Shown: piece by piece, positions 1 through 64,000 of the stretch | Position numbering within the stretch: position 1 is the stretch's first letter | Layout of the letters: each line of letters opens with the position of its first letter | Origin: an uncultured Eubacteriales bacterium | GTDB taxonomy: Bacteria > Bacillota > Clostridia > Peptostreptococcales > Anaerovoracaceae | Length of the DNA stretch: 64,000 bases | NCBI GenBank assembly: GCA_902795265.1 | Contig: CADBKM010000001.1 | Coordinates: 28,456-92,455, forward strand | Direction: 5' to 3' | Notes under the pieces: model-generated | What the model was told of the DNA's origin: nothing | Databases searched by the model: none | What the model saw: only the letters and a program-made list of their open reading frames with translations | Made by a program: the position numbers and the translations under genes

Positions 1-699
1 GGACACGCTTCAGCGCCTGAAAAAAACACTCCTCTTGTGAGGCTCGGCAAGTTCATGGCTTATGTGGACAGCCATCAGGTGTTTGATGTAGACATGCCGC
101 CGGCAGTAGCGGAGATGCTTAAGGTGATAGCGCCGTATATGGGCGCGGCCGGAAAGATAACAGGCAAGGCAGATAGATACAAAAAGGTGCTGGGAAAGCT
201 CATGCCGCTGCTCGGGCCAACACCGGTAGCAATGGTATCGACAACTATCGCTTTTACCATGACCGGAGGAGGAGAGGCTGTCAACGTGATTCCGGGCGAG
301 GCCTGGGTGATCGGTGACATGAGATGCTCCCATCACCAGGGTCAGGCGGGATCGATCGCAGCAATAACAAAGGTTGCCGAAAAGTTCGGCCTTGAAACCG
401 AAGTGATCCAGCAGGAGCCTGAATCGAGGCTGGCTGACTTCAATGGTGAGGCATTCAGACTTGCAAGTGAGGCAGTCATGGAAACTATACCGGGAGTAGA
501 TGCCTGCGCGCCATACATCATGACCGGCGGATCGGATTCAAGATTCTTCGATATCGTCTGTGATCAGTGCATAAGATTCCTGCCGTTCACCATCGATGCG
601 GAGCAGCTCGAATCCATTCACGGCGTGGATGAGTATCTGCGTGTTGATACTCTTGCGCCGGCCGTTGACTACTACAAGTACATGTACAGCCATATCTGA
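1..699 (+). CDS. M20-family metallopeptidase, C-terminal part (5' end lies outside the window)
   Basis: Frame 1 is open from base 1 to the stop at 697-699. C-terminal M20-like motifs are present (MTGGSDSRFF, SIHGVDEYLRVD). Confidence 0.7.
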   Translation, partial: GHASAPEKNTPLVRLGKFMAYVDSHQVFDVDMPPAVAEMLKVIAPYMGAAGKITGKADRYKKVLGKLMPLLGPTPVAMVSTTIAFTMTGGGEAVNVIPGEAWVIGDMRCSHHQGQAGSIAAITKVAEKFGLETEVIQQEPESRLADFNGEAFRLASEAVMETIPGVDACAPYIMTGGSDSRFFDIVCDQCIRFLPFTIDAEQLESIHGVDEYLRVDTLAPAVDYYKYMYSHI

Positions 700-717
700 A
701 GGGAGAGGGATTTGCAC

Positions 718-2136
718 ATGGAAGGTAAGGGAGATAGAGATAACAGAGACGGTCTCAATATCGGTGTCAGGTCATTTTTGATAGCCATCGGGATAATCTT
801 TATCCTCATGGTCGCGACTTATGTGCTGACTCTTGTTGTGCCGGGCGGCGAATATGCAAGAATACCGGACGCTTCAGGCAATATGGTAATAGACACGGAG
901 ACGGGATTTCACTACACAGAGGGAGGCATCCCTCTGTGGAAATGGATACTGTCTCCGATTCTCGTGCTTGGAGCTGAGGGCTCAGGCATGATAATTGCCA
1001 TTATTATTTTTCTGCTGGTCATAGGAGGTGTTTTCAATTCACTTACTGTATGCGGCATGATGAACTATATGCTCGGCAAGATAGTCGACAGGTTTGGATC
1101 TGTCAAATACAGGCTGATGACTGTGCTGGTGTTCTTCTTCATGGCTCTGGGCTCGCTGGTGGGCTCGTTTGAAGAGGTGATTCCTATGGCGCCGATCGTG
1201 GTTGCGCTGTCGGTGGCTCTTGGATGGGATGCGGTCACGGGAGTTGCGATCTCACTTCTGGCAACGGGCTGCGGCTTCGCTGCCGGCATAGCAAATCCTT
1301 TTACGATAGGCATTGCGCAGAGTCTGGCGGGACTTCCGATGTTCAGCGGCATGTGGCTGAGGGCACTATCGTTTGTGCTCATCTATGCGCTTCTTCTGTG
1401 GTTCATAAGGACACATGCCAAAAAGATAGAGAGACCGGCTGACTCTTCAGGCTCAGGAATTGAGTATAAACAGGATGCCCGTATGGACAAGGGGCTCCGG
1501 GTCTTTGTCATAATCATCGGCATAGGTATTCTGACAGTTCTGAGCTCAGGATTCATAAAAGCGCTTCAGGATTACACGATGATCATCGTTGCGCTCATGT
1601 TCCTTACCGCCGGAATTGCAGCGGTTCTCATATCCGGTACAGGGCTGAAGGAACTCGGGAGGACATTCCTGAACGGAATGATAACCATAGCTCCCTCAAT
1701 ACTCATGATACTCATGGCTTCGTCCATCAAATACACGATGACAGAAGCAAAGATACTGGATACACTCCTCTTCAGGGCAGAGCAGATGGCTGGAGGAATG
1801 TCAAAGGCAGGTGTTGTGCTCTTTATATATGCGATCTGCCTTGTGATGAACTTCTTTATTGCATCCGCTTCCGCTAAGGTGTTCCTGCTTATCCCGATAA
1901 TTGCGCCGCTTGCACAGATATTCGGGATAAACATGCAGCTTGCGATAGTTGCCTTCGCTTATGGAGACGGATTCAGCAATGTTTTTTACCCTACGAACCC
2001 AGGCTTGCTTATTACGCTGGGACTTTCGGACGTAAGTTATGGTGAATGGTTCCGGTATTCGTGGAAATTCCAGACGCTGAATCTTTTGCTTACATCGGCG
2101 ATCCTAATGTTTGGGCTCGCTGTCGGATACCAATAA
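718..2136 (+). CDS. YfcC/DcuC-like anaerobic carrier family membrane protein
   Basis: About 470 aa and highly hydrophobic with more than 10 predicted TM segments. ATG at 718 follows GGGAGAGGG; the track start at 712 is a TTG. Overall resemblance to YfcC-type transporters, which are often paired with M20 peptidases. Confidence 0.65.
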   Translation: MEGKGDRDNRDGLNIGVRSFLIAIGIIFILMVATYVLTLVVPGGEYARIPDASGNMVIDTETGFHYTEGGIPLWKWILSPILVLGAEGSGMIIAIIIFLLVIGGVFNSLTVCGMMNYMLGKIVDRFGSVKYRLMTVLVFFFMALGSLVGSFEEVIPMAPIVVALSVALGWDAVTGVAISLLATGCGFAAGIANPFTIGIAQSLAGLPMFSGMWLRALSFVLIYALLLWFIRTHAKKIERPADSSGSGIEYKQDARMDKGLRVFVIIIGIGILTVLSSGFIKALQDYTMIIVALMFLTAGIAAVLISGTGLKELGRTFLNGMITIAPSILMILMASSIKYTMTEAKILDTLLFRAEQMAGGMSKAGVVLFIYAICLVMNFFIASASAKVFLLIPIIAPLAQIFGINMQLAIVAFAYGDGFSNVFYPTNPGLLITLGLSDVSYGEWFRYSWKFQTLNLLLTSAILMFGLAVGYQ

Positions 2137-2148
2137 AACACAGGGATT

Positions 2149-4572
2149 ATGAACAGATACGAAAAAGAAAACATAGAAAGGCTCAGGCCTTACCTTGCGG
2201 AATGCACAGTGCTGCTCAAAAAGAACGGGAAATTTCCGCTTGACGGACCATGCAGGATAGCTGCATTCGGAAGCGGAGTAAGATTTACCGTCAAAGGCGG
2301 CACGGGTTCAGGCGAGGTCAATTCAAGGTATTTTATCAACGTAGAGCAGGGGCTCAAAGACGCCGGCTTTACGCTGGTAAATCCTCACTGGTCGGATATG
2401 TATGCAGGCTTCAACGAAAGGGAGCGCATCAGATTCACCAAGAGCATCAAAGACAAAGCCCGCAGGGAAAAGATGAACCCGATCGCGGCTTCGATGGGCG
2501 CTGTGATGAGGGCGCCTGAATACATAATACCTCTCAACTTTTCAGCTGAAGCGGCAATTTATGTAGTATCGAGGATATCAGGCGAAGGCAATGACAGACT
2601 GAACGAAAAGGGTGACTTCAAGCTGACAGACAGCGAGGTCCGGGATATTCTGGCGCTGAATGCGCGCTATGAGAAATTCATGCTTGTCATAAACGCCGGC
2701 GGCCCTGTAGATCTGAGCCCGGTAATGGAGACCGGCAACATTCTGGTGCTTTCGCAGCTCGGAGTCGAGACCGGAGCAGCACTTGCCGATATCCTTCTCG
2801 GAAAAGCTTATCCGTCGGGCAAACTTGCCACGACATGGGCTGCTTCAGAAGATCACTGTAATGCCGGCGATTTCGGGGAAAGAGACGATACCAGATACAG
2901 AGAAGGCATTTATGTCGGATACAGATTCTTCGACACATTCGGCCTCGACACACTGTTTCCGTTCGGCTTTGGCCTTGGATACACCGACTTTTCAGTCGCA
3001 AAGGCAACTGTAAAGGTAAGCGGACCTAATATAGAAGTATCAGCAAGGATAAAAAACAAAGGCGCGTTCAAAGGCAAGGAGACACTGCAGGTGTATGTAT
3101 CGTGCCCTCAGGGCAGGCTTGACAGGGAGGCGAAGAGCCTCGCCGGTTTTGCCAAGAGCGGTGAACTCGAACCGGGAAAGAGCCAGACGGTCAGGGTGAG
3201 CTTTGACATAAGAGACCTGGCAGGCTTCGATACAAAGAAGGCTGCATATGTTCTCGAAAAAGGGGAGTACATTGTACTTGCAGGCACTGACAGCGCGGGC
3301 GCTGAGCCTGCAGCCGTGCTCACTCTCAAAGAAGATTTCACGGTGCTTCAGGCAGAGTGTCTCTTTGACGGGGCGGACTTCTGCGATCTCAGAGGGATCG
3401 CTCGTGACAGCTATGAGGCAGACAGGCTCCCGGTCTATGAGCTCGACCTTTCAGGCTGCGTTACGGCAGAGCTGAGAGATCCGGACAGCGCAGAAATGGA
3501 AGCTCTCGCACCTGAAGACCTGAGCGCTGAAGAACTCGCGTATTTTAATGTCGGCGACTTCAGCGATAAAAAAATGCTGCTCGCTTCTGTCGTAGGCGAC
3601 TCAGCGCAGAGCGTTGCCGGCGCGGCCGGTGAATCGAGCAGGCGCTTCAGAGACAGGGGGATCGACAGCATAATAATGTCAGACGGCCCTGCCGGAATAC
3701 GCATTTCAAAGCATTACTACGAAGATGAAAAAGGCAAGCACCCGATAGGGCTGCCCCTGCCTGAAACCATGCTCGACATGCTGCCGGGACTTCTGAGAAA
3801 GATAGCCGAAAGGAAGCCTAAGGCGAAAGCCGGAAGAGTTTTCAAGGAGCAGTACTGCACTGCAATTCCTATCGCTACGGCTATCGCACAGAGCTGGAAT
3901 ACGGGTTTTGCCGAGCTGTGCGGTGACATAGTCGGAAGTGAGATGGATATTTTCGGTATCGATCTGTGGCTGGCGCCGGCGCTCAATATACACAGAAACG
4001 TTCTGTGCGGCAGAAACTTCGAGTACTTCTCAGAAGACCCTGTCGTAAGCGGAAAGTTCGCTGCGGCGCTGACAAAAGGCGTGCAGAAGCACCCGGGCAG
4101 AGGTGTTACCATCAAGCACTATGCGGCCAACAATCAGGAGACTAACCGCTATGCCAACAACAGCATGATAAGTGAACGCGCGCTGCGCGAGATCTATCTG
4201 AAAGGCTTCGGCATATGCATAAGAGAAGCGGATCCTATGGCTGTCATGACTTCGTATAATCTCCTCAACGGAGAGCATACGTCCGAAAGCAGGGCACTTA
4301 CTGATGTGCTCCTGAAGGAATTCGGATTTGACGGTCTTATAATGACTGACTGGGTGATAGGCGGAGACCTGCTCCTCGCCAGAGGCTCAAAGTATGGTAC
4401 TCCTGATGCCGCGAAGGTGGCAGCTGCGGGATGCAGCCTGTTCATGCCGGGCGGCAAAGGTGATTACGAGCATATCTTAAGAGGATTAAAAAACGGCACC
4501 GTCACTGAGCGTCAGCTCCGTGAAAATGCCGGGCGTATAATGCATGCTTTAAAAAGACTGGGCAAGAACTAG
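2149..4572 (+). CDS. Glycoside hydrolase family 3 beta-glucosidase-like enzyme with permuted domain order
   Basis: GH3 catalytic-barrel motifs (SDGPAGIR, KHYAANNQE, nucleophile motif MTDW) lie in the C-terminal half. The GH3 alpha/beta-sandwich (LSQLGVETGAALADILLGKAYPSGKL) and an FnIII-like segment lie in the N-terminal half. Confidence 0.8.
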   Translation: MNRYEKENIERLRPYLAECTVLLKKNGKFPLDGPCRIAAFGSGVRFTVKGGTGSGEVNSRYFINVEQGLKDAGFTLVNPHWSDMYAGFNERERIRFTKSIKDKARREKMNPIAASMGAVMRAPEYIIPLNFSAEAAIYVVSRISGEGNDRLNEKGDFKLTDSEVRDILALNARYEKFMLVINAGGPVDLSPVMETGNILVLSQLGVETGAALADILLGKAYPSGKLATTWAASEDHCNAGDFGERDDTRYREGIYVGYRFFDTFGLDTLFPFGFGLGYTDFSVAKATVKVSGPNIEVSARIKNKGAFKGKETLQVYVSCPQGRLDREAKSLAGFAKSGELEPGKSQTVRVSFDIRDLAGFDTKKAAYVLEKGEYIVLAGTDSAGAEPAAVLTLKEDFTVLQAECLFDGADFCDLRGIARDSYEADRLPVYELDLSGCVTAELRDPDSAEMEALAPEDLSAEELAYFNVGDFSDKKMLLASVVGDSAQSVAGAAGESSRRFRDRGIDSIIMSDGPAGIRISKHYYEDEKGKHPIGLPLPETMLDMLPGLLRKIAERKPKAKAGRVFKEQYCTAIPIATAIAQSWNTGFAELCGDIVGSEMDIFGIDLWLAPALNIHRNVLCGRNFEYFSEDPVVSGKFAAALTKGVQKHPGRGVTIKHYAANNQETNRYANNSMISERALREIYLKGFGICIREADPMAVMTSYNLLNGEHTSESRALTDVLLKEFGFDGLIMTDWVIGGDLLLARGSKYGTPDAAKVAAAGCSLFMPGGKGDYEHILRGLKNGTVTERQLRENAGRIMHALKRLGKN

Positions 4573-4874
4573 ATGAACAGTTCAAGGATCAGAACTGTCA
4601 CACAGCCCAGTACCGCGACTGTAAACAGGCCCTGACCGAACCACGCGGCGGCTATGCATACCAGAAGCGCTGCTGCTCCCGCCAAAGGCGACTGTGTTGC
4701 CTCCACTATGGCAGGGAAGGTCATGACCGCAAGAGTCACATAAGGCACATAATAAAGAAATGATTGGAAGAACCGGTTTCTGACCGGTTTTTTCATTATG
4801 AGCGATGCAGCTACGCGCATCAGCCATGTGGCAAATGCCATTACGAATATGTACAGGTAAACGTTAATCTGCAT
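4569..4874 (-). CDS. azlD: AzlD-type branched-chain amino acid transport protein (small subunit)
   Basis: About 100 aa hydrophobic protein immediately downstream of azlC and overlapping it. ATG at 4874 is preceded by GGAGGTG; the longer track ORF (to 4928) would overlap azlC by 65 nt. Confidence 0.7.
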   Translation of the reverse strand: MQINVYLYIFVMAFATWLMRVAASLIMKKPVRNRFFQSFLYYVPYVTLAVMTFPAIVEATQSPLAGAAALLVCIAAAWFGQGLFTVAVLGCVTVLILELFI

Positions 4875-5601
4875 CAGCTGCACCTCCTTCGATTTCGGCT
4901 TCAGCCTTGCGAGGGAAAAGCACCGCAAAGGCAGCTGAAATGATAACAGTCAGCAGGATCGTACGGTTGCCCTGCGAAAGATCTGCTATCAGGGGCAGCC
5001 TTACTGACGCGTAAGAGAGGGCAAAGCTGACAGCGACGGCTCCGAGAACGGCCCTGTCTTTGCGTGCAGGCGGGATTATAACTGCGATGAACATGCCGAA
5101 GAGAGCTACGCTGAGCGCGCTGACTATGCGTGCAGGCAGAATGTTTCCCATCGATATTCCGAGAGCTGTGCCGAGAGCCCAGAGAGGGACTGCGGCAATG
5201 AGCGCCCCGAAGGTGTAAAACGGAGTAGGTACGCCGGGTCTGGCGATAGTGATGCCGAATATCTCATCCGTTATGCAAGAGCCTACGAGCAGACGGGTGC
5301 GGAGCGGTGTGCCTTCAGGCATCCTCTGATTGAGCGCGAAGCCCATGAGTATGTAACGGGCATTGATGATGAACGTAAGAAGCACTAGCTCCGCCAGTGT
5401 CGTATTGGTTGCATAAAGCGCGAAACCCATGTACTGGCCCGCGGAAGCGTATGTTATGAGGCTGGCCAGAAAGCCCTGGGCAGCGTTGAAACCGTAGTCA
5501 CGGGCAGCTATTCCCAAAGAAAAAGCCACGGCAAAATATCCGAGTCCGATCGGGATGCCGTGTCTGTAGCCCTGCATAAAAATATCGCGATTAGTTTCCA
5601 T
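4864..5601 (-). CDS. azlC: AzlC-family branched-chain amino acid permease subunit
   Basis: 245 aa multi-TM protein with AzlC-like N-terminus (GIPIGLGYFAVAFSLGI) followed by azlD. Confidence 0.75.
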   Translation of the reverse strand: METNRDIFMQGYRHGIPIGLGYFAVAFSLGIAARDYGFNAAQGFLASLITYASAGQYMGFALYATNTTLAELVLLTFIINARYILMGFALNQRMPEGTPLRTRLLVGSCITDEIFGITIARPGVPTPFYTFGALIAAVPLWALGTALGISMGNILPARIVSALSVALFGMFIAVIIPPARKDRAVLGAVAVSFALSYASVRLPLIADLSQGNRTILLTVIISAAFAVLFPRKAEAEIEGGAADAD

Positions 5602-5749
5602 TCTCTATGTCCGTCTCCTTTAGTCTGCAGAATCAACTTTAACACTTTGCTCCCTGCCTGTCGATAATATTTTGTTCGTATGCTACAATAACTATGTATG
5701 AGCAGAGCATAAAAACTCTGCGGGACTATAAGAAAGGGATCACATTTAT

Positions 5750-6994
5750 ATGAAGAGCAACAAAAGATGGTTATATCTTGGAACGGGAACGCTGACTCTG
5801 CTGTTTCTGGGATTGATTTATGCATGGTCGATATTCAGGACTCCGATAGGCGAGATGTTTCCTGACTGGAGCATTTCCCAGCTGTCACTTACATTTACTA
5901 TTTCGATGATATTCTTCTGCCTCGGCGGATTTGCCGGAGGCGTACTCAGCAAAAAGCTGAGCATAAGGGCCAGAATGATCATTTCAGCAGTGATGCTGCT
6001 TGTGGGATTTTTTGCAGTTTCGCTCATGAAAGCGGAATCCCCGGGATCGAGCCTCACACTGCTTTACATATTCTACGGTGTCTTCGGAGGCGGCGGAGTA
6101 GGCTTCGCTTATAACGGAGTAATAGGTACTCTCAACAAATGGTTCCCTGACAAGGTCGGACTTGCCTCTGGAATCATGCTGATGGGCTTCGGACTCGGCG
6201 GACTGGTTCTCGGATCCGTCGTCAATTCGATGATAGGATCGATGGGCGTTCTTCCGGTATTCAGGATCCTCGGCATCGTTATCTGCGTTGTATGCGTTCT
6301 GGCCGCGATCATCATCAAAGTGCCTGATGCAAACGAAACGATGGAGCTCGCTTCACTCGCTGCTCCTTCGGCAAAGGCAGCGGATGCTTCCGCAAAAGCT
6401 GATGTAAAGAACTACACGGCAGGAGAGATGCTCAGGACTTCAAGGTTCTGGTTCTTCACTATCTGGGCCATACTGCTCAACTCGGCCGGACTTCTGGTCA
6501 TCAACAGCGCTGCCAATATCTCAGTAGCGTTCGGAGGAACTGCCGTGCTCGGCATGATAGTCTCGCTCTTCAACGGAGCAGGCCGTATCGTTGCGGGCAA
6601 CAACTTCGATAAATTCGGAAGATTTACATCGACTCTCGTAAACAACGCGTTCATGCTCATCGCCGGCGTACTGCTGGCAGTCGGCGGCATGACAGGCGCT
6701 TATATATTCATACTCTGCGGACTGGTATTCGTAGGACTTGCATATGGAGGCTGCCCGACAATCACATCGGCATACATCAACAAGGCTTTCGGACCTGCAA
6801 ACTTCCCGACGAACTTCAGTATCGCGAACTTCAGCCTTATTCCGGCAGCAACTATCGGACCTATGATCTCATCGGCGCTACTCGAGGCGGCAGGCGGAAG
6901 CTACGATACGAACTTTTACGCAATAATAGGTTTTTCAGCTGCTGCGGCGGTGTTCTGGGTGCTGCTTAACAAGGCAAGCGGCGGAGAAAGATAG
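5750..6994 (+). CDS. MFS transporter (oxalate/formate antiporter-like subfamily)
   Basis: 414 aa with a 12-TM-like hydrophobicity pattern and a central hydrophilic loop. Resembles OFA / L-lactate-type MFS proteins. Confidence 0.7.
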   Translation: MKSNKRWLYLGTGTLTLLFLGLIYAWSIFRTPIGEMFPDWSISQLSLTFTISMIFFCLGGFAGGVLSKKLSIRARMIISAVMLLVGFFAVSLMKAESPGSSLTLLYIFYGVFGGGGVGFAYNGVIGTLNKWFPDKVGLASGIMLMGFGLGGLVLGSVVNSMIGSMGVLPVFRILGIVICVVCVLAAIIIKVPDANETMELASLAAPSAKAADASAKADVKNYTAGEMLRTSRFWFFTIWAILLNSAGLLVINSAANISVAFGGTAVLGMIVSLFNGAGRIVAGNNFDKFGRFTSTLVNNAFMLIAGVLLAVGGMTGAYIFILCGLVFVGLAYGGCPTITSAYINKAFGPANFPTNFSIANFSLIPAATIGPMISSALLEAAGGSYDTNFYAIIGFSAAAAVFWVLLNKASGGER

Positions 6995-7006
6995 TAGAGG
7001 TGTGTT

Positions 7007-8386
7007 ATGGACTATGATGTAATTATTATCGGCGCGGGCCCTGGCGGAATATTCGCCGCTTACGAACTTACTAAAGAAGATAAGGGCCTTAAGGTAGGAG
7101 TATTTGAAGCCGGCAAAAAACTCGAAGAGAGAAAATGCCCTATAGACGGCGACAAGATAAAGTCGTGCATCAACTGTGCGAGCTGCTCCATCATGAGCGG
7201 ATTCGGCGGAGCTGGCGCGTTCTCTGACGGAAAGTACAATATCACGAACGACTTCGGCGGAACTCTCCACGAATACATCGGCAAGGATGAAGCCATCCGC
7301 CTGATGAAATATGTCGACGATATCAACATGTCGCACGGCGGCGAAGGCACGAAGCTGTACTCAACTGCCAACACATCCATCAAGAAGCTCTGCATGCAGA
7401 ACAAACTGCTGCTCCTGGATGCTTCCGTAAGGCATCTCGGGACAGACAAGAATTATGTGGTACTGGGCAATCTTTACGATGAACTGAAAGACAAAGTCGA
7501 CTTCAGGTTCAGAACACCTGTGGAGCACATCGAGGTCATCGACGGCGGCTACAAAGTCGTGACAGCGGATTCGGGCTTCACATGCTCAAAGTGCGTCGTA
7601 TCAGTCGGAAGGAGCGGAAGCAAATGGATCGAGACCGTCTGCAAAGAACTCGACATACCGACCGAATCCAACAGAGTCGACCTCGGCGTCAGAGTAGAGC
7701 TTCCGGCAGAGCTGTTCTCGCATCTGACAGATGAGCTCTATGAAAGCAAGATCGTCTACAGAACAGAGAAGTTTGAAGACAAGGTCAGGACCTTCTGCAT
7801 GAACCCTCGCGGAAGTGTCGTAAATGAGAATACAAACGGTATCGTGACCGTCAACGGCCACAGCTTCGAGGACCCTGAAAAGCAGACCGACAAGACCAAC
7901 TTTGCTCTGCTCGTATCGAAGCATTTTTCAGAGCCGTTCAAAGACAGCAACGGATACGGCGAGAGTATAGCCAGACTTTCGAACATGCTCGGCGGAGGAG
8001 TCATCGTACAGAGATTCGGCGACCTCATCCGTGGCAGAAGAACAAACTATAAAAGGCTTTCAGACAGTTTTGTAACACCTACGCTCAAGGCCGAACCGGG
8101 TGATCTCAGCCTCGTTCTGCCTAAGAGAATACTCGACGGCATCATCGAGATGATCTACGCGCTCGACAAGATCGCTCCGGGAACGGCTAACGACGACACG
8201 CTGTTATACGGAGTCGAGGTCAAGTTCTACAACATGCAGGTGAAGCTCGACGAGCATCTTGAGACCAAATACAAAGGCCTCTATATGATAGGAGACGGCA
8301 GCGGTGTTACACATTCACTGTCACACGCATCGGCAAGCGGTGTGTTCGTGGCCAGAGATATCATGAGATCTGCGGAGGGTCTCTAA
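7007..8386 (+). CDS. FAD-dependent protein (uncharacterised NAD(FAD)-utilising dehydrogenase family)
   Basis: N-terminal dinucleotide-binding fold DVIIIGAGPGGIFAA. C-terminal GDGSG motif typical of COG2509-like FAD proteins. Confidence 0.6.
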   Translation: MDYDVIIIGAGPGGIFAAYELTKEDKGLKVGVFEAGKKLEERKCPIDGDKIKSCINCASCSIMSGFGGAGAFSDGKYNITNDFGGTLHEYIGKDEAIRLMKYVDDINMSHGGEGTKLYSTANTSIKKLCMQNKLLLLDASVRHLGTDKNYVVLGNLYDELKDKVDFRFRTPVEHIEVIDGGYKVVTADSGFTCSKCVVSVGRSGSKWIETVCKELDIPTESNRVDLGVRVELPAELFSHLTDELYESKIVYRTEKFEDKVRTFCMNPRGSVVNENTNGIVTVNGHSFEDPEKQTDKTNFALLVSKHFSEPFKDSNGYGESIARLSNMLGGGVIVQRFGDLIRGRRTNYKRLSDSFVTPTLKAEPGDLSLVLPKRILDGIIEMIYALDKIAPGTANDDTLLYGVEVKFYNMQVKLDEHLETKYKGLYMIGDGSGVTHSLSHASASGVFVARDIMRSAEGL

Positions 8387-8408
8387 ATAAGAAAGGAGCA
8401 TTGCATCC

Positions 8409-9641
8409 ATGAAAAACGTAAAGTGCCTTAAATGTATCAAGTGCGGAAGAGAGTATGAAGCTCTTCCGGACGCAACCACCTGCGAGTGCGGCGGTATTCT
8501 CGATGTGGTCTACGATTACGACTACATCAGAGAGAACTTCAGCCCCGAAGATATTTCGGCCAGCGACAACTACACCATGTGGCGTTACCGCCCGTTCCTT
8601 CCTGTAGAGGAAGATACAAAGCAGCCGCCGCTGAGAGTAGGCTGGTCACCACTGTATGAGGAACCTCATGTTGCGGAGAAGCTCGGCATCAGAAAGTTCT
8701 GGCTCAAAGATGACGGTCTCAACCCGACTGCTTCACTGAAGGACAGAGCAAGCTCGATGGGAGTAGCCAAGGCTATCGAGGCCGGCTACGATACTATAGC
8801 ATGCTCGTCGACAGGCAACGCTGCGAGCTCGCTTGCAGGAAATGCCGCTGCGGCAGGCCTCAAAACTTACATATTCGTACCGGAAAGAGCACCTATCGGC
8901 AAGGTAGCCCAGCTGCTCATATTCGGAGCCACTGTCATCTCCGTAAAGGGCAATTATGAAGAGACCTTCGAGCTTTCGAAAGCGGCAATAGATGAGTACG
9001 GCTGGTACAACAGAAATGCGGCTATCAACCCGTATCTGATGGAAGGCAAAAAGACTGTCGCTCTCGAAATAGCAGAGCAGCTCGGATGGGAAGTTCCTGA
9101 CTATGTTGCACTGTCGACAGGCGACGGCTGCACCATCGCGGGAGTATGGAAGGGATTCAAAGATCTCTACAGCGCAGGCTTTACAAAGAAACTGCCTAAG
9201 CTGATTTCAGTCCAGTCGGTCAACACATGCCCGATCAACATCGCCGCACGTACCGGCAAGCCATGGGAACCGATGGAAGAGAACACTATCGCTGATTCAA
9301 TCTCCGTTGGAGTACCGCGTAACCCTGATAAGGCGATCAACGCGATCGTAGAGTCAGGCGGGATCCCTGTAGAGGTAACAGACGATGAGATCCTCGAGGC
9401 CATGAGAGTGACCGGAAGGGAATGCGGAGTGTTCGGAGAGCCTGCCGGCGTTACCGGAATGGCCGGACTTTCGAAGCTGTGCAGAGAAGGAAAGATACCT
9501 GCTGACGCAAGTGTTGCCGTAATAGTTTCCGGAAACGGACTTAAGGATACTGCAAACGGAATCAAGGCAGCAGGAGAGCCTATCAGACTCGAACCGGATA
9601 TCGCTAAATTCCGCGAAGTCTACGAAGCTCTTAACAAGTAA
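8409..9641 (+). CDS. Threonine-synthase-like fold-type-II PLP enzyme with N-terminal zinc ribbon
   Basis: CxxC...CxC ribbon (CLKCIKCG...CECGG). PLP-lysine motif NPTASLKDR and the STGNAASS loop. RBS AAGGAG upstream. Confidence 0.65.
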   Translation: MKNVKCLKCIKCGREYEALPDATTCECGGILDVVYDYDYIRENFSPEDISASDNYTMWRYRPFLPVEEDTKQPPLRVGWSPLYEEPHVAEKLGIRKFWLKDDGLNPTASLKDRASSMGVAKAIEAGYDTIACSSTGNAASSLAGNAAAAGLKTYIFVPERAPIGKVAQLLIFGATVISVKGNYEETFELSKAAIDEYGWYNRNAAINPYLMEGKKTVALEIAEQLGWEVPDYVALSTGDGCTIAGVWKGFKDLYSAGFTKKLPKLISVQSVNTCPINIAARTGKPWEPMEENTIADSISVGVPRNPDKAINAIVESGGIPVEVTDDEILEAMRVTGRECGVFGEPAGVTGMAGLSKLCREGKIPADASVAVIVSGNGLKDTANGIKAAGEPIRLEPDIAKFREVYEALNK

Positions 9642-9769
9642 AAATAATACACCCTAAAACAATGTTAGCCTTGACACATAAAAGTTTTTTTGGCATCATA
9701 AAAATATACTAGATATAACCAAAACATAGTTTAAATATACATATATCTATATAACCACGGAGGTATGAG

Positions 9770-11242
9770 ATGCTTGATTTAACTATCAATGAAAAGGGGT
9801 TAAAAAACAATATTGAGCGCGCTAAGGCTCAGAACATAATCCTGCCTACGATCGATCAGCAGATGCATCCTGAGAAGATTCCTCAGAAGATACTCGACAA
9901 GCTGACAAAGGTCGGACTCTGGGATATCGACCCGGTCAACCTGTTCCGTATCACATGGAAGAACGAGCAGAAGTCATCCGGCGGACTTTTCCACGGACCT
10001 AACTACATCGTACTCCCGCCTGAACTCACAGGCGTAAAGTGCCGCATTATCTGCATGATCGGCAAGTGGTTCCCTACAGGCTGCCACAAGGTAGGAGCTT
10101 CCTACGGATGTCTCGTTCCTGAACTCGTAACAGGTCAGTTCGATACAGGATATCACAAGGCTGTATGGCCTTCGACAGGAAACTACTGCAGAGGCGGCGC
10201 ATTCGACAGCGCACTCCTCGGCGTATATTCCGTAGCTATCCTTCCTGAAGGAATGAGCCGTGAGAGATTCGACTGGCTCAAGAACGTTGCAAGTGAAGTT
10301 ATCGCTACACCTGGAACAGAGTCCAACGTAAAGGAGATCTTCGACAAGACTCACGAACTCAGAGCTACAAGAGAAGACGTATGGATCCTCAACCAGTTTG
10401 AGCAGATGGGCAACTACATGTGGCATTACAATGTAACAGGTAACGCCATTGCAGAAGCTTTCGAAGAGATCAAGGGCGAGAACGGAAGACTTGCCGGCAT
10501 GGCATTCACATCCGGTTCCGCAGGTACAATGGCTTCCGGAGACAGACTGAAAGAGCTCTATCCGAATGCTAAGCTCGCAGTAGGCGAGGCTCTTCAGTGC
10601 CCGACACTCCTCGACAACGGATTCGGCGCACACCGCATCGAAGGAATCGGCGACAAGCACGTTCCATGGATCCACAACATCAAGAATACTGACATGGTCA
10701 TCGACATCGATGATGAAGATTCCCAGAACATCCTCAGACTCTTCAACGAGCCTGTCGGACGCGAGTACCTCAAGGAGCAGGGTGTTGACCCTGAACTCGT
10801 TGACCTGCTCGGATACTTCGGAATCAGCGGCATAGCAAACATGCTCTGCTGCATCAAGATGGCTAAGTACTATGAGCTGACAGAGAACGACGTTCTGGCA
10901 ACAGTAATGACAGACTCTGCCGAGATGTATCAGTCGAGAATCAAAGAGCTTCAGGATGAGCAGGGCGAGTACACACACGAGAAAGCTGCTCTCCACTACA
11001 ACAAGCACATTCTCGATGAGAAGACTGACAACATGCTCGAGCTCCGCTACACAGACCGCAAGAGGATCCACAACCTCAAGTACTACACATGGGTCGAGCA
11101 GCAGGGCAAGACAAGCGAAGAGCTCAACGCTCTCTGGTACGACGAAGAGAACACATGGGGCGCTCTGCGCAAAGAAAGGTCTAAGATCGATGATCTTATC
11201 AATGAGTTCAACGAAGCTACAGGCCTGCTCAAAAATCTGTAA
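9770..11242 (+). CDS. Long (490 aa) TrpB/cysteine-synthase-superfamily PLP-dependent enzyme, function unknown
   Basis: TrpB-like PLP-lysine context FPTGCHKVGASYG and glycine-rich phosphate loop TSGSAGTMASG. About 150 aa C-terminal extension. GGAGG RBS. Confidence 0.55.
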   Translation: MLDLTINEKGLKNNIERAKAQNIILPTIDQQMHPEKIPQKILDKLTKVGLWDIDPVNLFRITWKNEQKSSGGLFHGPNYIVLPPELTGVKCRIICMIGKWFPTGCHKVGASYGCLVPELVTGQFDTGYHKAVWPSTGNYCRGGAFDSALLGVYSVAILPEGMSRERFDWLKNVASEVIATPGTESNVKEIFDKTHELRATREDVWILNQFEQMGNYMWHYNVTGNAIAEAFEEIKGENGRLAGMAFTSGSAGTMASGDRLKELYPNAKLAVGEALQCPTLLDNGFGAHRIEGIGDKHVPWIHNIKNTDMVIDIDDEDSQNILRLFNEPVGREYLKEQGVDPELVDLLGYFGISGIANMLCCIKMAKYYELTENDVLATVMTDSAEMYQSRIKELQDEQGEYTHEKAALHYNKHILDEKTDNMLELRYTDRKRIHNLKYYTWVEQQGKTSEELNALWYDEENTWGALRKERSKIDDLINEFNEATGLLKNL

Positions 11243-11255
11243 GCATTATTTAAAA

Positions 11256-11284
11256 GGAGACTGCGTGCGCAGCCTCCATTTTTC
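11256..11284 (+). terminator. Rho-independent terminator after the PLP enzyme gene
   Basis: GGAGaCTGCG-tg-CGCAGcCTCC stem followed by ATTTTT. Confidence 0.7.
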
Positions 11285-11465
11285 ATACAGTTAAAAACCA
11301 GATGTACAAAACATAAAACCATTTTGCCTTTTCGTCTTGTTATTTACCGCAGTAGCGGGTAAAATAAAGTTATCATAAATTTTCTGCTGATATGGTCGGG
11401 AAATATTACCTTATCCGATTTTAAGGCAGATGCTCTACTCATGTATTTAACAGGAGGATGATTTT

Positions 11466-12680
11466 ATGAAGAAGAAACTTATTGCTTTAATGCTTTGCCT
11501 GGCTATGGTAATGATGCCACTCCTGGCAAGCTGCGGCGGCGGCGGAAGCGATGACGGCGGTTCATCAGAAGAAGCTAAGATGAAAGTCGGCCTTATCACT
11601 CTGCACGATGAGAACTCCACATACGACCTCAACTTCATCAATGCTTTCCAGGAAAGCTGCGACAAGATGGGAGTAGAAGCAGTGATCAAGAAGAACATTC
11701 CTGAAGGACAGGAGTGCTACGACGCTGCAGGCGAGCTCGTAGACGAGGGCTGCACACTTATCTTTGCGGATTCGTTCGGTCATGAAGCATATATGATTCA
11801 GGCTGCAAAAGAATTCCCGGATGTTCAGTTCTGCCACGCTACAGGTACCAAGGCACACACAGAGGGCCTTGACAACTATCACAACGCTTTCGCAGCTATC
11901 TACGAAGGCCGTTACCTTGCAGGTGTTGCTGCAGGAATGAAGCTCAACGAGATCAAAGAAGCAGGCAACCTCAAGGGCGCAACACCTAAGATGGGTTATG
12001 TAGGCGCATTCACTTACGCAGAGGTAGTTTCCGGATACACATCATTCTACCTTGGCGCTAAGAGCGTATGCCCAGACGTAACAATGGACGTTACATTCAC
12101 AGGTTCCTGGTATGATGAAACAGCTGAGAAGGAAGGCGCTAACAAGCTGATCCAGGGCGGAGCTGACCTTATCTCGCAGCACGCAGACTCCATGGGAGCT
12201 CCTACAGCATGCGAAGAGGCAGGAATCCCAGACGTTTCGTACAATGGTTCAACAAAGAGCGCTGCTCCTAACACTTACATCATTTCTTCCAGAATCAACT
12301 GGTCGCCTTACTATGAATACTGCATCGACGCAGTTCAGAACGGAAAGGCTATCGACACTGACTGGACAGGAACTATCGAGACAGGTTCTGTAGAGCTTAC
12401 AGAGCTCAACGAGGATGTAGCTGCAGAAGGCACACAGGCTAAGCTCGATGAGGTCAAGGCCGGCCTTGCTGACGGTTCTATCCACGTATTTGACACCGCA
12501 AACTTCACAGTTGACGGCGCAGCTCTCGACAGCTACAAGGCAGACGTTGATGATATGGGCGATTATGAGCCGGAGACAGAAGTTATCTCTGACGGATACT
12601 TCCATGAATCCGAGTACAGATCAGCTCCTTACTTCGATCTCCAGATCGACGGCATCAACCTGCTCGATACAGCATTCTAG
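11466..12680 (+). CDS. BMP-family (PnrA/Med-like) ABC transporter substrate-binding lipoprotein, probable purine nucleoside binding
   Basis: Signal peptide with lipobox LLASC followed by a Gly/Ser linker. BMP-family body. Followed by a tandem-ATPase and two permeases. Confidence 0.8.
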   Translation: MKKKLIALMLCLAMVMMPLLASCGGGGSDDGGSSEEAKMKVGLITLHDENSTYDLNFINAFQESCDKMGVEAVIKKNIPEGQECYDAAGELVDEGCTLIFADSFGHEAYMIQAAKEFPDVQFCHATGTKAHTEGLDNYHNAFAAIYEGRYLAGVAAGMKLNEIKEAGNLKGATPKMGYVGAFTYAEVVSGYTSFYLGAKSVCPDVTMDVTFTGSWYDETAEKEGANKLIQGGADLISQHADSMGAPTACEEAGIPDVSYNGSTKSAAPNTYIISSRINWSPYYEYCIDAVQNGKAIDTDWTGTIETGSVELTELNEDVAAEGTQAKLDEVKAGLADGSIHVFDTANFTVDGAALDSYKADVDDMGDYEPETEVISDGYFHESEYRSAPYFDLQIDGINLLDTAF

Positions 12681-12711
12681 TAATAATTTAAAGATTATTT
12701 TTCAATAGTTT

Positions 12712-12747
12712 TGACCGGTTCCGCATCAGCGGGGCCGGTCACTATTT
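12712..12747 (+). terminator. Intra-operon hairpin (attenuator/partial terminator) between the binding-protein and ATPase genes
   Basis: TGACCGGttCCGCatcaGCGGggCCGGTCA followed by a weak T tract (CTATTT). Confidence 0.45.
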
Positions 12748-12785
12748 CAAAGTAGACCTATTAATCTTCGAAAGGGGGGATTATT

Positions 12786-14354
12786 TTGCAAGACAGCAGA
12801 ACACCCGCAGTTTCGATGAGAAACATAACCAAGACATTCGGTTCGATTGTGGCGAACCGCGGTGTCAATCTCGACATATACAGAGGCGAGATCCTCTCGC
12901 TTCTCGGCGAGAACGGCTCAGGAAAAACCACACTGATGAACATGCTCTCCGGAATTTACTATCCGGATGAAGGAGAGATCTTCATCGACGGAAAACCGGT
13001 GCAGATCTCTTCACCTAAAGATGCTTATGATTACGGCATAGGAATGATCTACCAGCACTTCAAACTGGTAAATGTTTTTACTGCCGCTCAAAATATAATC
13101 CTGGGTATCGATTCCCACGACGGAAAGAAAATACCTAAATGGAACAAACTCGACCTCCAGACGGCTTCAAAAAAGATCCGCGAGATCTGTGACGCATACG
13201 GATTCGATGTGGACCCTGACAAGAAAGTATACGATATGTCAGTTTCAGAGAAGCAGACTGTAGAGATCGTAAAGGTGCTCTACAAGGGCGCTGACATTCT
13301 TATACTTGACGAGCCTACAGCGGTACTGACGCCGCAGGAGACAGAAAAGCTCTTCAACGTACTCCGCAACATGAGAGCAGACGGTAAGACTGTAGTAATC
13401 ATTACTCACAAGCTCCATGAGGTAGAGGAGATTTCCGATAAGGTAGCTGTACTCCGCAAGGGCGAGTTCATCGGACAACTGATAACAAGCGAGACCAACG
13501 CTCAGGAAATGACCAACATGATGGTAGGGCGTGAAGTCAAGCTCAACATAGACAGGCCTGAACCGAAAAATGTAAAGCCTAGACTTGAAGTAAAAGGGCT
13601 GACCGTAAAGAGTGAAGACGGCGTAGTAAAGCTCGATGATGTAAGCTTTACAGCCAACACCGGAGAGGTGCTCGGTATCGCGGGTATTTCCGGATGCGGT
13701 CAGAAAGAGCTTCTCGAGGCTATCGCCGGCCTGCAGCCGATCGAAAGCGGAGATATCCTGTATGTGGAGGATGACGGCTCGAAGACCAATCTCGTCGGCA
13801 TGAGCGATCTTGAGATCGACGCCAAAGGTGTTTCTCTTGCATTCGTCCCTGAAGACAGACTCGGCATGGGCCTAGTTGCGAACATGGACCTTGTAGACAA
13901 CATGATGCTGAGGTCATTCAGACGTAAAGGCAAGATAGCCGGTTTCACGGACCGCAAGACTCCGAGAGACCTCGCACAGAAAGTCGTCGATGAACTCGAA
14001 GTCGTGACTCCGGGTCTTGAGACACCAATAAGAAGACTGTCAGGCGGTAATGTACAGAAAGTACTCGTCGGCCGTGAGATCGCGATGAATCCGACGATCC
14101 TTATGTCGGCATACGCTGTCAGAGGACTGGATATCAACGCGTCATATACGATATACGATCTTATCAATCAGCAGAAGCAGAGAGGCGTAGCTGTCATATT
14201 CGTAGGAGAGGACCTCGACGTTCTGCTCGAGCTGTCTGACCGCATACTGGTGCTTTGCGGCGGCAAGGTCAGCGGTGTAGTCGATGGCCGTACGGCAGAC
14301 AAGCATGAGGTCGGTCTTCTGATGACAAAAGTCGGAGGTGGTGCAGTTGGATAA
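12786..14354 (+). CDS. ABC transporter ATP-binding protein, duplicated ATPase (sugar/nucleoside CUT2 type)
   Basis: Walker A GENGSGKTT, signature LSGGNVQK, second degenerate P-loop GISGCGQKE. TTG start after AAGGGGGGA; ATG at 12816 is an alternative. Confidence 0.85.
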   Translation: MQDSRTPAVSMRNITKTFGSIVANRGVNLDIYRGEILSLLGENGSGKTTLMNMLSGIYYPDEGEIFIDGKPVQISSPKDAYDYGIGMIYQHFKLVNVFTAAQNIILGIDSHDGKKIPKWNKLDLQTASKKIREICDAYGFDVDPDKKVYDMSVSEKQTVEIVKVLYKGADILILDEPTAVLTPQETEKLFNVLRNMRADGKTVVIITHKLHEVEEISDKVAVLRKGEFIGQLITSETNAQEMTNMMVGREVKLNIDRPEPKNVKPRLEVKGLTVKSEDGVVKLDDVSFTANTGEVLGIAGISGCGQKELLEAIAGLQPIESGDILYVEDDGSKTNLVGMSDLEIDAKGVSLAFVPEDRLGMGLVANMDLVDNMMLRSFRRKGKIAGFTDRKTPRDLAQKVVDELEVVTPGLETPIRRLSGGNVQKVLVGREIAMNPTILMSAYAVRGLDINASYTIYDLINQQKQRGVAVIFVGEDLDVLLELSDRILVLCGGKVSGVVDGRTADKHEVGLLMTKVGGGAVG

Positions 14355-15456
14355 GACTAAGAAGGAACCATTGATCCATATCACGAAGAGAAAGATGATC
14401 TCTAAGAAACGTGAATGGGCAATTAGACTCGGCAGTATTTTGATCGCCCTTGTGGTCTGTGCCATTATAACGACGCTGACGACTCATCTTAACCCTATCA
14501 GCGTTTACGCTTCCATGATAGACGGATCGTTCGGCAGTGAGCGTAAGATCTGGGCACTGCTCAAGGAGCTCTCGATCCTGCTGATGGTGTCAGTAGCTCT
14601 GGCACCGGCATTCAAGATGAAGTTCTGGAACCTCGGCGGAGGCGGACAGGTAATGGCGGGTGTACTTGCCACGACCTCATGCATGATCCTCCTTGAAAAC
14701 AAAATGCCGAGCGGCGCTATCATCCTCGTTTCGCTGATCGCAGCGCTGGCTGCAGGTGCTCTGTGGGCATTCATCCCGGCATTCTGCAAGGCTAAATGGA
14801 ACACGAACGAGACACTTTTCACACTGATGATGAACTACGTAGCTACTCAGCTCGTAGCATACTTCATCATAAAATGGGAGTCGCCTAGAGGCTCGGGAAA
14901 GATCGGTATCATCAACCCGAATACCGAAGCCGGATGGCTTCCTGTCGTAGCAGGCAAGCAGTATCTGCTTCCTGTGCTGGTCGCCATAGTAATCACGATA
15001 TTCATGTATATCTACCTGAAATACAGCAAGCAGGGATATGAGCTTTCTGTAGTAGGTGAGAGCCAGAATACCGCCAGATACGTCGGCATCAATGTCGGCA
15101 AGGTAATCATCCGTACCCTGATTCTCTGCGGACTCATCTGCGGACTTACAGGATGGCTGCTCGTAGCCGGTACAGACCATACGATGACTACGACAATAGA
15201 GGCGGGCAGAGGATTCCTCGGAGTCATGGTAGCGTGGCTCGCGCACTTCAATCCTATCGGAATGGTGCTTTCCGGACTTCTGATGGTATTCATGAGCAGA
15301 GGCGGCGGAGAGATCTCCACAGCCTTCGGACTCAATAAATCATTCGGAGACATCCTCACCGGTATAATCCTGTTCTTCGTTATCGGAAGTGAATTCTTCA
15401 TCAACTATCAGATACACTTCCGCAAGTCGCACGGAAAGGAGGCTGCAGATGTTTAG
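14338..15456 (+). CDS. ABC transporter permease (nucleoside/sugar CUT2 type)
   Basis: 372 aa polytopic membrane protein that overlaps the ATPase stop. The start is ambiguous (GTG 14338, TTG 14347 or ATG 14395). Confidence 0.8.
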   Translation: MVQLDKTKKEPLIHITKRKMISKKREWAIRLGSILIALVVCAIITTLTTHLNPISVYASMIDGSFGSERKIWALLKELSILLMVSVALAPAFKMKFWNLGGGGQVMAGVLATTSCMILLENKMPSGAIILVSLIAALAAGALWAFIPAFCKAKWNTNETLFTLMMNYVATQLVAYFIIKWESPRGSGKIGIINPNTEAGWLPVVAGKQYLLPVLVAIVITIFMYIYLKYSKQGYELSVVGESQNTARYVGINVGKVIIRTLILCGLICGLTGWLLVAGTDHTMTTTIEAGRGFLGVMVAWLAHFNPIGMVLSGLLMVFMSRGGGEISTAFGLNKSFGDILTGIILFFVIGSEFFINYQIHFRKSHGKEAADV

Positions 15457-16435
15457 TCTTGTATCATTCATACCAAGAGCAATCGTGCAGAGTATCCCTC
15501 TGCTGCTCGGCTGCGTAGGTGAGACACTTAACGAGAAATCAGGCAGCCTTAACCTGGGTATTCCTGGCGTCATGTACGTAGGTGCCATATCCGGAGTAAT
15601 CGGTGCTTTCATGTATGAGAACTCAGGAGCAACATTTAATCCTGTAGTAGGACTCATAATACCGATATTTACCTGTATGCTCGGATCTTTGCTGATGGGG
15701 CTCATATTCTGTTTCCTGACAGTAACACTCAGAGCAAATCAGAACGTAACAGGACTTGCCATGACAACATTCGGCGTAGGTTTCGGTAACTTCTTCGGCG
15801 GATCCATAATCAAGCTGACCGGCGCTGAAGTACCTTCGATCGCACTTTCGGCAACGAGTAAGGCGTTCAAGACCGCGCTTCCGTTTGCGGGCAAGGCCGG
15901 AGTTGTCGGCAAATTGCTGCTGTCGTACAGCTTCATGACATACGTTGCGATAGCAATAGCGATCTTCACATCTTATGTGCTGAAAAGGACCCGCACAGGT
16001 CTTGAACTCAGAGCCGTAGGAGAGAATCCTGCTACAGCTGATGCTGCGGGTATCAATATCACCAGATATAAATACTTCTCGATCTGCATCGGATGTATGA
16101 TCGCGGGTATCGGCGGACTTTACTACGTACTTGACTACGCGAGCGGCGTATGGTCGAACGACGCGTTCGGTGACAGAGGATGGCTCGCTATCGCACTGGT
16201 AATATTCTCTATCTGGCGTCCGAACTGGGCTATCTGGGAATCGATGCTGTTCGGCGGACTCTATATTCTCTATCTGTACATCCCTACAGGCACAAACTTC
16301 GCCATGAAGGAGATATACAAGATGCTTCCGTATCTGGTAACGATCATCGTACTTATCGCTATCAGCCTCAAGAACAAGCACGAGAATCAGCCGCCTGAAG
16401 CTCTCGGTTTACCGTACTTCAGAGAAGACCGGTGA
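15449..16435 (+). CDS. ABC transporter permease (second subunit)
   Basis: Polytopic membrane protein. ATG at 15449 follows AAGGAGG and overlaps the preceding stop. The longer track ORF from 15389 lies inside the upstream gene. Confidence 0.8.
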   Translation: MFSLVSFIPRAIVQSIPLLLGCVGETLNEKSGSLNLGIPGVMYVGAISGVIGAFMYENSGATFNPVVGLIIPIFTCMLGSLLMGLIFCFLTVTLRANQNVTGLAMTTFGVGFGNFFGGSIIKLTGAEVPSIALSATSKAFKTALPFAGKAGVVGKLLLSYSFMTYVAIAIAIFTSYVLKRTRTGLELRAVGENPATADAAGINITRYKYFSICIGCMIAGIGGLYYVLDYASGVWSNDAFGDRGWLAIALVIFSIWRPNWAIWESMLFGGLYILYLYIPTGTNFAMKEIYKMLPYLVTIIVLIAISLKNKHENQPPEALGLPYFREDR

Positions 16436-16466
16436 TTAATCAATATCATTATCAATAACTGATCTC

Positions 16467-16701
16467 GAGGGCCTTAAAAGTGCATTCCCGGGAGTACGGC
16501 TCTCGCCTCGTTGCGGCTTAACGCAGCGGTACTAAGCTCTGGCATCGCGCAGACATCTGCGCTCGCCAATAATGCTGTCTACCGATCGTAACGGCGTTGC
16601 CGTAAGGTAGACAGCATTGATCTTCGGAGGCATAGCTCCTTCGATAATTGCTAAGTACCGGCTACCGCAAAGCCTCCCGTGCCCGCACTTTTAAGGCTCT
16701 T
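16467..16701 (+). other. 235-nt multi-hairpin intergenic element (candidate structured RNA leader or MITE-like element)
   Basis: Closing stem 16467-16483 / 16685-16701 (17 bp including G-U pairs). Nested pairs CGGGAG/CTCCCG and CGGTACTAAGC/GCTAAGTACCG. Internal hairpins at 16547-16562, 16571-16618 (13-bp perfect stem with an inner ACGGC/GCCGT hairpin) and 16626-16639. Confidence 0.6.
16476..16541 (+). repeat. 66-nt repeat copy A (left arm of the structured element)
   Basis: 63/66 identical to the reverse complement of 37579-37644. Confidence 0.85.
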
Positions 16702-16737
16702 TATCAGATTAAGATCGTGATAGGAAAGGAGGAATCC

Positions 16738-18444
16738 TTGAATTACGAAACTTTTAAAAAGCTGGCGCCTGCTGCGCTCGGCAAGGTAAAGGCCGATATT
16801 ATTTTTAAAAACTGCAGGATCGTCGATGTATTTACCGGCGAAGTAGTCGAGGGAAACATCGGCGTTAAGGACGGAACAATCATCGGCGTTTCCAGGTCGC
16901 TGAAGGGAAAGAAGGAGATTGATCTCGGAGGAGCATACATTGCTCCGGGATTCATCGATGCGCATCTGCACCTAGAGTCAACGATGGTCGCTCCTGCAGA
17001 GCTTGTAGCTACAGCTGCGTCATTCGGCACGACAACATTCATAGTCGATCCTCATGAGGCGGCAAATGTATCAGGCGCTGACGGAATACAGTACATTCTC
17101 GATCAGACAGAGGATTCAAATGCCAACGTATTTGTCATGATGCCTTCGTGCGTTCCTGCTACGAGTATCGACGACAACGGCTGCATGTTCGCGGCTAACG
17201 ACATGTATCCGTTTGTAGGAAGGGAGAGGATCCTCGGACTCGGAGAGGTAATGGACGCGGATGCAGTGCTTGACGGCGATCCGAGAATGTTTGCAAAGTT
17301 TGCACTGTTCGAGCATCAGACCGTCGACGGTCACGCTCCGTTCCTGCCAAACAAAAAGCTCTCGGCATATAAGCTTGCCGGTGTGGATACCGACCACGAG
17401 GCTTCATCCTTTGAGTACGCGCTCGAAGAAGCCAGAAGAGGAATCCACGTACATGTCCGCGAAGGTTCCGCAGCGCATAATGTCGATGACATAATCAGCG
17501 GTATCGTAAGGACCGGAATAGACACTGAGCATTTCAGCTTCTGCACTGATGACAAACACATCGAGGATATCCTCAGAGAAGGGCATATCGTATATAACGT
17601 CAGAAGAGCCGTCGAGCTGGGTCTTGACCCGTTCAAGGCGATCAAGATGGCTACCATAAATACTGCCAAGTGCTACGGCCTCAAACACATTGGCGCCATA
17701 GCACCGGGATACCAGGCAGATTTCGTTGTCTTCGACAATATGAAAGACTTCAATGTGCTCGATGTTTATTTTAAAGGCAAGCGGATCGACAGGGACGCTC
17801 CGGTAAAAGTAAAGAAGTGCCCTGCACACCTGAAGCGCACCGTTAATATAAGCAAAGTGCATCCTTATGACTTTGCTCTTCCGATCAGGTCGAAAAGCAC
17901 ACATGTCATCGGAATGGAGCCTAAGCAGATCGTTACAAACGACATCGTTGCACACTTCCCGAAGACTGAGAATTTCGTGCCGCATGACGGCTATCTTAAG
18001 ATCGCGGCCGTCGAAAGACATCAGAACAGCGGCAAGATAGGTGTTGCGGTAACGACAGGATACGGCATACGCGGAGGCGCGATAGCCTCATCGGTATCGC
18101 ATGATTCGCACAATATCATCGTAATAGGCGATAATGATGAAGACATCGCTATAGCCGTAAATGAAATCGCGCGAGTACAGGGCGGGTATACAGTTGTTGA
18201 GCACGGAAAGGTCTTTGAGACTCTGCCGCTGCCTATCATGGGCCTCATGACTGATGTCCACTTCGAAGAGGTAAATGAGAAGCTGAAAGTGATGAAAGAG
18301 AAAGCATATGAGATGGGCGTTTCGGAAGATTTCGATCCGTTCATAACACTTTCGTTCATGGCTCTTACAGTTATACCTGAGCTTCGAGTCACGCCGAGAG
18401 GACTTTACCGAGTTTCAGAGAAAGGATCCGGATTCATTAAATAA
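16738..18444 (+). CDS. ade: Adenine deaminase
   Basis: TTG start 5 nt after AAGGAGG. Amidohydrolase metal motif GFIDAHLHLEST, and the EVMD and HEASS regions typical of Ade. About 569 aa. Confidence 0.85.
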   Translation: MNYETFKKLAPAALGKVKADIIFKNCRIVDVFTGEVVEGNIGVKDGTIIGVSRSLKGKKEIDLGGAYIAPGFIDAHLHLESTMVAPAELVATAASFGTTTFIVDPHEAANVSGADGIQYILDQTEDSNANVFVMMPSCVPATSIDDNGCMFAANDMYPFVGRERILGLGEVMDADAVLDGDPRMFAKFALFEHQTVDGHAPFLPNKKLSAYKLAGVDTDHEASSFEYALEEARRGIHVHVREGSAAHNVDDIISGIVRTGIDTEHFSFCTDDKHIEDILREGHIVYNVRRAVELGLDPFKAIKMATINTAKCYGLKHIGAIAPGYQADFVVFDNMKDFNVLDVYFKGKRIDRDAPVKVKKCPAHLKRTVNISKVHPYDFALPIRSKSTHVIGMEPKQIVTNDIVAHFPKTENFVPHDGYLKIAAVERHQNSGKIGVAVTTGYGIRGGAIASSVSHDSHNIIVIGDNDEDIAIAVNEIARVQGGYTVVEHGKVFETLPLPIMGLMTDVHFEEVNEKLKVMKEKAYEMGVSEDFDPFITLSFMALTVIPELRVTPRGLYRVSEKGSGFIK

Positions 18445-18447
18445 GCA

Positions 18448-19578
18448 ATGTTTGACCAGAATATCATGAGCGAGGCCATAGCACTCGCAAAAGAGCATAA
18501 AGAGTATCTTCACAATGTGCCTGAAAGCGCCTTTGAAGAACACAAGACGACCGCATATATAAAAGGGATATGCGGTCGTTATCCCGTAGAAATAATAGAC
18601 ATCGGCATGGAAACCGGTCTGGTGTGTTATCTTGACGCAGGCCGTTCCGAAACCATAGCACTGAGAGCAGATATCGACGCTCTGCCTACAGAGACTGATC
18701 CGCGCCACCTGTGCGGACACGATGCGCATGCGGGCACATTGCTCGGTGCAATGCACTATCTGTGTGCTGAGAAAGACGAGCTGAAGTACAATGTGCTGTT
18801 CATATTCCAGCCTGCCGAGGAGGGTACGCGGGGAGCAAAGGCCGTGATCGATCACGGATTCTTCGATAAGATCCCTCAGCGCCCGAAGTATATTTTCGGC
18901 ATCCACAACCGCCCTGAAATAGACTGCGGAGATGTAGTAGTACACAGGGGGCCGCTGATGTCGGAAAAGAGCATTTTCAGGATCAGGTTCAAGGGTGTTC
19001 CGGGCCACGGCTCGCTTCCTCACGAGTGTGTCGATCCTATAGTCGCAGCTGCGGCGTTTGTTAGCGGACTGCAGACTGTTGTGAGCCGGAATGCTGACCC
19101 GTTCGAGCCGGTGATCTGTACCGTAAACAGTCTTACGGCCGGAGCTCCGGACATACCTGTACCGAGTGACTCCGTGATCACGGGCTATTTCAGATCATAT
19201 GACCACAAAACACACCTGCGCATGCAGGAGAGGGTCATGAAGCTGGCGGAAAGTACCGCTGAGGCCTACGAATGCGGATGCGAGATCAAAGTGACACATG
19301 CCGTGCCGGCTCTTGTAAACTCAGATGAGATGCATGAGCTCGCACTGAAAGCTGTCAGCGCGGCAATCGGTCCTGAACATGCGGTAGACAGCAAGCCATG
19401 CCTGGCGTCAGAAGACTTTGCCGTATGGGGAGAGGAGATACCATCATTCTTTTACTGGGTCGGAAGCGGAACACCCGGAAAGAAATGCGCTCCGTGGCAT
19501 GACCCGGACTTTAATGTAGACCCTCACTATATGGAGACAGCAGTACCTGTATTATGTGCATCCATACTCGCTGTCTGA
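18448..19578 (+). CDS. M20D-family amidohydrolase (aminoacylase/hippurate-hydrolase type)
   Basis: Motifs HLCGHDAH and FQPAEEGTRGA. About 376 aa. Immediately follows ade. Confidence 0.75.
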   Translation: MFDQNIMSEAIALAKEHKEYLHNVPESAFEEHKTTAYIKGICGRYPVEIIDIGMETGLVCYLDAGRSETIALRADIDALPTETDPRHLCGHDAHAGTLLGAMHYLCAEKDELKYNVLFIFQPAEEGTRGAKAVIDHGFFDKIPQRPKYIFGIHNRPEIDCGDVVVHRGPLMSEKSIFRIRFKGVPGHGSLPHECVDPIVAAAAFVSGLQTVVSRNADPFEPVICTVNSLTAGAPDIPVPSDSVITGYFRSYDHKTHLRMQERVMKLAESTAEAYECGCEIKVTHAVPALVNSDEMHELALKAVSAAIGPEHAVDSKPCLASEDFAVWGEEIPSFFYWVGSGTPGKKCAPWHDPDFNVDPHYMETAVPVLCASILAV

Positions 19579-19670
19579 CGGACTCACGGCTTTAAATTTG
19601 CACATTACAGGGCAAATGTGACTTACAATATCGCACAAAACAGATTATAATTACAGAAAATAAGGAGATC

Positions 19671-19700
19671 AGATGGCGCTTCAAAAGGCGTCCATCTTTT
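19671..19700 (+). terminator. Rho-independent terminator
   Basis: AGATGGCGC-ttcaaaa-GGCGtCCATCT followed by TTTT. Confidence 0.65.
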
Positions 19701-19706
19701 CGGAAC

Positions 19707-19730
19707 CGATTGCTTTTTATAAACAAATCG
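19707..19730. promoter_or_regulatory. 24-nt AT-rich inverted repeat, candidate ModE-like operator (copy 1)
   Basis: CGATTGCTTTTTATAAACAAATCG. 23/24 identical to 21205-21228. Ends 13 nt before the regulator ATG. Confidence 0.55.
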
Positions 19731-19742
19731 GGAGGCGGAAGT

Positions 19743-20114
19743 ATGAGTGACTTAGCTATTCATCCGGATATCAAACTGACCTTTGCAGCGAAGAAGAGGT
19801 TCTTCGGGCCGGGTACAGTTATGCTTCTGAAGGAGATAGAAATAACCGGAAATGTAAGGGAGGCATGCGCAAACTGCGGTTTTTCCTATAGTAAAGGCTG
19901 GACGATAATCAGGAAAAGTGAACAGGTACTCGGGTATAAGATCGTTGAAAGACAGGTTGGAGGCCAGTCGGGAGGCTCCGCAAAAGTAACCGGAAACGGC
20001 AAAGCTCTCATGAAAGCTTATGAAGAGCTATATGACGAACTCAATGGGATCGCTGTTTCAAGGTTTAAAGAACTCAATGAAAAATACAGGCTTTTAGAGG
20101 AATGTGATAGCTGA
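19743..20114 (+). CDS. ModE N-terminal-domain-like winged-helix regulator (no Mop domains)
   Basis: Matches the ModE DNA-binding domain pattern (GFSYSKGW...IVERQVGGQSGGSAKVTGNG). ATG at 19743 follows GGGAGGCGG. The track start at 19710 runs through the operator repeat. Confidence 0.75.
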   Translation: MSDLAIHPDIKLTFAAKKRFFGPGTVMLLKEIEITGNVREACANCGFSYSKGWTIIRKSEQVLGYKIVERQVGGQSGGSAKVTGNGKALMKAYEELYDELNGIAVSRFKELNEKYRLLEECDS

Positions 20115-20134
20115 AAAGGGACTGATAGACTGAT

Positions 20135-21157
20135 ATGAAACTGATTAAGACCGAAGAAGCTGTAGGGCAGGTACTCTGTCACGACATAACTCAGATAATT
20201 AAGGACGTAACAAAGGATGCCGTATTCCGCAAGGGACATATCATAACGGAAGAGGACATTCCCGTCTTGCTGTCCGTGGGTAAGGACCACATATATGTCT
20301 GGGAAAACGATGAGAATATGATGCACGAGAATGAAGCTGCTGAAGTTCTCTGTACGATCTGCAAGGGCACCAATCTGACCCGCGGAGAAGTAAAGGAAGG
20401 CAAAATAGAACTGAGAGCTTCCTGCGACGGCGTACTGAAGATCGACAGGGAAAAGCTCAAAGCAGTGAATTCCTTCGGGCAGATGATGATAGCGACGCGC
20501 CATGGAGATTTTCCGGTCAGAAAGGGAGACAAAGTAGCCGGTACACGCATTATACCTCTTGTCATAGAGAAGGAAAAAATGCAGAAAGTACAGGAAATCT
20601 GCGGAGAGCGTCCGATACTTGATGTGATATCTTACGGATCGCGAAAGGCGGGTATCGTCACCACCGGTAATGAAGTTTACTATGGGCGGATCAAAGATAC
20701 ATTTACGCCTGTTATCGTTAAGAAACTTGAGGAGTTCGATGTTCAGACCGCTGCTCATAAGATCACGAATGACGACAGCGCAAATATTGAGAAATGCATC
20801 AGAGAGCTTATTCAGGAAGGCTGCGATCTCATCCTTTGCACAGGCGGAATGAGTGTGGACCCTGATGATAAAACTCCTCTGGCGATTCGCAATGTGTGCG
20901 GGAGCGCTGTGACATACGGAGCACCTGTACTGCCTGGAGCAATGTTCATGCTTGCATATTACGGAGACACAAATATCCCTGTAATGGGGCTCCCGGGATG
21001 TGTGATGTATGCAAAGAGAACGATCTTTGACCTGGTTCTTCCAAGGATCATGACCGGAGAAAAGCTGTGTAAAGAAGACTTCGACAGACTCGGAGAAGGC
21101 GGCCTTTGCCTCAACTGCGATATATGCACATTCCCGAACTGCGGCTTCGGTAAATAA
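20135..21157 (+). CDS. Molybdopterin-binding (MoeA/MoCF-biosynthesis-like) protein with Cys-rich C-terminal tail
   Basis: MoCF_biosynth-like core (GIVTTGNEV...LILCTGGMSVDPDDKTP). C-terminal CLNCDICTFPNC. Confidence 0.6.
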   Translation: MKLIKTEEAVGQVLCHDITQIIKDVTKDAVFRKGHIITEEDIPVLLSVGKDHIYVWENDENMMHENEAAEVLCTICKGTNLTRGEVKEGKIELRASCDGVLKIDREKLKAVNSFGQMMIATRHGDFPVRKGDKVAGTRIIPLVIEKEKMQKVQEICGERPILDVISYGSRKAGIVTTGNEVYYGRIKDTFTPVIVKKLEEFDVQTAAHKITNDDSANIEKCIRELIQEGCDLILCTGGMSVDPDDKTPLAIRNVCGSAVTYGAPVLPGAMFMLAYYGDTNIPVMGLPGCVMYAKRTIFDLVLPRIMTGEKLCKEDFDRLGEGGLCLNCDICTFPNCGFGK

Positions 21158-21204
21158 CCGTGTTTTATCCGCCCTCTCACTGAAGGGGGCTTATAAAAAC
21201 AACA

Positions 21205-21228
21205 CGATTACTTTTTATAAACAAATCG
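21205..21228. promoter_or_regulatory. 24-nt AT-rich inverted repeat, candidate ModE-like operator (copy 2)
   Basis: CGATTACTTTTTATAAACAAATCG, 22 nt upstream of the modA ATG. Confidence 0.55.
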
Positions 21229-21250
21229 ATATGCCGAAAGGAGTGTAATT

Positions 21251-22108
21251 ATGAAAAAGAAACTGATTGCAGCCCTGATCATGCTTACGATGATTTTTGC
21301 ACTTGCTGCATGCGGAGGCGGAGAGGCAGCTCCTGCAGAAGAGGAAACTTCTGAGCAGGTCACTGTAAACGTATTTGCCGCAGCCTCACTCAGCAATGTA
21401 ATGGGTGAATTCGAAGCGTCATATGAAGAAGCAAATCCGGGAGTGGATATTGTGATCAATGCTGACAGCTCGGGAGCGTTGCTTACTCAGATACAGGAAG
21501 GCGCGCCTTGCGATGTGTTCTTCAGCGCTGCCCAGAAGCAGATGGACGAACTCGAGGGAGCCGGCATGGTTGTTGAAGGCACAAGAACAAACGTCGTTAA
21601 CAACCAGCTTGTAGTTGTTACTCAGCCTGACAGCGAAACAGCAGTTACAGGACTGGCAGACATCGCAAAGGCTAAGAGCATAGCTCTCGCTGATGGAAGT
21701 GTTCCTGTAGGCAAATATACAAGGCAGGCAATGATAAATCTCGGTCTTCTCGCTGAGGTTGAGGACCCTGCTGCCATAACCACTCAGGAAGTATCCGATC
21801 AGCTCGGAGGTGTTGAGATCAGTGAGCAGGGCAACGTCAGCAAGGTTCTGGCAGCTGTAGAAGAGGCATCCTGTGAGGTCGGAACTACGTATCTTTCAGA
21901 TACGATCGGTCATGAGGACAGCATAAAGATACTTGAGACTGTAGGCTATGATGTTACAGGAAACATTATCTATCCGGTTGCTCAGATCACAAATCAGGAC
22001 GCTGATGATGCTGAGTCTGCAGCAGCGGCAGATTTTATCGCTTACATAACAAATGATGAAGCAAAGGCTCTGTATCAGCAGTATGGATTTGACACTGATG
22101 TAGAGTAG
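21251..22108 (+). CDS. modA: Molybdate ABC transporter substrate-binding lipoprotein
   Basis: Lipobox LAAC. ModA-like core (VFAAASL...ADSSGAL..QI..GAPCDVFFSA). Confidence 0.8.
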   Translation: MKKKLIAALIMLTMIFALAACGGGEAAPAEEETSEQVTVNVFAAASLSNVMGEFEASYEEANPGVDIVINADSSGALLTQIQEGAPCDVFFSAAQKQMDELEGAGMVVEGTRTNVVNNQLVVVTQPDSETAVTGLADIAKAKSIALADGSVPVGKYTRQAMINLGLLAEVEDPAAITTQEVSDQLGGVEISEQGNVSKVLAAVEEASCEVGTTYLSDTIGHEDSIKILETVGYDVTGNIIYPVAQITNQDADDAESAAAADFIAYITNDEAKALYQQYGFDTDVE

Positions 22109-22116
22109 CAGCGGAG

Positions 22117-22833
22117 ATGCATAATTCCATGAGTGCTTTCATAGATCTGGCACAAAAACTTGACTGGAGCCCGTTATGGATATCTCTTAAGACCGGGCTT
22201 GTAGCGACGGTAATATCGTTCTTCCTCGGCCTTTGGGCCGCCAGAAAAGTCATAAAGAAGGATGTAAGGGCAAAGTCGGTAATTGACGGCATACTGACTC
22301 TCCCCATGGTGCTTCCGCCGACAGTAGCGGGCTTCTTTCTGCTGCTGATATTCAGCAGACGAAGACCGTTTGGCATATTCCTTAACGACAACTTCAACAT
22401 TCAGGTGGTACACACATGGCTCGGATGCATACTTGCTGCCACGGTGATAGCTTTTCCGCTGATGTACAGGAACGCCAGGGCGGCATTCGAGCAGATAGAC
22501 GCAAATCTCGTTTATGCCGGAAGGACCCTTGGCATGTCTGAGCTTGCCATATTCTGGCGTATTGTGGTGCCGACTGCCGGCCCGGGCATTGCAAGCGGCA
22601 CCATTCTGACCTTTGCGCGTGCAATGGGAGAGTACGGCGCTACGTCGATGCTGGCCGGCAACATTCCGGGCAAAACAGGAACGGTCTCACAGCGCATTGC
22701 CATGGTAATACAGGATGGCGATTATGCTGCAGCTGGGTTCTGGGTAGTTATTGTGCTGCTGATCGCATTTGCTGCAGTGTTCGCGATAAACATGATCACC
22801 GGGAAGCATATGAAGAACGTGAGAAAGTGGTAA
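22117..22833 (+). CDS. modB: Molybdate ABC transporter permease
   Basis: Five to six TM segments and an EAA-like loop (ARTLGMSELAIFWRIVVP). Confidence 0.85.
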   Translation: MHNSMSAFIDLAQKLDWSPLWISLKTGLVATVISFFLGLWAARKVIKKDVRAKSVIDGILTLPMVLPPTVAGFFLLLIFSRRRPFGIFLNDNFNIQVVHTWLGCILAATVIAFPLMYRNARAAFEQIDANLVYAGRTLGMSELAIFWRIVVPTAGPGIASGTILTFARAMGEYGATSMLAGNIPGKTGTVSQRIAMVIQDGDYAAAGFWVVIVLLIAFAAVFAINMITGKHMKNVRKW

Positions 22834-22837
22834 AGGC

Positions 22838-23884
22838 ATGAGACTGAGCGCGGATATACACAAAAGAATAGGCAGCTTTGAACTCAACGTTCAGATAAAA
22901 AGTGATGCTTCAAGGATAGGCATTCTTGGCGCGTCCGGAAGCGGCAAGAGCATGACTCTCAGGAGCATTGCAGGTATAGAAGATATCGACTCAGGCCGCA
23001 TCGAAGCCGGTGGAAAGCTGCTCTATGATTCAGCGTCAGGGATCAGCCTCAGACCGCAGAAGCGCAGAGTCGGATATATGTTTCAGAACTACGCACTCTT
23101 TCCGACTATGACCGTGATGCAGAATGTAATGGCAGGCCTGAAGGGAAGCAGAGAAGAAAACCGTGAAAAAGCTTCAGTAATGTTATCTAGATTCGGGCTT
23201 GACAGTTATGAAAGCAGACTTCCGGGAGAACTGTCAGGCGGACAGCAGCAAAGAGTTGCACTGGCGCGTATAATGATAACAGAACCTGAGATCATTCTTC
23301 TCGATGAGCCGTTTTCAGCACTTGACGGATATCTCAGAGACCGCATGCAGATGGAGATGCTCGAGATGCTTGAAGATTATACCGGTCAGGTGGTGATGGT
23401 GTCTCACAGCAGAGATGAGCTGTACAGATTCAGTGAAGAACTCTTCGTGCTCTCAGCCGGCATGATCATTGCGCATGGGAAAACCCGCGAACTGTTCAGA
23501 GATCCGCAGATCGCAGAGGCTGCAAGGCTTACCGGGTGTAAGAATATTTCTGCGGCCAGAGTCATAGACAGCCAGACTGCGGAAGCCGTAGATTGGGGAA
23601 TCAAGTTCCGTGTTTCAAAGGATATCCCGGCCGGTACAAATTATATCGGTTACAGAGCGCATGCCTTTGAACCGGTATGGGGCGGCATGGAAGCCAATTG
23701 CATTAAGACCGATATTGTCAGAGTGGATGATCTGCCTTTTGAAAAGAACTACTACATACGAACGCTGCCGGGGAAAGACCCTCTGTGCTGGTTTGTGCAG
23801 GGTGAAGAACAGGCCGTTGTTCAGGAGAAAGGTATACCTGATTATTTGAGACTGTCTGAAGACAAGATTCTTTTTCTGAAATGA
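22838..23884 (+). CDS. modC: Molybdate ABC transporter ATP-binding protein
   Basis: Walker A GASGSGKS, signature LSGGQQQR, Walker B ILLDEP, plus a C-terminal regulatory extension. Confidence 0.8.
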   Translation: MRLSADIHKRIGSFELNVQIKSDASRIGILGASGSGKSMTLRSIAGIEDIDSGRIEAGGKLLYDSASGISLRPQKRRVGYMFQNYALFPTMTVMQNVMAGLKGSREENREKASVMLSRFGLDSYESRLPGELSGGQQQRVALARIMITEPEIILLDEPFSALDGYLRDRMQMEMLEMLEDYTGQVVMVSHSRDELYRFSEELFVLSAGMIIAHGKTRELFRDPQIAEAARLTGCKNISAARVIDSQTAEAVDWGIKFRVSKDIPAGTNYIGYRAHAFEPVWGGMEANCIKTDIVRVDDLPFEKNYYIRTLPGKDPLCWFVQGEEQAVVQEKGIPDYLRLSEDKILFLK

Positions 23885-24924
23885 AATTCTACGACATAAT
23901 AAAAAAACTGAATACAGACTGTAAAAACCGTATGCTCACAGTATGCGGCGGCAAGTACTCCGGAGAGAAGCTGATCCTTTCATCGGGTGAGCCTGTCTGG
24001 ATGAGCGATGATGCCGGATTTTTTGCCGGAAGGGCTGACGAGGCTGCAAAAGCAGTGGACGGAAGTCTTACTGAGATAGACGGCGTAAAGGTGTTCAGCG
24101 AGTCGTTGGGCAACGAGCCGGAGCTTGTTATATGCGGAGCGGGGCATGTGTCGATGCCGGTCATCACGATCGCAAAGATGACAGGGTTCCGCGTTACAGC
24201 TATAGATGACAGGGAACGGTTTGTAAACGATGCTCTGAGTCATGGTGCTGACAGAGGGCTCTGCATGGGATTCGAAGAAGCGCTGTCGCAGATACCGGGC
24301 AGCCCGGATGCTTACTTCGTTATCGTGACCAGAGGCCATCTGAGCGATTCCGAGTGCCTGCTCAGCATAGTAAAAAAGTCTCATGCTTATATAGGCATGA
24401 TAGGAAGCCGGCGCAAGATCGGAATGGTAAAAGAGCTTCTGACTGAGGCAGGTGTACCTCAGGATGTGATCGATTCAGTGCATATGCCGATCGGTCTGCC
24501 GATAGGGGCAGAAACACCGGAAGAGATCGCTGTCTCCATCATGGCCGAGATAATAGAAGTCAAAAGGAAAAGCAAGAGAAGCACCGGAATACCGGCCGAT
24601 ATCATGGAAGCTCTGACCGCTGAAGGCAGAAGCCCGGCTGTGCTCGCTACAATAATATCGAAGCAGGGCTCATCGCCGAGGGCTGCAGGCACACGCATGC
24701 TTGCAGAAGAGGGCGGACGCATCACCGGTACCATCGGGGGCGGCTGTGCCGAAGCGACGGTCATCAGCTATGCAAGTGAGATCCTCAGAGAAATCAGTGA
24801 TAAAGACATAAAAAACGAGGCCGTAAGCCCCGTTATAATGCATGTCGATATGACAGGTAAAGATATTGCCGAATCCGGCATGATATGCGGCGGAGTCATC
24901 GAAGTGATGCTCGAGGTAGTCTGA
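23881..24924 (+). CDS. XdhC/CoxI-family molybdenum-hydroxylase maturation factor (atypical domain order)
   Basis: Rossmann segment LVICGAGHVSMPV...TAIDDR and the AETPEEIAVSIMAEI motif. A full XdhC_CoxI-like segment (VLATIISKQGSSPR...GTIGGGCAE...ICGGVIEV) lies at the C-terminus. Confidence 0.75.
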   Translation: MKFYDIIKKLNTDCKNRMLTVCGGKYSGEKLILSSGEPVWMSDDAGFFAGRADEAAKAVDGSLTEIDGVKVFSESLGNEPELVICGAGHVSMPVITIAKMTGFRVTAIDDRERFVNDALSHGADRGLCMGFEEALSQIPGSPDAYFVIVTRGHLSDSECLLSIVKKSHAYIGMIGSRRKIGMVKELLTEAGVPQDVIDSVHMPIGLPIGAETPEEIAVSIMAEIIEVKRKSKRSTGIPADIMEALTAEGRSPAVLATIISKQGSSPRAAGTRMLAEEGGRITGTIGGGCAEATVISYASEILREISDKDIKNEAVSPVIMHVDMTGKDIAESGMICGGVIEVMLEVV

Positions 24925-26154
24925 TCACAGGCTGTCTATGTCTTTCACCTCGTCTTCGCTGTCAGCTTCGACGAGAAGCAGATCGCTCTTGTGAGCGGAG
25001 ATTATCTGGCGGCCGCCTGTATCGCCTGACAGCTGCATGAGTTCACCTGTATACCGTGCCGAGAATATTTTGGGATTGCGCATCTTACCTTGCCACGCAA
25101 GGGATACGATGCCGGCAGTCCCTTTTTTGTATGCATCTATAAGCTTCTGTATAGCTGAAGCTGTGATCCCCGGCTGGTCGCAGACACAGAATATGAATGC
25201 ATCAGCGTCGCCGGCAGCTTCTATGCCGAGCTGCATGCTGTGCGAGATACCGAGCTCAGGCTCATCGTTGAAAACGATGTCGAAATCAGGTGCCATAGCT
25301 GCGACTTCTTCATACTGTGTCACTATTATCTTCCTGTATACATCAAGAGAACGGACGACATCGATGACCGGTGCTGCCATCGGGCGGCCGTCATCCATGA
25401 TGTGGAGCAGCTTGTTGCTGCCGAATCTTTTGCTGTTACCGGCAGCCTCGAGTATGACTGCGATACGTGGCTCAGATGATCTGAGCGATCCCCAGGCGCT
25501 CTGTATACCCATGACGGCGAATATCTGCTGCAGCCTGTACGCAGCAGCAAGCCTGTCAAGGTCGTCATCGACCTGATTCAGGAATACGCGGAAATCTCCG
25601 CGGACTCCTTTCTGTCCACCGTCTCGCGAAGAGATGATTCTGTGCAAAAAGTTGACATCTACGGTCTCGCGCTGAAGTCTTTCAGGTATCTCACCGGCTC
25701 TGAACACGACGTCGGCGGTATTGTGTCCGAGCGCTGAAAGCCCGGCTACGCAGACCGTAATGTCTGTACAGTCCGGCACAACAGGTTCCCATTCTGCAGG
25801 CCATTTGAGCGGCATGCGGCGCGAACCGTCAGCTTCGATCAGAACAACGTCTGCTGTCTCGCGTAGCTGTTCTATTACCTCAGGCATCGGAGCTTTGACC
25901 TTGCCTTTGTGATCAGGGTCGTCTTCCGCTGCAAAGATTATGTTTTCGCTGATGCATGCAGCAGGGCGGTGCATATGAGTAGTCGTGGTGACCGCCACCT
26001 TTTTGCCGGCTTCCGCGAGCTCATGCGCCCATGCAAAGATAAGGGAGGTCTTGCCTCCGGCGCCGGTTATGCTGATAACGGCGTGTGCAGGTATGTCGAG
26101 CTGCAGCGCTTCCGTGATAGTGTTCTGTTTTCCTCTGAAGTTCCATAGTTCCAT
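24925..26154 (-). CDS. Fusion protein: YqeC-like selenium-dependent hydroxylase accessory domain plus MocA/YgfJ-like molybdenum cofactor nucleotidyltransferase domain
   Basis: N-terminal P-loop ITGAGGKTS...VAVTTTTHM (YqeC-like). C-terminal IAVILEAAGNSKRFGSNKLL...CVCDQP (MobA/MocA-like). ATG at 26154; a TTG at 26160 is the track start. Confidence 0.7.
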   Translation of the reverse strand: MELWNFRGKQNTITEALQLDIPAHAVISITGAGGKTSLIFAWAHELAEAGKKVAVTTTTHMHRPAACISENIIFAAEDDPDHKGKVKAPMPEVIEQLRETADVVLIEADGSRRMPLKWPAEWEPVVPDCTDITVCVAGLSALGHNTADVVFRAGEIPERLQRETVDVNFLHRIISSRDGGQKGVRGDFRVFLNQVDDDLDRLAAAYRLQQIFAVMGIQSAWGSLRSSEPRIAVILEAAGNSKRFGSNKLLHIMDDGRPMAAPVIDVVRSLDVYRKIIVTQYEEVAAMAPDFDIVFNDEPELGISHSMQLGIEAAGDADAFIFCVCDQPGITASAIQKLIDAYKKGTAGIVSLAWQGKMRNPKIFSARYTGELMQLSGDTGGRQIISAHKSDLLLVEADSEDEVKDIDSL

Positions 26155-26255
26155 AGTCAATATTTTACAATGATATTTTTTTTTAACAATACTAATTTGG
26201 ACCGTGAAGTACTATAATAATCTCATAACCTATAAATAAGTAAGGAGGGCTCAAA

Positions 26256-27692
26256 ATGTTTAAGAACAAAGATAAGCATATTGATGTCAACGTTAAGAAT
26301 GTTTACAGGCTTGAAGGACGAGTTCCTCTGAAGGATGCTATCCCGTTCGGTCTGCAGCACGTTCTGGCGATGTTCGTAGCGAATGTGGCTCCGCTTATTA
26401 TAATCGCTTCGGTTGCGGTATATGACGGACAGCCGTTCTCGGCGGTTGAAACCGCAAGACTTATACAGAACTGCATGCTTATCGCGGGCATTGGTACAAT
26501 GGTGCAGCTCTACCCGATATGGAAGATAGGTTCCGGTCTTCCGATCGTAATGGGTCTGAGCTTTACATTCCTTGCTGCGTGCATGTCAGCAGCGTCTAAG
26601 GACTACGGCATAATGGTCGGAGCTATCATAGTAGGCGGTATCTTCGAGGGCATACTCGGCCTTACAGCGAGGTACTGGAGAAAGATAATCTCGCCTCTGC
26701 TTTCTTCGTGCGTAGTAGTTGCCATCGGACTCAGCATCCTTAATGTCGGTGTATCTTCATTCGCATCATCCGCGAAATACCCGGTAGGTGCCTGGCAGAA
26801 CCTTCTTGTAGCTACACTGACACTTATAGCCGCCCTTGTATTCCATATAAAGATGAAAGGCGTCGGAAAGCAGATGTACGTCCTCTTCGGCCTCATATTC
26901 GGATATATCATCTCGATATTCTTCGGAATGGTAGACTTCGGCACAATGGGCGATACCATCAAAGAGATGGGAGTATTCTCAGTGCCTGAGGTATTTGCGT
27001 TCAAGCCTAAATTCCAGGCCGGAGCTATCGTGTCGTTCTGCCTGGTGTTCATGGTATCGGCCGTTGAAACAATTGGTGATACTACTGCAGCCTGCACCGG
27101 AGGACTGGGCAGAGACATCACCGAAAAAGAGATCTCCGGATCGCTCTGCTGCGACGGATTCTTGTCAGCGGTATCGGGCGGAGTCTTCGGCTGTTCGCCT
27201 ATAACATCGTTCAGCCAGAACGTCGGACTCATCGCAATGACTCATGTAGTAAACCGCTTCTGCATCATGTTCGGAGCTCTCGCCATGATCCTCGGCGGAC
27301 TGTTCCCGCCTATCGGAGCTTTCTTCACAACGCTTCCTGACTGCGTACTCGGAGGATGCACAGTAATCATGTTCGGATCGATCATGATGGCCGGCGTAAA
27401 GATGATGATAGATGCAGGCCTTGATAACAGAAATACTCTTATTGCAGCTACTTCGCTGTGCCTCGGCGTAGGTGTTACGCAGGTCGATGGCTTCTTCGAC
27501 CATCTGCCGGCGATCATAGGCGAAATATTCGCAGGCAACATGGTAGCAGGCGTATTTGTGGTAGGACTTCTGATGGAAATACTGCTTCCTAAAGACCCTG
27601 CCAAGTATGAGGCTATCGTGGAAGACGGTCTTGACGGAATCGCTCTTGACCCTGCACTTCTATATGACAAAAAAGAGGGAAAAGAAGACTAA
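26256..27692 (+). CDS. NCS2/NAT-family nucleobase permease (xanthine/uric acid type)
   Basis: 478 aa polytopic protein. NAT signature region FSQNVGLIAMTH. RBS AAGGAGGG. Confidence 0.85.
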   Translation: MFKNKDKHIDVNVKNVYRLEGRVPLKDAIPFGLQHVLAMFVANVAPLIIIASVAVYDGQPFSAVETARLIQNCMLIAGIGTMVQLYPIWKIGSGLPIVMGLSFTFLAACMSAASKDYGIMVGAIIVGGIFEGILGLTARYWRKIISPLLSSCVVVAIGLSILNVGVSSFASSAKYPVGAWQNLLVATLTLIAALVFHIKMKGVGKQMYVLFGLIFGYIISIFFGMVDFGTMGDTIKEMGVFSVPEVFAFKPKFQAGAIVSFCLVFMVSAVETIGDTTAACTGGLGRDITEKEISGSLCCDGFLSAVSGGVFGCSPITSFSQNVGLIAMTHVVNRFCIMFGALAMILGGLFPPIGAFFTTLPDCVLGGCTVIMFGSIMMAGVKMMIDAGLDNRNTLIAATSLCLGVGVTQVDGFFDHLPAIIGEIFAGNMVAGVFVVGLLMEILLPKDPAKYEAIVEDGLDGIALDPALLYDKKEGKED

Positions 27693-27765
27693 AGACAGGG
27701 CTTGCAAGCCATATAATCAGCACCCGCAATAACGCTGAAAGCGTTGAAATTACATAGAAGTGTGT

Positions 27766-27820
27766 AACATATCGGCAAAACCCAAAATAATTTTAGGTTT
27801 TTGCCGATATGTTCTTGTTT
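27766..27820 (+). terminator. Rho-independent terminator after the permease gene
   Basis: About 17-bp stem AACATATCGGCAAAACC / GGTTTTTGCCGATATGTT followed by CTTGTTT. Confidence 0.8.
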
Positions 27821-27890
27821 CGGTACAATCTTAGCTTTATAATTAGGTTGAGAGATTATTAATATTGTGTTGTTTCTGCGGGGTAGACTG

Positions 27891-28676
27891 ATGAAAAACT
27901 ACTATGACCGGACATGGAAAATAGGCGAACTTGCCAGGATGTTCGACATAAATGTACAGCTCCTCAGGCATTACGACAAAGAGGGTCTTCTTGTGCCGAA
28001 AATAAGAAATCCGGAGAACAACTGGAGGACTTACAAGTACGACCAGATATACCCGCTTGGCATGATACGCTTTCTCAGGACGCTTGACTGCTCCCTTGAT
28101 GATATAGGCAGATTCATGCCTGAACGCAATGCCGAAACGACAGAATCGTATCTGAAGGAGCGCATGGCCATCATGCGTGCCAGATACGAAAAGCTTCTGA
28201 AAAGGGAGGCTGTACTCAATGACAGGTTCGCGCTCATCAAACGTGAGATGAAATACGCTGCGTCCGATCAGATGTTTGTTTATTCTGAAGAGAAGATACA
28301 TTACATCGAGATCGGGGGCATCGAGGACATCTTCGTTGATGAGCTTTTTTATCTGTATCCGACCCTCGTGTTCTACACGGGCGACGAGACGCGCTTCGCC
28401 GTATGGGTCCCTGAAAAGGACCTTTCCGTGTTCGAAGCGTACAATGAGCGTATCAAAGTGATACCTCACGACGAGTATCTGGTTGGATTTCACAAAGGCC
28501 CTCACGAGAAGATACGGGAGACTTTCGCCAGAATGGAGGAATCAGCCCCGGGACTTCTCGAAGAAGGCAGCAGGCTCGATGAAACAAAGATATGCACTGA
28601 CATAATAGACCAGTTCATCGAAGCCGACAGAAGCAATTTTGTTACAAAGGTAATGATAAAAATAATAAGAGAATAA
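27891..28676 (+). CDS. MerR-family transcriptional regulator with C-terminal effector-binding (GyrI-like) domain
   Basis: HTH WKIGELARMFDINVQLLRHYDKEGLL, a coiled-coil linker, and a C-terminal domain of about 150 aa. Confidence 0.8.
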   Translation: MKNYYDRTWKIGELARMFDINVQLLRHYDKEGLLVPKIRNPENNWRTYKYDQIYPLGMIRFLRTLDCSLDDIGRFMPERNAETTESYLKERMAIMRARYEKLLKREAVLNDRFALIKREMKYAASDQMFVYSEEKIHYIEIGGIEDIFVDELFYLYPTLVFYTGDETRFAVWVPEKDLSVFEAYNERIKVIPHDEYLVGFHKGPHEKIRETFARMEESAPGLLEEGSRLDETKICTDIIDQFIEADRSNFVTKVMIKIIRE

Positions 28677-28721
28677 TATAACGGAATAAGCACTATCAAT
28701 CAGAGAGAAGGAGGGCAGAGC

Positions 28722-31061
28722 ATGTCCAACAAGTACATCGGAAAAGCGGTTACCAGGCACGACGCACACGATAAAGCCATGGGCCGCATCAAATACACCG
28801 ACGACATGTGCGACAAAGGCGCTCTTGTAATAAGGGTGCTGCATTCAACGGTTGCCAACGGCATCGTCAAGTCTATAGATACGAGTGAGGCAGAAAAGGT
28901 GCCGGGCGTTGTGCGCATCTTCACATGCTTCGACATAAAGGAGAAACACTATTATCCGACAGCAGGGCACCCGTGGTCGACAGATCCGAGCCATCAGGAT
29001 ATAGCGGACCGCCTGATAATGACAGACAGACCGCTGTTCTACGGAGACGATATCGGAGCGGTAGTAGCCGAGGATGAAGTAGCAGCTTCACAGGCTCTTC
29101 GCATACTTGAAAAGAGCGTGGAATACGAAGAGCTGCCGTTCGTGCTCGACGCGCAGGAGGCCATGAAGGAGGGCGCTCCTCAGCTCCATGAAAAATACCC
29201 TAACAACGTTCTGGCACATACCGAGATCCACATGGGAAGCGTCGAAGAGGCTATAAAGGAGCCGGGGCTCACCAAGGTGGAGGGCTGGTACGAGACACAG
29301 CCTGTGCAGCACTGCCATATCGAAAACTTCATCTGCTATGCATATGGTGAGGGCGGCAGGACCGTAGTGGTCACATCGACACAGATACCGCACATCGTGC
29401 GCCGTGTCATCGGACAGGCTCTCGGCATGGACTGGGGCAAGTTCAGAGTCATCAAACCTTATGTAGGCGGCGGATTCGGAAACAAGCAGGATGTTCTTTA
29501 TGAACCTCTCTGCGCGTGGATCAGCATACAGCTTGGAGGACGCCTCGTAAAACTTGACGTTCCCCGTGAAGAGACTTTCATAAGCAACCGGATCAGGCAT
29601 GCGATAAGGTATCACATAACTTCGTGGATGCGTCCTGACGGAAGCTTCGCGGCCCGTACCATCAAGGCGTGGTGCAACAACGGAGCGTACAGCTCTCACG
29701 GACACGCGATCGCGGCCAAGGGCCTGAACGCGTTCCCGCAGCTCTATCCTTGCGACAATATCGACGGCGAAACATGGACGGTCTATACCAACCGTTCCGT
29801 TGCAGGAGCGATGAGAGGATACGGCATGCCGCAGGCGAGCTACGCATTTGAATGCCACGCAGAGGACTGCGCACGGGCCATGAAAATGGATCCTCTCGAA
29901 TTCAGACGCAAGAATCTGATGCCGGTGGGTTATTACCACGCATTCTCGAAGAACGAATTATACAGTGACACGTTCAATCAGTGCTTCGACAAGGGCGCCG
30001 AGATAATCGGCTACTACGACAAAGTCGAAAAGTATAAGAACCAGACAGGTGACATCAGAAGGGGCATAGCCGTATCGACATTCTGGTACAACACCGCTGT
30101 TTACCCTATAGCGCTCGAGACGTCATCGTGCCGCATAGTAATGAACCAGGACGGATCGGTACAGTTCCAGCTGGGCGAGACGGAAATCGGCCAGGGAGCT
30201 GACACGGCAGCGGCACAGATGATAGCGGAGGAACTCAGCATACCTGTCGACATGGTCCATCCGGTATCGTGTCAGGACACCGACATTACTCCGTTCGGAA
30301 CGGGCGTATACGCGTCGAGAGGCACATATACTCTCGGCTTCTCGGTAAGGCAGACGGCGCTGCTGCTTAAAGAGAAAGTTCTCGAAGCGGCTCATCAGTT
30401 CACGAGAATGCCTGTGTACAACCTCGATCTTGTTGACGGTAAGATCGTAAGGACGACCGACGGACGCGAACTCATGACCATCGGCGAGCTGGCACTTTCG
30501 AAACTGTATACGACAGACGGCTCACAGCATCTGACAGCTGAGTCGACTTATCAGATAAAGTCGAACGCCTACTCATTCGGCTGCTGCTTCGCTGAGGTGG
30601 AAGTAGACATACCGATGTGCCGCGTGAGACTGCTCAACATCGTAAACGTGCACGACTGCGGACAGGTCATCAACCCGATACTGGCTTCGGGTCAGGTCCA
30701 CGGCGGAATGAGCATGGGCATAGGCTACGCCCTTTCGGAAAAACTCATGTGGGATGAAAAGACAGGCCGGCCGCTCAACAACAATCTGCTCGACTACAAG
30801 CTGTCCTCATTCATGGATCATCCTAGACTGAATGCGGCATTTGTAGAGAACTATGAACCTACGAGCGCTTACGGCACAAAGGGCCTCGGCGAACCGCCGG
30901 CATGCCCGGTCGCTCCTGCGATCAGAAATGCCATCGGTGCGGCTACCGGAGTGTACATCAACGAACTTCCGCTGTCGCCGCATACGCTCTTCCGTGAATT
31001 CACGGATGCGGGCCTCATAAACGACCCATGGAGAAATGAGCAGGGAAAGGAGAGCAAGTAG
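28722..31061 (+). CDS. xdhA: Xanthine dehydrogenase-type molybdopterin-binding large subunit
   Basis: 779 aa with aldehyde oxidase/xanthine dehydrogenase a/b-hammerhead and Mo-binding motifs (GGGFGNKQD, GETEIGQGADT, GLGEPP). Confidence 0.85.
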   Translation: MSNKYIGKAVTRHDAHDKAMGRIKYTDDMCDKGALVIRVLHSTVANGIVKSIDTSEAEKVPGVVRIFTCFDIKEKHYYPTAGHPWSTDPSHQDIADRLIMTDRPLFYGDDIGAVVAEDEVAASQALRILEKSVEYEELPFVLDAQEAMKEGAPQLHEKYPNNVLAHTEIHMGSVEEAIKEPGLTKVEGWYETQPVQHCHIENFICYAYGEGGRTVVVTSTQIPHIVRRVIGQALGMDWGKFRVIKPYVGGGFGNKQDVLYEPLCAWISIQLGGRLVKLDVPREETFISNRIRHAIRYHITSWMRPDGSFAARTIKAWCNNGAYSSHGHAIAAKGLNAFPQLYPCDNIDGETWTVYTNRSVAGAMRGYGMPQASYAFECHAEDCARAMKMDPLEFRRKNLMPVGYYHAFSKNELYSDTFNQCFDKGAEIIGYYDKVEKYKNQTGDIRRGIAVSTFWYNTAVYPIALETSSCRIVMNQDGSVQFQLGETEIGQGADTAAAQMIAEELSIPVDMVHPVSCQDTDITPFGTGVYASRGTYTLGFSVRQTALLLKEKVLEAAHQFTRMPVYNLDLVDGKIVRTTDGRELMTIGELALSKLYTTDGSQHLTAESTYQIKSNAYSFGCCFAEVEVDIPMCRVRLLNIVNVHDCGQVINPILASGQVHGGMSMGIGYALSEKLMWDEKTGRPLNNNLLDYKLSSFMDHPRLNAAFVENYEPTSAYGTKGLGEPPACPVAPAIRNAIGAATGVYINELPLSPHTLFREFTDAGLINDPWRNEQGKESK

Positions 31062-31062
31062 T

Positions 31063-31950
31063 ATGTATGACATAAAAGCACTGTATGAAGCTGAAAGCGT
31101 GCAGGATGCCATCAGGCTGCTGCAGGAACACCCTGAAGCGCAGATACTCGCCGGCGGATCCGATGTGCTCGTCCAGATAAGAGAGGGGCGCAGGGCAGGT
31201 GTCGAGCTCGTCAGCATCTATATGCTCGATGAGCTGCGCGGAGTCAGTATCGATGAAGAAGAGAACATCCGCATCGGCTCTCTCACAAGCTTCTCACATA
31301 TAACAAAAGACCCGATAATCCAGAAATATATCAACGTTCTCGGCGAAGCCGTCGATATGGTAGGCGGCCCGCAGATAAGGGCGATCGGAACCATCGGAGG
31401 AAACACATGCAACGGAGTCACATCGGCGGACTCAGCATCGACTCTGATGGCATGGGACGCGATCATAGAGCTGACAGGTCCTGAAGGAGTAAGACGTGTT
31501 CCTATCAAGGACTTCTACATCAAGGCCAAAGTAGTGGATATCAGGCCTGCCGAGATACAGACGGCAATACTTATCCCGAAGGAATCGTATGACAGATGCT
31601 TCGGACACTACATCAAGTATTCGATGAGGAATGCTCTCGACATCGCGACGACCGGCTGCTCAGTAAACGTAAGGCTGAGCGACGATAAGAAGACCTTCGA
31701 GCGCGTACGCATAGGATACGGAGTAGCCGCTCCGATTCCTTGCCGGGCTTATACAGCCGAAGCATTCCTTAACGGAAAAGAGATAAACGATGAGAATATA
31801 AAGAAATTCGCGGAAACGGTACTCGAAGACATAAATCCGCGTGACAGCTGGCGTGCCGGCAAGGCTCTTCGTCAGCATATCTCGGTAGTCATGGCCGAAA
31901 GGGCTCTGCGTGAGTCGATCAGGCTGGCAGGAGGTGTGGTAAATGAGTAA
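31063..31950 (+). CDS. xdhB: Xanthine dehydrogenase FAD-binding subunit
   Basis: ATG at 31063 directly after the xdhA stop with GGAAAGGAGAG upstream. FAD_binding_5-like motifs (LAGGSDVLV, GTIGGN). Confidence 0.8.
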   Translation: MYDIKALYEAESVQDAIRLLQEHPEAQILAGGSDVLVQIREGRRAGVELVSIYMLDELRGVSIDEEENIRIGSLTSFSHITKDPIIQKYINVLGEAVDMVGGPQIRAIGTIGGNTCNGVTSADSASTLMAWDAIIELTGPEGVRRVPIKDFYIKAKVVDIRPAEIQTAILIPKESYDRCFGHYIKYSMRNALDIATTGCSVNVRLSDDKKTFERVRIGYGVAAPIPCRAYTAEAFLNGKEINDENIKKFAETVLEDINPRDSWRAGKALRQHISVVMAERALRESIRLAGGVVNE

Positions 31951-32494
31951 GCAATATAAAGTGGTCCACTGCACCATCAACGGCAAAGAAGTTGAGCAGA
32001 TCGTGGACGTAAGGGCATCGCTCACAGATATGCTTCGAAATGATTTCCGCCTGACTTCAGTCAAGAAGGGCTGTGAAGTCGGAGAGTGCGGAGCCTGCAC
32101 CGTCATCATAGACGGAGAGGGATTCAACTCATGCATATACCTGGCAGTCTGGGCAGAAGGCAAGGAGATTTGGACTCTCGAAGGCCTGACCGGACCGGGA
32201 GGAGAGCTTTCGGATATCCAGCAGGCATTCATCGATGAGGGAGCTATCCAGTGCGGATTCTGCACACCGGGATTCATCATGACAAGCTGGGAGATAGTAA
32301 ATTCGGGCAAGGAATACAGCGATGACGAACTCAGGAAACTGCTCTCAGGCCACCTCTGCAGATGCACTGGTTATGAGAACATATTCCGCGCTGTAAAGAA
32401 GACGATGCTCAGACACCTGGGCAAGTTCGAAGAAGCCGAGAAGGTCAATTCACAAGGCATCGCGGATTATCCTGAACCGATGCCTTTCATGTAG
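31943..32494 (+). CDS. xdhC: Xanthine dehydrogenase [2Fe-2S] subunit
   Basis: Canonical motifs CEVGECGACTV, QCGFCTPG and CRCTGY. Confidence 0.9.
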   Translation: MSKQYKVVHCTINGKEVEQIVDVRASLTDMLRNDFRLTSVKKGCEVGECGACTVIIDGEGFNSCIYLAVWAEGKEIWTLEGLTGPGGELSDIQQAFIDEGAIQCGFCTPGFIMTSWEIVNSGKEYSDDELRKLLSGHLCRCTGYENIFRAVKKTMLRHLGKFEEAEKVNSQGIADYPEPMPFM

Positions 32495-32521
32495 AAAACG
32501 GGCATAGCAAGGAGAATGATT

Positions 32522-33328
32522 ATGGCAACTCAACTGTTAATGGCAAAAGACCCAGCAGAGGCGATTGGCTCCAAAACAGCATCGGCTGCCTTCATTGCAG
32601 GGGGGACCGAGGTGAACCGCCTCGGATCCGACATCGCCGCGAAAGCTGACACTCTTATTTCGCTGAAGAAGTGCAGCGGACTCGCGGACATCAGGAAAGA
32701 AGACGGATGCCTTACTATCGGATCGATGTGCACTTTCCAGCAGCTCATCGAATCCGACGATGTACCGGCATACCTCAAGGAAGCGGCGCACTTCATGGCA
32801 TCGCGTACCAAGCGCAACATGGCCACCATCGGAGGCAACATTGCGGCAGCCAGAAGTGATTCATATCTGATACCGGCTCTTCATGCGGCCGGTGCAGTGC
32901 TGAATATCTGCTGCAAAGAGGGTGAGTGCGCAAGTGTCGCCATAGCTGATTATCTGGATGAACAGGATAAGTACACAGATGCACTGATCGTATCAGTCTC
33001 TGTTCCGACGGATATAGTGCTGGTGTCGAAGCGCTACGCAAATACCGCACAGAGCCACGCGGTGCTCACTGCCAGCGCAGCTTTAAGGGACGGAGGCCTT
33101 CATATGGCAGGAGCCGTAAAGAACGTAGGAATACTTCACTTCTGCGATCTTGAGAAGGCTTTCATGGATGATCCTGACATAAGCGAAGATGCCATCGTAA
33201 AGATGGTCAGGGAGTGCACAGGTCTTCACACCAGCGATGACATGTTCGGAAGCGATGATTATAAGCGCTATCTGATCGGAGTCACTGTTTACGACCTTCA
33301 CAGACAGCTCAGAGGGAAGGAGGTATAG
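32522..33328 (+). CDS. ygfM: YgfM-like FAD-binding subunit of the XdhD-type hydroxylase
   Basis: FAD_binding_5-like motifs (IAGGTEVN, ATIGGNIA). Positioned directly upstream of the xdhD homologue as in E. coli. ATG at 32522 has better spacing to AAGGAG than 32516. Confidence 0.7.
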   Translation: MATQLLMAKDPAEAIGSKTASAAFIAGGTEVNRLGSDIAAKADTLISLKKCSGLADIRKEDGCLTIGSMCTFQQLIESDDVPAYLKEAAHFMASRTKRNMATIGGNIAAARSDSYLIPALHAAGAVLNICCKEGECASVAIADYLDEQDKYTDALIVSVSVPTDIVLVSKRYANTAQSHAVLTASAALRDGGLHMAGAVKNVGILHFCDLEKAFMDDPDISEDAIVKMVRECTGLHTSDDMFGSDDYKRYLIGVTVYDLHRQLRGKEV

Positions 33329-33330
33329 AC

Positions 33331-36213
33331 ATGATCTCTTGTACCATAAACGGCAAAAAACGGTCGTTCGATATCGACCCTACAAAGAGACTGCGCGAGA
33401 TGCTCCTTATGAACGGCAATTTCGCCGTCCGCGACAGCGATGACGCTGAGGGATTCTGCGGAAGCGATACCGTTCTCCTCGACGGCACTCCGGTGTTCTC
33501 GAATCTCGTCCTTGCGGGCGAGGCCGAAGGCTGCGAGATCATCACTCCTGACAGCCTTGGCGATTCCATGCACCTCACAGTGGTGCAGCAGGCGCTCATC
33601 GATGCAGGCGTCGTGCAGAGCGCGTATAACGCTCCGGCAGCGGCTCTGCTCATGACATGGCTGTTCAGCCAGAACCCTGATCCGTCAAGAGAAGAAGTAA
33701 AGGACGTGCTCTCCGGCATTTTCATCAGAGACGCCGGATACGAGCATTACTATCTTGCTGCAGAGCTCATAAAAGAAAAGCTGGCAACCGGAGAATACAA
33801 GACGGAAATAGCGCCTGAGTTCAGACCTGAACTCAAGGCGGTAGGCAAGGTAATGCCTAAGATCGACGCTCCTCAGCTCGTATCGGGCGAGAGGGCATTC
33901 GTCGAAGACTATGTGGATGACGACACATGCTATATGGTCGTTCTCAGATCGCCTTATGCGCATGCATATGTAAACAAGGTCGACACATCAAAGGCGGAGG
34001 CTCTGCCGGGAGTCATCAAGGTGATCACGGCTTACAACTGCTCAGACGCCACATACATGTCGGCCGGTCAGGGAAACCCTGAACCGTCACCGCACGACAG
34101 AAAGCTTCTCAACAAGAAGGTCAGACACGTGGGTGACCGTGTGGCCGCCATCGTCGCTGAGACGCTCGAAGAAGCTATAAAGGCACGTGACCTCATCGAA
34201 GTAGAATACGAACCTCTTGAGGCAGTATTTACGGTCGAAGAGGCCATGGCAGAGGGCGCTCCTCTGGTGCACAACGGAAAAGTCCAGTACAACGCCGGAG
34301 CTCCTGATGATCTTGACGAATACAACAGCAAGCTGTCGGGAGATGAGCGCGAGGGCAAGGTAGTATATCAGTTCCCTCTGCACGGAGACATCCTCCACAA
34401 CGTAGCGGCTGCCAACCACGGCGGTATCGGCGATGTGGATAAGGCCTTTGAAGAGGCTGATGCCGTTGTCGAAGCGACTTATCAGACGAGCCAGATCCAG
34501 CATACACCGCTCGAGACTCACATATGCTTCTCGAAGCTCGAAAACGGCAGGCTCATCATTTACGCCAGCACACAGGTGCCTTACCATGTGCGCCGTATCG
34601 TAAGCTGGGTAACAGGGCTTTCCGAAAACAAGATACACGTTATAAAGACCAGAGTAGGCGGCGGATACGGCTCAAAGCAGGATATCCTCGTTGAGGATCT
34701 CACAGCTTACGCCACATTCGTGACCGGCAGACCTGTGCTTTATCACAACACGCGCGAGGAGGAGTTCATCGCCAACTCCACAAGACACCCGATGCGCGTC
34801 CATGTAAAGATGGGCGGCAAAAAGGACGGATCGATCACCGGCATTTACATGAAGGTCGATGCGAATACCGGTCCTTACGGAAACCACGCGCTGACAGTGC
34901 CTATGAACAGCTGCTCCAAAACACTGCCGCTGTTCAAGTGCGACAACATGAAATACGATCTCACGATCTACTATACCAACACTCCTCCGGCAGGAGCTTA
35001 CCAGGGCTACGGAACTCCTAAGGGCACGTACGGCCTCATGATGGCCATGTGCGAGCTCGCCGACAAGCTCGGAATTGATTACAAAGACATGGTTCTCAAG
35101 AACCACGTCGAAGAGGGCTATATGCTTGAGATCCTCAAGGGACTCGGCGAAGGCCGTGAAGGAAACGTAGTGCCTGTAGGATCGTGCGGACTCAGAGAGG
35201 CAGTCGAGAAGGGCTGCGAGATGATAGAGTGGGGCAAGCGCGAGGAAAGCGGAGACCCTGACTGGAAGATCGGCAAGGGCTTCGCGATGATAATGCAGGG
35301 CTCGGGACTTCCGGGTCTCGACCACGCGAACGCGGTAGCCAAGCTCGAGATGGACGGCTCGATAATCGTGCTGTCCGGAGCAGCGGATATCGGCACAGGC
35401 CTCGATACCATCATTGCAAAGGTAACCAGCGACATACTCTGCATACCTGTAGATAAGATAACCGTCATCTCAGGCGATACAGACTCCGGAGCTTTCGATA
35501 CAGGCTCATACGCTTCATCAGGAACATTCTTCAGCGGCAATGCCGCTGTAGTAGCTGCTACGAATCTGAAGAATAAGATACTCGATGAGGCGGCTTATCA
35601 GCTCGGAGAAGAGCTCGATGACATGGAGATCACATGGCCTGGCGAGGTGCACTCCAAGAAGACGGGTAAAGTATTATCGTTCTATGAAATAATACACACT
35701 TCGACTTCGGGCACGGGCCGCGGACACCTGATAGCTCCGGGAAGCTTCACGACAGCGGCATCATCCGTACCGTACGGAGCTCATTTCGCGCAGGTAGCCG
35801 TGAATGTAAAGACGGGCGAAGTCAAGGTGCAGAAGTTCTACGCAGTACAGGATGCCGGAACTCCAATCAATCCTGAGGCGGCGCTCTGCCAGATGTACGG
35901 AGCTTCGCTCAAATCCATCGGCCACACACTGTATGAAGACATGATACTCGATAAAGACGGACGCTGCGTCAACGCGAACATGACTGATTACGGAGTGCCG
36001 ATGATATCCGAGCAGCCTGATGACTTCAAGGCTGTGCTAATAGATGTCAATGATCCGGACGGGCCGTTCGGAGCCAAGTCGATCTCAGAGATCGCCTGCA
36101 ACGGAGCGGCTCCTGCAATAGGCAACGCGATCCATGACGCCTGCGGTGTATGGATGCGCAGCTGGCCTATGACACCGGAGAAAATACTCAGAGAATTAGG
36201 AAAGATCAAATAG
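33331..36213 (+). CDS. xdhD: XdhD/YgfN-type fused molybdenum hydroxylase (selenium-dependent class candidate)
   Basis: 960 aa. Colinear resemblance to E. coli XdhD as I recall it (VRDSDDAEGF.GSD, VVQSAYNAPAAAL, RDAGYEHYY, GGGYGSKQD, GAADIGTGLDT, GAKSISE). Confidence 0.85.
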   Translation: MISCTINGKKRSFDIDPTKRLREMLLMNGNFAVRDSDDAEGFCGSDTVLLDGTPVFSNLVLAGEAEGCEIITPDSLGDSMHLTVVQQALIDAGVVQSAYNAPAAALLMTWLFSQNPDPSREEVKDVLSGIFIRDAGYEHYYLAAELIKEKLATGEYKTEIAPEFRPELKAVGKVMPKIDAPQLVSGERAFVEDYVDDDTCYMVVLRSPYAHAYVNKVDTSKAEALPGVIKVITAYNCSDATYMSAGQGNPEPSPHDRKLLNKKVRHVGDRVAAIVAETLEEAIKARDLIEVEYEPLEAVFTVEEAMAEGAPLVHNGKVQYNAGAPDDLDEYNSKLSGDEREGKVVYQFPLHGDILHNVAAANHGGIGDVDKAFEEADAVVEATYQTSQIQHTPLETHICFSKLENGRLIIYASTQVPYHVRRIVSWVTGLSENKIHVIKTRVGGGYGSKQDILVEDLTAYATFVTGRPVLYHNTREEEFIANSTRHPMRVHVKMGGKKDGSITGIYMKVDANTGPYGNHALTVPMNSCSKTLPLFKCDNMKYDLTIYYTNTPPAGAYQGYGTPKGTYGLMMAMCELADKLGIDYKDMVLKNHVEEGYMLEILKGLGEGREGNVVPVGSCGLREAVEKGCEMIEWGKREESGDPDWKIGKGFAMIMQGSGLPGLDHANAVAKLEMDGSIIVLSGAADIGTGLDTIIAKVTSDILCIPVDKITVISGDTDSGAFDTGSYASSGTFFSGNAAVVAATNLKNKILDEAAYQLGEELDDMEITWPGEVHSKKTGKVLSFYEIIHTSTSGTGRGHLIAPGSFTTAASSVPYGAHFAQVAVNVKTGEVKVQKFYAVQDAGTPINPEAALCQMYGASLKSIGHTLYEDMILDKDGRCVNANMTDYGVPMISEQPDDFKAVLIDVNDPDGPFGAKSISEIACNGAAPAIGNAIHDACGVWMRSWPMTPEKILRELGKIK

Positions 36214-36234
36214 CTCAGGAAGGGAGGATGAAAC

Positions 36235-37575
36235 ATGCTATTAGTAGGTAACGGACAACTTATAACAAGGGATCCGGAATTCCCTTATCTGAAGGATGGC
36301 GCTGTCGTTATCGACGGTGAAGTCATCAAGGCGGTAGGCACGCTTGCAGACATGAAAGCTGCTTATCCTGACGCGGAATTCGTGGATGCTAAGGGCGGCA
36401 TCATAATGCCGGGCCTTATAAATGCGCATACGCATATCTATTCGGGCCTTGCGAGAGGACTTGCGATAGCCGGTCATAACCCGACAAACTTCTTCGAGAT
36501 CCTCGACGGCATGTGGTGGAACATCGACCGCCACCTGACTATCGACGGCACAAAGGCAAGTGCTTACGCAACCATACTCGACTGCATCAGAGACGGTGTC
36601 ACGACCATCTTTGACCATCACGCAAGCTTTTGCGAGATCCCTGGGTCGCTCTTCGCGATAAAAGATGTCGCAAAAGAGCTCGGCATGAGATCGTGCCTCT
36701 GCTATGAGGTATCCGAAAGAGACGGCGAGGAGAAGACTCTTCAGAGTATTCAGGAGAATGCGGACTTCGCCAAGTGGGCGCTCAAGGAAGACGACGACAT
36801 GATAAAGGCCATGTTCGGCGGACACGCACTCTTCACCATCTCGGACAAGACATTCGAAAAGATGGTAGAGGCAAACGACGGCATGACAGGATTCCACATC
36901 CACGTAGCAGAGGGCATGAACGACGTATATGACAGCCTGCGCAACTACGGATGCAGACCGGTCAACAGACTGCTGTACAACGGACTCCTCGGTGAGAAGA
37001 CTCTGCTGGGTCACTGCATACATGTCAGCCCTGCTGAGATGGACATCATCAAAGAGACAGGCACAATGGTCGTAAACAACCCTGAGTCCAACATGGGTAA
37101 CGCCGTAGGCTGCGCACCTGTGCTGCAGATGATGGCAAAGGGCATCACAGTCGGAATGGGAACCGATGCTTACACCCACGACATGCTCGAGAGCTTAAAG
37201 GTGTTCCTCATAATCCAGAGACACAACGCGGCAATGCCAAACGTTGCATGGGGCGAAGACTGCACGATGCTCTTCGAAAACAACAGAAAGATCGCTGCCA
37301 AGTACTTCAAGAAGCCTCTGGGCATCCTGAAGGAGGGCGCTGCAGCAGACGTCATCGTAATGGATTACAAGCCGTTCACACCGTTCTCAGACGAGAACAT
37401 CGACGGCCACATGATATTCGGCATGATGGGCAAGAACTGCAGAACGACCATCATCAACGGAAAGGTGCTGTATAAGGACAGAGAGTTCGTAGATATCGAT
37501 GAAGAGGCAATCAATGCCTGGACACTCGAGCAGAGCAAGAAGCTCTGGGGCGAACTCAATCACAGAGAGTATTAA
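36235..37575 (+). CDS. ssnA: SsnA-type aminohydrolase
   Basis: Amidohydrolase HxH motif (GLINAHTHIYSGLARG) and overall SsnA-like N-terminus. 446 aa. Confidence 0.8.
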   Translation: MLLVGNGQLITRDPEFPYLKDGAVVIDGEVIKAVGTLADMKAAYPDAEFVDAKGGIIMPGLINAHTHIYSGLARGLAIAGHNPTNFFEILDGMWWNIDRHLTIDGTKASAYATILDCIRDGVTTIFDHHASFCEIPGSLFAIKDVAKELGMRSCLCYEVSERDGEEKTLQSIQENADFAKWALKEDDDMIKAMFGGHALFTISDKTFEKMVEANDGMTGFHIHVAEGMNDVYDSLRNYGCRPVNRLLYNGLLGEKTLLGHCIHVSPAEMDIIKETGTMVVNNPESNMGNAVGCAPVLQMMAKGITVGMGTDAYTHDMLESLKVFLIIQRHNAAMPNVAWGEDCTMLFENNRKIAAKYFKKPLGILKEGAAADVIVMDYKPFTPFSDENIDGHMIFGMMGKNCRTTIINGKVLYKDREFVDIDEEAINAWTLEQSKKLWGELNHREY

Positions 37576-37578
37576 TGG

Positions 37579-37644
37579 CAGAGTTTAGCACCGCTGCGTT
37601 AAACCGCAACGAGGCGAGAGCCGTACTCCCGGGAATGCACTTTT
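37579..37644 (-). repeat. 66-nt repeat copy B (inverted relative to copy A)
   Basis: Its reverse complement is 63/66 identical to 16476-16541. It lies between the ssnA stop and the ygfK RBS. Confidence 0.85.
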
Positions 37645-37679
37645 GATGCAAACCGTAAACGCGGAAGGAGGATAGATAT

Positions 37680-40673
37680 ATGAGCGATATTATGAGACCG
37701 ATGCCCTATGAACATTTGCTGAACTGGGTAATCGACGAATATGAAAAAAGCGGAAGCATCTTCGGTGTTTCAAAGCTTGTAAAACACGATAACGGACAGG
37801 CTCTTCCTATCTTCGATGAGAAGATCGAGTCGCCTTTCGGACCTGCTGCCGGCCCTAACACTCAGCTGGCTCAGAATATAATCGCTTCTTATGCAGCGGG
37901 CTCAAGGTTCTTCGAGCTCAAGACCGTACAGGACATGGACGGTCCTGATCTGGCGGCGTGCGTTGCAAAGCCGTGTATCACGGCTCACGACGAGTGCTAC
38001 AACTGCGAGTGGTCGACAGAGCTCTATGTTCATCAGGCATTCGACGAATATGTAAAGGCCTGGTTCATCTGCAAGATTCTCTCGAAGGAACTCGGACTTG
38101 GCGATCCTGACGGCTTTGTCTTCAACATGTCGGTAGGTTACGACCTTGAGGGCATCAAGAAGGAAAAGGTAGACCGCTACATCGACGGCATGAAGGACGC
38201 TTCGGAAACAGAGGTGTTCAGGAACGCAATGGCGGTATCGCTTCAGGCTGTAAAAGACGGCAGACTCAAGAATGTCGATGAAGACTTCATAAAGGCGATC
38301 CCTGCAAGGATCTCCGAGTCGATTACAGAGTCGACACTTCACGGCTGCCCGCCTGATGAGATCGAGCGTATCGCTTCGTATCTGATCACAGAGAAGGGAC
38401 TCAACACTTTCATCAAGTGCAACCCTACGCTGCTCGGATATGAGTTTGCAAGAGAGAGACTGGATTCACTCGGATTCAGCTATATCGCATTTGACGATCA
38501 TCACTTCCTCGAAGACCTTCAGTGGAAGGATGCAGTCCCGATGTTCGAGAGACTGCAGAAGCTCTGTGACGACAGGGGACTCGAGTTCGGAGTCAAGCTC
38601 ACGAACACATTCCCTGTAGACGTAAAGGCAGGAGAGCTTCCTTCAGAAGAAATGTACATGTCGGGACGCAGCCTGTTCCCGCTGACAATAGAACTCGCAA
38701 GAAGGATCACAAAGCAGTTCGACGGCAAGCTGAGGATCAGCTTCTCTGGCGGTGCTGATTACTTCAACATCAAGGAGATCTTTGACGCAGGCATCTGGCC
38801 TATCACAATGGCTACGACAGTCCTGAAACCGGGCGGCTATCAGAGAATGTCACAGATCGGCGAGAAGCTCATGGACTGCGGATGCGACAGATTCGCAGGC
38901 GTAGACCTCGCTAAGGTCGAGAAGCTGGTAGAGGTATCGCAGCAGAAGAGGAACCAGAAGCCGATCAAGCCGCTGCCTGACAGAAAGAACGGCGAAGACC
39001 TGCCGATGTTTGACTGCTTCCACGCTCCTTGCAGCGGCGGATGCCCGATCAATCAGGACATCCCTGCATATCTCGAAGCAATGGAGAAGGGTGACAGCGA
39101 GACAGCTCTTAAGATAATCCTCGAGAAGAACGCTCTTCCGTTCACGACAGGAACCATCTGCCCGCATACATGCGCTGACAGATGCATGAGAAACCACTAT
39201 GAGTCAGCTCTCCGCATCAGAGAGGTGAAGCTGATGGCAGCAGAGGCAGCCTGCGCCAAGGTGCTGCCTGGACTCAAAGCTGCTGAAGCATGCGGCAAGA
39301 AGGTTGCGATCATCGGCGGTGGCCCTGCAGGACTCGCGACAGCTTCGTTCCTTTCAAGAGCAGGCGCTGATGTAACAGTATTTGAAAAACAGGATAAGAT
39401 GGGCGGCGTGCCTCGCTATGTGATCCCTGGATTCAGGATCGGTGATGAGGCTCTCGACAGCGATGTGGCTCTCTGCTCTGCATACGGCGCAAAGATGGTC
39501 ACAGGCCGCGAGATCGCATCCGTACAGGAGCTTAAGGATGAAGGCTTCGAAGACATCGTAGTCTGCATCGGAGCATGGGCTCACGGCCGCAAGGCTCTGA
39601 AGTACGGCGATGAGATCGACGCACTCGAATTCCTTAAGGCAGTAAAGGCTGCACCGGGAGCATGCGATCTGGGAACAGACGTAGTCGTAATCGGCGGCGG
39701 CAACACAGCCATGGACGTAGCAAGAGCTGCGAAGAGACAGCCTGGAGTAGAGCACGTACGCCTGGTATACAGAAGAGACAGACGCAACATGCCGGCTGAT
39801 GAAGAAGAGCTGGTAATGGCGATCGAAGATGGTGTAGAGTTCATGGAACTCCTCGCACCTGTAGGCACAGAAAACGGCATGCTGAAGTGCGAGATCAACG
39901 TTCTCGGCGAGCCTGACGCAAGCGGCAGACGTTCACCTGTCGGAACAGGCGAGTTCTGTGAGGTGCCTGCAACTGCAGTCATCTGCGCTGTTGGTGAGCG
40001 TATCATGACAGGTCTCTACGAGGCCGCAGGCGCTGAGCTGACAGACAAGGGAGCTCCTGTAGTTGATGAAAACCTCATGACTACGGTACCTGGTCTCTAT
40101 GCAGCAGGAGACTGCCGCAGAGGTCCTGCTACAGTAGTCAAGGCTATCGCGGATGCTCAGACAGTTGCTGCAGCTATCACCGGAGCTAAGTTCGACGCAT
40201 GCGAGGCTGCAAATGCAGCAGGCGACATGGATAAGCTGCTCGGCAGAAAGGGCAGCCTGGCTGATCCGCCTGCAGATAAGGCTGACGACAGATGCCTCGG
40301 CTGCGCTACAGTATGCGAGGTCTGCACAGACGTCTGCCCGAACAGAGCAAACGTTGCGATAGACGTTCCGGGCTTCGATATGCCTCAGATCCTGCATGTG
40401 GACGGCATGTGCAACGAGTGCGGCAACTGCGCCGTATTCTGCCCGTACAGCGGACGTCCTTACAAGGATAAATTCACTCTGTTCTGGAGCGAAGAGGACT
40501 TCAAAGACAGCGAGAACAACGGATTCCTGCCGCTCGAAGGCACAAAGGTATGCGTAAGACTCTTCGGCAATGCCGCTGAGTACGATATCGCTGACCCTGC
40601 ATGCACACTTCCAAGCGGAGTTCTGGCATTCATCAAAGCTGTGGAAGAGAATTATAAGTATCTTATTGGCTAG
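37680..40673 (+). CDS. ygfK: YgfK-type multidomain Fe-S flavoprotein oxidoreductase
   Basis: 997 aa. DHOD/DPD-like barrel region, GltD-like nucleotide folds (VAIIGGGPAGL, VVVIGGGNTAMD), and a C-terminal 2x[4Fe-4S] region (CLGCATVCEVCTDVCP, CNECGNCAVFCP). Confidence 0.85.
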   Translation: MSDIMRPMPYEHLLNWVIDEYEKSGSIFGVSKLVKHDNGQALPIFDEKIESPFGPAAGPNTQLAQNIIASYAAGSRFFELKTVQDMDGPDLAACVAKPCITAHDECYNCEWSTELYVHQAFDEYVKAWFICKILSKELGLGDPDGFVFNMSVGYDLEGIKKEKVDRYIDGMKDASETEVFRNAMAVSLQAVKDGRLKNVDEDFIKAIPARISESITESTLHGCPPDEIERIASYLITEKGLNTFIKCNPTLLGYEFARERLDSLGFSYIAFDDHHFLEDLQWKDAVPMFERLQKLCDDRGLEFGVKLTNTFPVDVKAGELPSEEMYMSGRSLFPLTIELARRITKQFDGKLRISFSGGADYFNIKEIFDAGIWPITMATTVLKPGGYQRMSQIGEKLMDCGCDRFAGVDLAKVEKLVEVSQQKRNQKPIKPLPDRKNGEDLPMFDCFHAPCSGGCPINQDIPAYLEAMEKGDSETALKIILEKNALPFTTGTICPHTCADRCMRNHYESALRIREVKLMAAEAACAKVLPGLKAAEACGKKVAIIGGGPAGLATASFLSRAGADVTVFEKQDKMGGVPRYVIPGFRIGDEALDSDVALCSAYGAKMVTGREIASVQELKDEGFEDIVVCIGAWAHGRKALKYGDEIDALEFLKAVKAAPGACDLGTDVVVIGGGNTAMDVARAAKRQPGVEHVRLVYRRDRRNMPADEEELVMAIEDGVEFMELLAPVGTENGMLKCEINVLGEPDASGRRSPVGTGEFCEVPATAVICAVGERIMTGLYEAAGAELTDKGAPVVDENLMTTVPGLYAAGDCRRGPATVVKAIADAQTVAAAITGAKFDACEAANAAGDMDKLLGRKGSLADPPADKADDRCLGCATVCEVCTDVCPNRANVAIDVPGFDMPQILHVDGMCNECGNCAVFCPYSGRPYKDKFTLFWSEEDFKDSENNGFLPLEGTKVCVRLFGNAAEYDIADPACTLPSGVLAFIKAVEENYKYLIG

Positions 40674-40691
40674 TATTTTAAGGTAATAACC

Positions 40692-41483
40692 ATGCTTGTT
40701 TGTATAAAAGGCGCCGGCGATCTGGCAAGCGGTATTGCGCTCAGGCTGCACCGCTCGAAGATCGACGTAGTGATGACGGATCTGCCGGTGCCTACGGCAG
40801 TGCGCAGGACGGTGGCTTTCTCGGAAGCCATCCGCCTTGGCAGCACTTTTGTAGAAGATATAAAGGCGGAAAGAGCGGACAGTCTTGATGAGGTCCGCTC
40901 ATGCCTTGATAAGGGCGTTATTCCGGTGGTCGCGGATCCTGAAGCAGCGATCATAAAGGCGCTTGAGCCCGAGGTAGTGATAGACGCCATTCTGGCAAAA
41001 AGAAACCTCGGCACCAGAATAGATGAGGCGCCGCTCGTTATAGGCGTAGGACCGGGGTTCACAGCCGGTGAAGACTGCCACGCAGTTGTAGAGACTAAAA
41101 GGGGGCATACTCTCGGGCGTGTCATACGCGAGGGCTCTGCCATACCAAATACGGGAGTTCCGGGCAATATCGGCGGACAGACCGTAAACAGACTCATAAA
41201 AGCTTCTGCTGACGGCATCTTTCATCCTGAAAAGAATATAGGAGATGTCGTAAAAGAAGGCGACAGAGTTGCAAATGTAGACGGCGAACCTGTCTATGCT
41301 AAGACTGACGGTCTTATACGAGGAATGCTTCAGGACGGAGTAAAGGTAATAAAAGGGATGAAATCCGGAGATGTAGACCCAAGGGGTCCGGGCGTGGATT
41401 TCATGAAGGTCTCAGATAAGGCTCTCTCAATAGGTGGAGGAGTACTTGAGGCCATACTTTCATATGCCGGCGACAGGCTTTGA
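40692..41483 (+). CDS. yqeB: YqeB/EF2563-family selenium-dependent molybdenum hydroxylase system protein
   Basis: N-terminus IKGAGDLASGIALRLHRS...AVRRTVAFSEAI matches my memory of this family. 263 aa. Confidence 0.65.
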   Translation: MLVCIKGAGDLASGIALRLHRSKIDVVMTDLPVPTAVRRTVAFSEAIRLGSTFVEDIKAERADSLDEVRSCLDKGVIPVVADPEAAIIKALEPEVVIDAILAKRNLGTRIDEAPLVIGVGPGFTAGEDCHAVVETKRGHTLGRVIREGSAIPNTGVPGNIGGQTVNRLIKASADGIFHPEKNIGDVVKEGDRVANVDGEPVYAKTDGLIRGMLQDGVKVIKGMKSGDVDPRGPGVDFMKVSDKALSIGGGVLEAILSYAGDRL

Positions 41484-41499
41484 AAGGTGGGGAATACAG

Positions 41500-41958
41500 A
41501 TGGCTAAGAAAAACAAAAAAACAGCATATGTCCGCTGCCGCGGAGGCAGCATAAGCTGCACGTACGGCTGCCTCGGATGCGGTCTGTGCGTCGAGGCCTG
41601 CCGCCTCGGTGCGATCAGCATCGGAGACAATGGGGCAGCGGTAGTAGACAGTGGGAAATGCGTCGGGTGCGGATTGTGTGCCGGCGCCTGCCCTCAGAGC
41701 ATAATCGACATTATAGATGCGGGTTTCAACATACAGCCTGCATGCAGCAATAAAGATGCCGGTAAAGCTGCGAGAGAGGCGTGCGTGAATTCCTGCATCG
41801 CCTGCAGGCTGTGTGAGAAAAACTGCCCTGCGGATGCAGTTCATGTGGTCGATAACAGGGCTGTGATCGATCCTGAAAAATGCATTTGCTGTGGCATGTG
41901 CGCGATCAAATGCCCGCGCGGAGTCATACGCGATCTGCACGGGATCATGACAGACTGA
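41500..41958 (+). CDS. Polyferredoxin with four [4Fe-4S]-type motifs (RnfB-C-terminal-like)
   Basis: Motifs CLGCGLCVEAC, CVGCGLCAGACP, CIACRLCEKNCP and CICCGMCAIKCP. ATG at 41500; the track start at 41434 lies inside yqeB. Confidence 0.85.
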   Translation: MAKKNKKTAYVRCRGGSISCTYGCLGCGLCVEACRLGAISIGDNGAAVVDSGKCVGCGLCAGACPQSIIDIIDAGFNIQPACSNKDAGKAAREACVNSCIACRLCEKNCPADAVHVVDNRAVIDPEKCICCGMCAIKCPRGVIRDLHGIMTD

Positions 41959-41976
41959 GCGAAGGGAGGTAAAGAA

Positions 41977-44898
41977 ATGCCGTATACATTCACAGTAAAC
42001 GGGGTCGTCAGAACGACCGAAGAAGATAAGCCTCTGCTCAGGTATCTGAGAGATGATCTCAAGCTGTATTCCGTCAAGGACGGCTGCTCAGAGGGCGCAT
42101 GCGGTACATGCACGGTGATCGTCGACGGATACGCTGTCAAATCGTGCGTGCTCACCACGAAAAGAGCAGAAGGCAAGAATATAATTACTGTCGAGGGTCT
42201 TTCTCTGAAAGAGAAGGAAGCCTTCGTTTACGCGTTCGGAACAGCCGGGTCGGTGCAGTGCGGTTTCTGCATACCAGGCATGGTCATGGTAGCAAAGGCT
42301 CTTATCGACAGGAACCCGAAGCCGACTACAAATGAGATAGAAGCTGCTATCAGGGGCAATGTATGCCGCTGCACCGGTTATAAAAAGATCATTACCGGTA
42401 TAAAAAGGGCCGCAGCCGTGCTGAGAGGCGATGAAGAGATACACAACATCACTCAGTTCAACTTCGGCGAAATGTATGAGCAGTATTCATTCATTTCCAA
42501 GAAGGGCTCTCTTTATGATCCGGCAGAAGCGTCGGGCATAGAATTTTACAGCAACCGCGAAAATGCGGCGAAGTTCGGTATCGGACAGAATGTGTTCCGT
42601 ATCGATGTGACAAAGAAAGTACTCGGATACGGAAAGTATCCGGATGATATAGGGCCTGAATACTTCATTCCGGCTGACAGATCCGACCTGATCATGGAAT
42701 GCGCGGAACTGACAGACGAAGAGTTCAGGGCCGAAGAAGCAGAGGGAAACATTGCACCGGGCAAAAACCTTTATAAGAAGGGTGAGCCGAACTGCAATGT
42801 TGCCGCAATAGTCGATCCTGATATGCCGCCTATGGCATACGCTTCAGCGGTCAGGTCAGACTATCCGAGAGCGGTAGTCAAGAAAATCCACAAGGAAAAG
42901 GCGGAATCACTGCCGGGCGTTCTCGGAGTGCTTACCGCAGAGGATGTTCCGAATAATAAGGTCGGTCACATCCAGCAGGACTGGGATGTAATGATCGCCG
43001 AGGGCGATACGACAAGGATGGTGGGAGACGCGATCTGCCTGGTCGTAGCAGAATCGCCATATATACTTGAGCAGGCCAAGAAAGCGGTAAAGGTCGAATA
43101 CGAAGTTCTCGAGCCTGTAAGGGGCATCGATGAAGCGAAGGCTGAAGGAGCTCCTCAGCTGCATGCACATGCACCGGGCAATCTCTGCCAGCAAAGACAC
43201 GTAACGAGAGGCGATGCTGCAAAAGCTCTGGCGAAATCCGCTTATACGGTCACGGAGCACTTCAGCACACCGTTTACCGAACATGCCTTCCTTGAGCCTG
43301 AATGTGCTGTGTCGTTCCCGTACGGTGACGGAGTAAAGATACTCTCGACAGATCAGGGAGCGTTCGATACACGCAAGGAAGTCCTCATAATGTTCGGATG
43401 GCAGGATACACCTGAAAGGGTCGTCGTAGAGAACCAGCTCATCGGAGGAGGCTTCGGCGGCAAAGAGGATGTTACCACACAGCATCTGTCGGCACTGGCG
43501 GCCGTGAAGTTCAAAAGGCCTGTAAAGGTGAAGTTCAGCCGTGCCGAATCGCTCAGGGTACATCCTAAACGGCACGCCATGGAAGGAACATTCACTGTAG
43601 GCTGCGATGAGAACGGCATTCTTACCGGCCTTGACTGCGAGATCAACTTCGATACAGGTGCCTATGCCAGCCTGTGCGGACCTGTTCTTGAAAGGGCATG
43701 CACACACAGCGTAGGGCCGTACAACTATCACAATACAGATATAAGAGGCTTCGGATACTATACCAACAATCCGCCTGCCGGAGCGTTCAGGGGTTTCGGC
43801 GTATGCCAGAGCCAGTTTGCTCTCGAATCGCTGCTGAACGTACTGGCTGAGAAGGTCGGTATCAGCCCTTGGGAGATGAGATACCGCAATGCTATAGCGC
43901 CTGGCGATGAGCTCCCGAATGGCCAGCTGGCTGACGTTTCTACTGCTCTCAGAGAAACTCTCGAGGCAGTAAAACCGTTCTATGACGCTGCGCCTCAGAA
44001 CAGAGTAGGCATAGCCTGTGCGATGAAAAACGCAGGCGTAGGAGTCGGTCTTCCGGACAAGGGCAGGGCAACGCTCCTTGTAAAGGACGGGCTGGTCGTT
44101 ATACGCACGGCCGCGTCAGATATCGGCCAGGGGTGCCAGACTGTTTTCTGCCAGGATGTGGCAGAGGTCACAGACCTGCCTATATCCAGAATATGGTTTG
44201 GTCATTGCAATACAGAAAACTCACCTGATTCCGGCACGACTTCCGGTTCAAGACAGACACTGATCACCGGAGAGGCGGTACGGGGAGCGGCTCTTAAGCT
44301 CAAGAAAGACATGGATGAAGAGGGCATTTCCGAGGACACTCTCGACAGGCTAAATGGCAGGGAATACAGCTATGAGTACTTTGACCCTACAGACCCTCTG
44401 AATTCCGACAAGCCTCATCCTAAGAGCCATATAGCATATGGGTACGCGACAAACGTTGCCGTACTCAACGAAGAGGGTAAGGTCACAGACATTTACGCTG
44501 CGTTCGATGCCGGCAGAGTTGTAAATCCGCTGTCGATGTCAGGCCAGATAGAGGGCGGCGTTCTGATGGGAATGGGCTATGCCCTGACTGAAGACTGGCC
44601 GCTTGAGGACTGCGTGCCAAAGGCAAAATACGGCACACTCGGACTGCTGAGGTCTACGGACATACCGAAGATCCATACGATACATGTTGAAAAGGACCGC
44701 CAGCTCGATGTAGCTTTCGGCGCGAAGGGTATCGGCGAGATAACAACGATACCTGCGGCGCCTGCAGTAGCCGGAGCATACTACGCGAAAGACGGGTATC
44801 TGAGAACAAAGCTTCCGCTCGAGAATACATACTATAAAAAGCCTGAAAAGCAGGAGAAAAGCCATGAAACTGATAAAAAACGGAATGATCGCAACTGA
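41977..44898 (+). CDS. Fused [2Fe-2S]/molybdopterin hydroxylase (third xanthine-dehydrogenase-family enzyme)
   Basis: N-terminal CSEGACGTCTV, CGFCIPG and CRCTGY. Mo-domain motifs GGGFGGKED and DIGQGCQT. 973 aa with a Lys-rich tail. Confidence 0.8.
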   Translation: MPYTFTVNGVVRTTEEDKPLLRYLRDDLKLYSVKDGCSEGACGTCTVIVDGYAVKSCVLTTKRAEGKNIITVEGLSLKEKEAFVYAFGTAGSVQCGFCIPGMVMVAKALIDRNPKPTTNEIEAAIRGNVCRCTGYKKIITGIKRAAAVLRGDEEIHNITQFNFGEMYEQYSFISKKGSLYDPAEASGIEFYSNRENAAKFGIGQNVFRIDVTKKVLGYGKYPDDIGPEYFIPADRSDLIMECAELTDEEFRAEEAEGNIAPGKNLYKKGEPNCNVAAIVDPDMPPMAYASAVRSDYPRAVVKKIHKEKAESLPGVLGVLTAEDVPNNKVGHIQQDWDVMIAEGDTTRMVGDAICLVVAESPYILEQAKKAVKVEYEVLEPVRGIDEAKAEGAPQLHAHAPGNLCQQRHVTRGDAAKALAKSAYTVTEHFSTPFTEHAFLEPECAVSFPYGDGVKILSTDQGAFDTRKEVLIMFGWQDTPERVVVENQLIGGGFGGKEDVTTQHLSALAAVKFKRPVKVKFSRAESLRVHPKRHAMEGTFTVGCDENGILTGLDCEINFDTGAYASLCGPVLERACTHSVGPYNYHNTDIRGFGYYTNNPPAGAFRGFGVCQSQFALESLLNVLAEKVGISPWEMRYRNAIAPGDELPNGQLADVSTALRETLEAVKPFYDAAPQNRVGIACAMKNAGVGVGLPDKGRATLLVKDGLVVIRTAASDIGQGCQTVFCQDVAEVTDLPISRIWFGHCNTENSPDSGTTSGSRQTLITGEAVRGAALKLKKDMDEEGISEDTLDRLNGREYSYEYFDPTDPLNSDKPHPKSHIAYGYATNVAVLNEEGKVTDIYAAFDAGRVVNPLSMSGQIEGGVLMGMGYALTEDWPLEDCVPKAKYGTLGLLRSTDIPKIHTIHVEKDRQLDVAFGAKGIGEITTIPAAPAVAGAYYAKDGYLRTKLPLENTYYKKPEKQEKSHETDKKRNDRN

Positions 44899-46264
44899 TT
44901 CCGAAGTTTATAAGGGGGATATCCTTATTGACTGCGGGAAGATAGTGGCAATAGGTGCCGATATCGGAATCGAAGATGCTGAAGTCGTCGACGCATCGGG
45001 ATGCTATGTGCTTCCGGGTGCTGTTGATGTGCATACTCACATGGATCTCGATGTGGGTTTCGCGAGAGCTATAGATGACTTCTATGACGGCACTGTCGCT
45101 GCGGCGTGCGGCGGCACGACTACCATAGTCGATCACATGGCATTCGGGCCAAAGGACTGCAGTCTGTGGCATCAGGTAAACGAATATCACAGGCTGGCTG
45201 ACGGCAACGCCGTAGTGGACTACGGATTCCACGGTGTCATGCAGCACCCGATAACCGGGGACAGGCTGGCAGAGATCTCCGAGATCAAAGAAAAAGAAGG
45301 CATCAGCAGCTTCAAGGTTTATATGACGTATGATTACGGGCTCTCAGATGATGAGCTGTTCAATGTTCTGAGGGCCGCTAAAGATGCGGGCATCGTCATA
45401 ACAGTGCATTGTGAAAATCACGGCGTGCTGACTCAGCTGCGCAAGGAGTTTGTTGAGCAGGGCCATGGTGAGGCTAAATATCATCCGCTGAGCAGACCTC
45501 CTAGAGTTGAAGCCGAGGCTGTCAACCGCATGATACACATCGCTGCTCTGGCCGGTGACGCTCCGCTCTACATCGTGCATCTCTCAAGTGCTGAGGGGCT
45601 TCATGAAGTCATGAAGGCGAGGGCTGAAGGGCGCCCTAATCTCGGTGTCGAGACCTGCACACAATACCTTATACTGAATGACAGTCTTTACGATGATCCG
45701 AAGGAAGGGCTTAAGGCCATCATGTCGCCGCCTCTCAGAAAAGACAGCGACAGAGAGGAGCTCTGGAAGGCGCTTGCAGACGGAGGCATTATCGATACAG
45801 TAGCTACAGATCACTGTCCGTTCCACTTCAAGTCAGGAAAGGCCGAGAAGCAGTACGGAAAGGACGATTTCACAAAGTGCCCGAACGGAGCGCCCGGAGT
45901 GCAGGAGAGACTGATGCTCCTGTTCTCGGAAGGTTTCATGAAAGGGCGCCTGAGCCTGCCTCAGGTAGTTAAATACGCCTGCAGCGAGCCGTGCCGCATG
46001 TTCGGTATGTATCCGCAGAAGGGAAGCCTCGAGCCGGGGACCGATGCGGATATCGTGATCATCGATCCGGAAAAGAAAACAGTTATAGATAAAGATTACA
46101 TACGCGGTGCTTCGGACTATTCGTGCTATGAAGGAATGGAACTCGACGGACACATTGAGAAGGTATTCCTGCGCGGTGATGAGATAGTCAGCGACGGAAA
46201 ATTCCTCGGAAAACGCGGAGACGGAAAGTATCTGAAAAGAGCTGCGAGCGTGCTCGCAAAATAA
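44864..46264 (+). CDS. hyuA: Dihydropyrimidinase/D-hydantoinase-type cyclic amidohydrolase
   Basis: Metal motif GAVDVHTHMD, a carboxylated-Lys region (SSFKVYMTY) and VHCEN. 466 aa. Overlaps the upstream gene by 35 nt. Confidence 0.8.
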   Translation: MKLIKNGMIATDSEVYKGDILIDCGKIVAIGADIGIEDAEVVDASGCYVLPGAVDVHTHMDLDVGFARAIDDFYDGTVAAACGGTTTIVDHMAFGPKDCSLWHQVNEYHRLADGNAVVDYGFHGVMQHPITGDRLAEISEIKEKEGISSFKVYMTYDYGLSDDELFNVLRAAKDAGIVITVHCENHGVLTQLRKEFVEQGHGEAKYHPLSRPPRVEAEAVNRMIHIAALAGDAPLYIVHLSSAEGLHEVMKARAEGRPNLGVETCTQYLILNDSLYDDPKEGLKAIMSPPLRKDSDREELWKALADGGIIDTVATDHCPFHFKSGKAEKQYGKDDFTKCPNGAPGVQERLMLLFSEGFMKGRLSLPQVVKYACSEPCRMFGMYPQKGSLEPGTDADIVIIDPEKKTVIDKDYIRGASDYSCYEGMELDGHIEKVFLRGDEIVSDGKFLGKRGDGKYLKRAASVLAK

Positions 46265-46297
46265 CAGAAAAATACTTGTGAATTGTGAAAAAAAGCG

Positions 46298-46325
46298 TTG
46301 AAATCGTTGGTTTGATAGGTATAAT
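46298..46325 (+). promoter_or_regulatory. SigA-type promoter upstream of ygeW
   Basis: TTGAAA (46298-46303), 16-nt spacer, TATAAT (46320-46325). AT-rich surroundings. Confidence 0.55.
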
Positions 46326-46393
46326 AAAAATAGTTTAGGAAACATAAAATAATTTTAGCTTTTACTATATAGCAGACATCAAAGGAGAAGACT

Positions 46394-47590
46394 ATGTCGA
46401 AGGCAACAGAACTGGCAGAAAAGCTCGCGAAGCTCAATATCGCGGACATGTATGAAAATGATTTTTTCCTGACATGGGAAAAGACAGACGATGAGATCGA
46501 GGCAGTGTTCACTGTAGCGGATGCTCTCAGAGACCTGAGAGAGCGCAACAAGTCCACAAAGATCTTCGACTCCGGACTCGGAATTTCGATCTTCCGTGAC
46601 AACTCAACACGTACACGTTTCTCATTTGCCAGTGCTTGCAACCTGCTCGGACTCGAGGTGCAGGATCTGGATGAGAAGAAATCACAGATCGCTCATGGCG
46701 AGACAGTTCGCGAAACAGCAACTATGGTCTCGTTCATGGCTGATGTTATCGGCATACGTGATGACATGTACATCGGCAAGGGAAATGCGTACATGCATGA
46801 GTTCATGGACTCCGTTACACAGGCGAACAAGGACGGCGTGCTCGAGCAGAAGCCTACTCTCGTAAACCTGCAGTGCGATATCGACCATCCTACACAGGCA
46901 ATGGCAGACGCACTCCACATTATCCATGAGTTCGGCGGCGTCGAGAACCTCAAGGGAAAGAAGATCGCTATGAGCTGGGCTTACTCCCCATCATACGGCA
47001 AGCCGCTGTCCGTACCACAGGGTATCATCGGACTGCTGACACGTATGGGAATGGATGTAGTTCTCGCTCATCCTGAAGGATATGAAGTAATGAGCGATGT
47101 TGTCGAGGTAGCAAAGAAGAATGCCGCTGAATCCGGTGGTAAGTTCAGCATCACAAACGACATGAAGGAAGCTTTCAAGGACGCTGATGTTGTTTATCCT
47201 AAGAGCTGGGCACCGTTTGCTGCAATGGAAGTCAGAACAGACCTTTATGGAAAGGGCGACTTCGACGGCATCGACAAGCTCGAGAAGGAACTGCTCGCTC
47301 AGAACGCGACACATCAGGACTGGCACGTTGATGACGAGATGATGATGCTCACAAAGAATGGCCTCGATACTCTGTACATGCATCCACTGCCGGCGGACAT
47401 CGAGGGTATATCCTGCGAACACGGCGAAGTTACAGCAAAGGTGTTCGACCACGCACGTGACTCACTGTACAAAGAGGCATCCAACAAGCCTTATATCATC
47501 GCTGCTATGATCTTCCTTGCAAAGGTAAAAGATCCTGTTGCTGCACTTAAGGAACTTGACGGGGAAGCGGGACCTAGAAAAGCATTCTAA
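46394..47590 (+). CDS. ygeW: YgeW-type knotted carbamoyltransferase
   Basis: Strong colinear resemblance to E. coli YgeW as I recall it (FLLTWE, GLGISIFRDNSTRTRFS, KSQIAHGETVRETA, LVNLQCDIDHPTQ, WAYSPSYGKPLSVPQGIIGL, HPLPADI). Confidence 0.9.
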   Translation: MSKATELAEKLAKLNIADMYENDFFLTWEKTDDEIEAVFTVADALRDLRERNKSTKIFDSGLGISIFRDNSTRTRFSFASACNLLGLEVQDLDEKKSQIAHGETVRETATMVSFMADVIGIRDDMYIGKGNAYMHEFMDSVTQANKDGVLEQKPTLVNLQCDIDHPTQAMADALHIIHEFGGVENLKGKKIAMSWAYSPSYGKPLSVPQGIIGLLTRMGMDVVLAHPEGYEVMSDVVEVAKKNAAESGGKFSITNDMKEAFKDADVVYPKSWAPFAAMEVRTDLYGKGDFDGIDKLEKELLAQNATHQDWHVDDEMMMLTKNGLDTLYMHPLPADIEGISCEHGEVTAKVFDHARDSLYKEASNKPYIIAAMIFLAKVKDPVAALKELDGEAGPRKAF

Positions 47591-47611
47591 AAAAATAAAA
47601 GGACTGAAATT

Positions 47612-47658
47612 GGAGCCGGCGCTGTATAAGGGGACAGTCGCCTGCTCCGTTAATTTTG
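47612..47658 (+). terminator. Intergenic hairpin plus T tract between ygeW and the carbamate kinase gene (attenuator candidate)
   Basis: GGAGCcGGCGCTGT-ataagggg-ACAGTCGCCtGCTCC followed by GTTAATTTT. Confidence 0.45.
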
Positions 47659-47674
47659 GAAAAGGTACACACAA

Positions 47675-48619
47675 ATGGATAAGAAAAAAATCGTAGTTGC
47701 TCTCGGCGGAAACGCACTGGGCAGCAATCTGGTAGAGCAGATGAGATCCGTCACTGACGCAGTCAAGCCTATCGCTGATCTCATTGAAGAAGGCTATGAA
47801 GTGGTGGTCACTCACGGAAATGGTCCGCAGGTCGGAGTAATTCAGGATGCCATGACACTTCTCTCAAGAGAGAATCCTGAGAAGCATCCGCATTTTCCTC
47901 TGTCGGTATGCACGGCCATGAGCCAGGGCTATATCGGATACGATATCCAGAATAAACTGAGAGAAGAACTCCTCGACAGAGGTATCAAGAAGGATGTTAC
48001 CTGCGTACTTACACAGGTAGAGGTCGATCCTGACGATCCGGCATTCCTGAACCCGACAAAGCCTATCGGACCTTTCCTCACTAAAGAGGAGGCTGAGGCA
48101 AAGAAGAAGCTGAGAAATCACGTCTTTATCGAAGACTCCGGAAGAGGCTACAGAAGAGTTGTCGCCAGCCCGGCGCCGATATCGATCATCGAGATCGATA
48201 CAATCAGAACGCTTGCTGATTCAGGACATATAGTCATCGCAGCAGGCGGAGGCGGCATTCCGGTCACAAAGGCAGAGAATAATCATCTGAAGGGTTCGCC
48301 TGCAGTCATCGACAAGGACCGCGCTTCTGAGCTACTTGCAGAAGAGCTTGATGCAGACTTCCTGATCATCCTCACTGCAGTTGAGAACGCCGCTATAAAC
48401 TTCGGCAAACCTGATGAGAAAAAGCTGGGCGACATCACTGTAGAGGAAGCAAAAAAGTATATCGCAGAAGGTCAGTTCGCTCCGGGCTCGATGCTGCCTA
48501 AAGTAGAGGCTGCAGTCAAGTTTGCTGAGTCGAAGGAAGGGCGTACAGCGCTCATAACGCTGCTCGAGAAGGCCAAAGACGGCATCAACGGAAAGACAGG
48601 CACAAGGATACACGCATAA
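47675..48619 (+). CDS. yqeA: Carbamate kinase
   Basis: N-terminal VVALGGNAL, THGNGPQVG and GGGGIPV motifs. 314 aa. Confidence 0.9.
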   Translation: MDKKKIVVALGGNALGSNLVEQMRSVTDAVKPIADLIEEGYEVVVTHGNGPQVGVIQDAMTLLSRENPEKHPHFPLSVCTAMSQGYIGYDIQNKLREELLDRGIKKDVTCVLTQVEVDPDDPAFLNPTKPIGPFLTKEEAEAKKKLRNHVFIEDSGRGYRRVVASPAPISIIEIDTIRTLADSGHIVIAAGGGGIPVTKAENNHLKGSPAVIDKDRASELLAEELDADFLIILTAVENAAINFGKPDEKKLGDITVEEAKKYIAEGQFAPGSMLPKVEAAVKFAESKEGRTALITLLEKAKDGINGKTGTRIHA

Positions 48620-48620
48620 T

Positions 48621-48650
48621 AAAAAGCGCGCCTTTTAAAGGCGCGCTGCC
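48621..48650. terminator. Bidirectional terminator between convergent genes
   Basis: AGCGCGCC-ttttaaa-GGCGCGCT flanked by an A tract upstream and T-rich loop context. Confidence 0.6.
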
Positions 48651-48658
48651 ATGCAGAT

Positions 48659-49315
48659 CTATTCTGCTGCCGATCTGATCTCATCAAGGTAGCTGTACAG
48701 TGTGTAGGTCGAGATACCGAAGTACTGGCAGACCTTAGGCCCGGATTTAGTGATGAGAAAGGCGCCGTTGTCATCAAGGAATTTAATGGCGCGGATTTTG
48801 TCATCTTTGCTCATAAGAGTGGTAGGCTTGCCGACGATCCGGACGCTGTGCTCCAGAAGTTCGTCGAGCAGATCTGCTACATTACGCGAGATGGCTTCAG
48901 GCTCAACAGTCTGAATATCAGTTCCGGTGAAGTCGCGAAGGACTTCGTCTACAGCGACCATCATGCTGATATCGTAATTGATGCCCATAAGGCCGATGAC
49001 CTTTCCCTCGTCATCACGTATGTAGAGGGTGGTCGATCTCAGAACTCTTCCGTCGGAAGTCTTTGTGAGATATGATACACGGTCTTCAGGTGCATCAGGG
49101 CCTCCTTTGAGAGACTCCAGCACTATATGTGACGGGCCGTCACCGACGGAACGCCCTGTGACATGGCCGTTCTCAATCGCGATTATTGAATGCTCTGTAT
49201 CCTCGCCGCGGAGGTCGTGGATAACTACTTCACAATTGCGGCCGAACTGGCCGGCGATGCCCTTAGCAACGCGTTTAGCGAATTCAAAGTGTTCGTCAGA
49301 TCTCATGAGATGCAC
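48659..49315 (-). CDS. YheO-like PAS-domain / C-terminal HTH transcriptional regulator
   Basis: 218 aa. N-terminal sensor-like domain (CEVVIHDL...IIAIENGHVTGR) and C-terminal HTH (VCQYFGISTYTLYSYL). Divergent from ygeY. Confidence 0.6.
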   Translation of the reverse strand: MHLMRSDEHFEFAKRVAKGIAGQFGRNCEVVIHDLRGEDTEHSIIAIENGHVTGRSVGDGPSHIVLESLKGGPDAPEDRVSYLTKTSDGRVLRSTTLYIRDDEGKVIGLMGINYDISMMVAVDEVLRDFTGTDIQTVEPEAISRNVADLLDELLEHSVRIVGKPTTLMSKDDKIRAIKFLDDNGAFLITKSGPKVCQYFGISTYTLYSYLDEIRSAAE

Positions 49316-49416
49316 TCACTTTCTAAATTGTGGGATTGTAAATTTGGACCTATTTTAACAACAAAAATATTTTTACACAATAAATTTTTATTATAACCAT
49401 TTTGGGAGGAAGACAA

Positions 49417-50817
49417 ATGACACCTGATTTTGAAGCAATAAAGAAGGCAGCGGAAACGTACGGCCCTGAGATCAGCAGATTTCTGAGAGATATGATCTCG
49501 CATCCAAGTGAGAGTGCCGAAGAGGGCGAAGTCGTAGCATGCATCAAGGCAGAGATGGAAAAACTCGGCTATGACAAGGTAGAAGTCGACGGTCTCGGCA
49601 ACGTTATCGGCTGGATGGGCGACGGAGACAAGATCATCGCCATCGACTCCCACATCGATACAGTAGGTATCGGAAACATCAACAACTGGACAGACGATCC
49701 TTATAAGGGATATGAGACAGACGACATCATCTACGGCCGCGGCGGCTCCGACCAGGAAGGCGGAATGGCATCGGCAGTATACGGCACAAAGATCATGAAG
49801 GATCTGGGCCTCATCCCTGAGGGCTACAAGATCATGGTAGTCGGCTCCGTAATGGAAGAGGACTGCGATGGAATGTGCTGGCAGTACATCGTAAACAAGT
49901 ACTTCAACGGACCTGAAGATGCCAGAAACAAGATCGACTTCGTGATCTCGACAGAGCCTACAGACGGCGGAATCTACAGAGGCCACAGAGGCCGTATGGA
50001 GATCAGAGTCGATGTCAAGGGCGTTTCCTGCCACGGATCCGCTCCTGAGAGAGGTGACAATGCAATCTACAAGATGGCAGACATCATCAACGACGTAAGA
50101 GCCCTCAACAACAATGACTGCACTGAGAGCACTTCGATCCGCGGACTGGCAAAGATGCTCGATCCTAAGTTCAATCCTGACCACTACGAAGACGCAAGAT
50201 TCCTCGGACGCGGCACATGCACAGTATCGCAGATATTCTACACATCGCCAAGCCGCTGCGCAGTAGCAGACTCGTGCGCAATTTCGATCGACAGAAGAAT
50301 GACAGCCGGCGAGACATGGGACAGCTGCCTCGAAGAGGTAAGACAGCTGCCAAGCGTAAAGAAGTACGGTGATGACGTAAAGGTTTCGATGTACATGTAT
50401 GACAGACCGTCATGGACAGGCGAAGTATACGAGACAGAGTGCTACTTCCCGACATGGATCAACAAGGAGAACTCGGCTCACGTAAAGGCTCTCGTAGAGG
50501 CACACAAGGCACTCTTCGGTGAAAAGAGAATTGGTTCGCCAAGCGCAATGCATCTCAGAGACGGCAGACCGCTCTGCGACAAGTGGACATTCTCGACAAA
50601 CGGAGTATCCATCCAGGGACGTTATGGAATCCCATGCGTAGGATTCGGACCTGGAGCTGAGAGCCAGGCACACGCACCAAACGAGATCACATGGAAGCAG
50701 GACCTCGTTACATGCGCAGCACTCTACGCTGCAGCAATTCCGATGTATCCTGATCAGGAGAAGACTGACGACGTAAGCCAGTTCCGTCAGGGCACAACAA
50801 ACAACGACATCAAATAA
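49417..50817 (+). CDS. ygeY: YgeY-family (selenium-metabolism-linked) M20 hydrolase
   Basis: Colinear with E. coli YgeY as I recall it ([96 protein letters not shown]). ATG at 49417 follows GGGAGGAAG. Confidence 0.9.
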
Positions 50818-50826
50818 AAGTGATCA

Positions 50827-50875
50827 AAAAGACTTTTGCCGGAACAAAAAACATTTCGGCAAAAGTCTTTTAAGT
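50827..50875 (+). terminator. Rho-independent terminator after ygeY
   Basis: 15-bp stem AAAAGACTTTTGCCG / CGGCAAAAGTCTTTT followed by a T tract. Confidence 0.8.
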
Positions 50876-50927
50876 TATTGAAGTTTCCAGAACTAGTAAT
50901 ACTGATTCTGACATATAACAAATGAGT

Positions 50928-50964
50928 CCCCGCATCCGCAAAGGGTGCGGGGCTTTTGTTGTTT
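50928..50964 (+). terminator. Second, orphan GC-rich terminator-like hairpin
   Basis: CCCCGCA-tccgcaaaggg-TGCGGGG followed by CTTTTGTTGTTT. No annotated gene lies between it and the previous terminator. Confidence 0.55.
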
Positions 50965-51039
50965 AACGGCATGGTTTGTGTTATTCTCATTATGTATGGG
51001 CAAACTGTATAAAACATATAAAAGGGAGAAATATAACCG

Positions 51040-51615
51040 ATGAAAAGAATGGAAGAAATGATACTGAAAGAGGGAAAGATACTGCCGGGCGGAGTGCTCA
51101 AAGTGGGAAGTTTCCTCAATCAGCAGGTAGACATACACTTCATGAAAGAGATCGGAGATGAAGTAGCACGTCTGTATAAAGACTCCGGTGCTACCAAGAT
51201 ACTCACGATCGAGTCATCGGGTATTCCTATCGCTATCTCTGCAGGCTTCGCAATGGGGCTGCCTGTGGTATACGCAAAGAAGAATAAGTCCTCAAATGTT
51301 TCGGGTGATGTTTATTCCACACCTGTCAAGTCGTTTACACACGGCAATACGAACAACGTAGTAGTCACCAAAGAGTATCTGTCCGCTGATGATAAGATCC
51401 TCATTGTCGATGACTTCCTCGCTCATGGAAGTGCACTGACAGGGCTCATCGATATCGTCAATCAGGCAGGGGCTGAAGTCGTAGGCTGCGTTGCGGCTAT
51501 CGAGAAGGGCTTCCAGATGGGCGGAGACAGGCTCAGAGCCGAAGGCTACAGGATCGAGTCGCTTGCTATCGTTGATGAGATGACAGATGACGGCATCACT
51601 TTCCGTGAACAGTAA
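51040..51615 (+). CDS. xpt: Xanthine phosphoribosyltransferase
   Basis: Xpt-like N-terminus (ILKEGKILPGGVLKVGSFLNQQVD) and PRPP motif ILIVDDFLAHGSA. Confidence 0.85.
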   Translation: MKRMEEMILKEGKILPGGVLKVGSFLNQQVDIHFMKEIGDEVARLYKDSGATKILTIESSGIPIAISAGFAMGLPVVYAKKNKSSNVSGDVYSTPVKSFTHGNTNNVVVTKEYLSADDKILIVDDFLAHGSALTGLIDIVNQAGAEVVGCVAAIEKGFQMGGDRLRAEGYRIESLAIVDEMTDDGITFREQ

Positions 51616-51643
51616 TAGGATAGACGGCGATAGATAACAGCGA

Positions 51644-52429
51644 ATGAATATTACTATAGACGGATATAACATAAACTATAAGATCACAGGACCGGCCGAA
51701 GCGCCGGTTATTGTCGTGCTTCAGGGATGGGGGACAGAGCTCGGGCTCTATGACTCAGTCGCTGCAGCCGTTAATGACAGTTACAGGGTAGTGCAGTTCG
51801 ATCTTCCGGGATTCGGCGCAAGCGATGAGCCGCGCGAGGCCTGGAATGTCGATGCATATGCTGACTTTTTCTGCAGCTTCATGGAGGCACTAGGCATAAA
51901 GAAGGCGGTTCTTCTCGGACACTCATACGGCGGCAGAGTGATCATCAAGCTGGCAGCCAGAGAGAGCATTCCGTTTGAGATCGAAAAGATCGTTCTGGTC
52001 GACAGCGCGGGAGTCATGCCTGAGAGAAGTGCTTCCCAGAAGTTCAAGGTCAGGCTTTACAAGATAAAGAGAAACTTCCTCACCAGCAAGCCAATCCACT
52101 CGTTGTTCCCTGAGGTGATCGACTACTGGATGAGCAAGCAGGGCTCTGAAGACTACAGAAACGCAAGCCCTATGATGAAGAAGTGCCTTGTAATGGCGGT
52201 CAACGAAGACCTTCAGCATCTGATGCCTTCCATAAAACAGGAGGTATTGCTGGTATGGGGCGATCTCGACATGGACACGCCTATAAGCGACGCTCACAAA
52301 ATGGAAGAGAAGATGCCGAACGCCGCGCTTGTCGTGCTTGAGGGCACAGACCACTTCTCGTTCCTCTACAAACCTGTCGAGTTCAGGGGCATTCTCAGAG
52401 CCTTCCTGAAGATCGGAGGTGCGGCATGA
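51644..52429 (+). CDS. Alpha/beta-fold hydrolase
   Basis: Nucleophile elbow GHSYGG and HG-type N-terminal region. The stop overlaps the next start (ATGATG). Confidence 0.7.
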   Translation: MNITIDGYNINYKITGPAEAPVIVVLQGWGTELGLYDSVAAAVNDSYRVVQFDLPGFGASDEPREAWNVDAYADFFCSFMEALGIKKAVLLGHSYGGRVIIKLAARESIPFEIEKIVLVDSAGVMPERSASQKFKVRLYKIKRNFLTSKPIHSLFPEVIDYWMSKQGSEDYRNASPMMKKCLVMAVNEDLQHLMPSIKQEVLLVWGDLDMDTPISDAHKMEEKMPNAALVVLEGTDHFSFLYKPVEFRGILRAFLKIGGAA

Positions 52430-54078
52430 TGCGGGGCTTTATAATACGCAACCTGATTTCGCTTGTTCTCGGTATTCCTGCTTTCTGGCTGGCGCTGCGC
52501 TACAACATGCACATGTTCCAGCTCAACACATACATGAACAACGAGCAGAACGAGTGGCTCAGGCGCAACAGCCATCTGCAGTGGATCCTCAACTTTGCCA
52601 TAGGCCTCGGTCTTATAAGGATAGGCGGAGAGGTAATCATCAAGAAGCAGTGGTTCGGGATCGCAATGGACATCCTGATCTGGCTCACACTTATCGTGAT
52701 CATTCTGGTGTACAGGCTGATGAAGGAGATGAACTCCAAAAAGCCTCTGAAGTTCACGCCGAGAGTAAAGCGAATGGTGGCAACTGACATAGTGATATGT
52801 CTGCTGCTTCTCATAGTGCCTGATATCCTGATTGCGCTGATGGGAGGCTTCGATGCAGCCGCTCTCATAGCATTCCCGCTCAGCGGATTTTTCGCTTTTG
52901 CGACAGGAATGCAGCTCCATCTCAATAAATGGGCAAATACCATCAACCGTCCGATAGAAAAAGGTGTAAACAACCATTACATCAACGACGCAAAGCGCAT
53001 ACTTAAGGAGAACACTGATCTCACGATCATCGGCGTTACCGGAAGCTACGGCAAGACTAGCGTCAAGTTCTATCTCGAGACTCTGCTGAGGCAGAAGTAC
53101 AAAGTGCTCGTTACCCCGGAGAGCTACAACACTCCGATGGGCATCGTCATAACCATCAGGAAATTCCTTAAACCTACGCATGAGATATTCATCTGCGAGA
53201 TGGGCGCGAGGTATGTAGGCGAGATAAAAGAGGACTGCGATCTCGTGCATCCGCACCACGGACTCATCACATCGATAGGCCCGCAGCACCTCGATACATT
53301 CGGCAGCCTTGCCAACATTCAGAAGACAAAGTTCGAGCTGGCAGATGCAGTACCTGACGGAGGCGTGCTTTTCCTGAACGGCGACAACGAGTACATCGCA
53401 GAAGAGCTTGCGGCCAGAAAGGGCAGCAGGGCGCTTTATGACAGTCCTGTGCTCTATCACTCAGAGAAGACCGGAAGCGGCTACTATGCTTCAGATATAA
53501 AGGTGACAAATCACGGAACGGAGTTCACCGTAAACGCTCCTGACGGCGAGTCCGAGCGTTTCTCAATGAAGCTGGTCGGCGGCCATAATGTTATAAATGT
53601 GATGGGCGCCATCGCGGTTGCTCATGAATTCGGCATCTCGCTTGCTGAACTGCGCATTCCTGTAAGAAAGATCCAGAGCGTGCCTCACCGCATGGAGATT
53701 AAGAACCACGGTGATGTCACTATTATCGACGACGCGTTCAACTCGAACCCTATCGGCTCGAAGGCAGCTGTCGAAACACTCGCGCTGATGGACGGCATGC
53801 GCATACTCATAACACCGGGCATGGTAGAGCTCGGTGAAGACGAGGCGGAATACAACAGAAAGTTCGGTACATACGCTGCAGACTGCTGCGACCGCATATT
53901 CCTGGTAGGCCGCAAGCATACAGAGCCGATCAAAGAGGGAATACTCAGCAAGGGCTTCGACGAAAAGAATATCGAGGTATTCGACAAAGTAGAAGACGCG
54001 ATAAACCGCGCCTACAGTATCAAGACAGATCAGCACAAGTACATTCTGCTTGAGAACGATTTGCCTGATAACTATTAG
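52426..54078 (+). CDS. murF: MurF-like Mur ligase (UDP-MurNAc-tripeptide--D-Ala-D-Ala ligase type) with an N-terminal membrane domain
   Basis: Residues 1 to about 180 contain 4-5 hydrophobic helices. These are followed by the Mur ligase P-loop GVTGSYGKTS, ICEMGAR and the C-terminal domain DDAFNSNP. Confidence 0.7.
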   Translation: MMRGFIIRNLISLVLGIPAFWLALRYNMHMFQLNTYMNNEQNEWLRRNSHLQWILNFAIGLGLIRIGGEVIIKKQWFGIAMDILIWLTLIVIILVYRLMKEMNSKKPLKFTPRVKRMVATDIVICLLLLIVPDILIALMGGFDAAALIAFPLSGFFAFATGMQLHLNKWANTINRPIEKGVNNHYINDAKRILKENTDLTIIGVTGSYGKTSVKFYLETLLRQKYKVLVTPESYNTPMGIVITIRKFLKPTHEIFICEMGARYVGEIKEDCDLVHPHHGLITSIGPQHLDTFGSLANIQKTKFELADAVPDGGVLFLNGDNEYIAEELAARKGSRALYDSPVLYHSEKTGSGYYASDIKVTNHGTEFTVNAPDGESERFSMKLVGGHNVINVMGAIAVAHEFGISLAELRIPVRKIQSVPHRMEIKNHGDVTIIDDAFNSNPIGSKAAVETLALMDGMRILITPGMVELGEDEAEYNRKFGTYAADCCDRIFLVGRKHTEPIKEGILSKGFDEKNIEVFDKVEDAINRAYSIKTDQHKYILLENDLPDNY

Positions 54079-54089
54079 GAGAGAAAATA

Positions 54090-55274
54090 ATGAAAACTAA
54101 AGTTGCAATGCTCTTCGGTGGCAAGACTGTTGAGCATGAAGTATCGGTAATATCAGGTATTCAGGCGCTTAAGGCCATGGATACTGACAAATACGAAGTG
54201 ATCCCTGTGTACATGACAAAAGAGAACGAAATGTACATTGGGAGTGATATCGGCGACATCAAGGCATACAGGGATATTCCGGGCCTGCTTAAGAAGTCGC
54301 AGCGCGTCATCATGGTGAATGAGGGCGGAAGGGTGCAGCTGGTGCAGTATCCTCCTAAGAGATTCGGCGGTGCCAAGCCTGTCGATATCGACATAGCTTT
54401 TCCTGTGGTCCATGGAACAAACGTTGAAGATGGCGCTCTCCAGGGTTATCTGAAGACTGTCGGCGTGCCGTTCGTGGGGCCTGATGTGACATCATCGGCC
54501 ATCAGCATGGACAAGTTCATCACAAAGGCGGTGCTCAAAGAAGCAGGCGTTCCGGTGCTCGATGCCAAAGTCTATACTATGGCGGATTATGAGGATGTTG
54601 AAGGCACAGCGGATGATATCGAGAAGACTTTCGGATATCCGGTCATCATCAAGCCGGTAAACCTCGGGTCGAGCGTCGGCATCGGCGTTGCAAAGAGCAG
54701 GGATGAGCTCATAGACGCAATAGATGACGCTTTCAGATATGCAGCCCGTGTTATGGCGGAGCACGCAATCTCGAAGCTCAGAGAGATCAACTGCTCGGTG
54801 CTCGGAGATGAGAACGATGCGCTTGCCTCGGAATGCGAGGAGCCGCTGACATCAGGAGAGATCCTCAGCTATGAGGACAAGTACGTCAACGGAGGCGGCG
54901 GCAAAAAGGGCGGATCCAAGGGCGGCGGATCGAAGGGAGCCGGCATGGCCAACCTTTCGCGTAAGATCCCGGCTGAGCTTACGCCGGAGAAGCGTGAGGA
55001 GATCCGCGAACTCGCTGTCAAGTCGTTCAAGGCACTGGGCTGCTGCGGTGTATCGCGCATCGATTTCATGATCGATGAAGAGGAAGATAAGCTCTATTTC
55101 AACGAGATCAATCCTATCCCGGGCTCACTCTCGTTCTATCTGTGGGAGCCGGTAGGCGTTCCGTATAAGGAGCTGCTCGACCGCATGATACAGCTGGCAC
55201 TGAAGAGGGACCGCGTCGAGGACTCTCTCACATTCACATTTGACACCAACATTCTCAGGACCGCGAACCTCTGA
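54090..55274 (+). CDS. ddl: D-alanine--D-alanine ligase (ATP-grasp) with a Gly/Lys/Ser-rich insertion
   Basis: Ddl motifs (AMLFGGKTVEHEVS, HGTNVEDGALQGYL, KPVNLGSSVGI, RIDFMI, NEINPIPGS). Insertion GGGGKKGGSKGGGSKGAG after YEDKY. Confidence 0.85.
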   Translation: MKTKVAMLFGGKTVEHEVSVISGIQALKAMDTDKYEVIPVYMTKENEMYIGSDIGDIKAYRDIPGLLKKSQRVIMVNEGGRVQLVQYPPKRFGGAKPVDIDIAFPVVHGTNVEDGALQGYLKTVGVPFVGPDVTSSAISMDKFITKAVLKEAGVPVLDAKVYTMADYEDVEGTADDIEKTFGYPVIIKPVNLGSSVGIGVAKSRDELIDAIDDAFRYAARVMAEHAISKLREINCSVLGDENDALASECEEPLTSGEILSYEDKYVNGGGGKKGGSKGGGSKGAGMANLSRKIPAELTPEKREEIRELAVKSFKALGCCGVSRIDFMIDEEEDKLYFNEINPIPGSLSFYLWEPVGVPYKELLDRMIQLALKRDRVEDSLTFTFDTNILRTANL

Positions 55275-55294
55275 TAAACCGGCAGGGGACTGAC

Positions 55295-55867
55295 ATGGCA
55301 AGCACAATAAGAGAGCGTATCATCAGCACATCCTGGAAGCTCTTCAGGGAGAAGGGATTCGGTGAGACGACGATAAATGACATTATAAATAAAGCGAAAA
55401 TTTCAAAAGGGTCGTTCTACTACTACTTCAGAAGCAAGGACGACCTTCTGGGTACGCTGTCCGAGATCCTTGATCGCGAGTACGAAAAGCTTGAAAAAGA
55501 GGAGCCTGCCGGCATGGGCAGCTTTGACAAGCTTCTGTGGCTCAACTACGAAGTGCACGCGTACATGGAGAAGAATATCGACTACAGGCTTCTCGCATAT
55601 CTGTACTCCGCGCAGATCGTCAAAGAGGACTTCTCGAGCCTTCTTGACCGCAACCGTTACTATTACAGATACGTCGAAAGACTGATGGAAGAAGGGCAGA
55701 AGTCGGGAGAACTTACCGACCGTATGCCGGTGAGCGACATGGTCAAATTCTTCAGCATGCAGGAGAGGGCACTCGTCACCGAATGGTGCATGAACAACGG
55801 CAGCTTTTCACTCAGCGAATACAGCAGGGATCTGTTCCCGATAATGCTTCAGGGCCTTAGAAAGTAA
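55295..55867 (+). CDS. TetR/AcrR-family transcriptional regulator
   Basis: N-terminal HTH (FREKGFGETTINDIINKAKISKGSFYYYFRSKDDL). Confidence 0.8.
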   Translation: MASTIRERIISTSWKLFREKGFGETTINDIINKAKISKGSFYYYFRSKDDLLGTLSEILDREYEKLEKEEPAGMGSFDKLLWLNYEVHAYMEKNIDYRLLAYLYSAQIVKEDFSSLLDRNRYYYRYVERLMEEGQKSGELTDRMPVSDMVKFFSMQERALVTEWCMNNGSFSLSEYSRDLFPIMLQGLRK

Positions 55868-55899
55868 GCGGAATTTGCTTTCGGGCTCTTTTGTTTTTC

Positions 55900-55928
55900 T
55901 TGATTGTTAATACTGCTTTAAGTATAAT
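55900..55928 (+). promoter_or_regulatory. SigA-type promoter for the glycyl-radical operon
   Basis: TTGATT (55900-55905), 17-nt spacer, TATAAT (55923-55928). Confidence 0.6.
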
Positions 55929-55941
55929 TTAACTGGAGGAA

Positions 55942-55959
55942 TTTAGACCGCGGTCTAAA
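55942..55959. promoter_or_regulatory. 18-nt perfect palindrome, candidate TetR operator
   Basis: TTTAGACCGCGGTCTAAA, 14 nt downstream of the -10 box and 20 nt upstream of the activase ATG. Confidence 0.55.
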
Positions 55960-55978
55960 ACATGGTTAAAAAAACAAG

Positions 55979-56890
55979 ATGCATTCAGTTACAAACATAC
56001 AGAAATACTCAATTCACGATGGCGATGGTATCAGAACTACCGTATTTTTTAAGGGATGCCATCTGAGGTGCCAGTGGTGCCACAATCCTGAGACTCAGAG
56101 ATTTGAAAAAGAGCTTCAGGTAGATATTCCTAAGTGCACGGGCTGCGGCAGATGCGAAGCGGTGTGCCCGCAGGGAGCCATTCATATAGGCACTGACGGA
56201 AAATCCGTGACAGACCGCAGCAAATGCGTCGTCTGCGGCAGGTGCGAGTCAGCTTGTCTTGGCAATTACCGCACTGTTGTCGGACGCGACTACAGCGTCA
56301 GCGAGCTCGTAAAAATATGTATGCAGGATCAGATGTTTTATGAGCAGTCCGGCGGCGGCGTCACTCTTTCCGGCGGCGAGGTAATGGCGATGGACAGCGA
56401 TTACATCCAGAGCCTCGTAAAAAAGCTGTACAGAGAAGGGGTAGACGTAGATATTGACACATGCGGACAGGCCCCTTACTCAAATTATGAAGCCATACTG
56501 CCTTATGTAGACACATGGCTTTACGATATAAAGGTGATAGACGAGGAAAAGCATACAAAGTATATGGGCATGGGCAATAAGCTCATACTCGATAACCTCG
56601 CAAAGATCGCCGCTGCGGGAGCAAAGATATATATCAGGATCCCGGTTGTTAAAGAGGTAAACGGAGATGAAGAATCGATGGCAGCGATCATCGACTTTCT
56701 GAAAGCTCACGATATAAGACCGCCACAGGTGAATCTGCTTCCTTATCACAGTACCGGCTCACACAAATACGGAAAGCTGGGCATGGAGTATACGGGAGCA
56801 TCGCTCACAACACCTGATGACGAAGAAATGCAAGCATTTGTTGAACAATGGAATAAAGCAGGTTTCACTAACGTTAAGATAGGCGGATAA
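55979..56890 (+). CDS. Glycyl-radical enzyme activating enzyme (radical SAM)
   Basis: CHLRCQWCHNPE radical-SAM cluster motif plus two ferredoxin-like Cys clusters (CTGCGRCEAVCP, CVVCGRCESAC). Confidence 0.85.
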   Translation: MHSVTNIQKYSIHDGDGIRTTVFFKGCHLRCQWCHNPETQRFEKELQVDIPKCTGCGRCEAVCPQGAIHIGTDGKSVTDRSKCVVCGRCESACLGNYRTVVGRDYSVSELVKICMQDQMFYEQSGGGVTLSGGEVMAMDSDYIQSLVKKLYREGVDVDIDTCGQAPYSNYEAILPYVDTWLYDIKVIDEEKHTKYMGMGNKLILDNLAKIAAAGAKIYIRIPVVKEVNGDEESMAAIIDFLKAHDIRPPQVNLLPYHSTGSHKYGKLGMEYTGASLTTPDDEEMQAFVEQWNKAGFTNVKIGG

Positions 56891-56908
56891 GCCGGACGGA
56901 GGACAAAA

Positions 56909-59281
56909 ATGGAAGAACGCGGAATGAACGCAAGAATCAAAGCTCTGCGCAAGGTAAGCATGGAGACACAGCCGCACATCGATCTCGAGAGAGCAAAGAT
57001 CGAGACTGAAGTTTACAAGAAATGGGAAGACAAGGTTTCACTGCCTGTACTGAGAGCGCTTGTACTGAAGGAGTACTTCTCGAAGAAGACTCTTTACCTC
57101 GGCGAGGGCGAGCTCATCGTTGGCGAAAAGGGTAAGGATCCTCAGTCTTCACCTACTTTCCCGGAGCTCACATGCCACACACTCGAAGACATGCACATCA
57201 TGAATGACCGTGCAGTCGTAAACTACTCGGTAACAGAGCAGGATCTCAAAGATCAGGAAGAGATCATCATCCCTTACTGGGAAGGCAAGTCCATGAGAGA
57301 TAAGCTGCTCAACAGCATGACTGAAGAGTGGAAAGAGGCTTATGCTGCAGGCATGTTCACTGAGTTCATGGAGCAGAGAGGCCCTGGACACACTTGCGGA
57401 GGCAAGAACGTATTCATCAAGGGATACGCTGATTATAAGCTCGAGATCCAGGAAGCAATCGACGCACTCGATTTCATGAACGATCCTGAAGCTCTCCAGA
57501 AGAAGGACGAGCTCGAGGCCATGCTCATCGACTGCGACGCAGTAATGATCCTCGGCGAAAGATACAGAGAGCTTCTTACAGAAGAAGCTGCCAAGTGCGA
57601 AGATCCTGTCCGCAAGGCAGAACTCGAGCAGATGGCAAAGAACCTCGAAGTAGTTCCGGCTCACAAGCCTCAGACATACTGGCAGGCTATCCAGCTTTAC
57701 TGGTTCACACACCTTGCTGTTACAACAGAGCTCAATCCTTGGGACGCATTCAGCCCTGGAAGACTCGACCAGCACCTCATTCCTTACTATGAGAAGGACG
57801 TTGAGGACGGCATCCTCGACGACGAGAGAGCTCTCGAACTCCTCGAGTGCCTCTGGGTCAAGTTCAACAACCAGCCGGCACCTGTAAAGGTAGGCGTAAC
57901 TCTCAAGGAGAGCGGCACATATACAGACTTCGCCAACATCAACACAGGCGGAATCAAAGAAGACGGCACTAACGGCGTCAACGCTGTCAGCTATCTCATC
58001 CTCGACTGCATGGACGAGATGAAGCTGGTACAGCCTAACTCGAACGTTCAGATCAGCAAGAAGACACCTCACAAGTTCCTCAAGAGAGCCTGCGAGATCT
58101 CAAGAGAAGGATGGGGACAGCCTGCGTTCTATAACACAGACGAAATCGTTCAGGAACTTCTCAATGCAGGAAAGACTCTCGACGACGCTCGTCAGGGCGG
58201 ATCATCCGGATGCGTAGAGACAGGTTCGTGGGGCAATGAGGCATATATCCTGACAGGATACCTCAACATTCCTAAGATCTTCCAGCTGACTCTCTACAAC
58301 GGATTCGACAATCAGTCCGGCAAGCAGCTCGGACCTCAGACAGGATACGCTGAAGATTTCAAGAGCTACGAAGAGCTCTGGGACGCATTCGCAAAGCAGC
58401 TGCATCACATGGTAGACGTAAAGGTACGCGGCAACAACGTTATCGAAAAGCTTTACGCAAACTACATGCCTGCTCCATGCCTGTCGATCGTAACAAACGA
58501 CTGCATCAAGAAGGGCAAAGACTACAACAACGGCGGATCCAGATACAACACCAGATACATCCAGGGCGTTGGTATCGGAACAGTTACTGACTGCCTCTCG
58601 GCAATCAAGTACAACGTATTCGACAACCAGAACTTCACAATGAAGGAACTCATCGAGGCAATGGACGACAACTTCGTCGGTCACGAAGAGATCTTCAACA
58701 TGGTTCAGAACAAGACTCCGAAATACGGCAACGATGACGACTATGCTGATGACATCATGCAGGCTGTATTCAAGCAGTACAGAGATGAGGTTACAGGACG
58801 CCCTACAATGAGCGGCGGACAGTATCACGTTGACATGCTGCCTACAACATGCCACATCTATTTCGGTGAGGTTATCGGAGCTACAGCAAACGGCAGACTT
58901 GCCAAGAAGCCTGTATCTGAGGGCATCTCGCCTGAGAAGTTCGCTGACACTCACGGACCTACAGCCGTTATCAAGAGCTGCGCTAAGATGGACCACTGCT
59001 CCACAGGCGGAACTCTCCTTAACCAGAAGTTCACACCGAGCGCTCTTGCCGGCGACACAGGCCTTGAGAACCTCGCAAGCCTGATCAGATCGTACTTCGC
59101 AATGGATGGACACCACATCCAGTTCAACGTATTCGACAAGCAGACACTTCTCGAGGCACAGAAGCATCCTGATGACTACAAGGATCTCATCGTACGTGTA
59201 GCAGGATACTCTGACTACTTCAGAAACCTCGATGAGGAGCTTCAGAACGAGATCATCAACAGAACGGCTCAGTCGTTCTAG
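56909..59281 (+). CDS. hypD: Glycyl radical enzyme, probable trans-4-hydroxy-L-proline dehydratase
   Basis: Glycyl motif RVAGYSDYF and Cys loop GGSSGCVETG. Long blocks match my recollection of the Clostridioides difficile HypD sequence (GMFTEFMEQRGPGHT, WDAFSPGRLDQHL, NVQISKKTPHKFLKRACEISREGWGQPAFYNT). 790 aa. Confidence 0.75.
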   Translation: MEERGMNARIKALRKVSMETQPHIDLERAKIETEVYKKWEDKVSLPVLRALVLKEYFSKKTLYLGEGELIVGEKGKDPQSSPTFPELTCHTLEDMHIMNDRAVVNYSVTEQDLKDQEEIIIPYWEGKSMRDKLLNSMTEEWKEAYAAGMFTEFMEQRGPGHTCGGKNVFIKGYADYKLEIQEAIDALDFMNDPEALQKKDELEAMLIDCDAVMILGERYRELLTEEAAKCEDPVRKAELEQMAKNLEVVPAHKPQTYWQAIQLYWFTHLAVTTELNPWDAFSPGRLDQHLIPYYEKDVEDGILDDERALELLECLWVKFNNQPAPVKVGVTLKESGTYTDFANINTGGIKEDGTNGVNAVSYLILDCMDEMKLVQPNSNVQISKKTPHKFLKRACEISREGWGQPAFYNTDEIVQELLNAGKTLDDARQGGSSGCVETGSWGNEAYILTGYLNIPKIFQLTLYNGFDNQSGKQLGPQTGYAEDFKSYEELWDAFAKQLHHMVDVKVRGNNVIEKLYANYMPAPCLSIVTNDCIKKGKDYNNGGSRYNTRYIQGVGIGTVTDCLSAIKYNVFDNQNFTMKELIEAMDDNFVGHEEIFNMVQNKTPKYGNDDDYADDIMQAVFKQYRDEVTGRPTMSGGQYHVDMLPTTCHIYFGEVIGATANGRLAKKPVSEGISPEKFADTHGPTAVIKSCAKMDHCSTGGTLLNQKFTPSALAGDTGLENLASLIRSYFAMDGHHIQFNVFDKQTLLEAQKHPDDYKDLIVRVAGYSDYFRNLDEELQNEIINRTAQSF

Positions 59282-59336
59282 ACATAAAAAGATCCCGCAC
59301 AGGGATTTCTACCTGAAACAGCATAGCTGATAACAT

Positions 59337-59374
59337 ACAGGCCGGCTTTTGTAGGCCGGCCTGTAATTGTTTTT
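59337..59374 (+). terminator. Rho-independent terminator after the glycyl radical enzyme gene
   Basis: ACAGGCCGGC-ttttgtag-GCCGGCCTGT followed by AATTGTTTTT. Confidence 0.8.
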
Positions 59375-59400
59375 ACAAAAAGGAACAGGACGGAAACTAA

Positions 59401-60300
59401 ATGGCTGAAATCAGAGAAGGCTACATGCCTTTTATGGGATATAAGACTTACTACAGAATCGCAGGCAGACGTACAGATAACGGAAAGGCGCCGCTTATAT
59501 GCCTTCATGGCGGCCCGGGCAGCACTCACAATTACTTTGAGGTGCTCGACTGCATAGCAGACGAAGATGAGCGCATGGTTGTGATGTACGACCAGCTTGG
59601 CTGCGGAAATTCGTATCTGGACGGACATCCGGAACTGTGGACAAAAGAGACCTGGATGCAGGAACTGTTCGCTCTGAGAGAGCATCTTCAGCTGGATGAA
59701 TGTCACATCATCGGTCAGTCGTGGGGCGGGATGATGCAGATCTGCCTTGGGATTGACTATAAAGAGCATACGAATGGAGTAAAGAGCTTCATTATCTCGA
59801 GCGGACATCCTTCGAGCAGCCTCTGGGAGAGAGAAGGTCTCCGCAGGATCAAAATGATGCCGGATGATATGCAGAAGGCCATTCACAGGGTCCTAGAGAC
59901 CGGAGACTACAGCGGAGAGGATTATGACAGGGCCGTAGCCGAGTATATGGCAAGATACTGCGATTACTGGCTGGGCGATGATGTGCCGGAATGCTGCAGC
60001 CGTCCTAAAAAAAGCGGCAGTGAGGCGTATGTCGAAGGCTGGGGGCCTAACGAATTTGCTCCTACCGGTACGCTCAGGGACTTCGAGTATGTTGACAGGC
60101 TGGGAGAGATCGAGGTGCCGTCTCTTATCATGAGCGGGATCTCCGACCTTTGCTCACCGCTTGTAGCAAAGACAATGAATGACGGAATAAAAGGCTCGGA
60201 ATGGATACTCTGGGAAAGAGCGAGGCATACATGCTTCGTCGACAGACACGATGAGTACTGCGCCGAACTGATCAAATGGATGAACTCACACGACAGGTAA
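59401..60300 (+). CDS. Proline iminopeptidase-family alpha/beta hydrolase
   Basis: LHGGPGSTHNYF and nucleophile elbow GQSWGG. 299 aa. Confidence 0.8.
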   Translation: MAEIREGYMPFMGYKTYYRIAGRRTDNGKAPLICLHGGPGSTHNYFEVLDCIADEDERMVVMYDQLGCGNSYLDGHPELWTKETWMQELFALREHLQLDECHIIGQSWGGMMQICLGIDYKEHTNGVKSFIISSGHPSSSLWEREGLRRIKMMPDDMQKAIHRVLETGDYSGEDYDRAVAEYMARYCDYWLGDDVPECCSRPKKSGSEAYVEGWGPNEFAPTGTLRDFEYVDRLGEIEVPSLIMSGISDLCSPLVAKTMNDGIKGSEWILWERARHTCFVDRHDEYCAELIKWMNSHDR

Positions 60301-60306
60301 GCGAAG

Positions 60307-62034
60307 ATGAACAGCGCTCACAAAGACATAAATTTTTCAAATGACGCTGTGCCGATGCAGCGCGTGCATCCGCCGCTCCGGAACGTGCGGCTTCTTCCGG
60401 GCACACCTTTTTATGACAGGCAGCAGGATATGCTCGCTTTTCTGAAAGGTCTCGATACCGGAAGTCTTCTGTATAACTTCCGCAGCGCATCGGGTCTGCC
60501 CACAGGCGGAGCGGAGCCGATGACAGGCTGGGATGCCGCTGAGTGCAAGCTGAGAGGGCATACGACAGGCCATGCCATGTCAGCTCTGTCGCTGGCTTAC
60601 GCGGTTACTGGTGACAAAGCGTACAGAGATAAACTGCGCGTGCTCGCGGACGGGCTGTATGAGTGTCAGAATGCCTTTGCGGCATCCGGAAAGGTTCATC
60701 CGGGATTTCTCAGCGCGTACGATGAGGAGCAGTTCGACCAGCTCGAGCAGCTTGTAAAATATCCGGACATATGGGCGCCTTACTATACTCTCGACAAGAT
60801 AATGGCGGGACTTCTGGACTCATATGAGCTAGCCGGCATAGATAAAGCCATGGATATCCTCGTGCCGCTGGGTGACTGGGTATATGAGCGCCTGTCAAAG
60901 GTCGATGACGATTTAAGGGCAAAGATGTGGGATACCTACATTGCCGGAGAATTCGGAGCCATGCCGGGCACAATGGTAAGACTGTACAGGATCAGCGGAA
61001 ATGCTAAACACCTTCAGGCGGCAAGGCTGTTCGAAAACGCGAAGCTGTTCGATATGATGCGCGACGGCAGGGATGAACTCGACGGTATGCATGCCAATCA
61101 GCATATTCCGCAGATCATAGGCGCCGCTGAGCTTTACGCGGCTTCCGGAGATGAAGCGTATCTTAGCATAGCCCGCAATTTTGAGCGGATAGTAACAGCC
61201 CATCATTGCTACGTTATAGGCGGAACAGGCGAGGAGGAACGCTTCCGTGCCGCTGACAGCGAGTGCGGTCTGCTGACAGAGAAAACTGCGGAAAGCTGTG
61301 CCAGTGTAAACATGCTGAGGCTTACATCAAAGCTGTACGAGTACGAGAAAGAGCCGGACACAGCGCTCATGGACTATTATGAGCGCACGCTCTTCAATCA
61401 TATACTGATGTCATGCAGCCACAGCGCGGACGGGGGCACAACATACTTCATGCCTCTGGCGCCGGGCAGCAGCAAACATTATGAGACAGAAGAGAACAGC
61501 TGCTGTCATGGCACGGGTATGGAAAGCCGGTTCAGATACATGGCGGATATTTTCTCCTTTGATACCTGTAAAGAAGGGACCCTTGTGAGAGTTGAACTGC
61601 CGGTGTCTTCGGCTCTTGATGACGAAGAAAAACTGACTGTGACTTTCAGCGAAAAGGGGAGACTGACGGTACGCGCCGAAGCGGACATGAAGGCGGATCT
61701 GGCTGTCAGGATACCGGCATGGGCAAGAGCTGAATATCCTGAGGCAGCAGACGGCTATCTGTACTTCGGCCGGCTGATGGCCGGAGAGAGCGCGGTCATC
61801 GATATGCCAATGACGGTTCGCGAGGTGAAGGAATGCTCCGATGAACGCTTTTACAGCCTTGCATACGGACCGTATCTGCTCGCGGCGGTATCTGACTCCG
61901 ATGCGATTCCGGCTCCAGATATACACAGGATAGAGGAGGCGGCAGAAGGAATGTCGTTCAGAGCAGGGGATCTCACTCTGAAGCCGCTTTACAGTATAGA
62001 CGGAGATTCTTACCACGTTTATTTTTGCAGATAA
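60307..62034 (+). CDS. GH127 (DUF1680) beta-L-arabinofuranosidase-family protein
   Basis: Family-like (alpha/alpha)6 region. The E-x-C (TAESCASVNM) and CC (ENSCCHGTG) motifs correspond to the Cys/Glu zinc site and Cys nucleophile region of HypBA1-type enzymes. Confidence 0.7.
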   Translation: MNSAHKDINFSNDAVPMQRVHPPLRNVRLLPGTPFYDRQQDMLAFLKGLDTGSLLYNFRSASGLPTGGAEPMTGWDAAECKLRGHTTGHAMSALSLAYAVTGDKAYRDKLRVLADGLYECQNAFAASGKVHPGFLSAYDEEQFDQLEQLVKYPDIWAPYYTLDKIMAGLLDSYELAGIDKAMDILVPLGDWVYERLSKVDDDLRAKMWDTYIAGEFGAMPGTMVRLYRISGNAKHLQAARLFENAKLFDMMRDGRDELDGMHANQHIPQIIGAAELYAASGDEAYLSIARNFERIVTAHHCYVIGGTGEEERFRAADSECGLLTEKTAESCASVNMLRLTSKLYEYEKEPDTALMDYYERTLFNHILMSCSHSADGGTTYFMPLAPGSSKHYETEENSCCHGTGMESRFRYMADIFSFDTCKEGTLVRVELPVSSALDDEEKLTVTFSEKGRLTVRAEADMKADLAVRIPAWARAEYPEAADGYLYFGRLMAGESAVIDMPMTVREVKECSDERFYSLAYGPYLLAAVSDSDAIPAPDIHRIEEAAEGMSFRAGDLTLKPLYSIDGDSYHVYFCR

Positions 62035-62115
62035 TAAGTTGGCGTTATAACACAACAGATGCTATTATTATTTGTGGTTTGGTAATAATATTCATACTTT
62101 TCTAAGGAGGGTAAA

Positions 62116-63666
62116 ATGTACAAGGGATTTGTTAATGCCGTAGAAGTCGATTTCAGCATTCCTGAAAACAGAGAAAAAATGCTTGCTGCATTTAAGCAGG
62201 TCGATGAGGAAAAAGGATTCACATGTCCTCTTATTATCGGCGGAGAAAGGATTTATACAGAGAAGAAGTTCGAATCTCTGAATCCGTCGACAAAGGAAGT
62301 CCTCGGCTATTCCAGCTCGGCAAGCGCTGAACAGTGCGATCAGGCTATCAGGACTGCTCATGAGGCGTTCCAGACATGGAAGAAGACTTCTCTTGATGAG
62401 AGAGTCCGCTGCATGCGCAAGCTTGCTACACTTCTCGATGAGAACAGATTCTATCTCGACGCGTGGAACGTTGAGGAAAGCGGTAAAAACTGGGGTGAGG
62501 CAGACGGAGAACTCTGTGAGCTCCTCGACTTCATCAATTCTTACTGCGTACACATTCAGGAACTCGACAAGGGAATCCCTTGTATCCAGACAAGTGAGTA
62601 TAACAAGTGCGTTTACATCCCTATGGGAGTCGGCGCAACAGTGTCGCCTTGGAACTTCCCGGTAGGACTTTTCGCAAACATGCTGATCGCAGCAGCCATC
62701 ACAGGCAATACAAGCGTAAACAAGCCTGCATCAAATACTCCGATCTCGGCATTCAAGTTCTTTGAGATCATGGAAAAGTGCGGTATCCCTGCAGGAGTAA
62801 TCAACTTCCTTCCTGGCGCAGGATCCGATATCGGCGATCTGCTCGTTGATCATCCGCTGATCAGATTCATCAACTTCACAGGTTCAAAGGAAGTCGGCTG
62901 CCGCATCTACGAGAGAGCAGCAAAGGTAAATCCTGGACAGAAGTGGCTCAAGAGAGTCGTTGCGGAGATGGGCGGAAAGAACGCTATCATCATCGACTCG
63001 TCGGCTAACGTAAAGAAGGCTGCACAGGGCGTAGCAAGCTCCGCATTCACATTCCAGGGCCAGAAGTGCTCCGCATGCTCAAGAGCCATCGTTATGAGAG
63101 ATGTTCACGATGAATTCGTCGCAGCTCTTATCGAAGAAGCTAAGGCTCTCAAGGCAAATCAGGGCGCAGGCAGAGATGACAAGACCATCGGTCCTGTTTC
63201 CAGCAAGGAAGCATTTGACAAGATCGCAAAATACATCGAGATCGGAAGGGGAGAAGGCGAAGTAGTATTCGGAGGAACTTACAGCGACGAGGTCGGATAC
63301 TTTGTTGACCCTACTATCATCGACGGAATCAGCCGCACAGACCGTATCGCGAATGAAGAGATCTTCGGACCTGTAGTAGCTGTTATCCCTGTTGACTCGT
63401 TCGATGAAGCTCTCGATATCGCAAATCAGACTGAGTATGGCCTGACAGGCTCCGTATACAGCGAGACAAGAGAGAATGTGATCAAGGCTAAGGCTGAGTT
63501 TAACGTAGGTAACCTGTACTTCAACCGTAAGTGCACAGCCGCAGTCGTACTGCAGCATCCATTCGGCGGATTCAACCTCTCGGGTACTGACCATAAGACA
63601 GGTACACCTAACTACCTCACAAACTTCATGTATCTGAAGTCGATTTCAGAGGACCTTACGAAGTAA
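62116..63666 (+). CDS. rocA: 1-pyrroline-5-carboxylate (L-glutamate gamma-semialdehyde) dehydrogenase
   Basis: 516 aa ALDH. Motifs EMGGKNAIIID and FQGQKCSACSR (catalytic Cys), with RocA/PruA-like length. RBS AAGGAGGG. Confidence 0.85.
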   Translation: MYKGFVNAVEVDFSIPENREKMLAAFKQVDEEKGFTCPLIIGGERIYTEKKFESLNPSTKEVLGYSSSASAEQCDQAIRTAHEAFQTWKKTSLDERVRCMRKLATLLDENRFYLDAWNVEESGKNWGEADGELCELLDFINSYCVHIQELDKGIPCIQTSEYNKCVYIPMGVGATVSPWNFPVGLFANMLIAAAITGNTSVNKPASNTPISAFKFFEIMEKCGIPAGVINFLPGAGSDIGDLLVDHPLIRFINFTGSKEVGCRIYERAAKVNPGQKWLKRVVAEMGGKNAIIIDSSANVKKAAQGVASSAFTFQGQKCSACSRAIVMRDVHDEFVAALIEEAKALKANQGAGRDDKTIGPVSSKEAFDKIAKYIEIGRGEGEVVFGGTYSDEVGYFVDPTIIDGISRTDRIANEEIFGPVVAVIPVDSFDEALDIANQTEYGLTGSVYSETRENVIKAKAEFNVGNLYFNRKCTAAVVLQHPFGGFNLSGTDHKTGTPNYLTNFMYLKSISEDLTK

Positions 63667-63820
63667 TTAATTAATAATTAATTAATAAATTGAAGTTAAC
63701 TGATAAAAGACTTAAAATAATAACATGTGATATTGCAAGCTGAACTAACAGGTCAAAAACCGACCGCGGTTCAGAACAATATACAAAAGCAGTTGGAAGA
63801 TACTTTTTAAGGAGGAATTT

Positions 63821-64000
63821 ATGAAGAAGAGACTATTAGCTCTCGCTATGGTTGCTGCAATGATCATTGCTACTGCAGCACACCTGGCAGCGACAGCAGC
63901 TCTGACGGAGGCGAGAAGGTCTTCAGGTATGCTGTCAACACTGAGCCAACAACCTTCGATCCTACAAAGGGCAACAGCATCGGAGACAACGAGATCCAGC
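63821..64000 (+). pseudogene. Family-5 (peptide/nickel) ABC substrate-binding lipoprotein, 5' end only, with an apparent 1-nt frameshift
   Basis: ATG at 63821 follows AAGGAGG and encodes the signal peptide MKKRLLALAMVAAMIIAT. The lipobox Cys and mature sequence CSTPGSDSSSDGGEKVFRYAVNTEPTTFDPTKG continue in the +2 frame from 63874. Confidence 0.5.

What the first reader, a model, noticed from the sequence alone, without database searches (positions are those of the whole stretch)
16467..16701. 235-nt multi-helix element upstream of adenine deaminase, with one arm duplicated in inverted orientation upstream of ygfK
Seen in sequence:
- The 302-nt gap between the ABC permease and ade is non-coding and folds on paper into a closed structure: a 17-bp closing stem, two further long-range helices and three or four internal hairpins, one with a perfect 13-bp stem.
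- Its left arm (16476-16541) reappears 21 kb away at 37579-37644 as a reverse complement with 63/66 identity, in the 104-nt gap between ssnA and ygfK.
- On the + strand, both loci therefore present the ...CTCCCG..GCACTTTT end of the element about 40-55 nt before a strong RBS of a purine-catabolic gene.

Inference, with three options:
- A MITE/REP-like mobile repeat.
- A cis-regulatory leader (attenuator or riboswitch-like) shared by purine genes.
- A processing or stability element.

I could not match it to any RNA family I know.
Basis: seen in the sequence. Interest (0 to 1): 0.65.

Follow-up and report, generated by a model that had tools for sequence, protein, structure and literature searches.

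The report
Ornate hairpin repeat, not purine switch
The folded 235-base element upstream of adenine deaminase is real, but it is one copy of a previously undescribed hairpin-forming repeat scattered between unrelated housekeeping genes of rumen Clostridia; it comes and goes between strains, so it is not a purine-sensing control RNA.

Summary
The 302-nt gap holds a 249-nt multi-helix palindrome (-133.5 kcal/mol, z = -8.4), and its left arm recurs inverted, 63/66 identical, between ssnA and ygfK.

It is not specific to purine genes. An invariant 21-mer from its core finds 95 metagenome stretches, and an 18-mer finds 7 loci in rumen Clostridiales and Mogibacterium MAGs. These copies lie between gyrB-gyrA, ligA-pcrA, mfd, addA, atpB and others: 149 flanking proteins hit 179 Pfam families, none recurrent.

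Every copy has a nearly invariant asymmetric core of about 60 nt plus a small side hairpin. The arms around it differ in sequence from copy to copy but always pair.

Close relatives have empty sites at both window loci. Strain-level empty alleles exist at two other loci, and an orientation flip at a third. Copy B is a decaying half copy.

There is no Rfam, plasmid, phage or literature match. No promoter, canonical terminator or transposase was found near it.

Best reading: a REP/ERIC/REPIN-like non-autonomous repeat that is passively co-transcribed and acts locally as a large intercistronic hairpin. The agent that moves it is unknown.

It is a new family of a familiar kind, of moderate interest.

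The parts
16459..16707 (.). Full copy A of the repeat, a long form of 249 nt counting the outermost CTGAT/ATCAG pairs. It fills most of the 302-nt permease-ade gap.
   Evidence: Fold; inverted repeat I2; matches the family HMM.
16468..16494 (+). Left outer arm (P1 plus P2 GGGAG). It pairs with 16674-16700.
   Evidence: I2: 27 nt, 81% complementary. Homologous arms occur in L006 and L042.
16674..16700 (+). Right outer arm (P2' CTCCC plus P1').
16498..16507 (-). Side hairpin GGC-TCTC-GCC. On the reverse strand its loop reads GAGA, a GNRA tetraloop.
   Evidence: 96 of 96 resolved copies read GNRA on the reverse strand. The stem shows compensatory changes.
16511..16516 (+). P3 5' arm TTGCGG. It pairs with CCGCAA at 16665-16670. 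This arm differs between subfamilies.
   Evidence: Family comparison; partner-swap test.
16521..16541 (+). Invariant core 21-mer ACGCAGCGGTACTAAGCTCTG, the 5' strand of the core helix with an AG bulge and an A.A mismatch.
   Evidence: Used for the metagenome scan, 95 stretches. Core helix counts.
16542..16568 (+). Apical hairpin. It varies in length and sequence between copies while its stem stays paired.
   Evidence: pairs 113-126 and 114-123 show compensatory changes.
16569..16651 (+). Optional two-hairpin module of about 80 nt. It includes the perfect 13-bp stem 16571-16583/16606-16618 and the ACGGCGTTGCCGT tip.
   Evidence: Found in 10 distinct elements, including window copy A (one appears under two locus ids), at five different insertion points and in both orientations relative to the core, plus one weaker second occurrence in L007 and one occurrence away from any core in L072.
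16650..16662 (+). Conserved 3' core motif GCTAAGTACCGGC, the 3' strand of the core helix.
   Evidence: Present as CNAAG[GT]NNCGGC in 96 of 103 anchor hits; 5 of the 7 misses are contig-end cuts or near-variants. It was not used to find the copies.
37575..37649 (-). Copy B, a decaying half copy. It keeps the left outer arm, the side hairpin, the 5' arm of P3 and a diverged core 21-mer, and it abuts the ssnA stop codon.
   Evidence: A full copy occupies the same site in L006. A strain in run X2 carries a different internal deletion.
15389..16435 (+). Context: ABC permease gene upstream of copy A.
16738..18444 (+). Context: adenine deaminase gene downstream of copy A.
36235..37575 (+). Context: ssnA, upstream of copy B.
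37680..40673 (+). Context: ygfK, downstream of copy B.

Best explanation
Copy A is a full member, and copy B a half-deleted member, of a dispersed non-coding palindromic repeat family of rumen Clostridia (Mogibacterium-like and other uncultured lineages).

A unit has three parts:
- an almost invariant, asymmetric core of about 60 nt, forming a bulged helix with fixed internal loops;
- a small side hairpin;
- arms whose sequence is free as long as they pair.
Optional small hairpin modules can be nested into it.

Inferred: units are gained, lost, partly deleted and flipped at intergenic sites, much as REP/REPIN, ERIC, BOX or Correia repeats are. The conserved core is probably the handle for a trans-acting host or element enzyme that acts on a folded single strand, most likely the strand that carries the GNRA loop. 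That enzyme is unidentified.

In this window the element has no sensor role for purines. It is simply transcribed with the ABC-importer/ade operon. There it replaces the plain intercistronic hairpin that relatives carry, so its likely local effect is that of a very stable intercistronic hairpin: partial termination, an RNase target, or a 3' stabiliser of the upstream message.

Shown: family membership, dispersal, structure conservation, and polymorphism.
Inferred: the way it moves, the strand that matters, and any effect on ade.
For: Dispersal:
- The 18-mer scan finds 7 family loci in rumen Clostridiales and Mogibacterium MAGs. The other 10 hits match the roughly 17 I calculated as expected by chance for an 18-mer.
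- The 21-mer finds 95 metagenome stretches, and some contigs carry 2-3 copies.
- An HMM of the core finds 116 hits, including diverged extra copies and three copies within 600 bp in L018.
- Core depth is 6-33 times flank depth in DNA runs that hold the window organism. At least 3 further copies sit in contigs of the same depth class.
- In other runs, unit depth is 300-800 against flanks of about 10.

Unrelated neighbours:
- gyrB-gyrA, ligA-pcrA, mfd, addA, atpB and others.
- 149 flanking proteins hit 179 Pfam families; none occurs more than 3 times and no transposase is among the 25 commonest listed.

Structure kept while sequence is free:
- Own-arm duplexes average -48.5 kcal/mol against -28.0 for arms swapped between subfamilies (p = 2e-15), with at least 12 arm types.
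- In the core, 95.5% of cells are paired against 45% or less in slid controls, and 5 pairs show compensatory changes.
- Further compensatory changes appear in diverged copies.

Presence/absence:
- The permease-ade gap is 85-90 nt, with only a small hairpin, in syntenic relatives whose Ade is 92, 88 and 85% identical.
- The ssnA-ygfK gap is 11-25 nt in four relatives, holds a 61-nt remnant in a fifth, and a full copy in L006.
- Strain-level empty alleles occur at L077 and L104.

Orientation:
- Orientation is mixed, 29:17 among co-directional gene pairs.
- It is flipped at one locus between strains, and between L004 and L006 at the ssnA-ygfK site.

No autonomous expression signals: consensus scans find no promoter or terminator near either copy. 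In the same sample, RNA depth over the core is no higher than over the flanks (X36 against X5).
Against: - It does not behave as a classical transposon. The ends vary and the centre is conserved, no clear target-site duplication is seen, and no transposase, RAYT or other recurring partner gene turns up among 149 neighbours.
- Within subfamilies the inner unit is 90-94% identical, while the flanks just beyond it are unrelated between copies yet complementary within each copy. Simple cut-and-paste does not explain this. It could instead mean that each copy's core is under selection.
- Some features favour one strand, as in functional RNAs: GNRA loops in 96 of 96 resolved copies, G.A rather than U.C at one pair in 46 of 68, and better folding of the reverse strand in 72 of 84 copies.
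- Other features do not. One core pair is U-A in 37 and U.G in 31 copies on the other strand, and G.U counts are similar on both strands.
- Any effect on ade or ygfK expression is untested.
Confidence: 0.62

Rival explanations
1. A functional structured RNA (or single-stranded DNA) module that is under selection in every copy. Examples would be a recognition site for an RNase, an RNA-binding regulator or another enzyme, spread through operons to set message processing or stability. Mobility would then only be the way it spreads.
For: - The core is nearly invariant across at least 12 arm subfamilies while the arms have diverged to random-level identity.
- The side hairpin reads GNRA in 96 of 96 resolved copies.
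- There is a G.A pair on the same strand.
- The reverse strand folds better in 72 of 84 copies, p = 1e-11.
- Copies favour co-directional and convergent gaps over divergent ones: 46, 18 and 6.
- The core is present in metatranscriptome contigs, and one contig runs from the permease gene into the element.
Against: - Orientation relative to transcription is 29:17 and flips between strains, so many copies would be read on the wrong strand.
- The optional module occurs in both orientations relative to the core.
- The element is dispensable at all four loci where alleles could be compared.
- RNA depth is no higher than in the flanks.
- There is no promoter.
Confidence: 0.2
2. A DNA-level host element: a binding or structural site for a chromosomal protein such as gyrase, a nucleoid protein or a recombinase, as proposed for BIMEs. 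Alternatively an inverton-like switch, in which the unit flips between its flanking inverted repeats.
For: - Orientation polymorphism occurs at the same locus between strains and between L004 and L006.
- Every unit lies inside inverted repeats specific to its own site.
- G.U counts are symmetric on the two strands.
Against: - No promoter or terminator lies in the conserved unit that flipping could turn on or off.
- The flanking repeats are not conserved, so a site-specific invertase would have nothing fixed to recognise.
- The flipped L065 allele also differs by deletions, so it is not a clean inversion.
- The GNRA pattern argues for a single-stranded form.
Confidence: 0.1
3. A purine-responsive riboswitch or attenuator shared by ade and ygfK.
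For: Both window copies lie just upstream of purine-catabolic genes, and the structure is large and closed.
Against: - The family is overwhelmingly next to non-purine genes.
- Copy B is an inverted half copy, and it varies between strains.
- Relatives with the same genes lack the element.
- No Rfam riboswitch matches.
Confidence: 0.02

Closest known systems
ERIC (enterobacterial repetitive intergenic consensus) elements
   Same: - Imperfect palindromes of more than 100 nt in transcribed intergenic regions.
- Found in either orientation.
- The centre is the best-conserved part.
- Longer variants are made by insertions at fixed internal sites.
- No known transposase.
(The ERIC properties come from my own knowledge of the literature. 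The matching features here are shown.)
   Different: There is no sequence similarity and the phylum is different. Here the arms are interchangeable and specific to each site. There is also a GNRA side hairpin and a fixed bulged core helix.
REP/BIME elements and REPINs (REP doublets forming hairpins), mobilised by RAYT transposases
   Same: - High-copy hairpin-forming repeats between genes.
- Gained and lost between strains.
- Often found in clusters (three copies in L018).
- Thought to act as folded single strands.
   Different: REPs are 20-40 nt, and in REPINs the conserved REP units form the ends. Here the conserved part is a core of about 60 nt at the tip. A RAYT gene could not be searched for, and none is among the 25 commonest Pfam families of the 149 neighbours.
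BOX elements of Streptococcus pneumoniae and Correia (CREE) elements of Neisseria
   Same: Modular, highly structured intergenic repeats. They are co-transcribed with neighbouring genes and can alter message stability or termination.
   Different: Correia elements have conserved terminal inverted repeats and a TA target duplication. BOX elements are built from boxA/B/C modules. Neither pattern is seen here.
Classical MITEs (deletion derivatives of insertion sequences)
   Same: Small, non-coding, with terminal inverted repeats, and polymorphic for insertion.
   Different: In a MITE the terminal repeats are the conserved part and match a parent insertion sequence. Here the ends are at random-level identity between subfamilies, and no parent element was found.

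Membership tests
Dispersed intergenic palindromic repeats (the REP/ERIC/BOX kind, in the broad sense) | Many copies per genome at unrelated intergenic sites | tested here: met
   The depth ratios suggest tens of copies, as an upper bound.
Dispersed intergenic palindromic repeats (the REP/ERIC/BOX kind, in the broad sense) | Hairpin-forming, non-coding, and present or absent between close relatives | tested here: met
   Fold. Empty sites.
REP/REPIN-RAYT system | A RAYT (Y1 transposase) gene in the genome, typically flanked by the repeats | not testable with these tools
No such family is among the 25 commonest families listed for the 149 flanking proteins.
REP/REPIN-RAYT system | A conserved short (20-40 nt) palindromic unit forming the ends of the doublet | tested here: not met
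   The conserved part is central and about 60 nt, and the ends vary.
Classical MITE | Terminal inverted repeats conserved between copies | tested here: not met
   Outer arms are 0.50-0.53 identical between subfamilies, against 0.515 for random sequence.
Classical MITE | Target-site duplication | tested here: inconclusive
   A possible ACAG at the L006 site and TCC in subfamily b are the only candidates. The empty alleles differ by more than a clean insertion.
Riboswitch or cis-regulatory leader | Fixed orientation upstream of functionally related genes | tested here: not met
Any Rfam 15 family | A covariance-model match | tested here: not met
   None at gathering threshold in the window. None relevant at E <= 10 over the element. 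None for seven other members at E <= 1.
Intrinsic terminator | A G+C-rich stem followed by a run of T | tested here: not met
   None near either window copy. Runs of T follow only a minority of family copies, and boundary calling was imperfect.
Inverton (phase-variable invertible segment) | Conserved inverted repeats recognised by an invertase, and both orientations within one population | tested here: inconclusive
   Both orientations occur at one locus, but in different samples. The flanking repeats are specific to each site and not conserved. No invertase was looked for.

The most novel reading that the evidence does not exclude
The family may be the cis element of an undescribed hairpin-based mobility or inversion system of Clostridia. 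In this reading:
- A trans-acting enzyme recognises the invariant asymmetric core and its GNRA side hairpin on one folded single strand (DNA or RNA).
- It moves or flips the unit.
- By a process not yet known, such as snap-back synthesis or template switching, the unit ends up embedded in a new palindrome specific to its site.
- Smaller hairpin modules nest into it by the same route.
Probability: 0.2. Interest if true: 0.7.

Novelty: new member of a known kind. Interest (0 to 1): 0.38.

Why it matters
For annotation, it removes a tempting false lead. The structure upstream of ade and ygfK should not be catalogued as a purine riboswitch.

For genome biology, it defines a widespread repeat family of uncultured rumen Clostridia that is in neither Rfam nor the literature I could search. 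The definition is a core ACGCAGCGGTACTAAGCTCTG ... CTAAGKRCCGGC, a GNRA side hairpin, and free arms that pair. The family breaks assemblies, creates strain-level structural variants, changes gene ends (at L104), and places very stable hairpins inside operons.

Three features do not fit textbook transposition and could point to an unstudied way of moving hairpin DNA: the conserved tip inside site-specific palindromes, the nested modules, and the flipping in place.

Tried and rejected
That ruled out an own-genome census, an orientation-versus-replication analysis and a RAYT or nuclease search.

**Scans that found nothing**
- The first collection scans, with CCCGGGAGTACGGCTCTCGCC, found nothing in viral or metagenome contigs. 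That stretch is specific to one subfamily.
- The viral scan with the invariant 21-mer also found nothing.
- blastn against plasmids and phages gave no match.
- A full-text search for the core sequence gave no paper. Keyword searches gave nothing specific, and the 224-motif paper has no matching motif by keyword.

**Analyses that failed technically**
- RNAalifold on a MAFFT alignment recovered only the core, because the arms cannot be aligned by sequence. I replaced it with an alignment-free partner-swap test.
- Two attempts to call the outer boundary automatically and score runs of T failed: the minimum-energy boundary ran too far out, and an X-drop extension stopped at junctions. The idea that the outer stem is a terminator is therefore neither shown nor general.

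**Ideas tested and dropped or left open**
- That the unit inserts into loops of pre-existing hairpins. This fits the ade site, where relatives have a small hairpin. It does not fit the ssnA-ygfK, L077 or L104 empty sites.
- That insertion makes an inverted copy of the flank. The only support is a 7-nt match at L077; there is none at L104.
- An apparent enrichment of UvrD-type helicase genes next to copies. It came mostly from spurious ORFs that read through the conserved core. Five real cases remain (pcrA three times, addA twice). In the unbiased tally it is 3 of 149.

**Resemblances considered and rejected by inspection or Rfam:** group II intron domain V, SRP Alu domain, kink-turn or loop E motifs, CIRCE, and ssoA CS-6.

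Full report
**1. The observation**

The sequence is as described. The permease ORF ends at 16435. ade begins at TTG 16738 behind an AGGAGG ribosome-binding site and scores 552.8 bits on TIGR01178, above the 472.5 cutoff. The gap is therefore 302 nt.

The gap folds to -133.5 kcal/mol, against -87.3 +/- 5.5 for dinucleotide shuffles (z = -8.44, 0 of 100 as good). The fold has a long closing stem, further long-range helices and internal hairpins, including a perfect 13-bp stem.

The terminal arms 16468-16494 and 16674-16700 are 81% complementary. A 24-mer shared by the two copies has no matches expected by chance. That second copy lies in the 104-nt gap between ssnA and ygfK, both confirmed by NCBIfam. 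Rfam 15 has no match at gathering threshold and none relevant at E <= 10.

**2. It belongs to a large family**

- An 18-mer from the shared arm gave 17 loci in species-representative genomes. Ten are in G+C-rich, unrelated genomes with no similarity beyond the 18-mer; I calculated about 17 hits expected by chance. Seven are true relatives, in uncultured rumen Clostridiales MAGs and a goat Mogibacterium MAG.
- Comparing those seven showed an invariant 21-mer, ACGCAGCGGTACTAAGCTCTG. It occurs in 95 metagenome stretches. Several contigs carry two or three copies.
- A profile HMM of the core finds 116 hits in the 766 kb fetched. These include diverged copies that lack the exact 21-mer, and three copies within 600 bp in L018.
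- It finds none in 11 orthologous control loci.
- IMG/VR, PLSDB and the phage collection have none.
- Seven other members have no Rfam match, and the core sequence occurs in no searchable paper.

The window organism is a bovine rumen bacterium. Its Ade is 88% identical to proteins labelled Mogibacterium sp..

**3. Anatomy**

On the window's + strand, every unit reads as follows:
- outer arm;
- P2;
- a small side hairpin, AC(G)GC-TCTC-GC(C)T;
- P3;
- ACGCAGCGGTACTAAGCTCTG;
- an apical hairpin;
- CARTCGCTAAGKRCCGGC;
- P3';
- P2';
- outer arm.

The two conserved blocks form one helix with a 2-nt bulge and an A.A mismatch. On 68 copies, 95.5% of cells in the core structure pair, against 45% or less when the partners are slid. 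Five pairs show compensatory changes. More diverged copies add CGG/CCG to CAG/CUG and GC/GC to GU/AC.

The arms cannot be aligned between subfamilies: their identity is 0.50-0.53, against 0.515 for random sequence. They always pair, though. Each copy's own arms give -48.5 kcal/mol on average, against -28.0 for arms swapped between subfamilies. In 69 of 85 copies the own pairing beats all sampled swaps (p = 2e-15), and there are at least 12 arm types.

Copy A is a long form. Its extra 80 nt (16569-16651, containing the 13-bp stem) is an optional two-hairpin module. The module is found in 10 distinct elements including copy A, at five different insertion points and in both orientations relative to the core.

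**4. Which strand matters**

The signals are mixed but lean towards the reverse strand.
- The side-hairpin loop reads GAGA (63 copies), GCGA (18), GGGA (10), GCAA (4) or GUAA (1) on the reverse strand. That is GNRA in all 96 resolved copies.
- One core pair that is U.C on the + strand in 46 of 68 copies is G.A on the reverse strand.
- The reverse strand folds better in 72 of 84 copies, by 5.9 kcal/mol on average (p = 1e-11).
- Against this, another core pair is U-A in 37 and U.G in 31 copies on the + strand.
- G.U counts are similar on the two strands, 310 and 371.

**5. Where the copies sit**

Among 109 non-redundant copies, 70 could be classified by their flanking genes. Of these, 46 lie between co-directional genes, split 29:17 by orientation (p = 0.10). 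Eighteen lie between convergent genes and 6 between divergent genes.

The neighbours are ordinary housekeeping genes: gyrB-gyrA, ligA-pcrA, mfd, addA, atpB, acyl-CoA dehydrogenase, sulfatase and others. A tally of 149 flanking proteins gives 179 Pfam families. None occurs more than three times, and no transposase or integrase is among the commonest.

**6. Gain, loss, decay and flipping**

At the ade site, syntenic relatives with Ade 92, 88 and 85% identical have a gap of only 85-90 nt, holding a plain G+C-rich hairpin of 11-12 bp.

At the ssnA-ygfK site:
- Four relatives (SsnA 89-96% identical) have a gap of 11-25 nt that holds just the ribosome-binding site.
- One relative has a 61-nt remnant resembling an outer arm.
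- L006 has a full copy in the same orientation as copy B.
- L004 has a full copy in the opposite orientation.

Copy B is therefore the surviving half of a copy that was once complete. A strain in run X2 carries a different internal deletion of it.

At strain level (flanks about 98% identical):
- The L077 copy, arms included, is replaced by 9 nt in one sample.
- The L104 copy is replaced by 34 nt in two samples, which also changes the last eight codons of the upstream gene.
- At L065 the unit lies in the opposite orientation in two samples and in the reference orientation in two others.

Depth over the unit is 6-33 times the flanks in runs that hold the window organism, where at least three further copies sit in contigs of the same depth class. 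In other runs it is roughly 15-100 times the flanks. That suggests tens of copies per genome. It is an upper bound, because other organisms in the samples contribute.

**7. Expression**

Consensus scans find no promoter and no terminator near either window copy. Rumen metatranscriptome contigs do contain the core, and one contig runs from the permease gene into the element. In the one sample with both DNA and RNA, RNA depth over the core (about 3-5) equals that of the flanking genes, while DNA depth there is 2-3 times the flanks (X36 against X5). This looks like passive co-transcription, not a highly expressed small RNA. The contigs carry no strand information and the coverage is thin.

**8. 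Interpretation**

The element is a member of a dispersed, structured, non-coding repeat family. In behaviour it is closest to ERIC and to REP/REPIN, BOX and Correia elements. The purine-leader idea is refuted.

It is not a textbook MITE. The ends vary and the centre is conserved, and I found no parent element and no clear target duplication.

The most likely local role of copy A is that of a very stable intercistronic hairpin, standing where relatives have a plain one. This is inferred, not shown.

**9. What remains unexplained**

Within a subfamily the inner unit is 90-94% identical, and similarity then drops abruptly to random. Yet the unrelated flanks of each copy are complementary to each other: -16 to -19 kcal/mol for a copy's own flanks, against -8.3 for swapped ones.

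- Pre-existing hairpins as targets would fit the ade site. They do not fit the three other empty sites.
- Inverted copying of a flank has only a 7-nt hint, at L077.
- Template-switch correction between arms, or selection for pairing, also remain possible.

Together with the nested modules and the flips, this leaves room for an undescribed hairpin-directed mechanism. I put that at about 0.2.

**10. Earlier notes of this scan**

Earlier notes list look-alike elements in other genomes. They also record several follow-ups that classed similar rumen hairpin repeats as REP/BIME/REPIN-like, including one described as a conserved tip with interchangeable stems. I treated these as leads only.

Noticed in passing
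L104:5933-5967; also L018:7045-7075: A second, unrelated short repeat of about 35 nt, GATCCTTCGCT(T/C)CGCTCAGGATGA, which forms a hairpin. Its depth reaches about 4,500 against flanks of about 18 in one rumen run. It lies next to the family copy and is missing together with it in the empty L104 allele.
   Followed up: partly
L018:6818-6840 and 7488-7512: Two copies of the perfect palindrome AATTGTTTCACGTGAAACAATT, which looks like a CRP/FNR-type box. They bracket a 690-nt gap holding three family copies, upstream of an addA-like helicase-nuclease gene.
   Followed up: no
window 19707-19740 and 21205-21238: A 34-nt direct repeat, 85% identical (CGATTRCTTTTTATAAACAAATCG...), upstream of two + strand ORFs (20135-21157 and 21251-22108) in the purine cluster. 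It could be a shared operator or promoter region.
   Followed up: no
window 37578-37588 (strain in run X2): A near-identical strain carries a different deletion derivative of copy B. It keeps the arm GCATCAAAAGTGCGGGCACGGGAG joined directly to TAGCACCGCTGCG.
   Followed up: partly
L104:5906-5932: In the allele that carries the repeat, the upstream gene ends ...EDLRKLEIGD*. In the empty allele it ends ...EDLADLSL*. The inserted block therefore supplies a new C-terminal tail and stop codon.
   Followed up: partly
L077:2472-2619: A stretch inside the 3' part of the upstream gene has depth up to 530 against about 10 for the rest of the locus. It is either another repeat or a very widely conserved domain.
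   Followed up: no
L087 (element) and L051: L087 is a copy whose two P3 arms do not match each other. L051 and L032 share a left flank but have different right flanks. These are either recombinants between copies or assembly chimeras at the repeat.
   Followed up: no
window 28722-46264: The window is a large selenium-dependent purine-catabolism cluster. It holds SsnA, YgfK, a Se-dependent molybdenum hydroxylase (TIGR03313) and a selenium-dependent xanthine dehydrogenase (TIGR03311), and almost all genes are on the + strand.
   Followed up: partly
L024 and L092, right of the element: A short tandem repeat, units of CTCAAGTCTCCAAT, directly follows the element's right arm.
   Followed up: no

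Follow-up and report, generated by a model that had tools for sequence, protein, structure and literature searches.

Two described systems resemble the locus examined here. The uricolytic ygeW-xdhD locus of E. coli K-12 comprises xdhABC, ygeV-W-X-Y, hyuA, yqeA-B-C, mocA, ygfK, ssnA, ygfM and xdhD, whilst the uric-acid cluster of C. sporogenes comprises xdhAC (DOPDH), ygfK (DOPOR), ssnA, hyuA, ygeW, ygeY, ygeX and pbuX. The co-occurrence of YgeY, YgeW, SsnA and YgfK with the selenium-dependent molybdenum hydroxylase trait was first noted by Haft & Self (2008, PMC2276186). The conversion of urate through 2,8-dioxopurine to 2,3-diaminopropionate and pyruvate was reconstituted in 2025 (bioRxiv 10.1101/2025.05.19.654654 = PMC12507026; bioRxiv 10.1101/2025.04.24.650524), and this work on E. 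coli and C. sporogenes genes established that ATP is obtained from YgeW and carbamate kinase (YqeA), and that the pathway needs Se, Mo and SelD. A first-pass annotation of the present DNA, which considered several steps only partly assigned biochemically, is outdated on this point. The pathway runs through 2,8-dioxopurine as its intermediate rather than xanthine.

The window, that is, the whole 64-kb stretch of DNA analysed, is of ruminant-gut Clostridia origin, within a clade of Anaerovoracaceae/"Mogibacterium" gut MAGs. Homology calls were made from NCBIfam bit scores relative to the curated cut-off (given below as score vs cut-off), Pfam domains and percentage identity to E. coli K-12 proteins. 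Profile searches across the window confirmed the purine/urate gene set of the first-pass annotation at roughly the positions assigned there, almost wholly on the + strand, and the NCBIfam scores and E. coli identities bore out its contiguous, near-unidirectional series of ygeW to xdhD homologues. The YqeB, YqeC, YgeY, YgeW, SsnA, YgfK and XdhD families, singled out earlier for HMM searches, all scored above cut-off, as did D-hydantoinase, carbamate kinase, XdhABC, the TIGR03311 enzyme, ModA/ModB and Xpt; the YgfM-like, MocA/YgfJ-like, ModC-like, NCS2 permease, XdhC-family and ModE N-terminal proteins fell below it and were backed by domains and position. The previously listed xdhABC, third fused Mo-hydroxylase, NCS2 permease, xpt, ModABC and XdhC-like factor were all present.

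Gene order was kept at 80-97% identity across 13-15 related MAG species, and the conserved purine block begins upstream of position 19707, at about 8.4 to 11.5 kb. [quoted passage not shown] What we observed directly is the homology (with the core scoring above the curated cut-offs), the order of the genes and their conservation; the chemistry is that demonstrated for the orthologues of E. coli and C. sporogenes, and we infer that it is the same in this Anaerovoracaceae organism. The experimental results with these orthologues lend support to the earlier proposals of a route from purine base through carbamoyl phosphate to ATP, of carbamate kinase as the probable energy-conserving step, and of putatively Se-dependent Mo hydroxylases encoded together with functions for Mo uptake and maturation.

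Core enzymes and molybdenum hydroxylases

The ring-opening and carbamoyl enzymes, with identities to their E. coli K-12 namesakes, were as follows:

36235 to 37575, + strand: SsnA ring-opening amidohydrolase (NF005540, 659 vs 444; TIGR03314, 572 vs 455.5; 31%)
37680 to 40673, + strand: YgfK, 2,8-dioxopurine reductase (DOPOR) (TIGR03315, 1302 vs 835; Fer4_20 + Pyr_redox_2; 43%)
44864 to 46264, + strand: HyuA D-hydantoinase (TIGR02033, 534 vs 393; 48%)
46394 to 47590, + strand: YgeW carbamoyltransferase (TIGR03316, 752 vs 500; 64%)
47675 to 48619, + strand: carbamate kinase (YqeA) (TIGR00746, 384 vs 358; 61%)
49417 to 50817, + strand: YgeY M20 ureido-hydrolase (TIGR03526, 602 vs 321.5; 58%)

Three Mo hydroxylases, namely XdhABC, XdhD–YgfM and a ferredoxin-linked XdhAC type, were conserved in the clade:

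28722 to 32494, + strand: XdhA (28722-31061), XdhB (31036-31950) and XdhC Fe-S subunit (31943-32494) (NF043082/83/84, 1142/417/257 vs 780/310/217; XdhA 43% identical to E. coli K-12 XdhA)
32516 to 33328, + strand: YgfM-like FAD subunit for XdhD (TIGR03312, 111 vs 241.5, below cut-off; PF00941/FAD_binding_5; 31% identical to E. coli YgfM)
33331 to 36213, + strand: E. coli-type XdhD, urate reductase / 2,8-dioxopurine dehydrogenase family (TIGR03313, 1214 vs 1102; 51% identical to E. coli K-12 XdhD)
41500 to 41958, + strand: polyferredoxin with four CxxCxxCxxxC motifs
41977 to 44898, + strand: fused Fe-S + Mo hydroxylase of 'XdhAC' type, without FAD domain (TIGR03311, 1139 vs 830; Fer2, Fer2_2, hammerhead, MoCoBD_1/2)

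The ygfM-like gene lies immediately 5' of xdhD, the E. coli arrangement, and the 11-residue XdhD-specific loop bearing E. coli E606 is kept (E607). The TIGR03311 enzyme shared 60-75% identity with the only fused FeS-Mo hydroxylase found beside ssnA-ygfK in other Clostridia, XdhABC being left out of this count where present. It is probably the clostridial 2,8-dioxopurine dehydrogenase; alternatively, it could hydroxylate purine or serve as a second xanthine dehydrogenase. In 25 of 80 ssnA loci, the polyferredoxin gene directly precedes that of the TIGR03311 enzyme; its product is a candidate electron donor to this enzyme.

In the proposed route, purines would be taken up by the NCS2 permease and by an ABC transporter of Bmp type, adenine deaminase would convert adenine to hypoxanthine, and XdhABC, a putative xanthine dehydrogenase, would oxidize hypoxanthine and xanthine to urate. 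The 6-dehydroxylation of urate to 2,8-dioxopurine has two candidate enzymes: XdhD–YgfM, in which FAD would provide the link to NAD(P)H, and the XdhAC-type enzyme, which lacks FAD and would be fed by the polyferredoxin. By analogy, either may be the urate reductase, and we assign the Mo enzymes to steps provisionally, from homology. YgfK would then reduce the ring and SsnA open it, with HyuA opening the hydantoin to give 2,3-diureidopropionate; YgeW would move one carbamoyl group to phosphate, from which carbamate kinase would form ATP, and YgeY would remove the second ureido group, yielding 2,3-diaminopropionate.

Three Mo hydroxylases exceed the need of the published pathway, HyuA clears the dihydropyrimidinase equivalog, YgfK has a dihydropyrimidine-dehydrogenase-type Fe-S domain, and TIGR03311 is named 'selenium-dependent xanthine dehydrogenase', all of which would suit a cluster acting in part on N-heterocycles other than urate (pyrimidines or hydantoins in the case of YgfK/HyuA, or nicotinate or purine in that of the TIGR03311 enzyme). 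We nonetheless consider this improbable, given that orthologues of the same families are proven on 2,8-dioxopurine-derived intermediates, that the genes are tightly co-localised with ssnA/ygeW/ygeY, and that no nicotinate-fermentation or beta-ureidopropionase gene was found within the window.

Cofactor supply, uptake and regulation

The genes for molybdate supply, cofactor maturation and the selenium markers were:

19710 to 20114, + strand: ModE N-terminal-domain-like HTH protein (TIGR00637, 66 vs 98.5, below cut-off)
20135 to 21157, + strand: molybdopterin-binding (MoCF_biosynth) domain protein (PF00994, residues 173-305)
21251 to 23884, + strand: molybdate ABC transporter, ModA (21251-22108; 120 vs 62.5), ModB (22117-22833; 202 vs 183) and ModC-like ATPase (22838-23884; 186 vs 285, below cut-off)
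23881 to 24924, + strand: XdhC-family Mo-cofactor insertion/maturation factor (PF13478, PF02625; NF045664, 264 vs 350, below cut-off)
24925 to 26160, - strand: fused YqeC + MocA/YgfJ-like Mo-cofactor cytidylyltransferase (PF19842 + PF12804; YqeC part TIGR03172, 161 vs 73, 34% identical to E. coli K-12 YqeC; MocA/YgfJ-like part TIGR03310, 122 vs 186, below cut-off)
40692 to 41483, + strand: YqeB, short 263-aa form, selenium-cofactor trait marker (TIGR03309, 353 vs 220)

ModABC would import molybdate, and the MoCF-domain protein, the XdhC-family protein, the YqeC-MocA fusion and YqeB would mature a cytidylylated, selenium-bearing Mo cofactor. Three earlier labels held only in part. The yqeC and ygfJ genes, described as separate, are both present but form the one minus-strand fusion. 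The "ModE-like" protein resembles ModE in its N-terminal domain, but lacks Mop domains and gave no match in the Pfam search. The "MoeA-like" ORF exists, but full MoeA identity was rejected, as the MoeA equivalog models scored 31-52 bits against cut-offs of 440-536 and only PF00994 matched; in purine clusters elsewhere, its homologues adjoin ModABC or MoaA/MoaC. Residues 93-254 of E. coli YqeB, in its N-terminal half, aligned with the XdhC-family ORF at 34% identity, and the short YqeB was 52% identical to the C-terminal half.

Uptake, salvage and regulatory features were:

11466 to 12680, + strand: Bmp/PnrA-family ABC substrate-binding protein (PF02608, 96 bits)
12786 to 16435, + strand: ABC ATPase (12786-14354) and permeases (14338-15456 and 15389-16435) of the Bmp-type transporter
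16648 to 18444, + strand: adenine deaminase, adenine to hypoxanthine (TIGR01178, 552 vs 472.5)
18448 to 19578, + strand: M20D amidohydrolase (TIGR01891, 249 vs 154)
26256 to 27692, + strand: NCS2 xanthine/urate permease (TIGR03173, 350 vs 414, below cut-off; 33% identical to XanQ, 29% to UacT)
27867 to 28676, + strand: MerR-family regulator (PF13411)
48659 to 49306, - strand: YheO-like regulator (PAS_6 + HTH_22), filling the gap 48620-49400
50928 to 50952, + strand: intrinsic-terminator-like hairpin ending the ygeY unit (10-bp stem, 8 GC pairs, then a T-run)
51040 to 51615, + strand: xanthine phosphoribosyltransferase Xpt, salvage (NF006671, 239 vs 177)

The block 11466-19578 lies immediately 5' of the cluster, and its order is syntenic in metagenome relatives. 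The Bmp/PnrA-family gene was syntenic in loci L085-L088, and the Bmp-type transporter genes also adjoin ssnA clusters in L043 and L053; this transporter probably takes up a purine or nucleoside. Homologues of the M20D amidohydrolase sit within the ssnA clusters of L023 and L061. The MerR gene upstream of xdhA was kept in 13 related loci, the YheO-like regulator was found in 44 of 80 ssnA loci, and xpt forms a separate transcription unit behind the strong terminator. The first-pass annotation had mentioned neither regulator, nor the polyferredoxin, the upstream block or the absence of ygeX.

The PLP enzyme pair and ygeX

Comparison with E. coli proteins revealed no orthologue of ygeX (diaminopropionate ammonia-lyase) within the whole 64-kb window. 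The route from purine base to ATP had been called "complete"; all enzymes as far as carbamoyl phosphate have above-cut-off homologues in the locus. Since ygeX is missing, the window does not account for the step from diaminopropionate to pyruvate, and we can only infer the terminal step. Two PLP enzyme genes lie at the upstream edge of the block:

8409 to 9641, + strand: threonine-synthase-like (ThrC-like) PLP enzyme with N-terminal Zn ribbon (TIGR00260, 203 vs 167; PF00291)
9770 to 11242, + strand: 'PALP490', a 490-aa fold-type II PLP enzyme (PF00291 only)

Both are candidate accessory genes of the purine pathway, and they were paired in 30 of 80 related loci. The ThrC-like protein matched PDB threonine synthases (E 1e-66), whereas not one of the >8000 homologue clusters of PALP490 was functionally named. 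The AlphaFold model of PALP490 (pLDDT 80.7) had CysK, CBS, beta-cyanoalanine synthase and SbnA as best folds, and its gene recurs adjoining ygeY/ygeW/ssnA/ygfK. Among ssnA-centred loci with ygeY in range, the pair was present in 6, ygeX in 21 and both in 0 (Fisher p = 3e-4, a statistic ignoring phylogeny).

This exclusivity tells against a reading to which we give slightly less than even credence, in which the pathway is the known one, ygeX is located elsewhere in the genome, and the pair serves unrelated amino-acid metabolism as a true threonine synthase and a cysteine-synthase-like enzyme. The same is true of the pair occupying the exact ygeX slot in L070 and L052, and of a Blautia MAG in which adenine deaminase, PALP490 and ThrC-like genes form an operon and the ssnA neighbourhood has no ygeX. 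Nonetheless, the ThrC-like ORF clears the TIGR00260 thrC cut-off, PALP490 homologues occur in many loci without purine genes, ygeX and PALP490 occur together in six metagenome loci, and in C. sporogenes the genes of the pathway are not all linked, that for carbamate kinase being one that lies apart.

The exclusivity, the shared slot and the Blautia operon would instead be expected if the pair were an unrecognised pathway module that disposes of a beta-substituted alanine (2,3-diaminopropionate or beta-ureidoalanine) and replaces or supplements YgeX, which we regard as possible but rather unlikely. Both enzymes are of fold-type II, the superfamily of YgeX, and the PALP490 model resembles beta-replacement enzymes, among them SbnA, an enzyme handling the diaminopropionate skeleton. 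Neighbourhood analyses in the literature took PF00291 as their only criterion for YgeX and would not have separated the pair from it. The six co-occurrences with ygeX do not fit such a module, other conserved PALP490 contexts are SerC, L-serine dehydratase and sugar-isomerase-like genes, and a literature search gave no mention of the pair.

A truncated pathway, with urate as electron sink and ATP source (through carbamoyl phosphate) and 2,3-diaminopropionate excreted, seems quite unlikely. Every step up to YgeY is encoded in the locus and a C. sporogenes ygeX mutant still uses urate and accumulates diaminopropionate; however, the C3 skeleton would be wasted, diaminopropionate is no growth substrate for E. 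coli according to the literature, and ygeX or the PLP pair is nearby in most clusters. The conserved pair at 8409–11242 was judged the sole lead worth pursuing.

Comparison with described systems

As in the Se-dependent Mo hydroxylase trait, YqeB/YqeC adjoin xanthine-dehydrogenase-family enzymes (Haft & Self 2008, PMC2276186; Johnstone & Self 2024, PMC11448449) and YgeY, YgeW, SsnA and YgfK accompany these markers; the maturation genes are rearranged here (one fusion, one split), and selD is not visible within the 64-kb window.

The locus shares with E. coli K-12 orthologues of xdhABC, ygeW, ygeY, hyuA, yqeA/B/C, mocA, ygfK, ssnA, ygfM and xdhD (31-64% identity), together with the ygfM-xdhD order and the XdhD E606 loop. 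It lacks ygeX, the sigma-54 regulator YgeV, guaD and ygfS/ygfT, and carries MerR and YheO-type regulators instead of YgeV. Unlike in E. coli, an XdhC-family gene and the short yqeB together take the place of a single full-length yqeB, and YqeC is fused to MocA. Additional here are a second, FAD-less fused Mo hydroxylase with polyferredoxin, ModE-N/ModABC, the MoCF-domain protein, adenine deaminase, the Bmp ABC transporter and xpt.

Relative to C. sporogenes, an E. coli-type XdhD-YgfM is added, and carbamate kinase lies inside the cluster whereas ygeX does not. Both have the XdhAC architecture of Fe-S and Mo domains without FAD, as well as the YqeB/YqeC selenium markers, and the ssnA-ygfK-xdhAC core order is shared with most clostridial loci; from architecture, length and synteny, the TIGR03311 enzyme appears to be the orthologue of C. 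sporogenes DOPDH.

Gene content and extent of the locus

The ORFs of the window were listed, and the long plus-strand ORFs and three minus-strand ORFs were scanned with NCBIfam and Pfam models. Between 19.7 and 51.6 kb the genes were found to lie on the plus strand throughout, with two exceptions.

Features of the 19.7-51.6 kb region (window coordinates, strand, assignment)
19710-20114, plus, ModE-N-like HTH protein
20135-21157, plus, MoCF_biosynth-domain protein
21251-23884, plus, ModA, ModB and ModC-like ATPase
23881-24924, plus, XdhC-family protein
24925-26160, minus, YqeC-MocA fusion
26256-27692, plus, NCS2 xanthine permease
27867-28676, plus, MerR regulator
28722-32494, plus, XdhA, XdhB and XdhC
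32516-33328, plus, YgfM-like FAD subunit
33331-36213, plus, XdhD (TIGR03313)
36235-37575, plus, SsnA
37680-40673, plus, YgfK
40692-41483, plus, YqeB
41500-41958, plus, four-cluster polyferredoxin
41977-44898, plus, fused Fe-S/Mo hydroxylase (TIGR03311)
44864-46264, plus, HyuA
46394-47590, plus, YgeW
47675-48619, plus, carbamate kinase
48659-49306, minus, YheO-like regulator
49417-50817, plus, YgeY
50928-50952, strong terminator
51040-51615, plus, Xpt

The first-pass annotation had described this region as a purine/urate gene set. Models for YqeB, YqeC, YgeY, YgeW, SsnA, YgfK and XdhD all returned scores above their curated cut-offs, most of them widely, and reciprocal BLAST against the retrieved E. 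coli K-12 locus gave identities of 31-64% per orthologue, confirming the gene set far beyond chance. YqeC and YgfJ, previously read as separate genes, were both present, though as one fused gene (yqeC with mocA/ygfJ).

The start of the locus, which had been placed at 19.7 kb, probably requires revision. Upstream of this point lie an M20D amidohydrolase, an adenine deaminase that exceeded its cut-off and an ABC transporter of the Bmp family, preceded in turn by two PLP enzymes, and because this entire gene order was kept in close metagenome relatives (loci L085-L088), the functional block of purine genes probably starts at approximately 8.4-11.5 kb. The M20D amidohydrolase (18448-19578), which comes after the adenine deaminase, has homologues of 58-59% identity within the ssnA clusters of loci L023 and L061; by analogy, it could represent a hydrolytic, UacY-like alternative for ureido cleavage.

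At the opposite end, xpt is separated from the upstream genes by the strong terminator, and its downstream neighbours were not purine-related. Directly past xpt (51644-55867) are an alpha/beta hydrolase, a MurF-like ligase of 550 aa that did not reach the murF cut-off, a D-Ala-D-Ala ligase (Ddl) and a TetR regulator, followed by a hydroxyproline/proline utilisation block (55979-63666) encoding a glycyl-radical activase and the trans-4-hydroxy-L-proline dehydratase HypD, each above its NCBIfam cut-off, along with a proline iminopeptidase, a GH127-like protein and an L-glutamate gamma-semialdehyde dehydrogenase. An Rfam scan at gathering thresholds over the full window and an E-value scan of 6.5-52.5 kb detected no credible riboswitches or other RNA elements.

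A 109-aa plus-strand ORF in the 48.6-49.4 kb gap was dismissed as spurious, the true gene there being the minus-strand YheO-like regulator revealed by gene calls on identical metagenome contigs. This regulator, of which no description was found in the literature searched, probably takes the place that the sigma-54 regulator YgeV has in E. coli. It was found in 44 of 80 ssnA loci returned by a genome-collection scan, which were searched by tblastn with all window proteins and E. coli YgeX. The PAS_6/HTH_22 protein (48659-49306, minus strand) adjoins ssnA, ygeX or the gene for PALP490, a 490-aa fold-type II PLP enzyme, in most clostridial clusters.

Predicted cofactor supply and route from urate

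The pathway has been reconstituted by Li et al. (bioRxiv 10.1101/2025.05.19.654654; Life Metab, PMC12507026) and Liu et al. (bioRxiv 10.1101/2025.04.24.650524), which closes the steps that the first-pass annotation had regarded as only partly assigned. Urate is converted to 2,8-dioxopurine by XdhD-YgfM in E. coli, using NADH, or by XdhAC (2,8-dioxopurine dehydrogenase, DOPDH) in C. sporogenes, the latter not being NAD(P)H-linked; YgfK then reduces 2,8-dioxopurine, SsnA opens the ring, HyuA yields 2,3-diureidopropionate, YgeY 2,3-diaminopropionate and YgeX pyruvate, whilst ATP is obtained through YgeW and carbamate kinase (PMC12507026; 10.1101/2025.04.24.650524). Selenium, molybdenum and SelD are needed, and YqeB and YqeC serve as markers of the trait (PMC12507026; 10.1101/2025.04.24.650524; also PMC2276186, PMC11448449).

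The route through carbamoyl phosphate to ATP proposed for this locus is likewise predicted here, an above-threshold homologue being present for every step up to diaminopropionate. XdhD scored 1214 bits against a cut-off of 1102 (TIGR03313) and retains the 11-residue loop bearing E606, singled out by Li et al. as separating XdhD from XdhA (PMC12507026); the loop is absent from the XdhA and TIGR03311 proteins of the window. The TIGR03311 enzyme (1139 vs 830) comprises Fer2, Fer2_2, hammerhead and MoCoBD_1/2 domains with no FAD domain, an XdhAC architecture. Together, models, loop and domains predict a urate reductase of the XdhD-YgfM or XdhAC/DOPDH type. As the TIGR03311 protein is 60-75% identical to the sole fused FeS-Mo hydroxylase beside ssnA-ygfK in other Clostridia (XdhABC aside), we infer that it is the clostridial DOPDH orthologue, the comparison being with other clostridial homologues. 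An approximately 130-aa linker in this enzyme and an approximately 48-aa insertion in YgeY were considered as locus-specific features and rejected, since both are conserved among clostridial homologues.

YgfK (TIGR03315, 1302 vs 835) and SsnA (TIGR03314, 572 vs 455.5) are encoded by adjacent genes (36235-40673), and HyuA, YgeW, carbamate kinase and YgeY each exceeded their curated cut-offs, with 48-64% identity to the E. coli proteins. The separate Mo, FAD and 2x[2Fe-2S] subunits match the equivalogs of the E. coli-type XdhABC xanthine dehydrogenase (NF043082, 1142 vs 780; NF043083, 417 vs 310; NF043084, 257 vs 217), which they are predicted to constitute. The components of a 2,8-dioxopurine, or reductive uric acid, cluster were thus all recovered with the exception of YgeX. 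The classical clostridial formiminoglycine pathway was rejected as a reading of the locus, given the full SsnA/YgfK/YgeW/YgeY set; neither glycine reductase nor formate-tetrahydrofolate ligase was matched by NCBIfam or Pfam models among the window ORFs scanned.

Both selenium-trait markers scored well above their cut-offs (YqeB, TIGR03309, 353 vs 220; YqeC, TIGR03172, 161 vs 73), and the features expected of the selenium-cofactor trait were otherwise present apart from SelD, which was not found among the window ORFs scanned. YqeB is a short form, and the separate XdhC-family ORF matches the N-terminal XdhC-like half of E. coli YqeB (34% identity). This XdhC-family protein (23881-24924) has a permuted Pfam order, with the XdhC_C Rossmann domain (residues 82-224) before XdhC_CoxI (249-304). 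ModA and ModB exceeded their cut-offs; the ATPase reached 186 vs 285 for ModC and scored similarly on other ABC ATPase models. Two earlier assignments did not hold. The 134-aa ‘ModE-like’ ORF matched the ModE N-terminal domain only, below threshold (66 vs 98.5; full-length model 51 vs 369), with neither di-Mop domains nor any Pfam hit, and the ‘MoeA-like’ ORF carries a PF00994 domain only (residues 173-305), lacks MoeA_N and MoeA_C, and failed all MoeA equivalogs (31-52 bits vs cut-offs of 440-536).

XdhD and the TIGR03311 enzyme occurred together in 14 loci, which constitute the clade of this organism, and XdhABC accompanied them in 13 of these. Clostridial loci beyond the clade had the order ssnA-ygfK-[polyferredoxin]-TIGR03311 enzyme without XdhD, and in 25 of the 80 loci the polyferredoxin gene immediately preceded that for the TIGR03311 enzyme. 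Under the proposed scheme, XdhABC would act as the xanthine dehydrogenase of the route, two urate reductases would draw on separate electron donors (XdhD-YgfM on NAD(P)H, XdhAC on the cluster-encoded polyferredoxin), and ModABC and the maturation genes would provide the cofactor. It is highly probable that the locus encodes the known 2,8-dioxopurine pathway in self-contained form.

The missing ygeX and a pair of PLP enzymes

No orthologue of YgeX, the 2,3-diaminopropionate ammonia-lyase, was found in the 64-kb window by tblastn of the E. coli protein in all six frames; the best match was the ThrC-like ORF, at 23% identity over 176 aa. The ygeX gene may be located elsewhere in the genome. The ThrC-like Zn-ribbon enzyme (8409-9641), which passes the thrC model, and PALP490 (9770-11242), both fold-type II PLP enzymes, form the conserved PLP pair at the upstream end of the block. 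Among ssnA loci with ygeY in range, 21 carried ygeX, six carried homologues of the pair and no ygeX (71-75% identity to 9770-11242 and 61-63% to 8409-9641), four carried neither and none carried both (Fisher p = 3e-4, uncorrected for phylogeny). In loci L070 and L052, the pair occupies the exact slot held by ygeX elsewhere. One of the four loci with neither, a Blautia MAG, encodes, on the contig that bears ssnA and at a distance of approximately 15 kb, an adenine deaminase-PALP490-ThrC-like operon adjoining MoaA, MoaC and a MoCF-domain gene.

Strict displacement of YgeX by the non-orthologous pair, which the absence of co-occurrence in the ssnA-centred sample had supported, was weakened by a metagenome scan centred on PALP490, because six of the approximately 25 purine-cluster-linked loci (of 80) also carried ygeX, and many PALP490 genes lay in other settings, next to SerC or L-serine dehydratase or in sugar-isomerase-like neighbourhoods. 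That ygeX lies elsewhere in the genome, the PLP pair being unrelated to purines, has in our judgement a little under an even chance. The pair as a purine-pathway module that replaces or supplements YgeX is retained as a lead, albeit a doubtful one; it would then dispose of 2,3-diaminopropionate or beta-ureidoalanine. A truncated pathway with diaminopropionate excreted is compatible with the phenotype of a C. sporogenes ygeX mutant and appears quite improbable.

The PALP490 family comprises more than 8000 sequence clusters, none with a functional name, and a search of the literature on the PLP genes and Anaerovoracaceae purine metabolism returned nothing relevant. The AlphaFold model of PALP490 (pLDDT 80.7) resembles the beta-replacement enzymes CysK, CBS, beta-cyanoalanine synthase and SbnA, and a diaminopropionate ammonia-lyase-like fold was rejected on this basis. 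Li et al. used PF00291 as the criterion for YgeX (PMC12507026), by which the PLP pair would be lumped with YgeX; annotation pipelines and neighbourhood surveys scoring in this manner would miss the difference.

An MFS transporter of the lactate/oxalate-formate family and a 459-aa FAD protein (PF21688) are encoded at 5750-8386, 12 and 22 bp upstream of the ThrC-like gene, and owing to this spacing may be co-transcribed with the pair; both were conserved in the closest relatives only (L085, L086). A ThrC-like/PALP490 pair was also observed in locus L159 (metagenome contig Ga0116191_1000274), without ssnA or ygfK, together with an ABC transporter and distant YgeW-like (35%), carbamate kinase (48%) and hydantoinase-like (39%) proteins; this different cluster may serve a kindred catabolic pathway that acts on some other compound of the ureido or hydantoin type.

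Relatives and comparison with described clusters

The nearest SsnA relatives in the genome-collection scan (93-97% identity) were from Anaerovoracaceae and ‘Mogibacterium sp.’ MAGs of sheep, goat and cattle rumen and horse gut. Among MAGs assigned to Anaerovoracaceae, Lachnospiraceae or Oscillospiraceae, together with a few that are probably mis-binned (L004-L083), SsnA identity was 80-97%, yet no more than 31% is shared with the E. coli protein, which suggests that the gene is under exceptionally strong constraint or has spread horizontally between gut Clostridia.

The pathway, relevant to host urate homeostasis (gout, CKD) and to nitrogen recycling in animal guts, has already been described. 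This locus, our account of which is inferred from sequence, adds its occurrence in an Anaerovoracaceae clade of ruminant and equine guts, where three Mo hydroxylases are combined, in an unusually self-contained arrangement, with genes predicted for uptake, for molybdate import and for maturation of the Mo/Se cofactor. The polyferredoxin is a concrete candidate electron donor for the clostridial urate reductase, and clusters without ygeX that bear a different PLP-enzyme pair provide a further lead. Taken jointly, a purine role for the pair, two urate reductases with different donors and the polyferredoxin as physiological donor of the clostridial DOPDH make up a combination that we put forward only tentatively and think unlikely to hold in full. 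Variation of this sort has been described by Li et al. (PMC12507026), and the distinctive features of the locus are known parts recombined, namely XdhD with XdhAC and XdhABC, the embedded ModABC-like transporter genes, the YqeC-MocA fusion and the split YqeB; the leads that remain are the polyferredoxin as a candidate DOPDH donor and the PLP pair.

Follow-up and report, generated by a model that had tools for sequence, protein, structure and literature searches.

A gut bacterial purine-breakdown cluster encoding three paralogous molybdenum hydroxylases, among them candidates for both kinds of urate reductase

Introduction

The reductive route of urate degradation was elucidated only between 2023 and 2025. 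In Escherichia coli, XdhD-YgfM converts urate to 2,8-dioxopurine with NADH, and Glu606 is the XdhD residue singled out in that study (Li et al., 10.1101/2025.05.19.654654). In Clostridium sporogenes, XdhAC, or DOPDH, carries out the same urate/2,8-dioxopurine reaction without NAD(P)H; the protein of ~850 aa combines Fe-S and Mo domains (the latter at ~307-839), has no FAD domain and is marked in its active site by F1009V and A1078T/S (Liu et al., 10.1101/2025.04.24.650524). An XDH mutant from the same work revealed that a single xanthine dehydrogenase turns both hypoxanthine and xanthine into urate in C. sporogenes. A 2025 commentary listed an accessory protein for the XdhAC-type enzyme as still to be discovered.

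Here, a window of 64,000 nucleotides (the whole stretch of DNA that was analysed) was examined. Its host is an Anaerovoracaceae-like gut bacterium near Candidatus Crickella. Urate-degradation gene clusters as such are already known; what is unusual here is the presence of both kinds of urate-reducing Mo enzyme in one cluster.

Results

A predicted reductive urate pathway around three Mo hydroxylases

The genome holds three Mo-hydroxylase genes, all in one co-directional array, and MoCoBD_1 genes were detected for these three enzymes only (1.95-Mb genome, 86% complete). The initial annotation had described three paralogous Mo hydroxylases in one locus, each wired to a different electron-transfer module. 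All modules were recovered where it had placed them on the + strand, namely XdhABC (a), YgfM-XdhD (b) and a TIGR03311-type enzyme with a polyferredoxin (c), and each Mo protein scored over its curated family cut-off.

Upstream of module (a) are encoded a modABC molybdate ABC transporter (21251..23884, + strand; TIGR01256 and TIGR02141 above cut-off, modC 186 bits at a cut-off of 285), an XdhC-like Mo-cofactor insertion factor (23881..24924, +; Pfam XdhC_C and XdhC_CoxI, aligning with E. coli YqeB residues 12-254), a YqeC-MocA fusion of a selenium cofactor factor and a MoCo cytidylyltransferase (24925..26160, -; TIGR03172 161 bits, cut-off 73; TIGR03310 122 bits, below 186), an NCS2 xanthine/urate-type permease (26256..27692, +; PF00860 233 bits; TIGR03173 350 bits, below cut-off) and a MerR-family regulator (27867..28676, +; PF13411). 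Modules (b) and (c) enclose the genes for the ring-opening amidohydrolase SsnA (36235..37575, +; NF005540 659 bits, cut-off 444), the 2,8-dioxopurine reductase YgfK (DOPOR; 37680..40673, +; TIGR03315 1302 bits, cut-off 835) and a short form of YqeB for selenium-dependent Mo cofactor maturation (40692..41483, +; TIGR03309 353 bits, cut-off 220; aligning with E. coli YqeB residues 270-524). Downstream follow the HyuA hydantoinase (44864..46264, +; TIGR02033 534 bits, cut-off 393), the YgeW carbamoyltransferase (46394..47590, +; TIGR03316 752 bits, cut-off 500), the YqeA carbamate kinase (47675..48619, +; TIGR00746 384 bits, cut-off 358), a YheO-like PAS and HTH regulator (48659..49315, -; PF08348 and PF13309) and the YgeY M20 hydrolase (49402..50817, +; NF009555 609 bits, cut-off 321). 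SelD is also encoded (376 bits, with an in-frame TGA), and the trait genes of selenium-dependent Mo hydroxylases, YqeB, YqeC and SelD, are all present.

Curated HMMs were matched above cut-off for XdhA/B/C, XdhD, TIGR03311, SsnA, YgfK, YqeB, YqeC, HyuA, YgeW, YqeA and YgeY. Judged by its sequence, the locus is the published reductive urate/2,8-dioxopurine pathway (SsnA, YgfK, HyuA, YgeW, YqeA, YgeY, YqeB/YqeC, SelD). YgfK, SsnA, HyuA, YgeW/YqeA and YgeY would dearomatise and dismantle the ring after the 2,8-dioxopurine step, and the labile selenium cofactor would come from YqeB, YqeC and SelD. The pathway's final enzyme, YgeX, was found neither in this genome nor in the genus genomes with the triple cluster; the PLP enzyme genes at 8409-11242 were rejected as candidates, one being threonine synthase-like and the other cysteine synthase-like. 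Rfam searches of the window gave no matches to riboswitches or other RNAs, a promoter and terminator scan returned sites no more numerous than in shuffled sequence, and no strong + strand terminator was seen between 31500 and 48600.

The Mo enzymes form three deep clades with different active sites

Pairwise identity among the three Mo proteins is 26-30%, ruling out a recent duplication. A phylogeny, the check suggested earlier, was run with the E. coli proteins XdhA and XdhD included and separated the three enzymes into three deep clades (support 99-100), the first two of which contain these references. All three retain the GGG[FY]GxK Mo motif, a Gln in the position of bovine Q767 and the catalytic Glu corresponding to E1261, and an inactive copy was rejected on this basis. 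Neither near-identical duplicates nor a loss of essential Mo-site residues, the findings named beforehand as contrary to three separate enzymes, was thus encountered. Bovine residue numbers were assigned through alignment offsets and known motifs, and not through a direct alignment with bovine XDH. By these offsets, the FRGFG motif places its Arg at R912, and F914 falls two residues further on. Enzyme (c) carries Glu, Arg and Arg in the positions of E802, R880 and R912, invariant in 25/25 members of its clade, and (b) has Gln, Asn and Gln together with an insertion carrying E606; overall, the comparison of active-site residues yielded three different residue sets.

Three deep paralogs with three residue sets, in a genome with selenium cofactor genes, speak for three oxidative hydroxylases acting on C2, C6 and C8 respectively, as the initial annotation had suggested by analogy to the purine hydroxylase and XDH of purinolytic clostridia. 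We regard this as very unlikely. The characterised relatives of (b) and (c) reduce urate at C6, most likely the position and direction of both window enzymes, in C. sporogenes one XDH forms urate from both hypoxanthine and xanthine (10.1101/2025.04.24.650524), and the downstream genes belong to the reductive pathway, not to the xanthine-to-formiminoglycine route of purinolytic clostridia. The likeness to Clostridium purinolyticum, drawn by description, goes no further than that a single anaerobe has several purine-directed, selenium-dependent Mo hydroxylases; two of the classic purinolytic clostridia, C. cylindrosporum and G. purinilytica, appear to use other genes (Liu et al. 2022). Of the two alternatives originally offered, a difference in redox partners (NAD(P) versus ferredoxin) has the stronger support, with (b) orthologous to the NADH-linked E. 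coli XdhD-YgfM and (c) in the TIGR03311 clade.

Module (a) resembles E. coli XdhABC

The genes of module (a) are contiguous (28722-32494), and all three subunit HMMs were matched over the curated cut-off. They encode the Mo subunit XdhA (28722..31061, +; NF043082 1142 bits, cut-off 780; 43% identical to E. coli XdhA), the FAD subunit XdhB (31036..31950, +; NF043083 417 bits, cut-off 310; FAD_binding_5 and CO_deh_flav_C) and the 2x[2Fe-2S] subunit XdhC (31943..32494, +; NF043084 257 bits, cut-off 217; both [2Fe-2S] Cys motifs). XdhA groups with E. coli XdhA (clade support 99). Like E. coli XdhABC, with which the window subunits share 40-50% identity, the enzyme has separate Mo, FAD and 2x[2Fe-2S] subunits, and no notable difference was seen: the bovine E802 site is Gln in both XdhA proteins, and the R880 site is Lys/Ala/Asn in the XdhA type, to which both belong. 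Module (a) is thus predicted to be a conventional FAD/2x[2Fe-2S]/Mo xanthine dehydrogenase that would oxidise hypoxanthine and xanthine to urate. The C. sporogenes gut bacterial XDH (gbXDH) may be a further close counterpart of (a).

Module (b) is an XdhD-YgfM type enzyme without Fe-S ligands

Module (b) consists of a YgfM-like FAD subunit (32516..33328, +; PF00941 93 bits; TIGR03312 111 bits, below the 241.5 cut-off) and a 960-aa XdhD-type Mo enzyme (33331..36213, +; TIGR03313 1214 bits, cut-off 1102), a candidate NADH-linked urate 6-dehydroxylase. The open reading frame of the former starts at 32516 rather than at 32522, as annotated before; its remaining coordinates stand. It contains FAD_binding_5 only and is 31% identical to E. 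coli YgfM. Over the full protein length, the Mo enzyme shares 51% identity with E. coli XdhD, with which it groups in the tree (support 100). Glu606 (E. coli XdhD numbering) is Glu in 4/4 XdhD-clade rows and lies in an insertion of this clade that is missing from the other two. The description as an XdhD-type fusion calls for one correction: the N-terminal 'Fe-S' domain of this fusion retains 0/8 Cys ligands, so module (b) does not work as a [2Fe-2S]-Mo fusion, and the same domain of E. coli XdhD is likewise without ligands. With no Fe-S ligands in XdhD, its wiring to NADH is puzzling.

Could module (b) be a decaying or non-redox relic, with only (a) and (c) at work? The missing ligands, the sub-threshold score of the YgfM-like protein and a Gln where the conserved R912 aligns all point that way. 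The same three traits occur, however, in E. coli XdhD, an active enzyme (Li et al., 10.1101/2025.05.19.654654), and the window gene is intact, is 91-93% identical between species of the genus and has kept Q767, E1261 and the Mo motif; decay is therefore highly improbable. Module (b) shares with E. coli XdhD-YgfM the E606 insertion, the Cys-less N-terminal domain, the adjoining short FAD subunit and the ssnA and ygfK neighbours, and differs from it in the FAD partner (31% identity, below the TIGR03312 cut-off) and in its host, a Clostridia genus that also has the other urate reductase type. It is predicted to be an E. coli-type urate 6-dehydroxylase, in which NADH reduces urate to 2,8-dioxopurine.

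Module (c) fits the description of DOPDH

The Mo enzyme of module (c) (41977..44898, +; 973 aa; TIGR03311 1139 bits, cut-off 830) is a TIGR03311-type [2Fe-2S]x2-Mo protein and a candidate ferredoxin-linked urate 6-dehydroxylase of the DOPDH/XdhAC type. As first annotated, it is a [2Fe-2S]-Mo fusion with a four-cluster polyferredoxin encoded upstream and no FAD subunit: all Fe-S Cys ligands are kept in the fused 2x[2Fe-2S] part, the protein has no FAD domain, and no FAD gene adjoins it. The family profile TIGR03311, named 'selenium-dependent xanthine dehydrogenase', has 848 positions and is matched in two stretches with extra residues between them. The clade of (c) has a support of 100, and among solved structures its Mo domain comes closest to the large subunit of nicotinate dehydrogenase (3HRD_A). 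In urate clusters the TIGR03311 gene adjoins ssnA-ygfK, both in the window and in most of 80 loci from five phyla. Of the signature positions, A1078 corresponds to Thr in (c) and in 22/25 clade members; at both candidate columns for F1009, (c) has Val (25/25 and 15/25 members, gapless mapping favouring the second), the bovine numbers again being set by offsets and known motifs and not by alignment to the bovine sequence.

Because the FAD-less Fe-S/Mo build, the ssnA-ygfK setting and the nicotinate dehydrogenase relative agree with the description of DOPDH, (c) fits this type, and we liken it to C. sporogenes XdhAC (CLOSPO_02131, UniProt J7T3J4) by that published description. Compared in this way, the two share the fused, FAD-less 2x[2Fe-2S]-Mo design, the ssnA-ygfK-hyuA cluster, the selenium trait genes and nicotinate dehydrogenase as the closest solved relative. 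In contrast, (c) exceeds the C. sporogenes protein by ~95-125 aa, its linker being longer and its hammerhead domain carrying an insertion, and has a dedicated polyferredoxin gene upstream, none being described for the C. sporogenes enzyme. Its best solved relatives are the aldehyde oxidoreductase (MOP) of Desulfovibrio gigas and the nicotinate dehydrogenase of Eubacterium barkeri. MOP has the same fused design without FAD, with a plant-type cluster that lies open to an external partner. The bovine E802 site is Phe in MOP but Glu in (c), and (c) differs from both relatives in the Arg at the R880 site and in being encoded in a purine cluster. We infer the equation with C. sporogenes XdhAC, as well as all substrates, the catalytic direction and the electron donors given for the locus. 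Module (c) would be a clostridial-type 2,8-dioxopurine dehydrogenase that performs the same step as (b) with low-potential electrons.

It is also conceivable that (b) and (c) are not isofunctional, one being the urate 6-dehydroxylase and the other acting on a different oxopurine or ring position. Enterococcus faecalis EF2570, a member of the kind of (c), is reported to be a selenium-dependent xanthine dehydrogenase (cited in PMC11448449), and (c) might therefore oxidise xanthine; a ferredoxin-linked xanthine/hypoxanthine hydroxylase of this sort, or an enzyme for 6,8-dioxopurine or 8-oxoguanine products, would be examples. The substrate-orienting residues are wholly different (Glu/Arg/Arg in (c) versus Gln/Asn/Gln plus the E606 insertion in (b)), and the retention of both genes across most of the genus suggests distinct roles. 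Yet E. coli XdhD and C. sporogenes XdhAC form the same product despite such residue differences (10.1101/2025.05.19.654654, 10.1101/2025.04.24.650524), both genes lie inside the ssnA-ygfK-hyuA array, and XdhABC already covers xanthine and hypoxanthine. On balance, we consider a division of substrates between (b) and (c) rather unlikely.

A soluble RnfB-like polyferredoxin is the proposed electron input of module (c)

The gene preceding the Mo enzyme (41500..41958, +) encodes a soluble RnfB-like polyferredoxin with four CxxCxxCxxxC motifs and 4 further invariant Cys, the proposed electron-input subunit of (c). Almost all of it can be aligned with the polyferredoxin part at the C-terminus of RnfB, the extra Cys included. 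In contrast to RnfB, it is about half as long, begins with MAKKNKK, has no hydrophobic segment or membrane anchor at the N-terminus, and is encoded next to, or fused to, a Mo hydroxylase and not in an rnf operon. Against RnfB models it reached at best 112 bits (cut-offs 252-445), covering only the C-terminal half of the models. With this score and without the N-terminal anchor, it was rejected as RnfB proper.

The polyferredoxin gene adjoins the TIGR03311 enzyme in 27-28/80 loci, and in 8/120 best homologs it is fused to the N-terminus of the enzyme, one fusion containing all four motifs. A homologous pair from another family, ~47-49% identical to the window proteins, was used to model the complex of polyferredoxin and TIGR03311 enzyme. 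The model scored 0.70, compared with 0.00 for the best of 3 controls; this mark was reached by 58/80 solved complexes and 2/110 mismatched pairs, counts that hold only roughly for the pair, for which own alignments were used. Three runs shared 100% of the contacts, with a partner pLDDT of at least 83, and the last [4Fe-4S] motif was placed against the plant-type [2Fe-2S] loop. Electrons may thus pass from reduced ferredoxin via the polyferredoxin to the exposed plant-type [2Fe-2S] cluster, then to the second [2Fe-2S] cluster and to Mo.

The two predicted urate reductase types were seen together in a single genus

Among 400 genomes sampled from the phylum, the XdhD type exceeded its cut-off in none (0/400) and TIGR03311 in 36. 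An XdhD-clade gene stood beside TIGR03311 in only two of the 80 loci, L015 and L016, as XdhD-YgfM. Across the 400 phylum genomes and the 80 loci, this genus alone was seen to combine the two urate reductase types. The TIGR03311 loci include Collinsella aerofaciens, one of the three species used for RNA-seq by Liu et al. 2022. The sub-clade with the polyferredoxin comprises this genus, some Lachnospiraceae, some Oscillospiraceae and Collinsella, C. aerofaciens among them.

Searching the 400 genomes with a polyferredoxin profile (A3) mostly retrieved RnfB itself, and no second RnfB-like gene was detected in the 36 TIGR03311-positive genomes. The dedicated polyferredoxin was present in 0/36 of these genomes; therefore, it cannot be the general donor.

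Discussion

The analysis established the gene content and family memberships, showed two of the enzymes to be orthologs of E. coli XdhA and XdhD, and recorded synteny, natural fusions and a modelled complex for a homologous pair that outscored its controls. The explanation that we favour overall is that the locus is probably a complete anaerobic purine-breakdown supercluster, in which the Mo enzymes (a), (b) and (c), paralogs of ancient origin, perform different tasks. Counting against this explanation are the unparsimonious use of two enzymes for a single step within the array, the failure to find YgeX and the lack of Fe-S ligands in XdhD.

More tentatively, the soluble, RnfB-derived polyferredoxin of the sub-clade could be the dedicated electron input of the XdhAC-type urate reductase and the missing accessory protein of the commentary. 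In this genus it would stand beside an NADH-linked XdhD-YgfM in which neither Fe-S cluster has survived. Each of the two redox pools could then drive urate reduction, or the urate/2,8-dioxopurine couple could let electrons pass between ferredoxin and NAD. We put this forward as a possibility, more doubtful than the overall assignment.

Adjoining the enzyme gene, sometimes fused to it and docking in the model on its exposed [2Fe-2S] cluster, the polyferredoxin is a concrete candidate electron donor in culturable species such as Collinsella aerofaciens. Where species are without it, the complex model indicates the docking site of a free ferredoxin. That XdhD has no Fe-S ligands raises the question of mechanism for the E. 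coli enzyme too, which is now being engineered into probiotics. With both reductase types in one natural operon, urate reduction driven by NADH can be set directly against that driven by ferredoxin, in a group of gut bacterial reactions that bears on human urate load and gout.

Three distinct molybdenum hydroxylases in one array

ORF listing combined with Pfam and NCBIfam scans of the window revealed that nearly all genes are co-directional and lie in one long array. A BMP-type ABC transporter and an adenine deaminase are found at its upstream end, followed by a cofactor-supply block of modABC (21251-23884), an XdhC-like factor (23881-24924) and, on the minus strand, a 411-aa YqeC-MocA fusion (24925-26160); a purine permease and then a MerR regulator are listed with this block. 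The core comprises xdhA-xdhB-xdhC (28722-32494, module a), ygfM-like plus xdhD (32516-36213, module b), ssnA, ygfK and yqeB (40692-41483), and the genes of a polyferredoxin (41500-41958) and of a 973-aa [2Fe-2S]-Mo enzyme (41977-44898, module c). Downstream lie hyuA, ygeW, yqeA, a YheO-like regulator gene, ygeY and XPRT. Intergenic gaps from xdhA to hyuA measure -35 to 104 nt, and a terminator scan found no convincing plus strand terminator in 31500-48600. The YheO-like PAS and HTH regulator (48659-49315, minus strand) sits inside the 780-nt yqeA/ygeY gap, and a hairpin is located directly 3' of yqeA (48625-48647). Further downstream, a hydroxyproline utilisation set (55979-63666) encodes a glycyl-radical trans-4-hydroxy-L-proline dehydratase and its activase, together with a proline iminopeptidase and a P5C dehydrogenase. 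The closest named relative of the host is Candidatus Crickella caballi (Anaerovoracaceae), and the only three MoCoBD_1 genes in the 1.95-Mb, 86%-complete MAG are those described here.

The initial annotation had proposed three distinct Mo-hydroxylase modules in one locus, and this was borne out. XdhA, XdhB and XdhC of (a) exceed the curated equivalog cut-offs NF043082-4, XdhD of (b) exceeds TIGR03313 and the Mo enzyme of (c) exceeds TIGR03311. The YgfM-like protein falls under its family cut-off but has the expected size, is encoded next to xdhD and shares 31% identity with E. coli YgfM. A maximum-likelihood tree of the three window Mo proteins, 41 proteins of other genomes and the E. coli pair XdhA and XdhD placed each window enzyme in a separate clade (support 99-100). 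The three are not recent near-identical duplicates, pairwise identity being 26-30%, and essential Mo-site residues are retained: each clade conserves a Gln at the position of bovine XDH Q767 and the catalytic Glu at that of E1261, bovine numbers here being a working assignment from alignment offsets and known motifs. Module (a) is the ortholog of E. coli XdhABC, and its electron-transfer module is classical. Module (b) is the ortholog of E. coli XdhD, to which it is 51% identical and with which it has the E606-carrying insertion in common.

A further, distant Mo hydroxylase was seen beside the TIGR03311 gene in other urate-cluster loci (L049, L056, L070, L082, L088, L091 and L094), with small Fe-S and FAD subunits that are separate proteins; its identity to the window enzymes is 26-35%. 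Those of L056, L070, L082 and L094 form their own clade in the tree, and that of L049 lies next to the XdhD clade on a long branch.

The array encodes a known urate pathway

These genes make up the uric-acid cluster that was identified in 2022-2023 and whose biochemistry two 2025 preprints resolved; the locus is a real, well-described one of a known pathway. E. coli XdhD-YgfM converts urate to 2,8-dioxopurine with NADH, YgfK and SsnA next carry out dearomatisation and ring opening, and HyuA, YgeW or UacY, YgeY and YgeX complete the pathway (Li et al., 10.1101/2025.05.19.654654). In C. sporogenes the same first step, urate to 2,8-dioxopurine, is catalyzed by XdhAC, which is selenium dependent and works without NAD(P)H; urate is supplied from hypoxanthine and xanthine by a separate XDH (Liu et al., 10.1101/2025.04.24.650524).

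The last enzyme, YgeX (2,3-diaminopropionate ammonia-lyase, TIGR03528), was not found in the window's MAG, nor in those genus genomes that have the triple-Mo cluster, several of which are 90-95% complete. Five genus genomes do encode it; the two of these that were searched for TIGR03311 lack that family. YqeB and YqeC are encoded in the window and SelD elsewhere in the same genome (G000:C51:233-1174). The selD gene contains one in-frame TGA, which fits a putative selenocysteine-containing selenophosphate synthetase. E. coli YqeB (541 aa) is split here into two genes 16 kb apart, the XdhC-like factor aligning with residues 12-254 and the short YqeB with residues 270-524; a fused form of 450-480 aa occurs in other loci. 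YqeC and the MoCo cytidylyltransferase MocA are separate genes in E. coli and fused in the window.

Module (c) as a putative XdhAC-type enzyme

One genome per species was scanned for TIGR03311 and the best 80 loci were kept, representing Bacillota, Actinomycetota (Collinsella), Spirochaetota, Synergistota and Acidobacteriota. In these 80 loci the gene typically adjoins ssnA-ygfK, and no XdhD-clade gene lies beside it except at L015 and L016, the window's two closest relatives, whose urate loci also carry XdhD-YgfM. The best solved match of the (c) Mo domain was 3HRD_A, the large subunit of nicotinate dehydrogenase. Nicotinate dehydrogenase is the nearest characterised relative of C. sporogenes XdhAC, which like (c) has Fe-S and Mo domains and no FAD domain, and whose Mo domains at 307-839 are compatible with the 848-position TIGR03311 profile (Liu et al.). 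Because of the ssnA-ygfK neighbourhood without an XdhD-clade gene and this published description, to which it was matched, (c) would be an enzyme of the XdhAC type.

At the sites of bovine E802, R880 and R912, the TIGR03311 clade carries Glu, Arg and Arg (invariant in 25/25), the XdhA clade Gln, Lys/Ala/Asn and Arg, and the XdhD clade Gln, Asn and Gln, plus the E606 insertion. Liu et al. named F1009V and A1078T/S as XdhAC sites; (c) has Val and Thr at the columns tentatively assigned to them, with bovine numbering based on offsets and motifs. Three regiospecific hydroxylations (C2, C6 and C8) or different redox partners had originally been offered as explanations. With (b) orthologous to the NADH-linked XdhD and (c) apparently of the XdhAC type, different redox partners are a better reading than three ring positions.

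The (c) enzyme exceeds the canonical TIGR03311 length of 850-870 aa by ~95-125 aa; the linker that follows the Fe-S domains is extended, and the hammerhead domain carries an insertion (about residues 229-283). This long form is common across the genus (17 of 24 genomes, most of those with XdhA-like and XdhD-like matches nearby), and Collinsella proteins are longer too (925 aa).

A dedicated polyferredoxin

The 152-aa polyferredoxin of (c) contains four canonical [4Fe-4S] motifs and four further invariant Cys. Beyond the 16 motif Cys, the latter are C15, C27, C89 and C102 in the family alignment A3 (numbered as in the protein of locus L062), and could hold a fifth cluster. The protein can be aligned with RnfB over the latter's polyferredoxin half and lacks a membrane anchor. 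In 27-28 of the best 80 loci, its gene lies immediately upstream or downstream of the TIGR03311 gene; these loci come from the window's genus, from Collinsella, and from several Lachnospiraceae and Oscillospiraceae. Among the 120 best homologs, 8 carry two or four such motifs fused to the enzyme N-terminus. Of 400 genomes drawn evenly from the phylum, 36 scored above the TIGR03311 cut-off and none above that of TIGR03313. A second RnfB-like gene was absent from all 36 TIGR03311-positive genomes of this draw, which makes the dedicated polyferredoxin a feature of a sub-clade and not the general donor.

A Lachnospiraceae polyferredoxin/enzyme pair gave a complex-model score of 0.70, the highest of three controls being 0.00. 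Of 80 solved complexes 58 reached that mark, as did 2 of 110 mismatched pairs; these counts apply only approximately, since our own alignments went into the model. Contact agreement between runs was 100%, and partner pLDDT was at least 83. In the modelled pair, both the C-terminal tail and the final [4Fe-4S] motif rest on the plant-type [2Fe-2S] loop, a site occupied in XDH structures by the FAD domain. The model supports a predicted binding of polyferredoxin to enzyme.

XdhD lacks Fe-S ligands

The XdhD N-terminal domain is devoid of all eight Cys ligands in the window protein, the E. coli protein and P0125 (a 50%-cluster representative). The next-nearest fused proteins (36-39% identical, ~940 aa) retain the Cys ligands and the Arg. 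The main text of Li et al. makes no mention of 2Fe-2S and mentions Fe-S for YgfK only.

In comparison to the published accounts considered, this Cys-less XdhD domain appears to be new, as does the occurrence of both putative urate reductase types together in one array. The same holds for the dedicated RnfB-like polyferredoxin, a candidate for the XdhAC accessory protein sought in the literature (PMC12990295).
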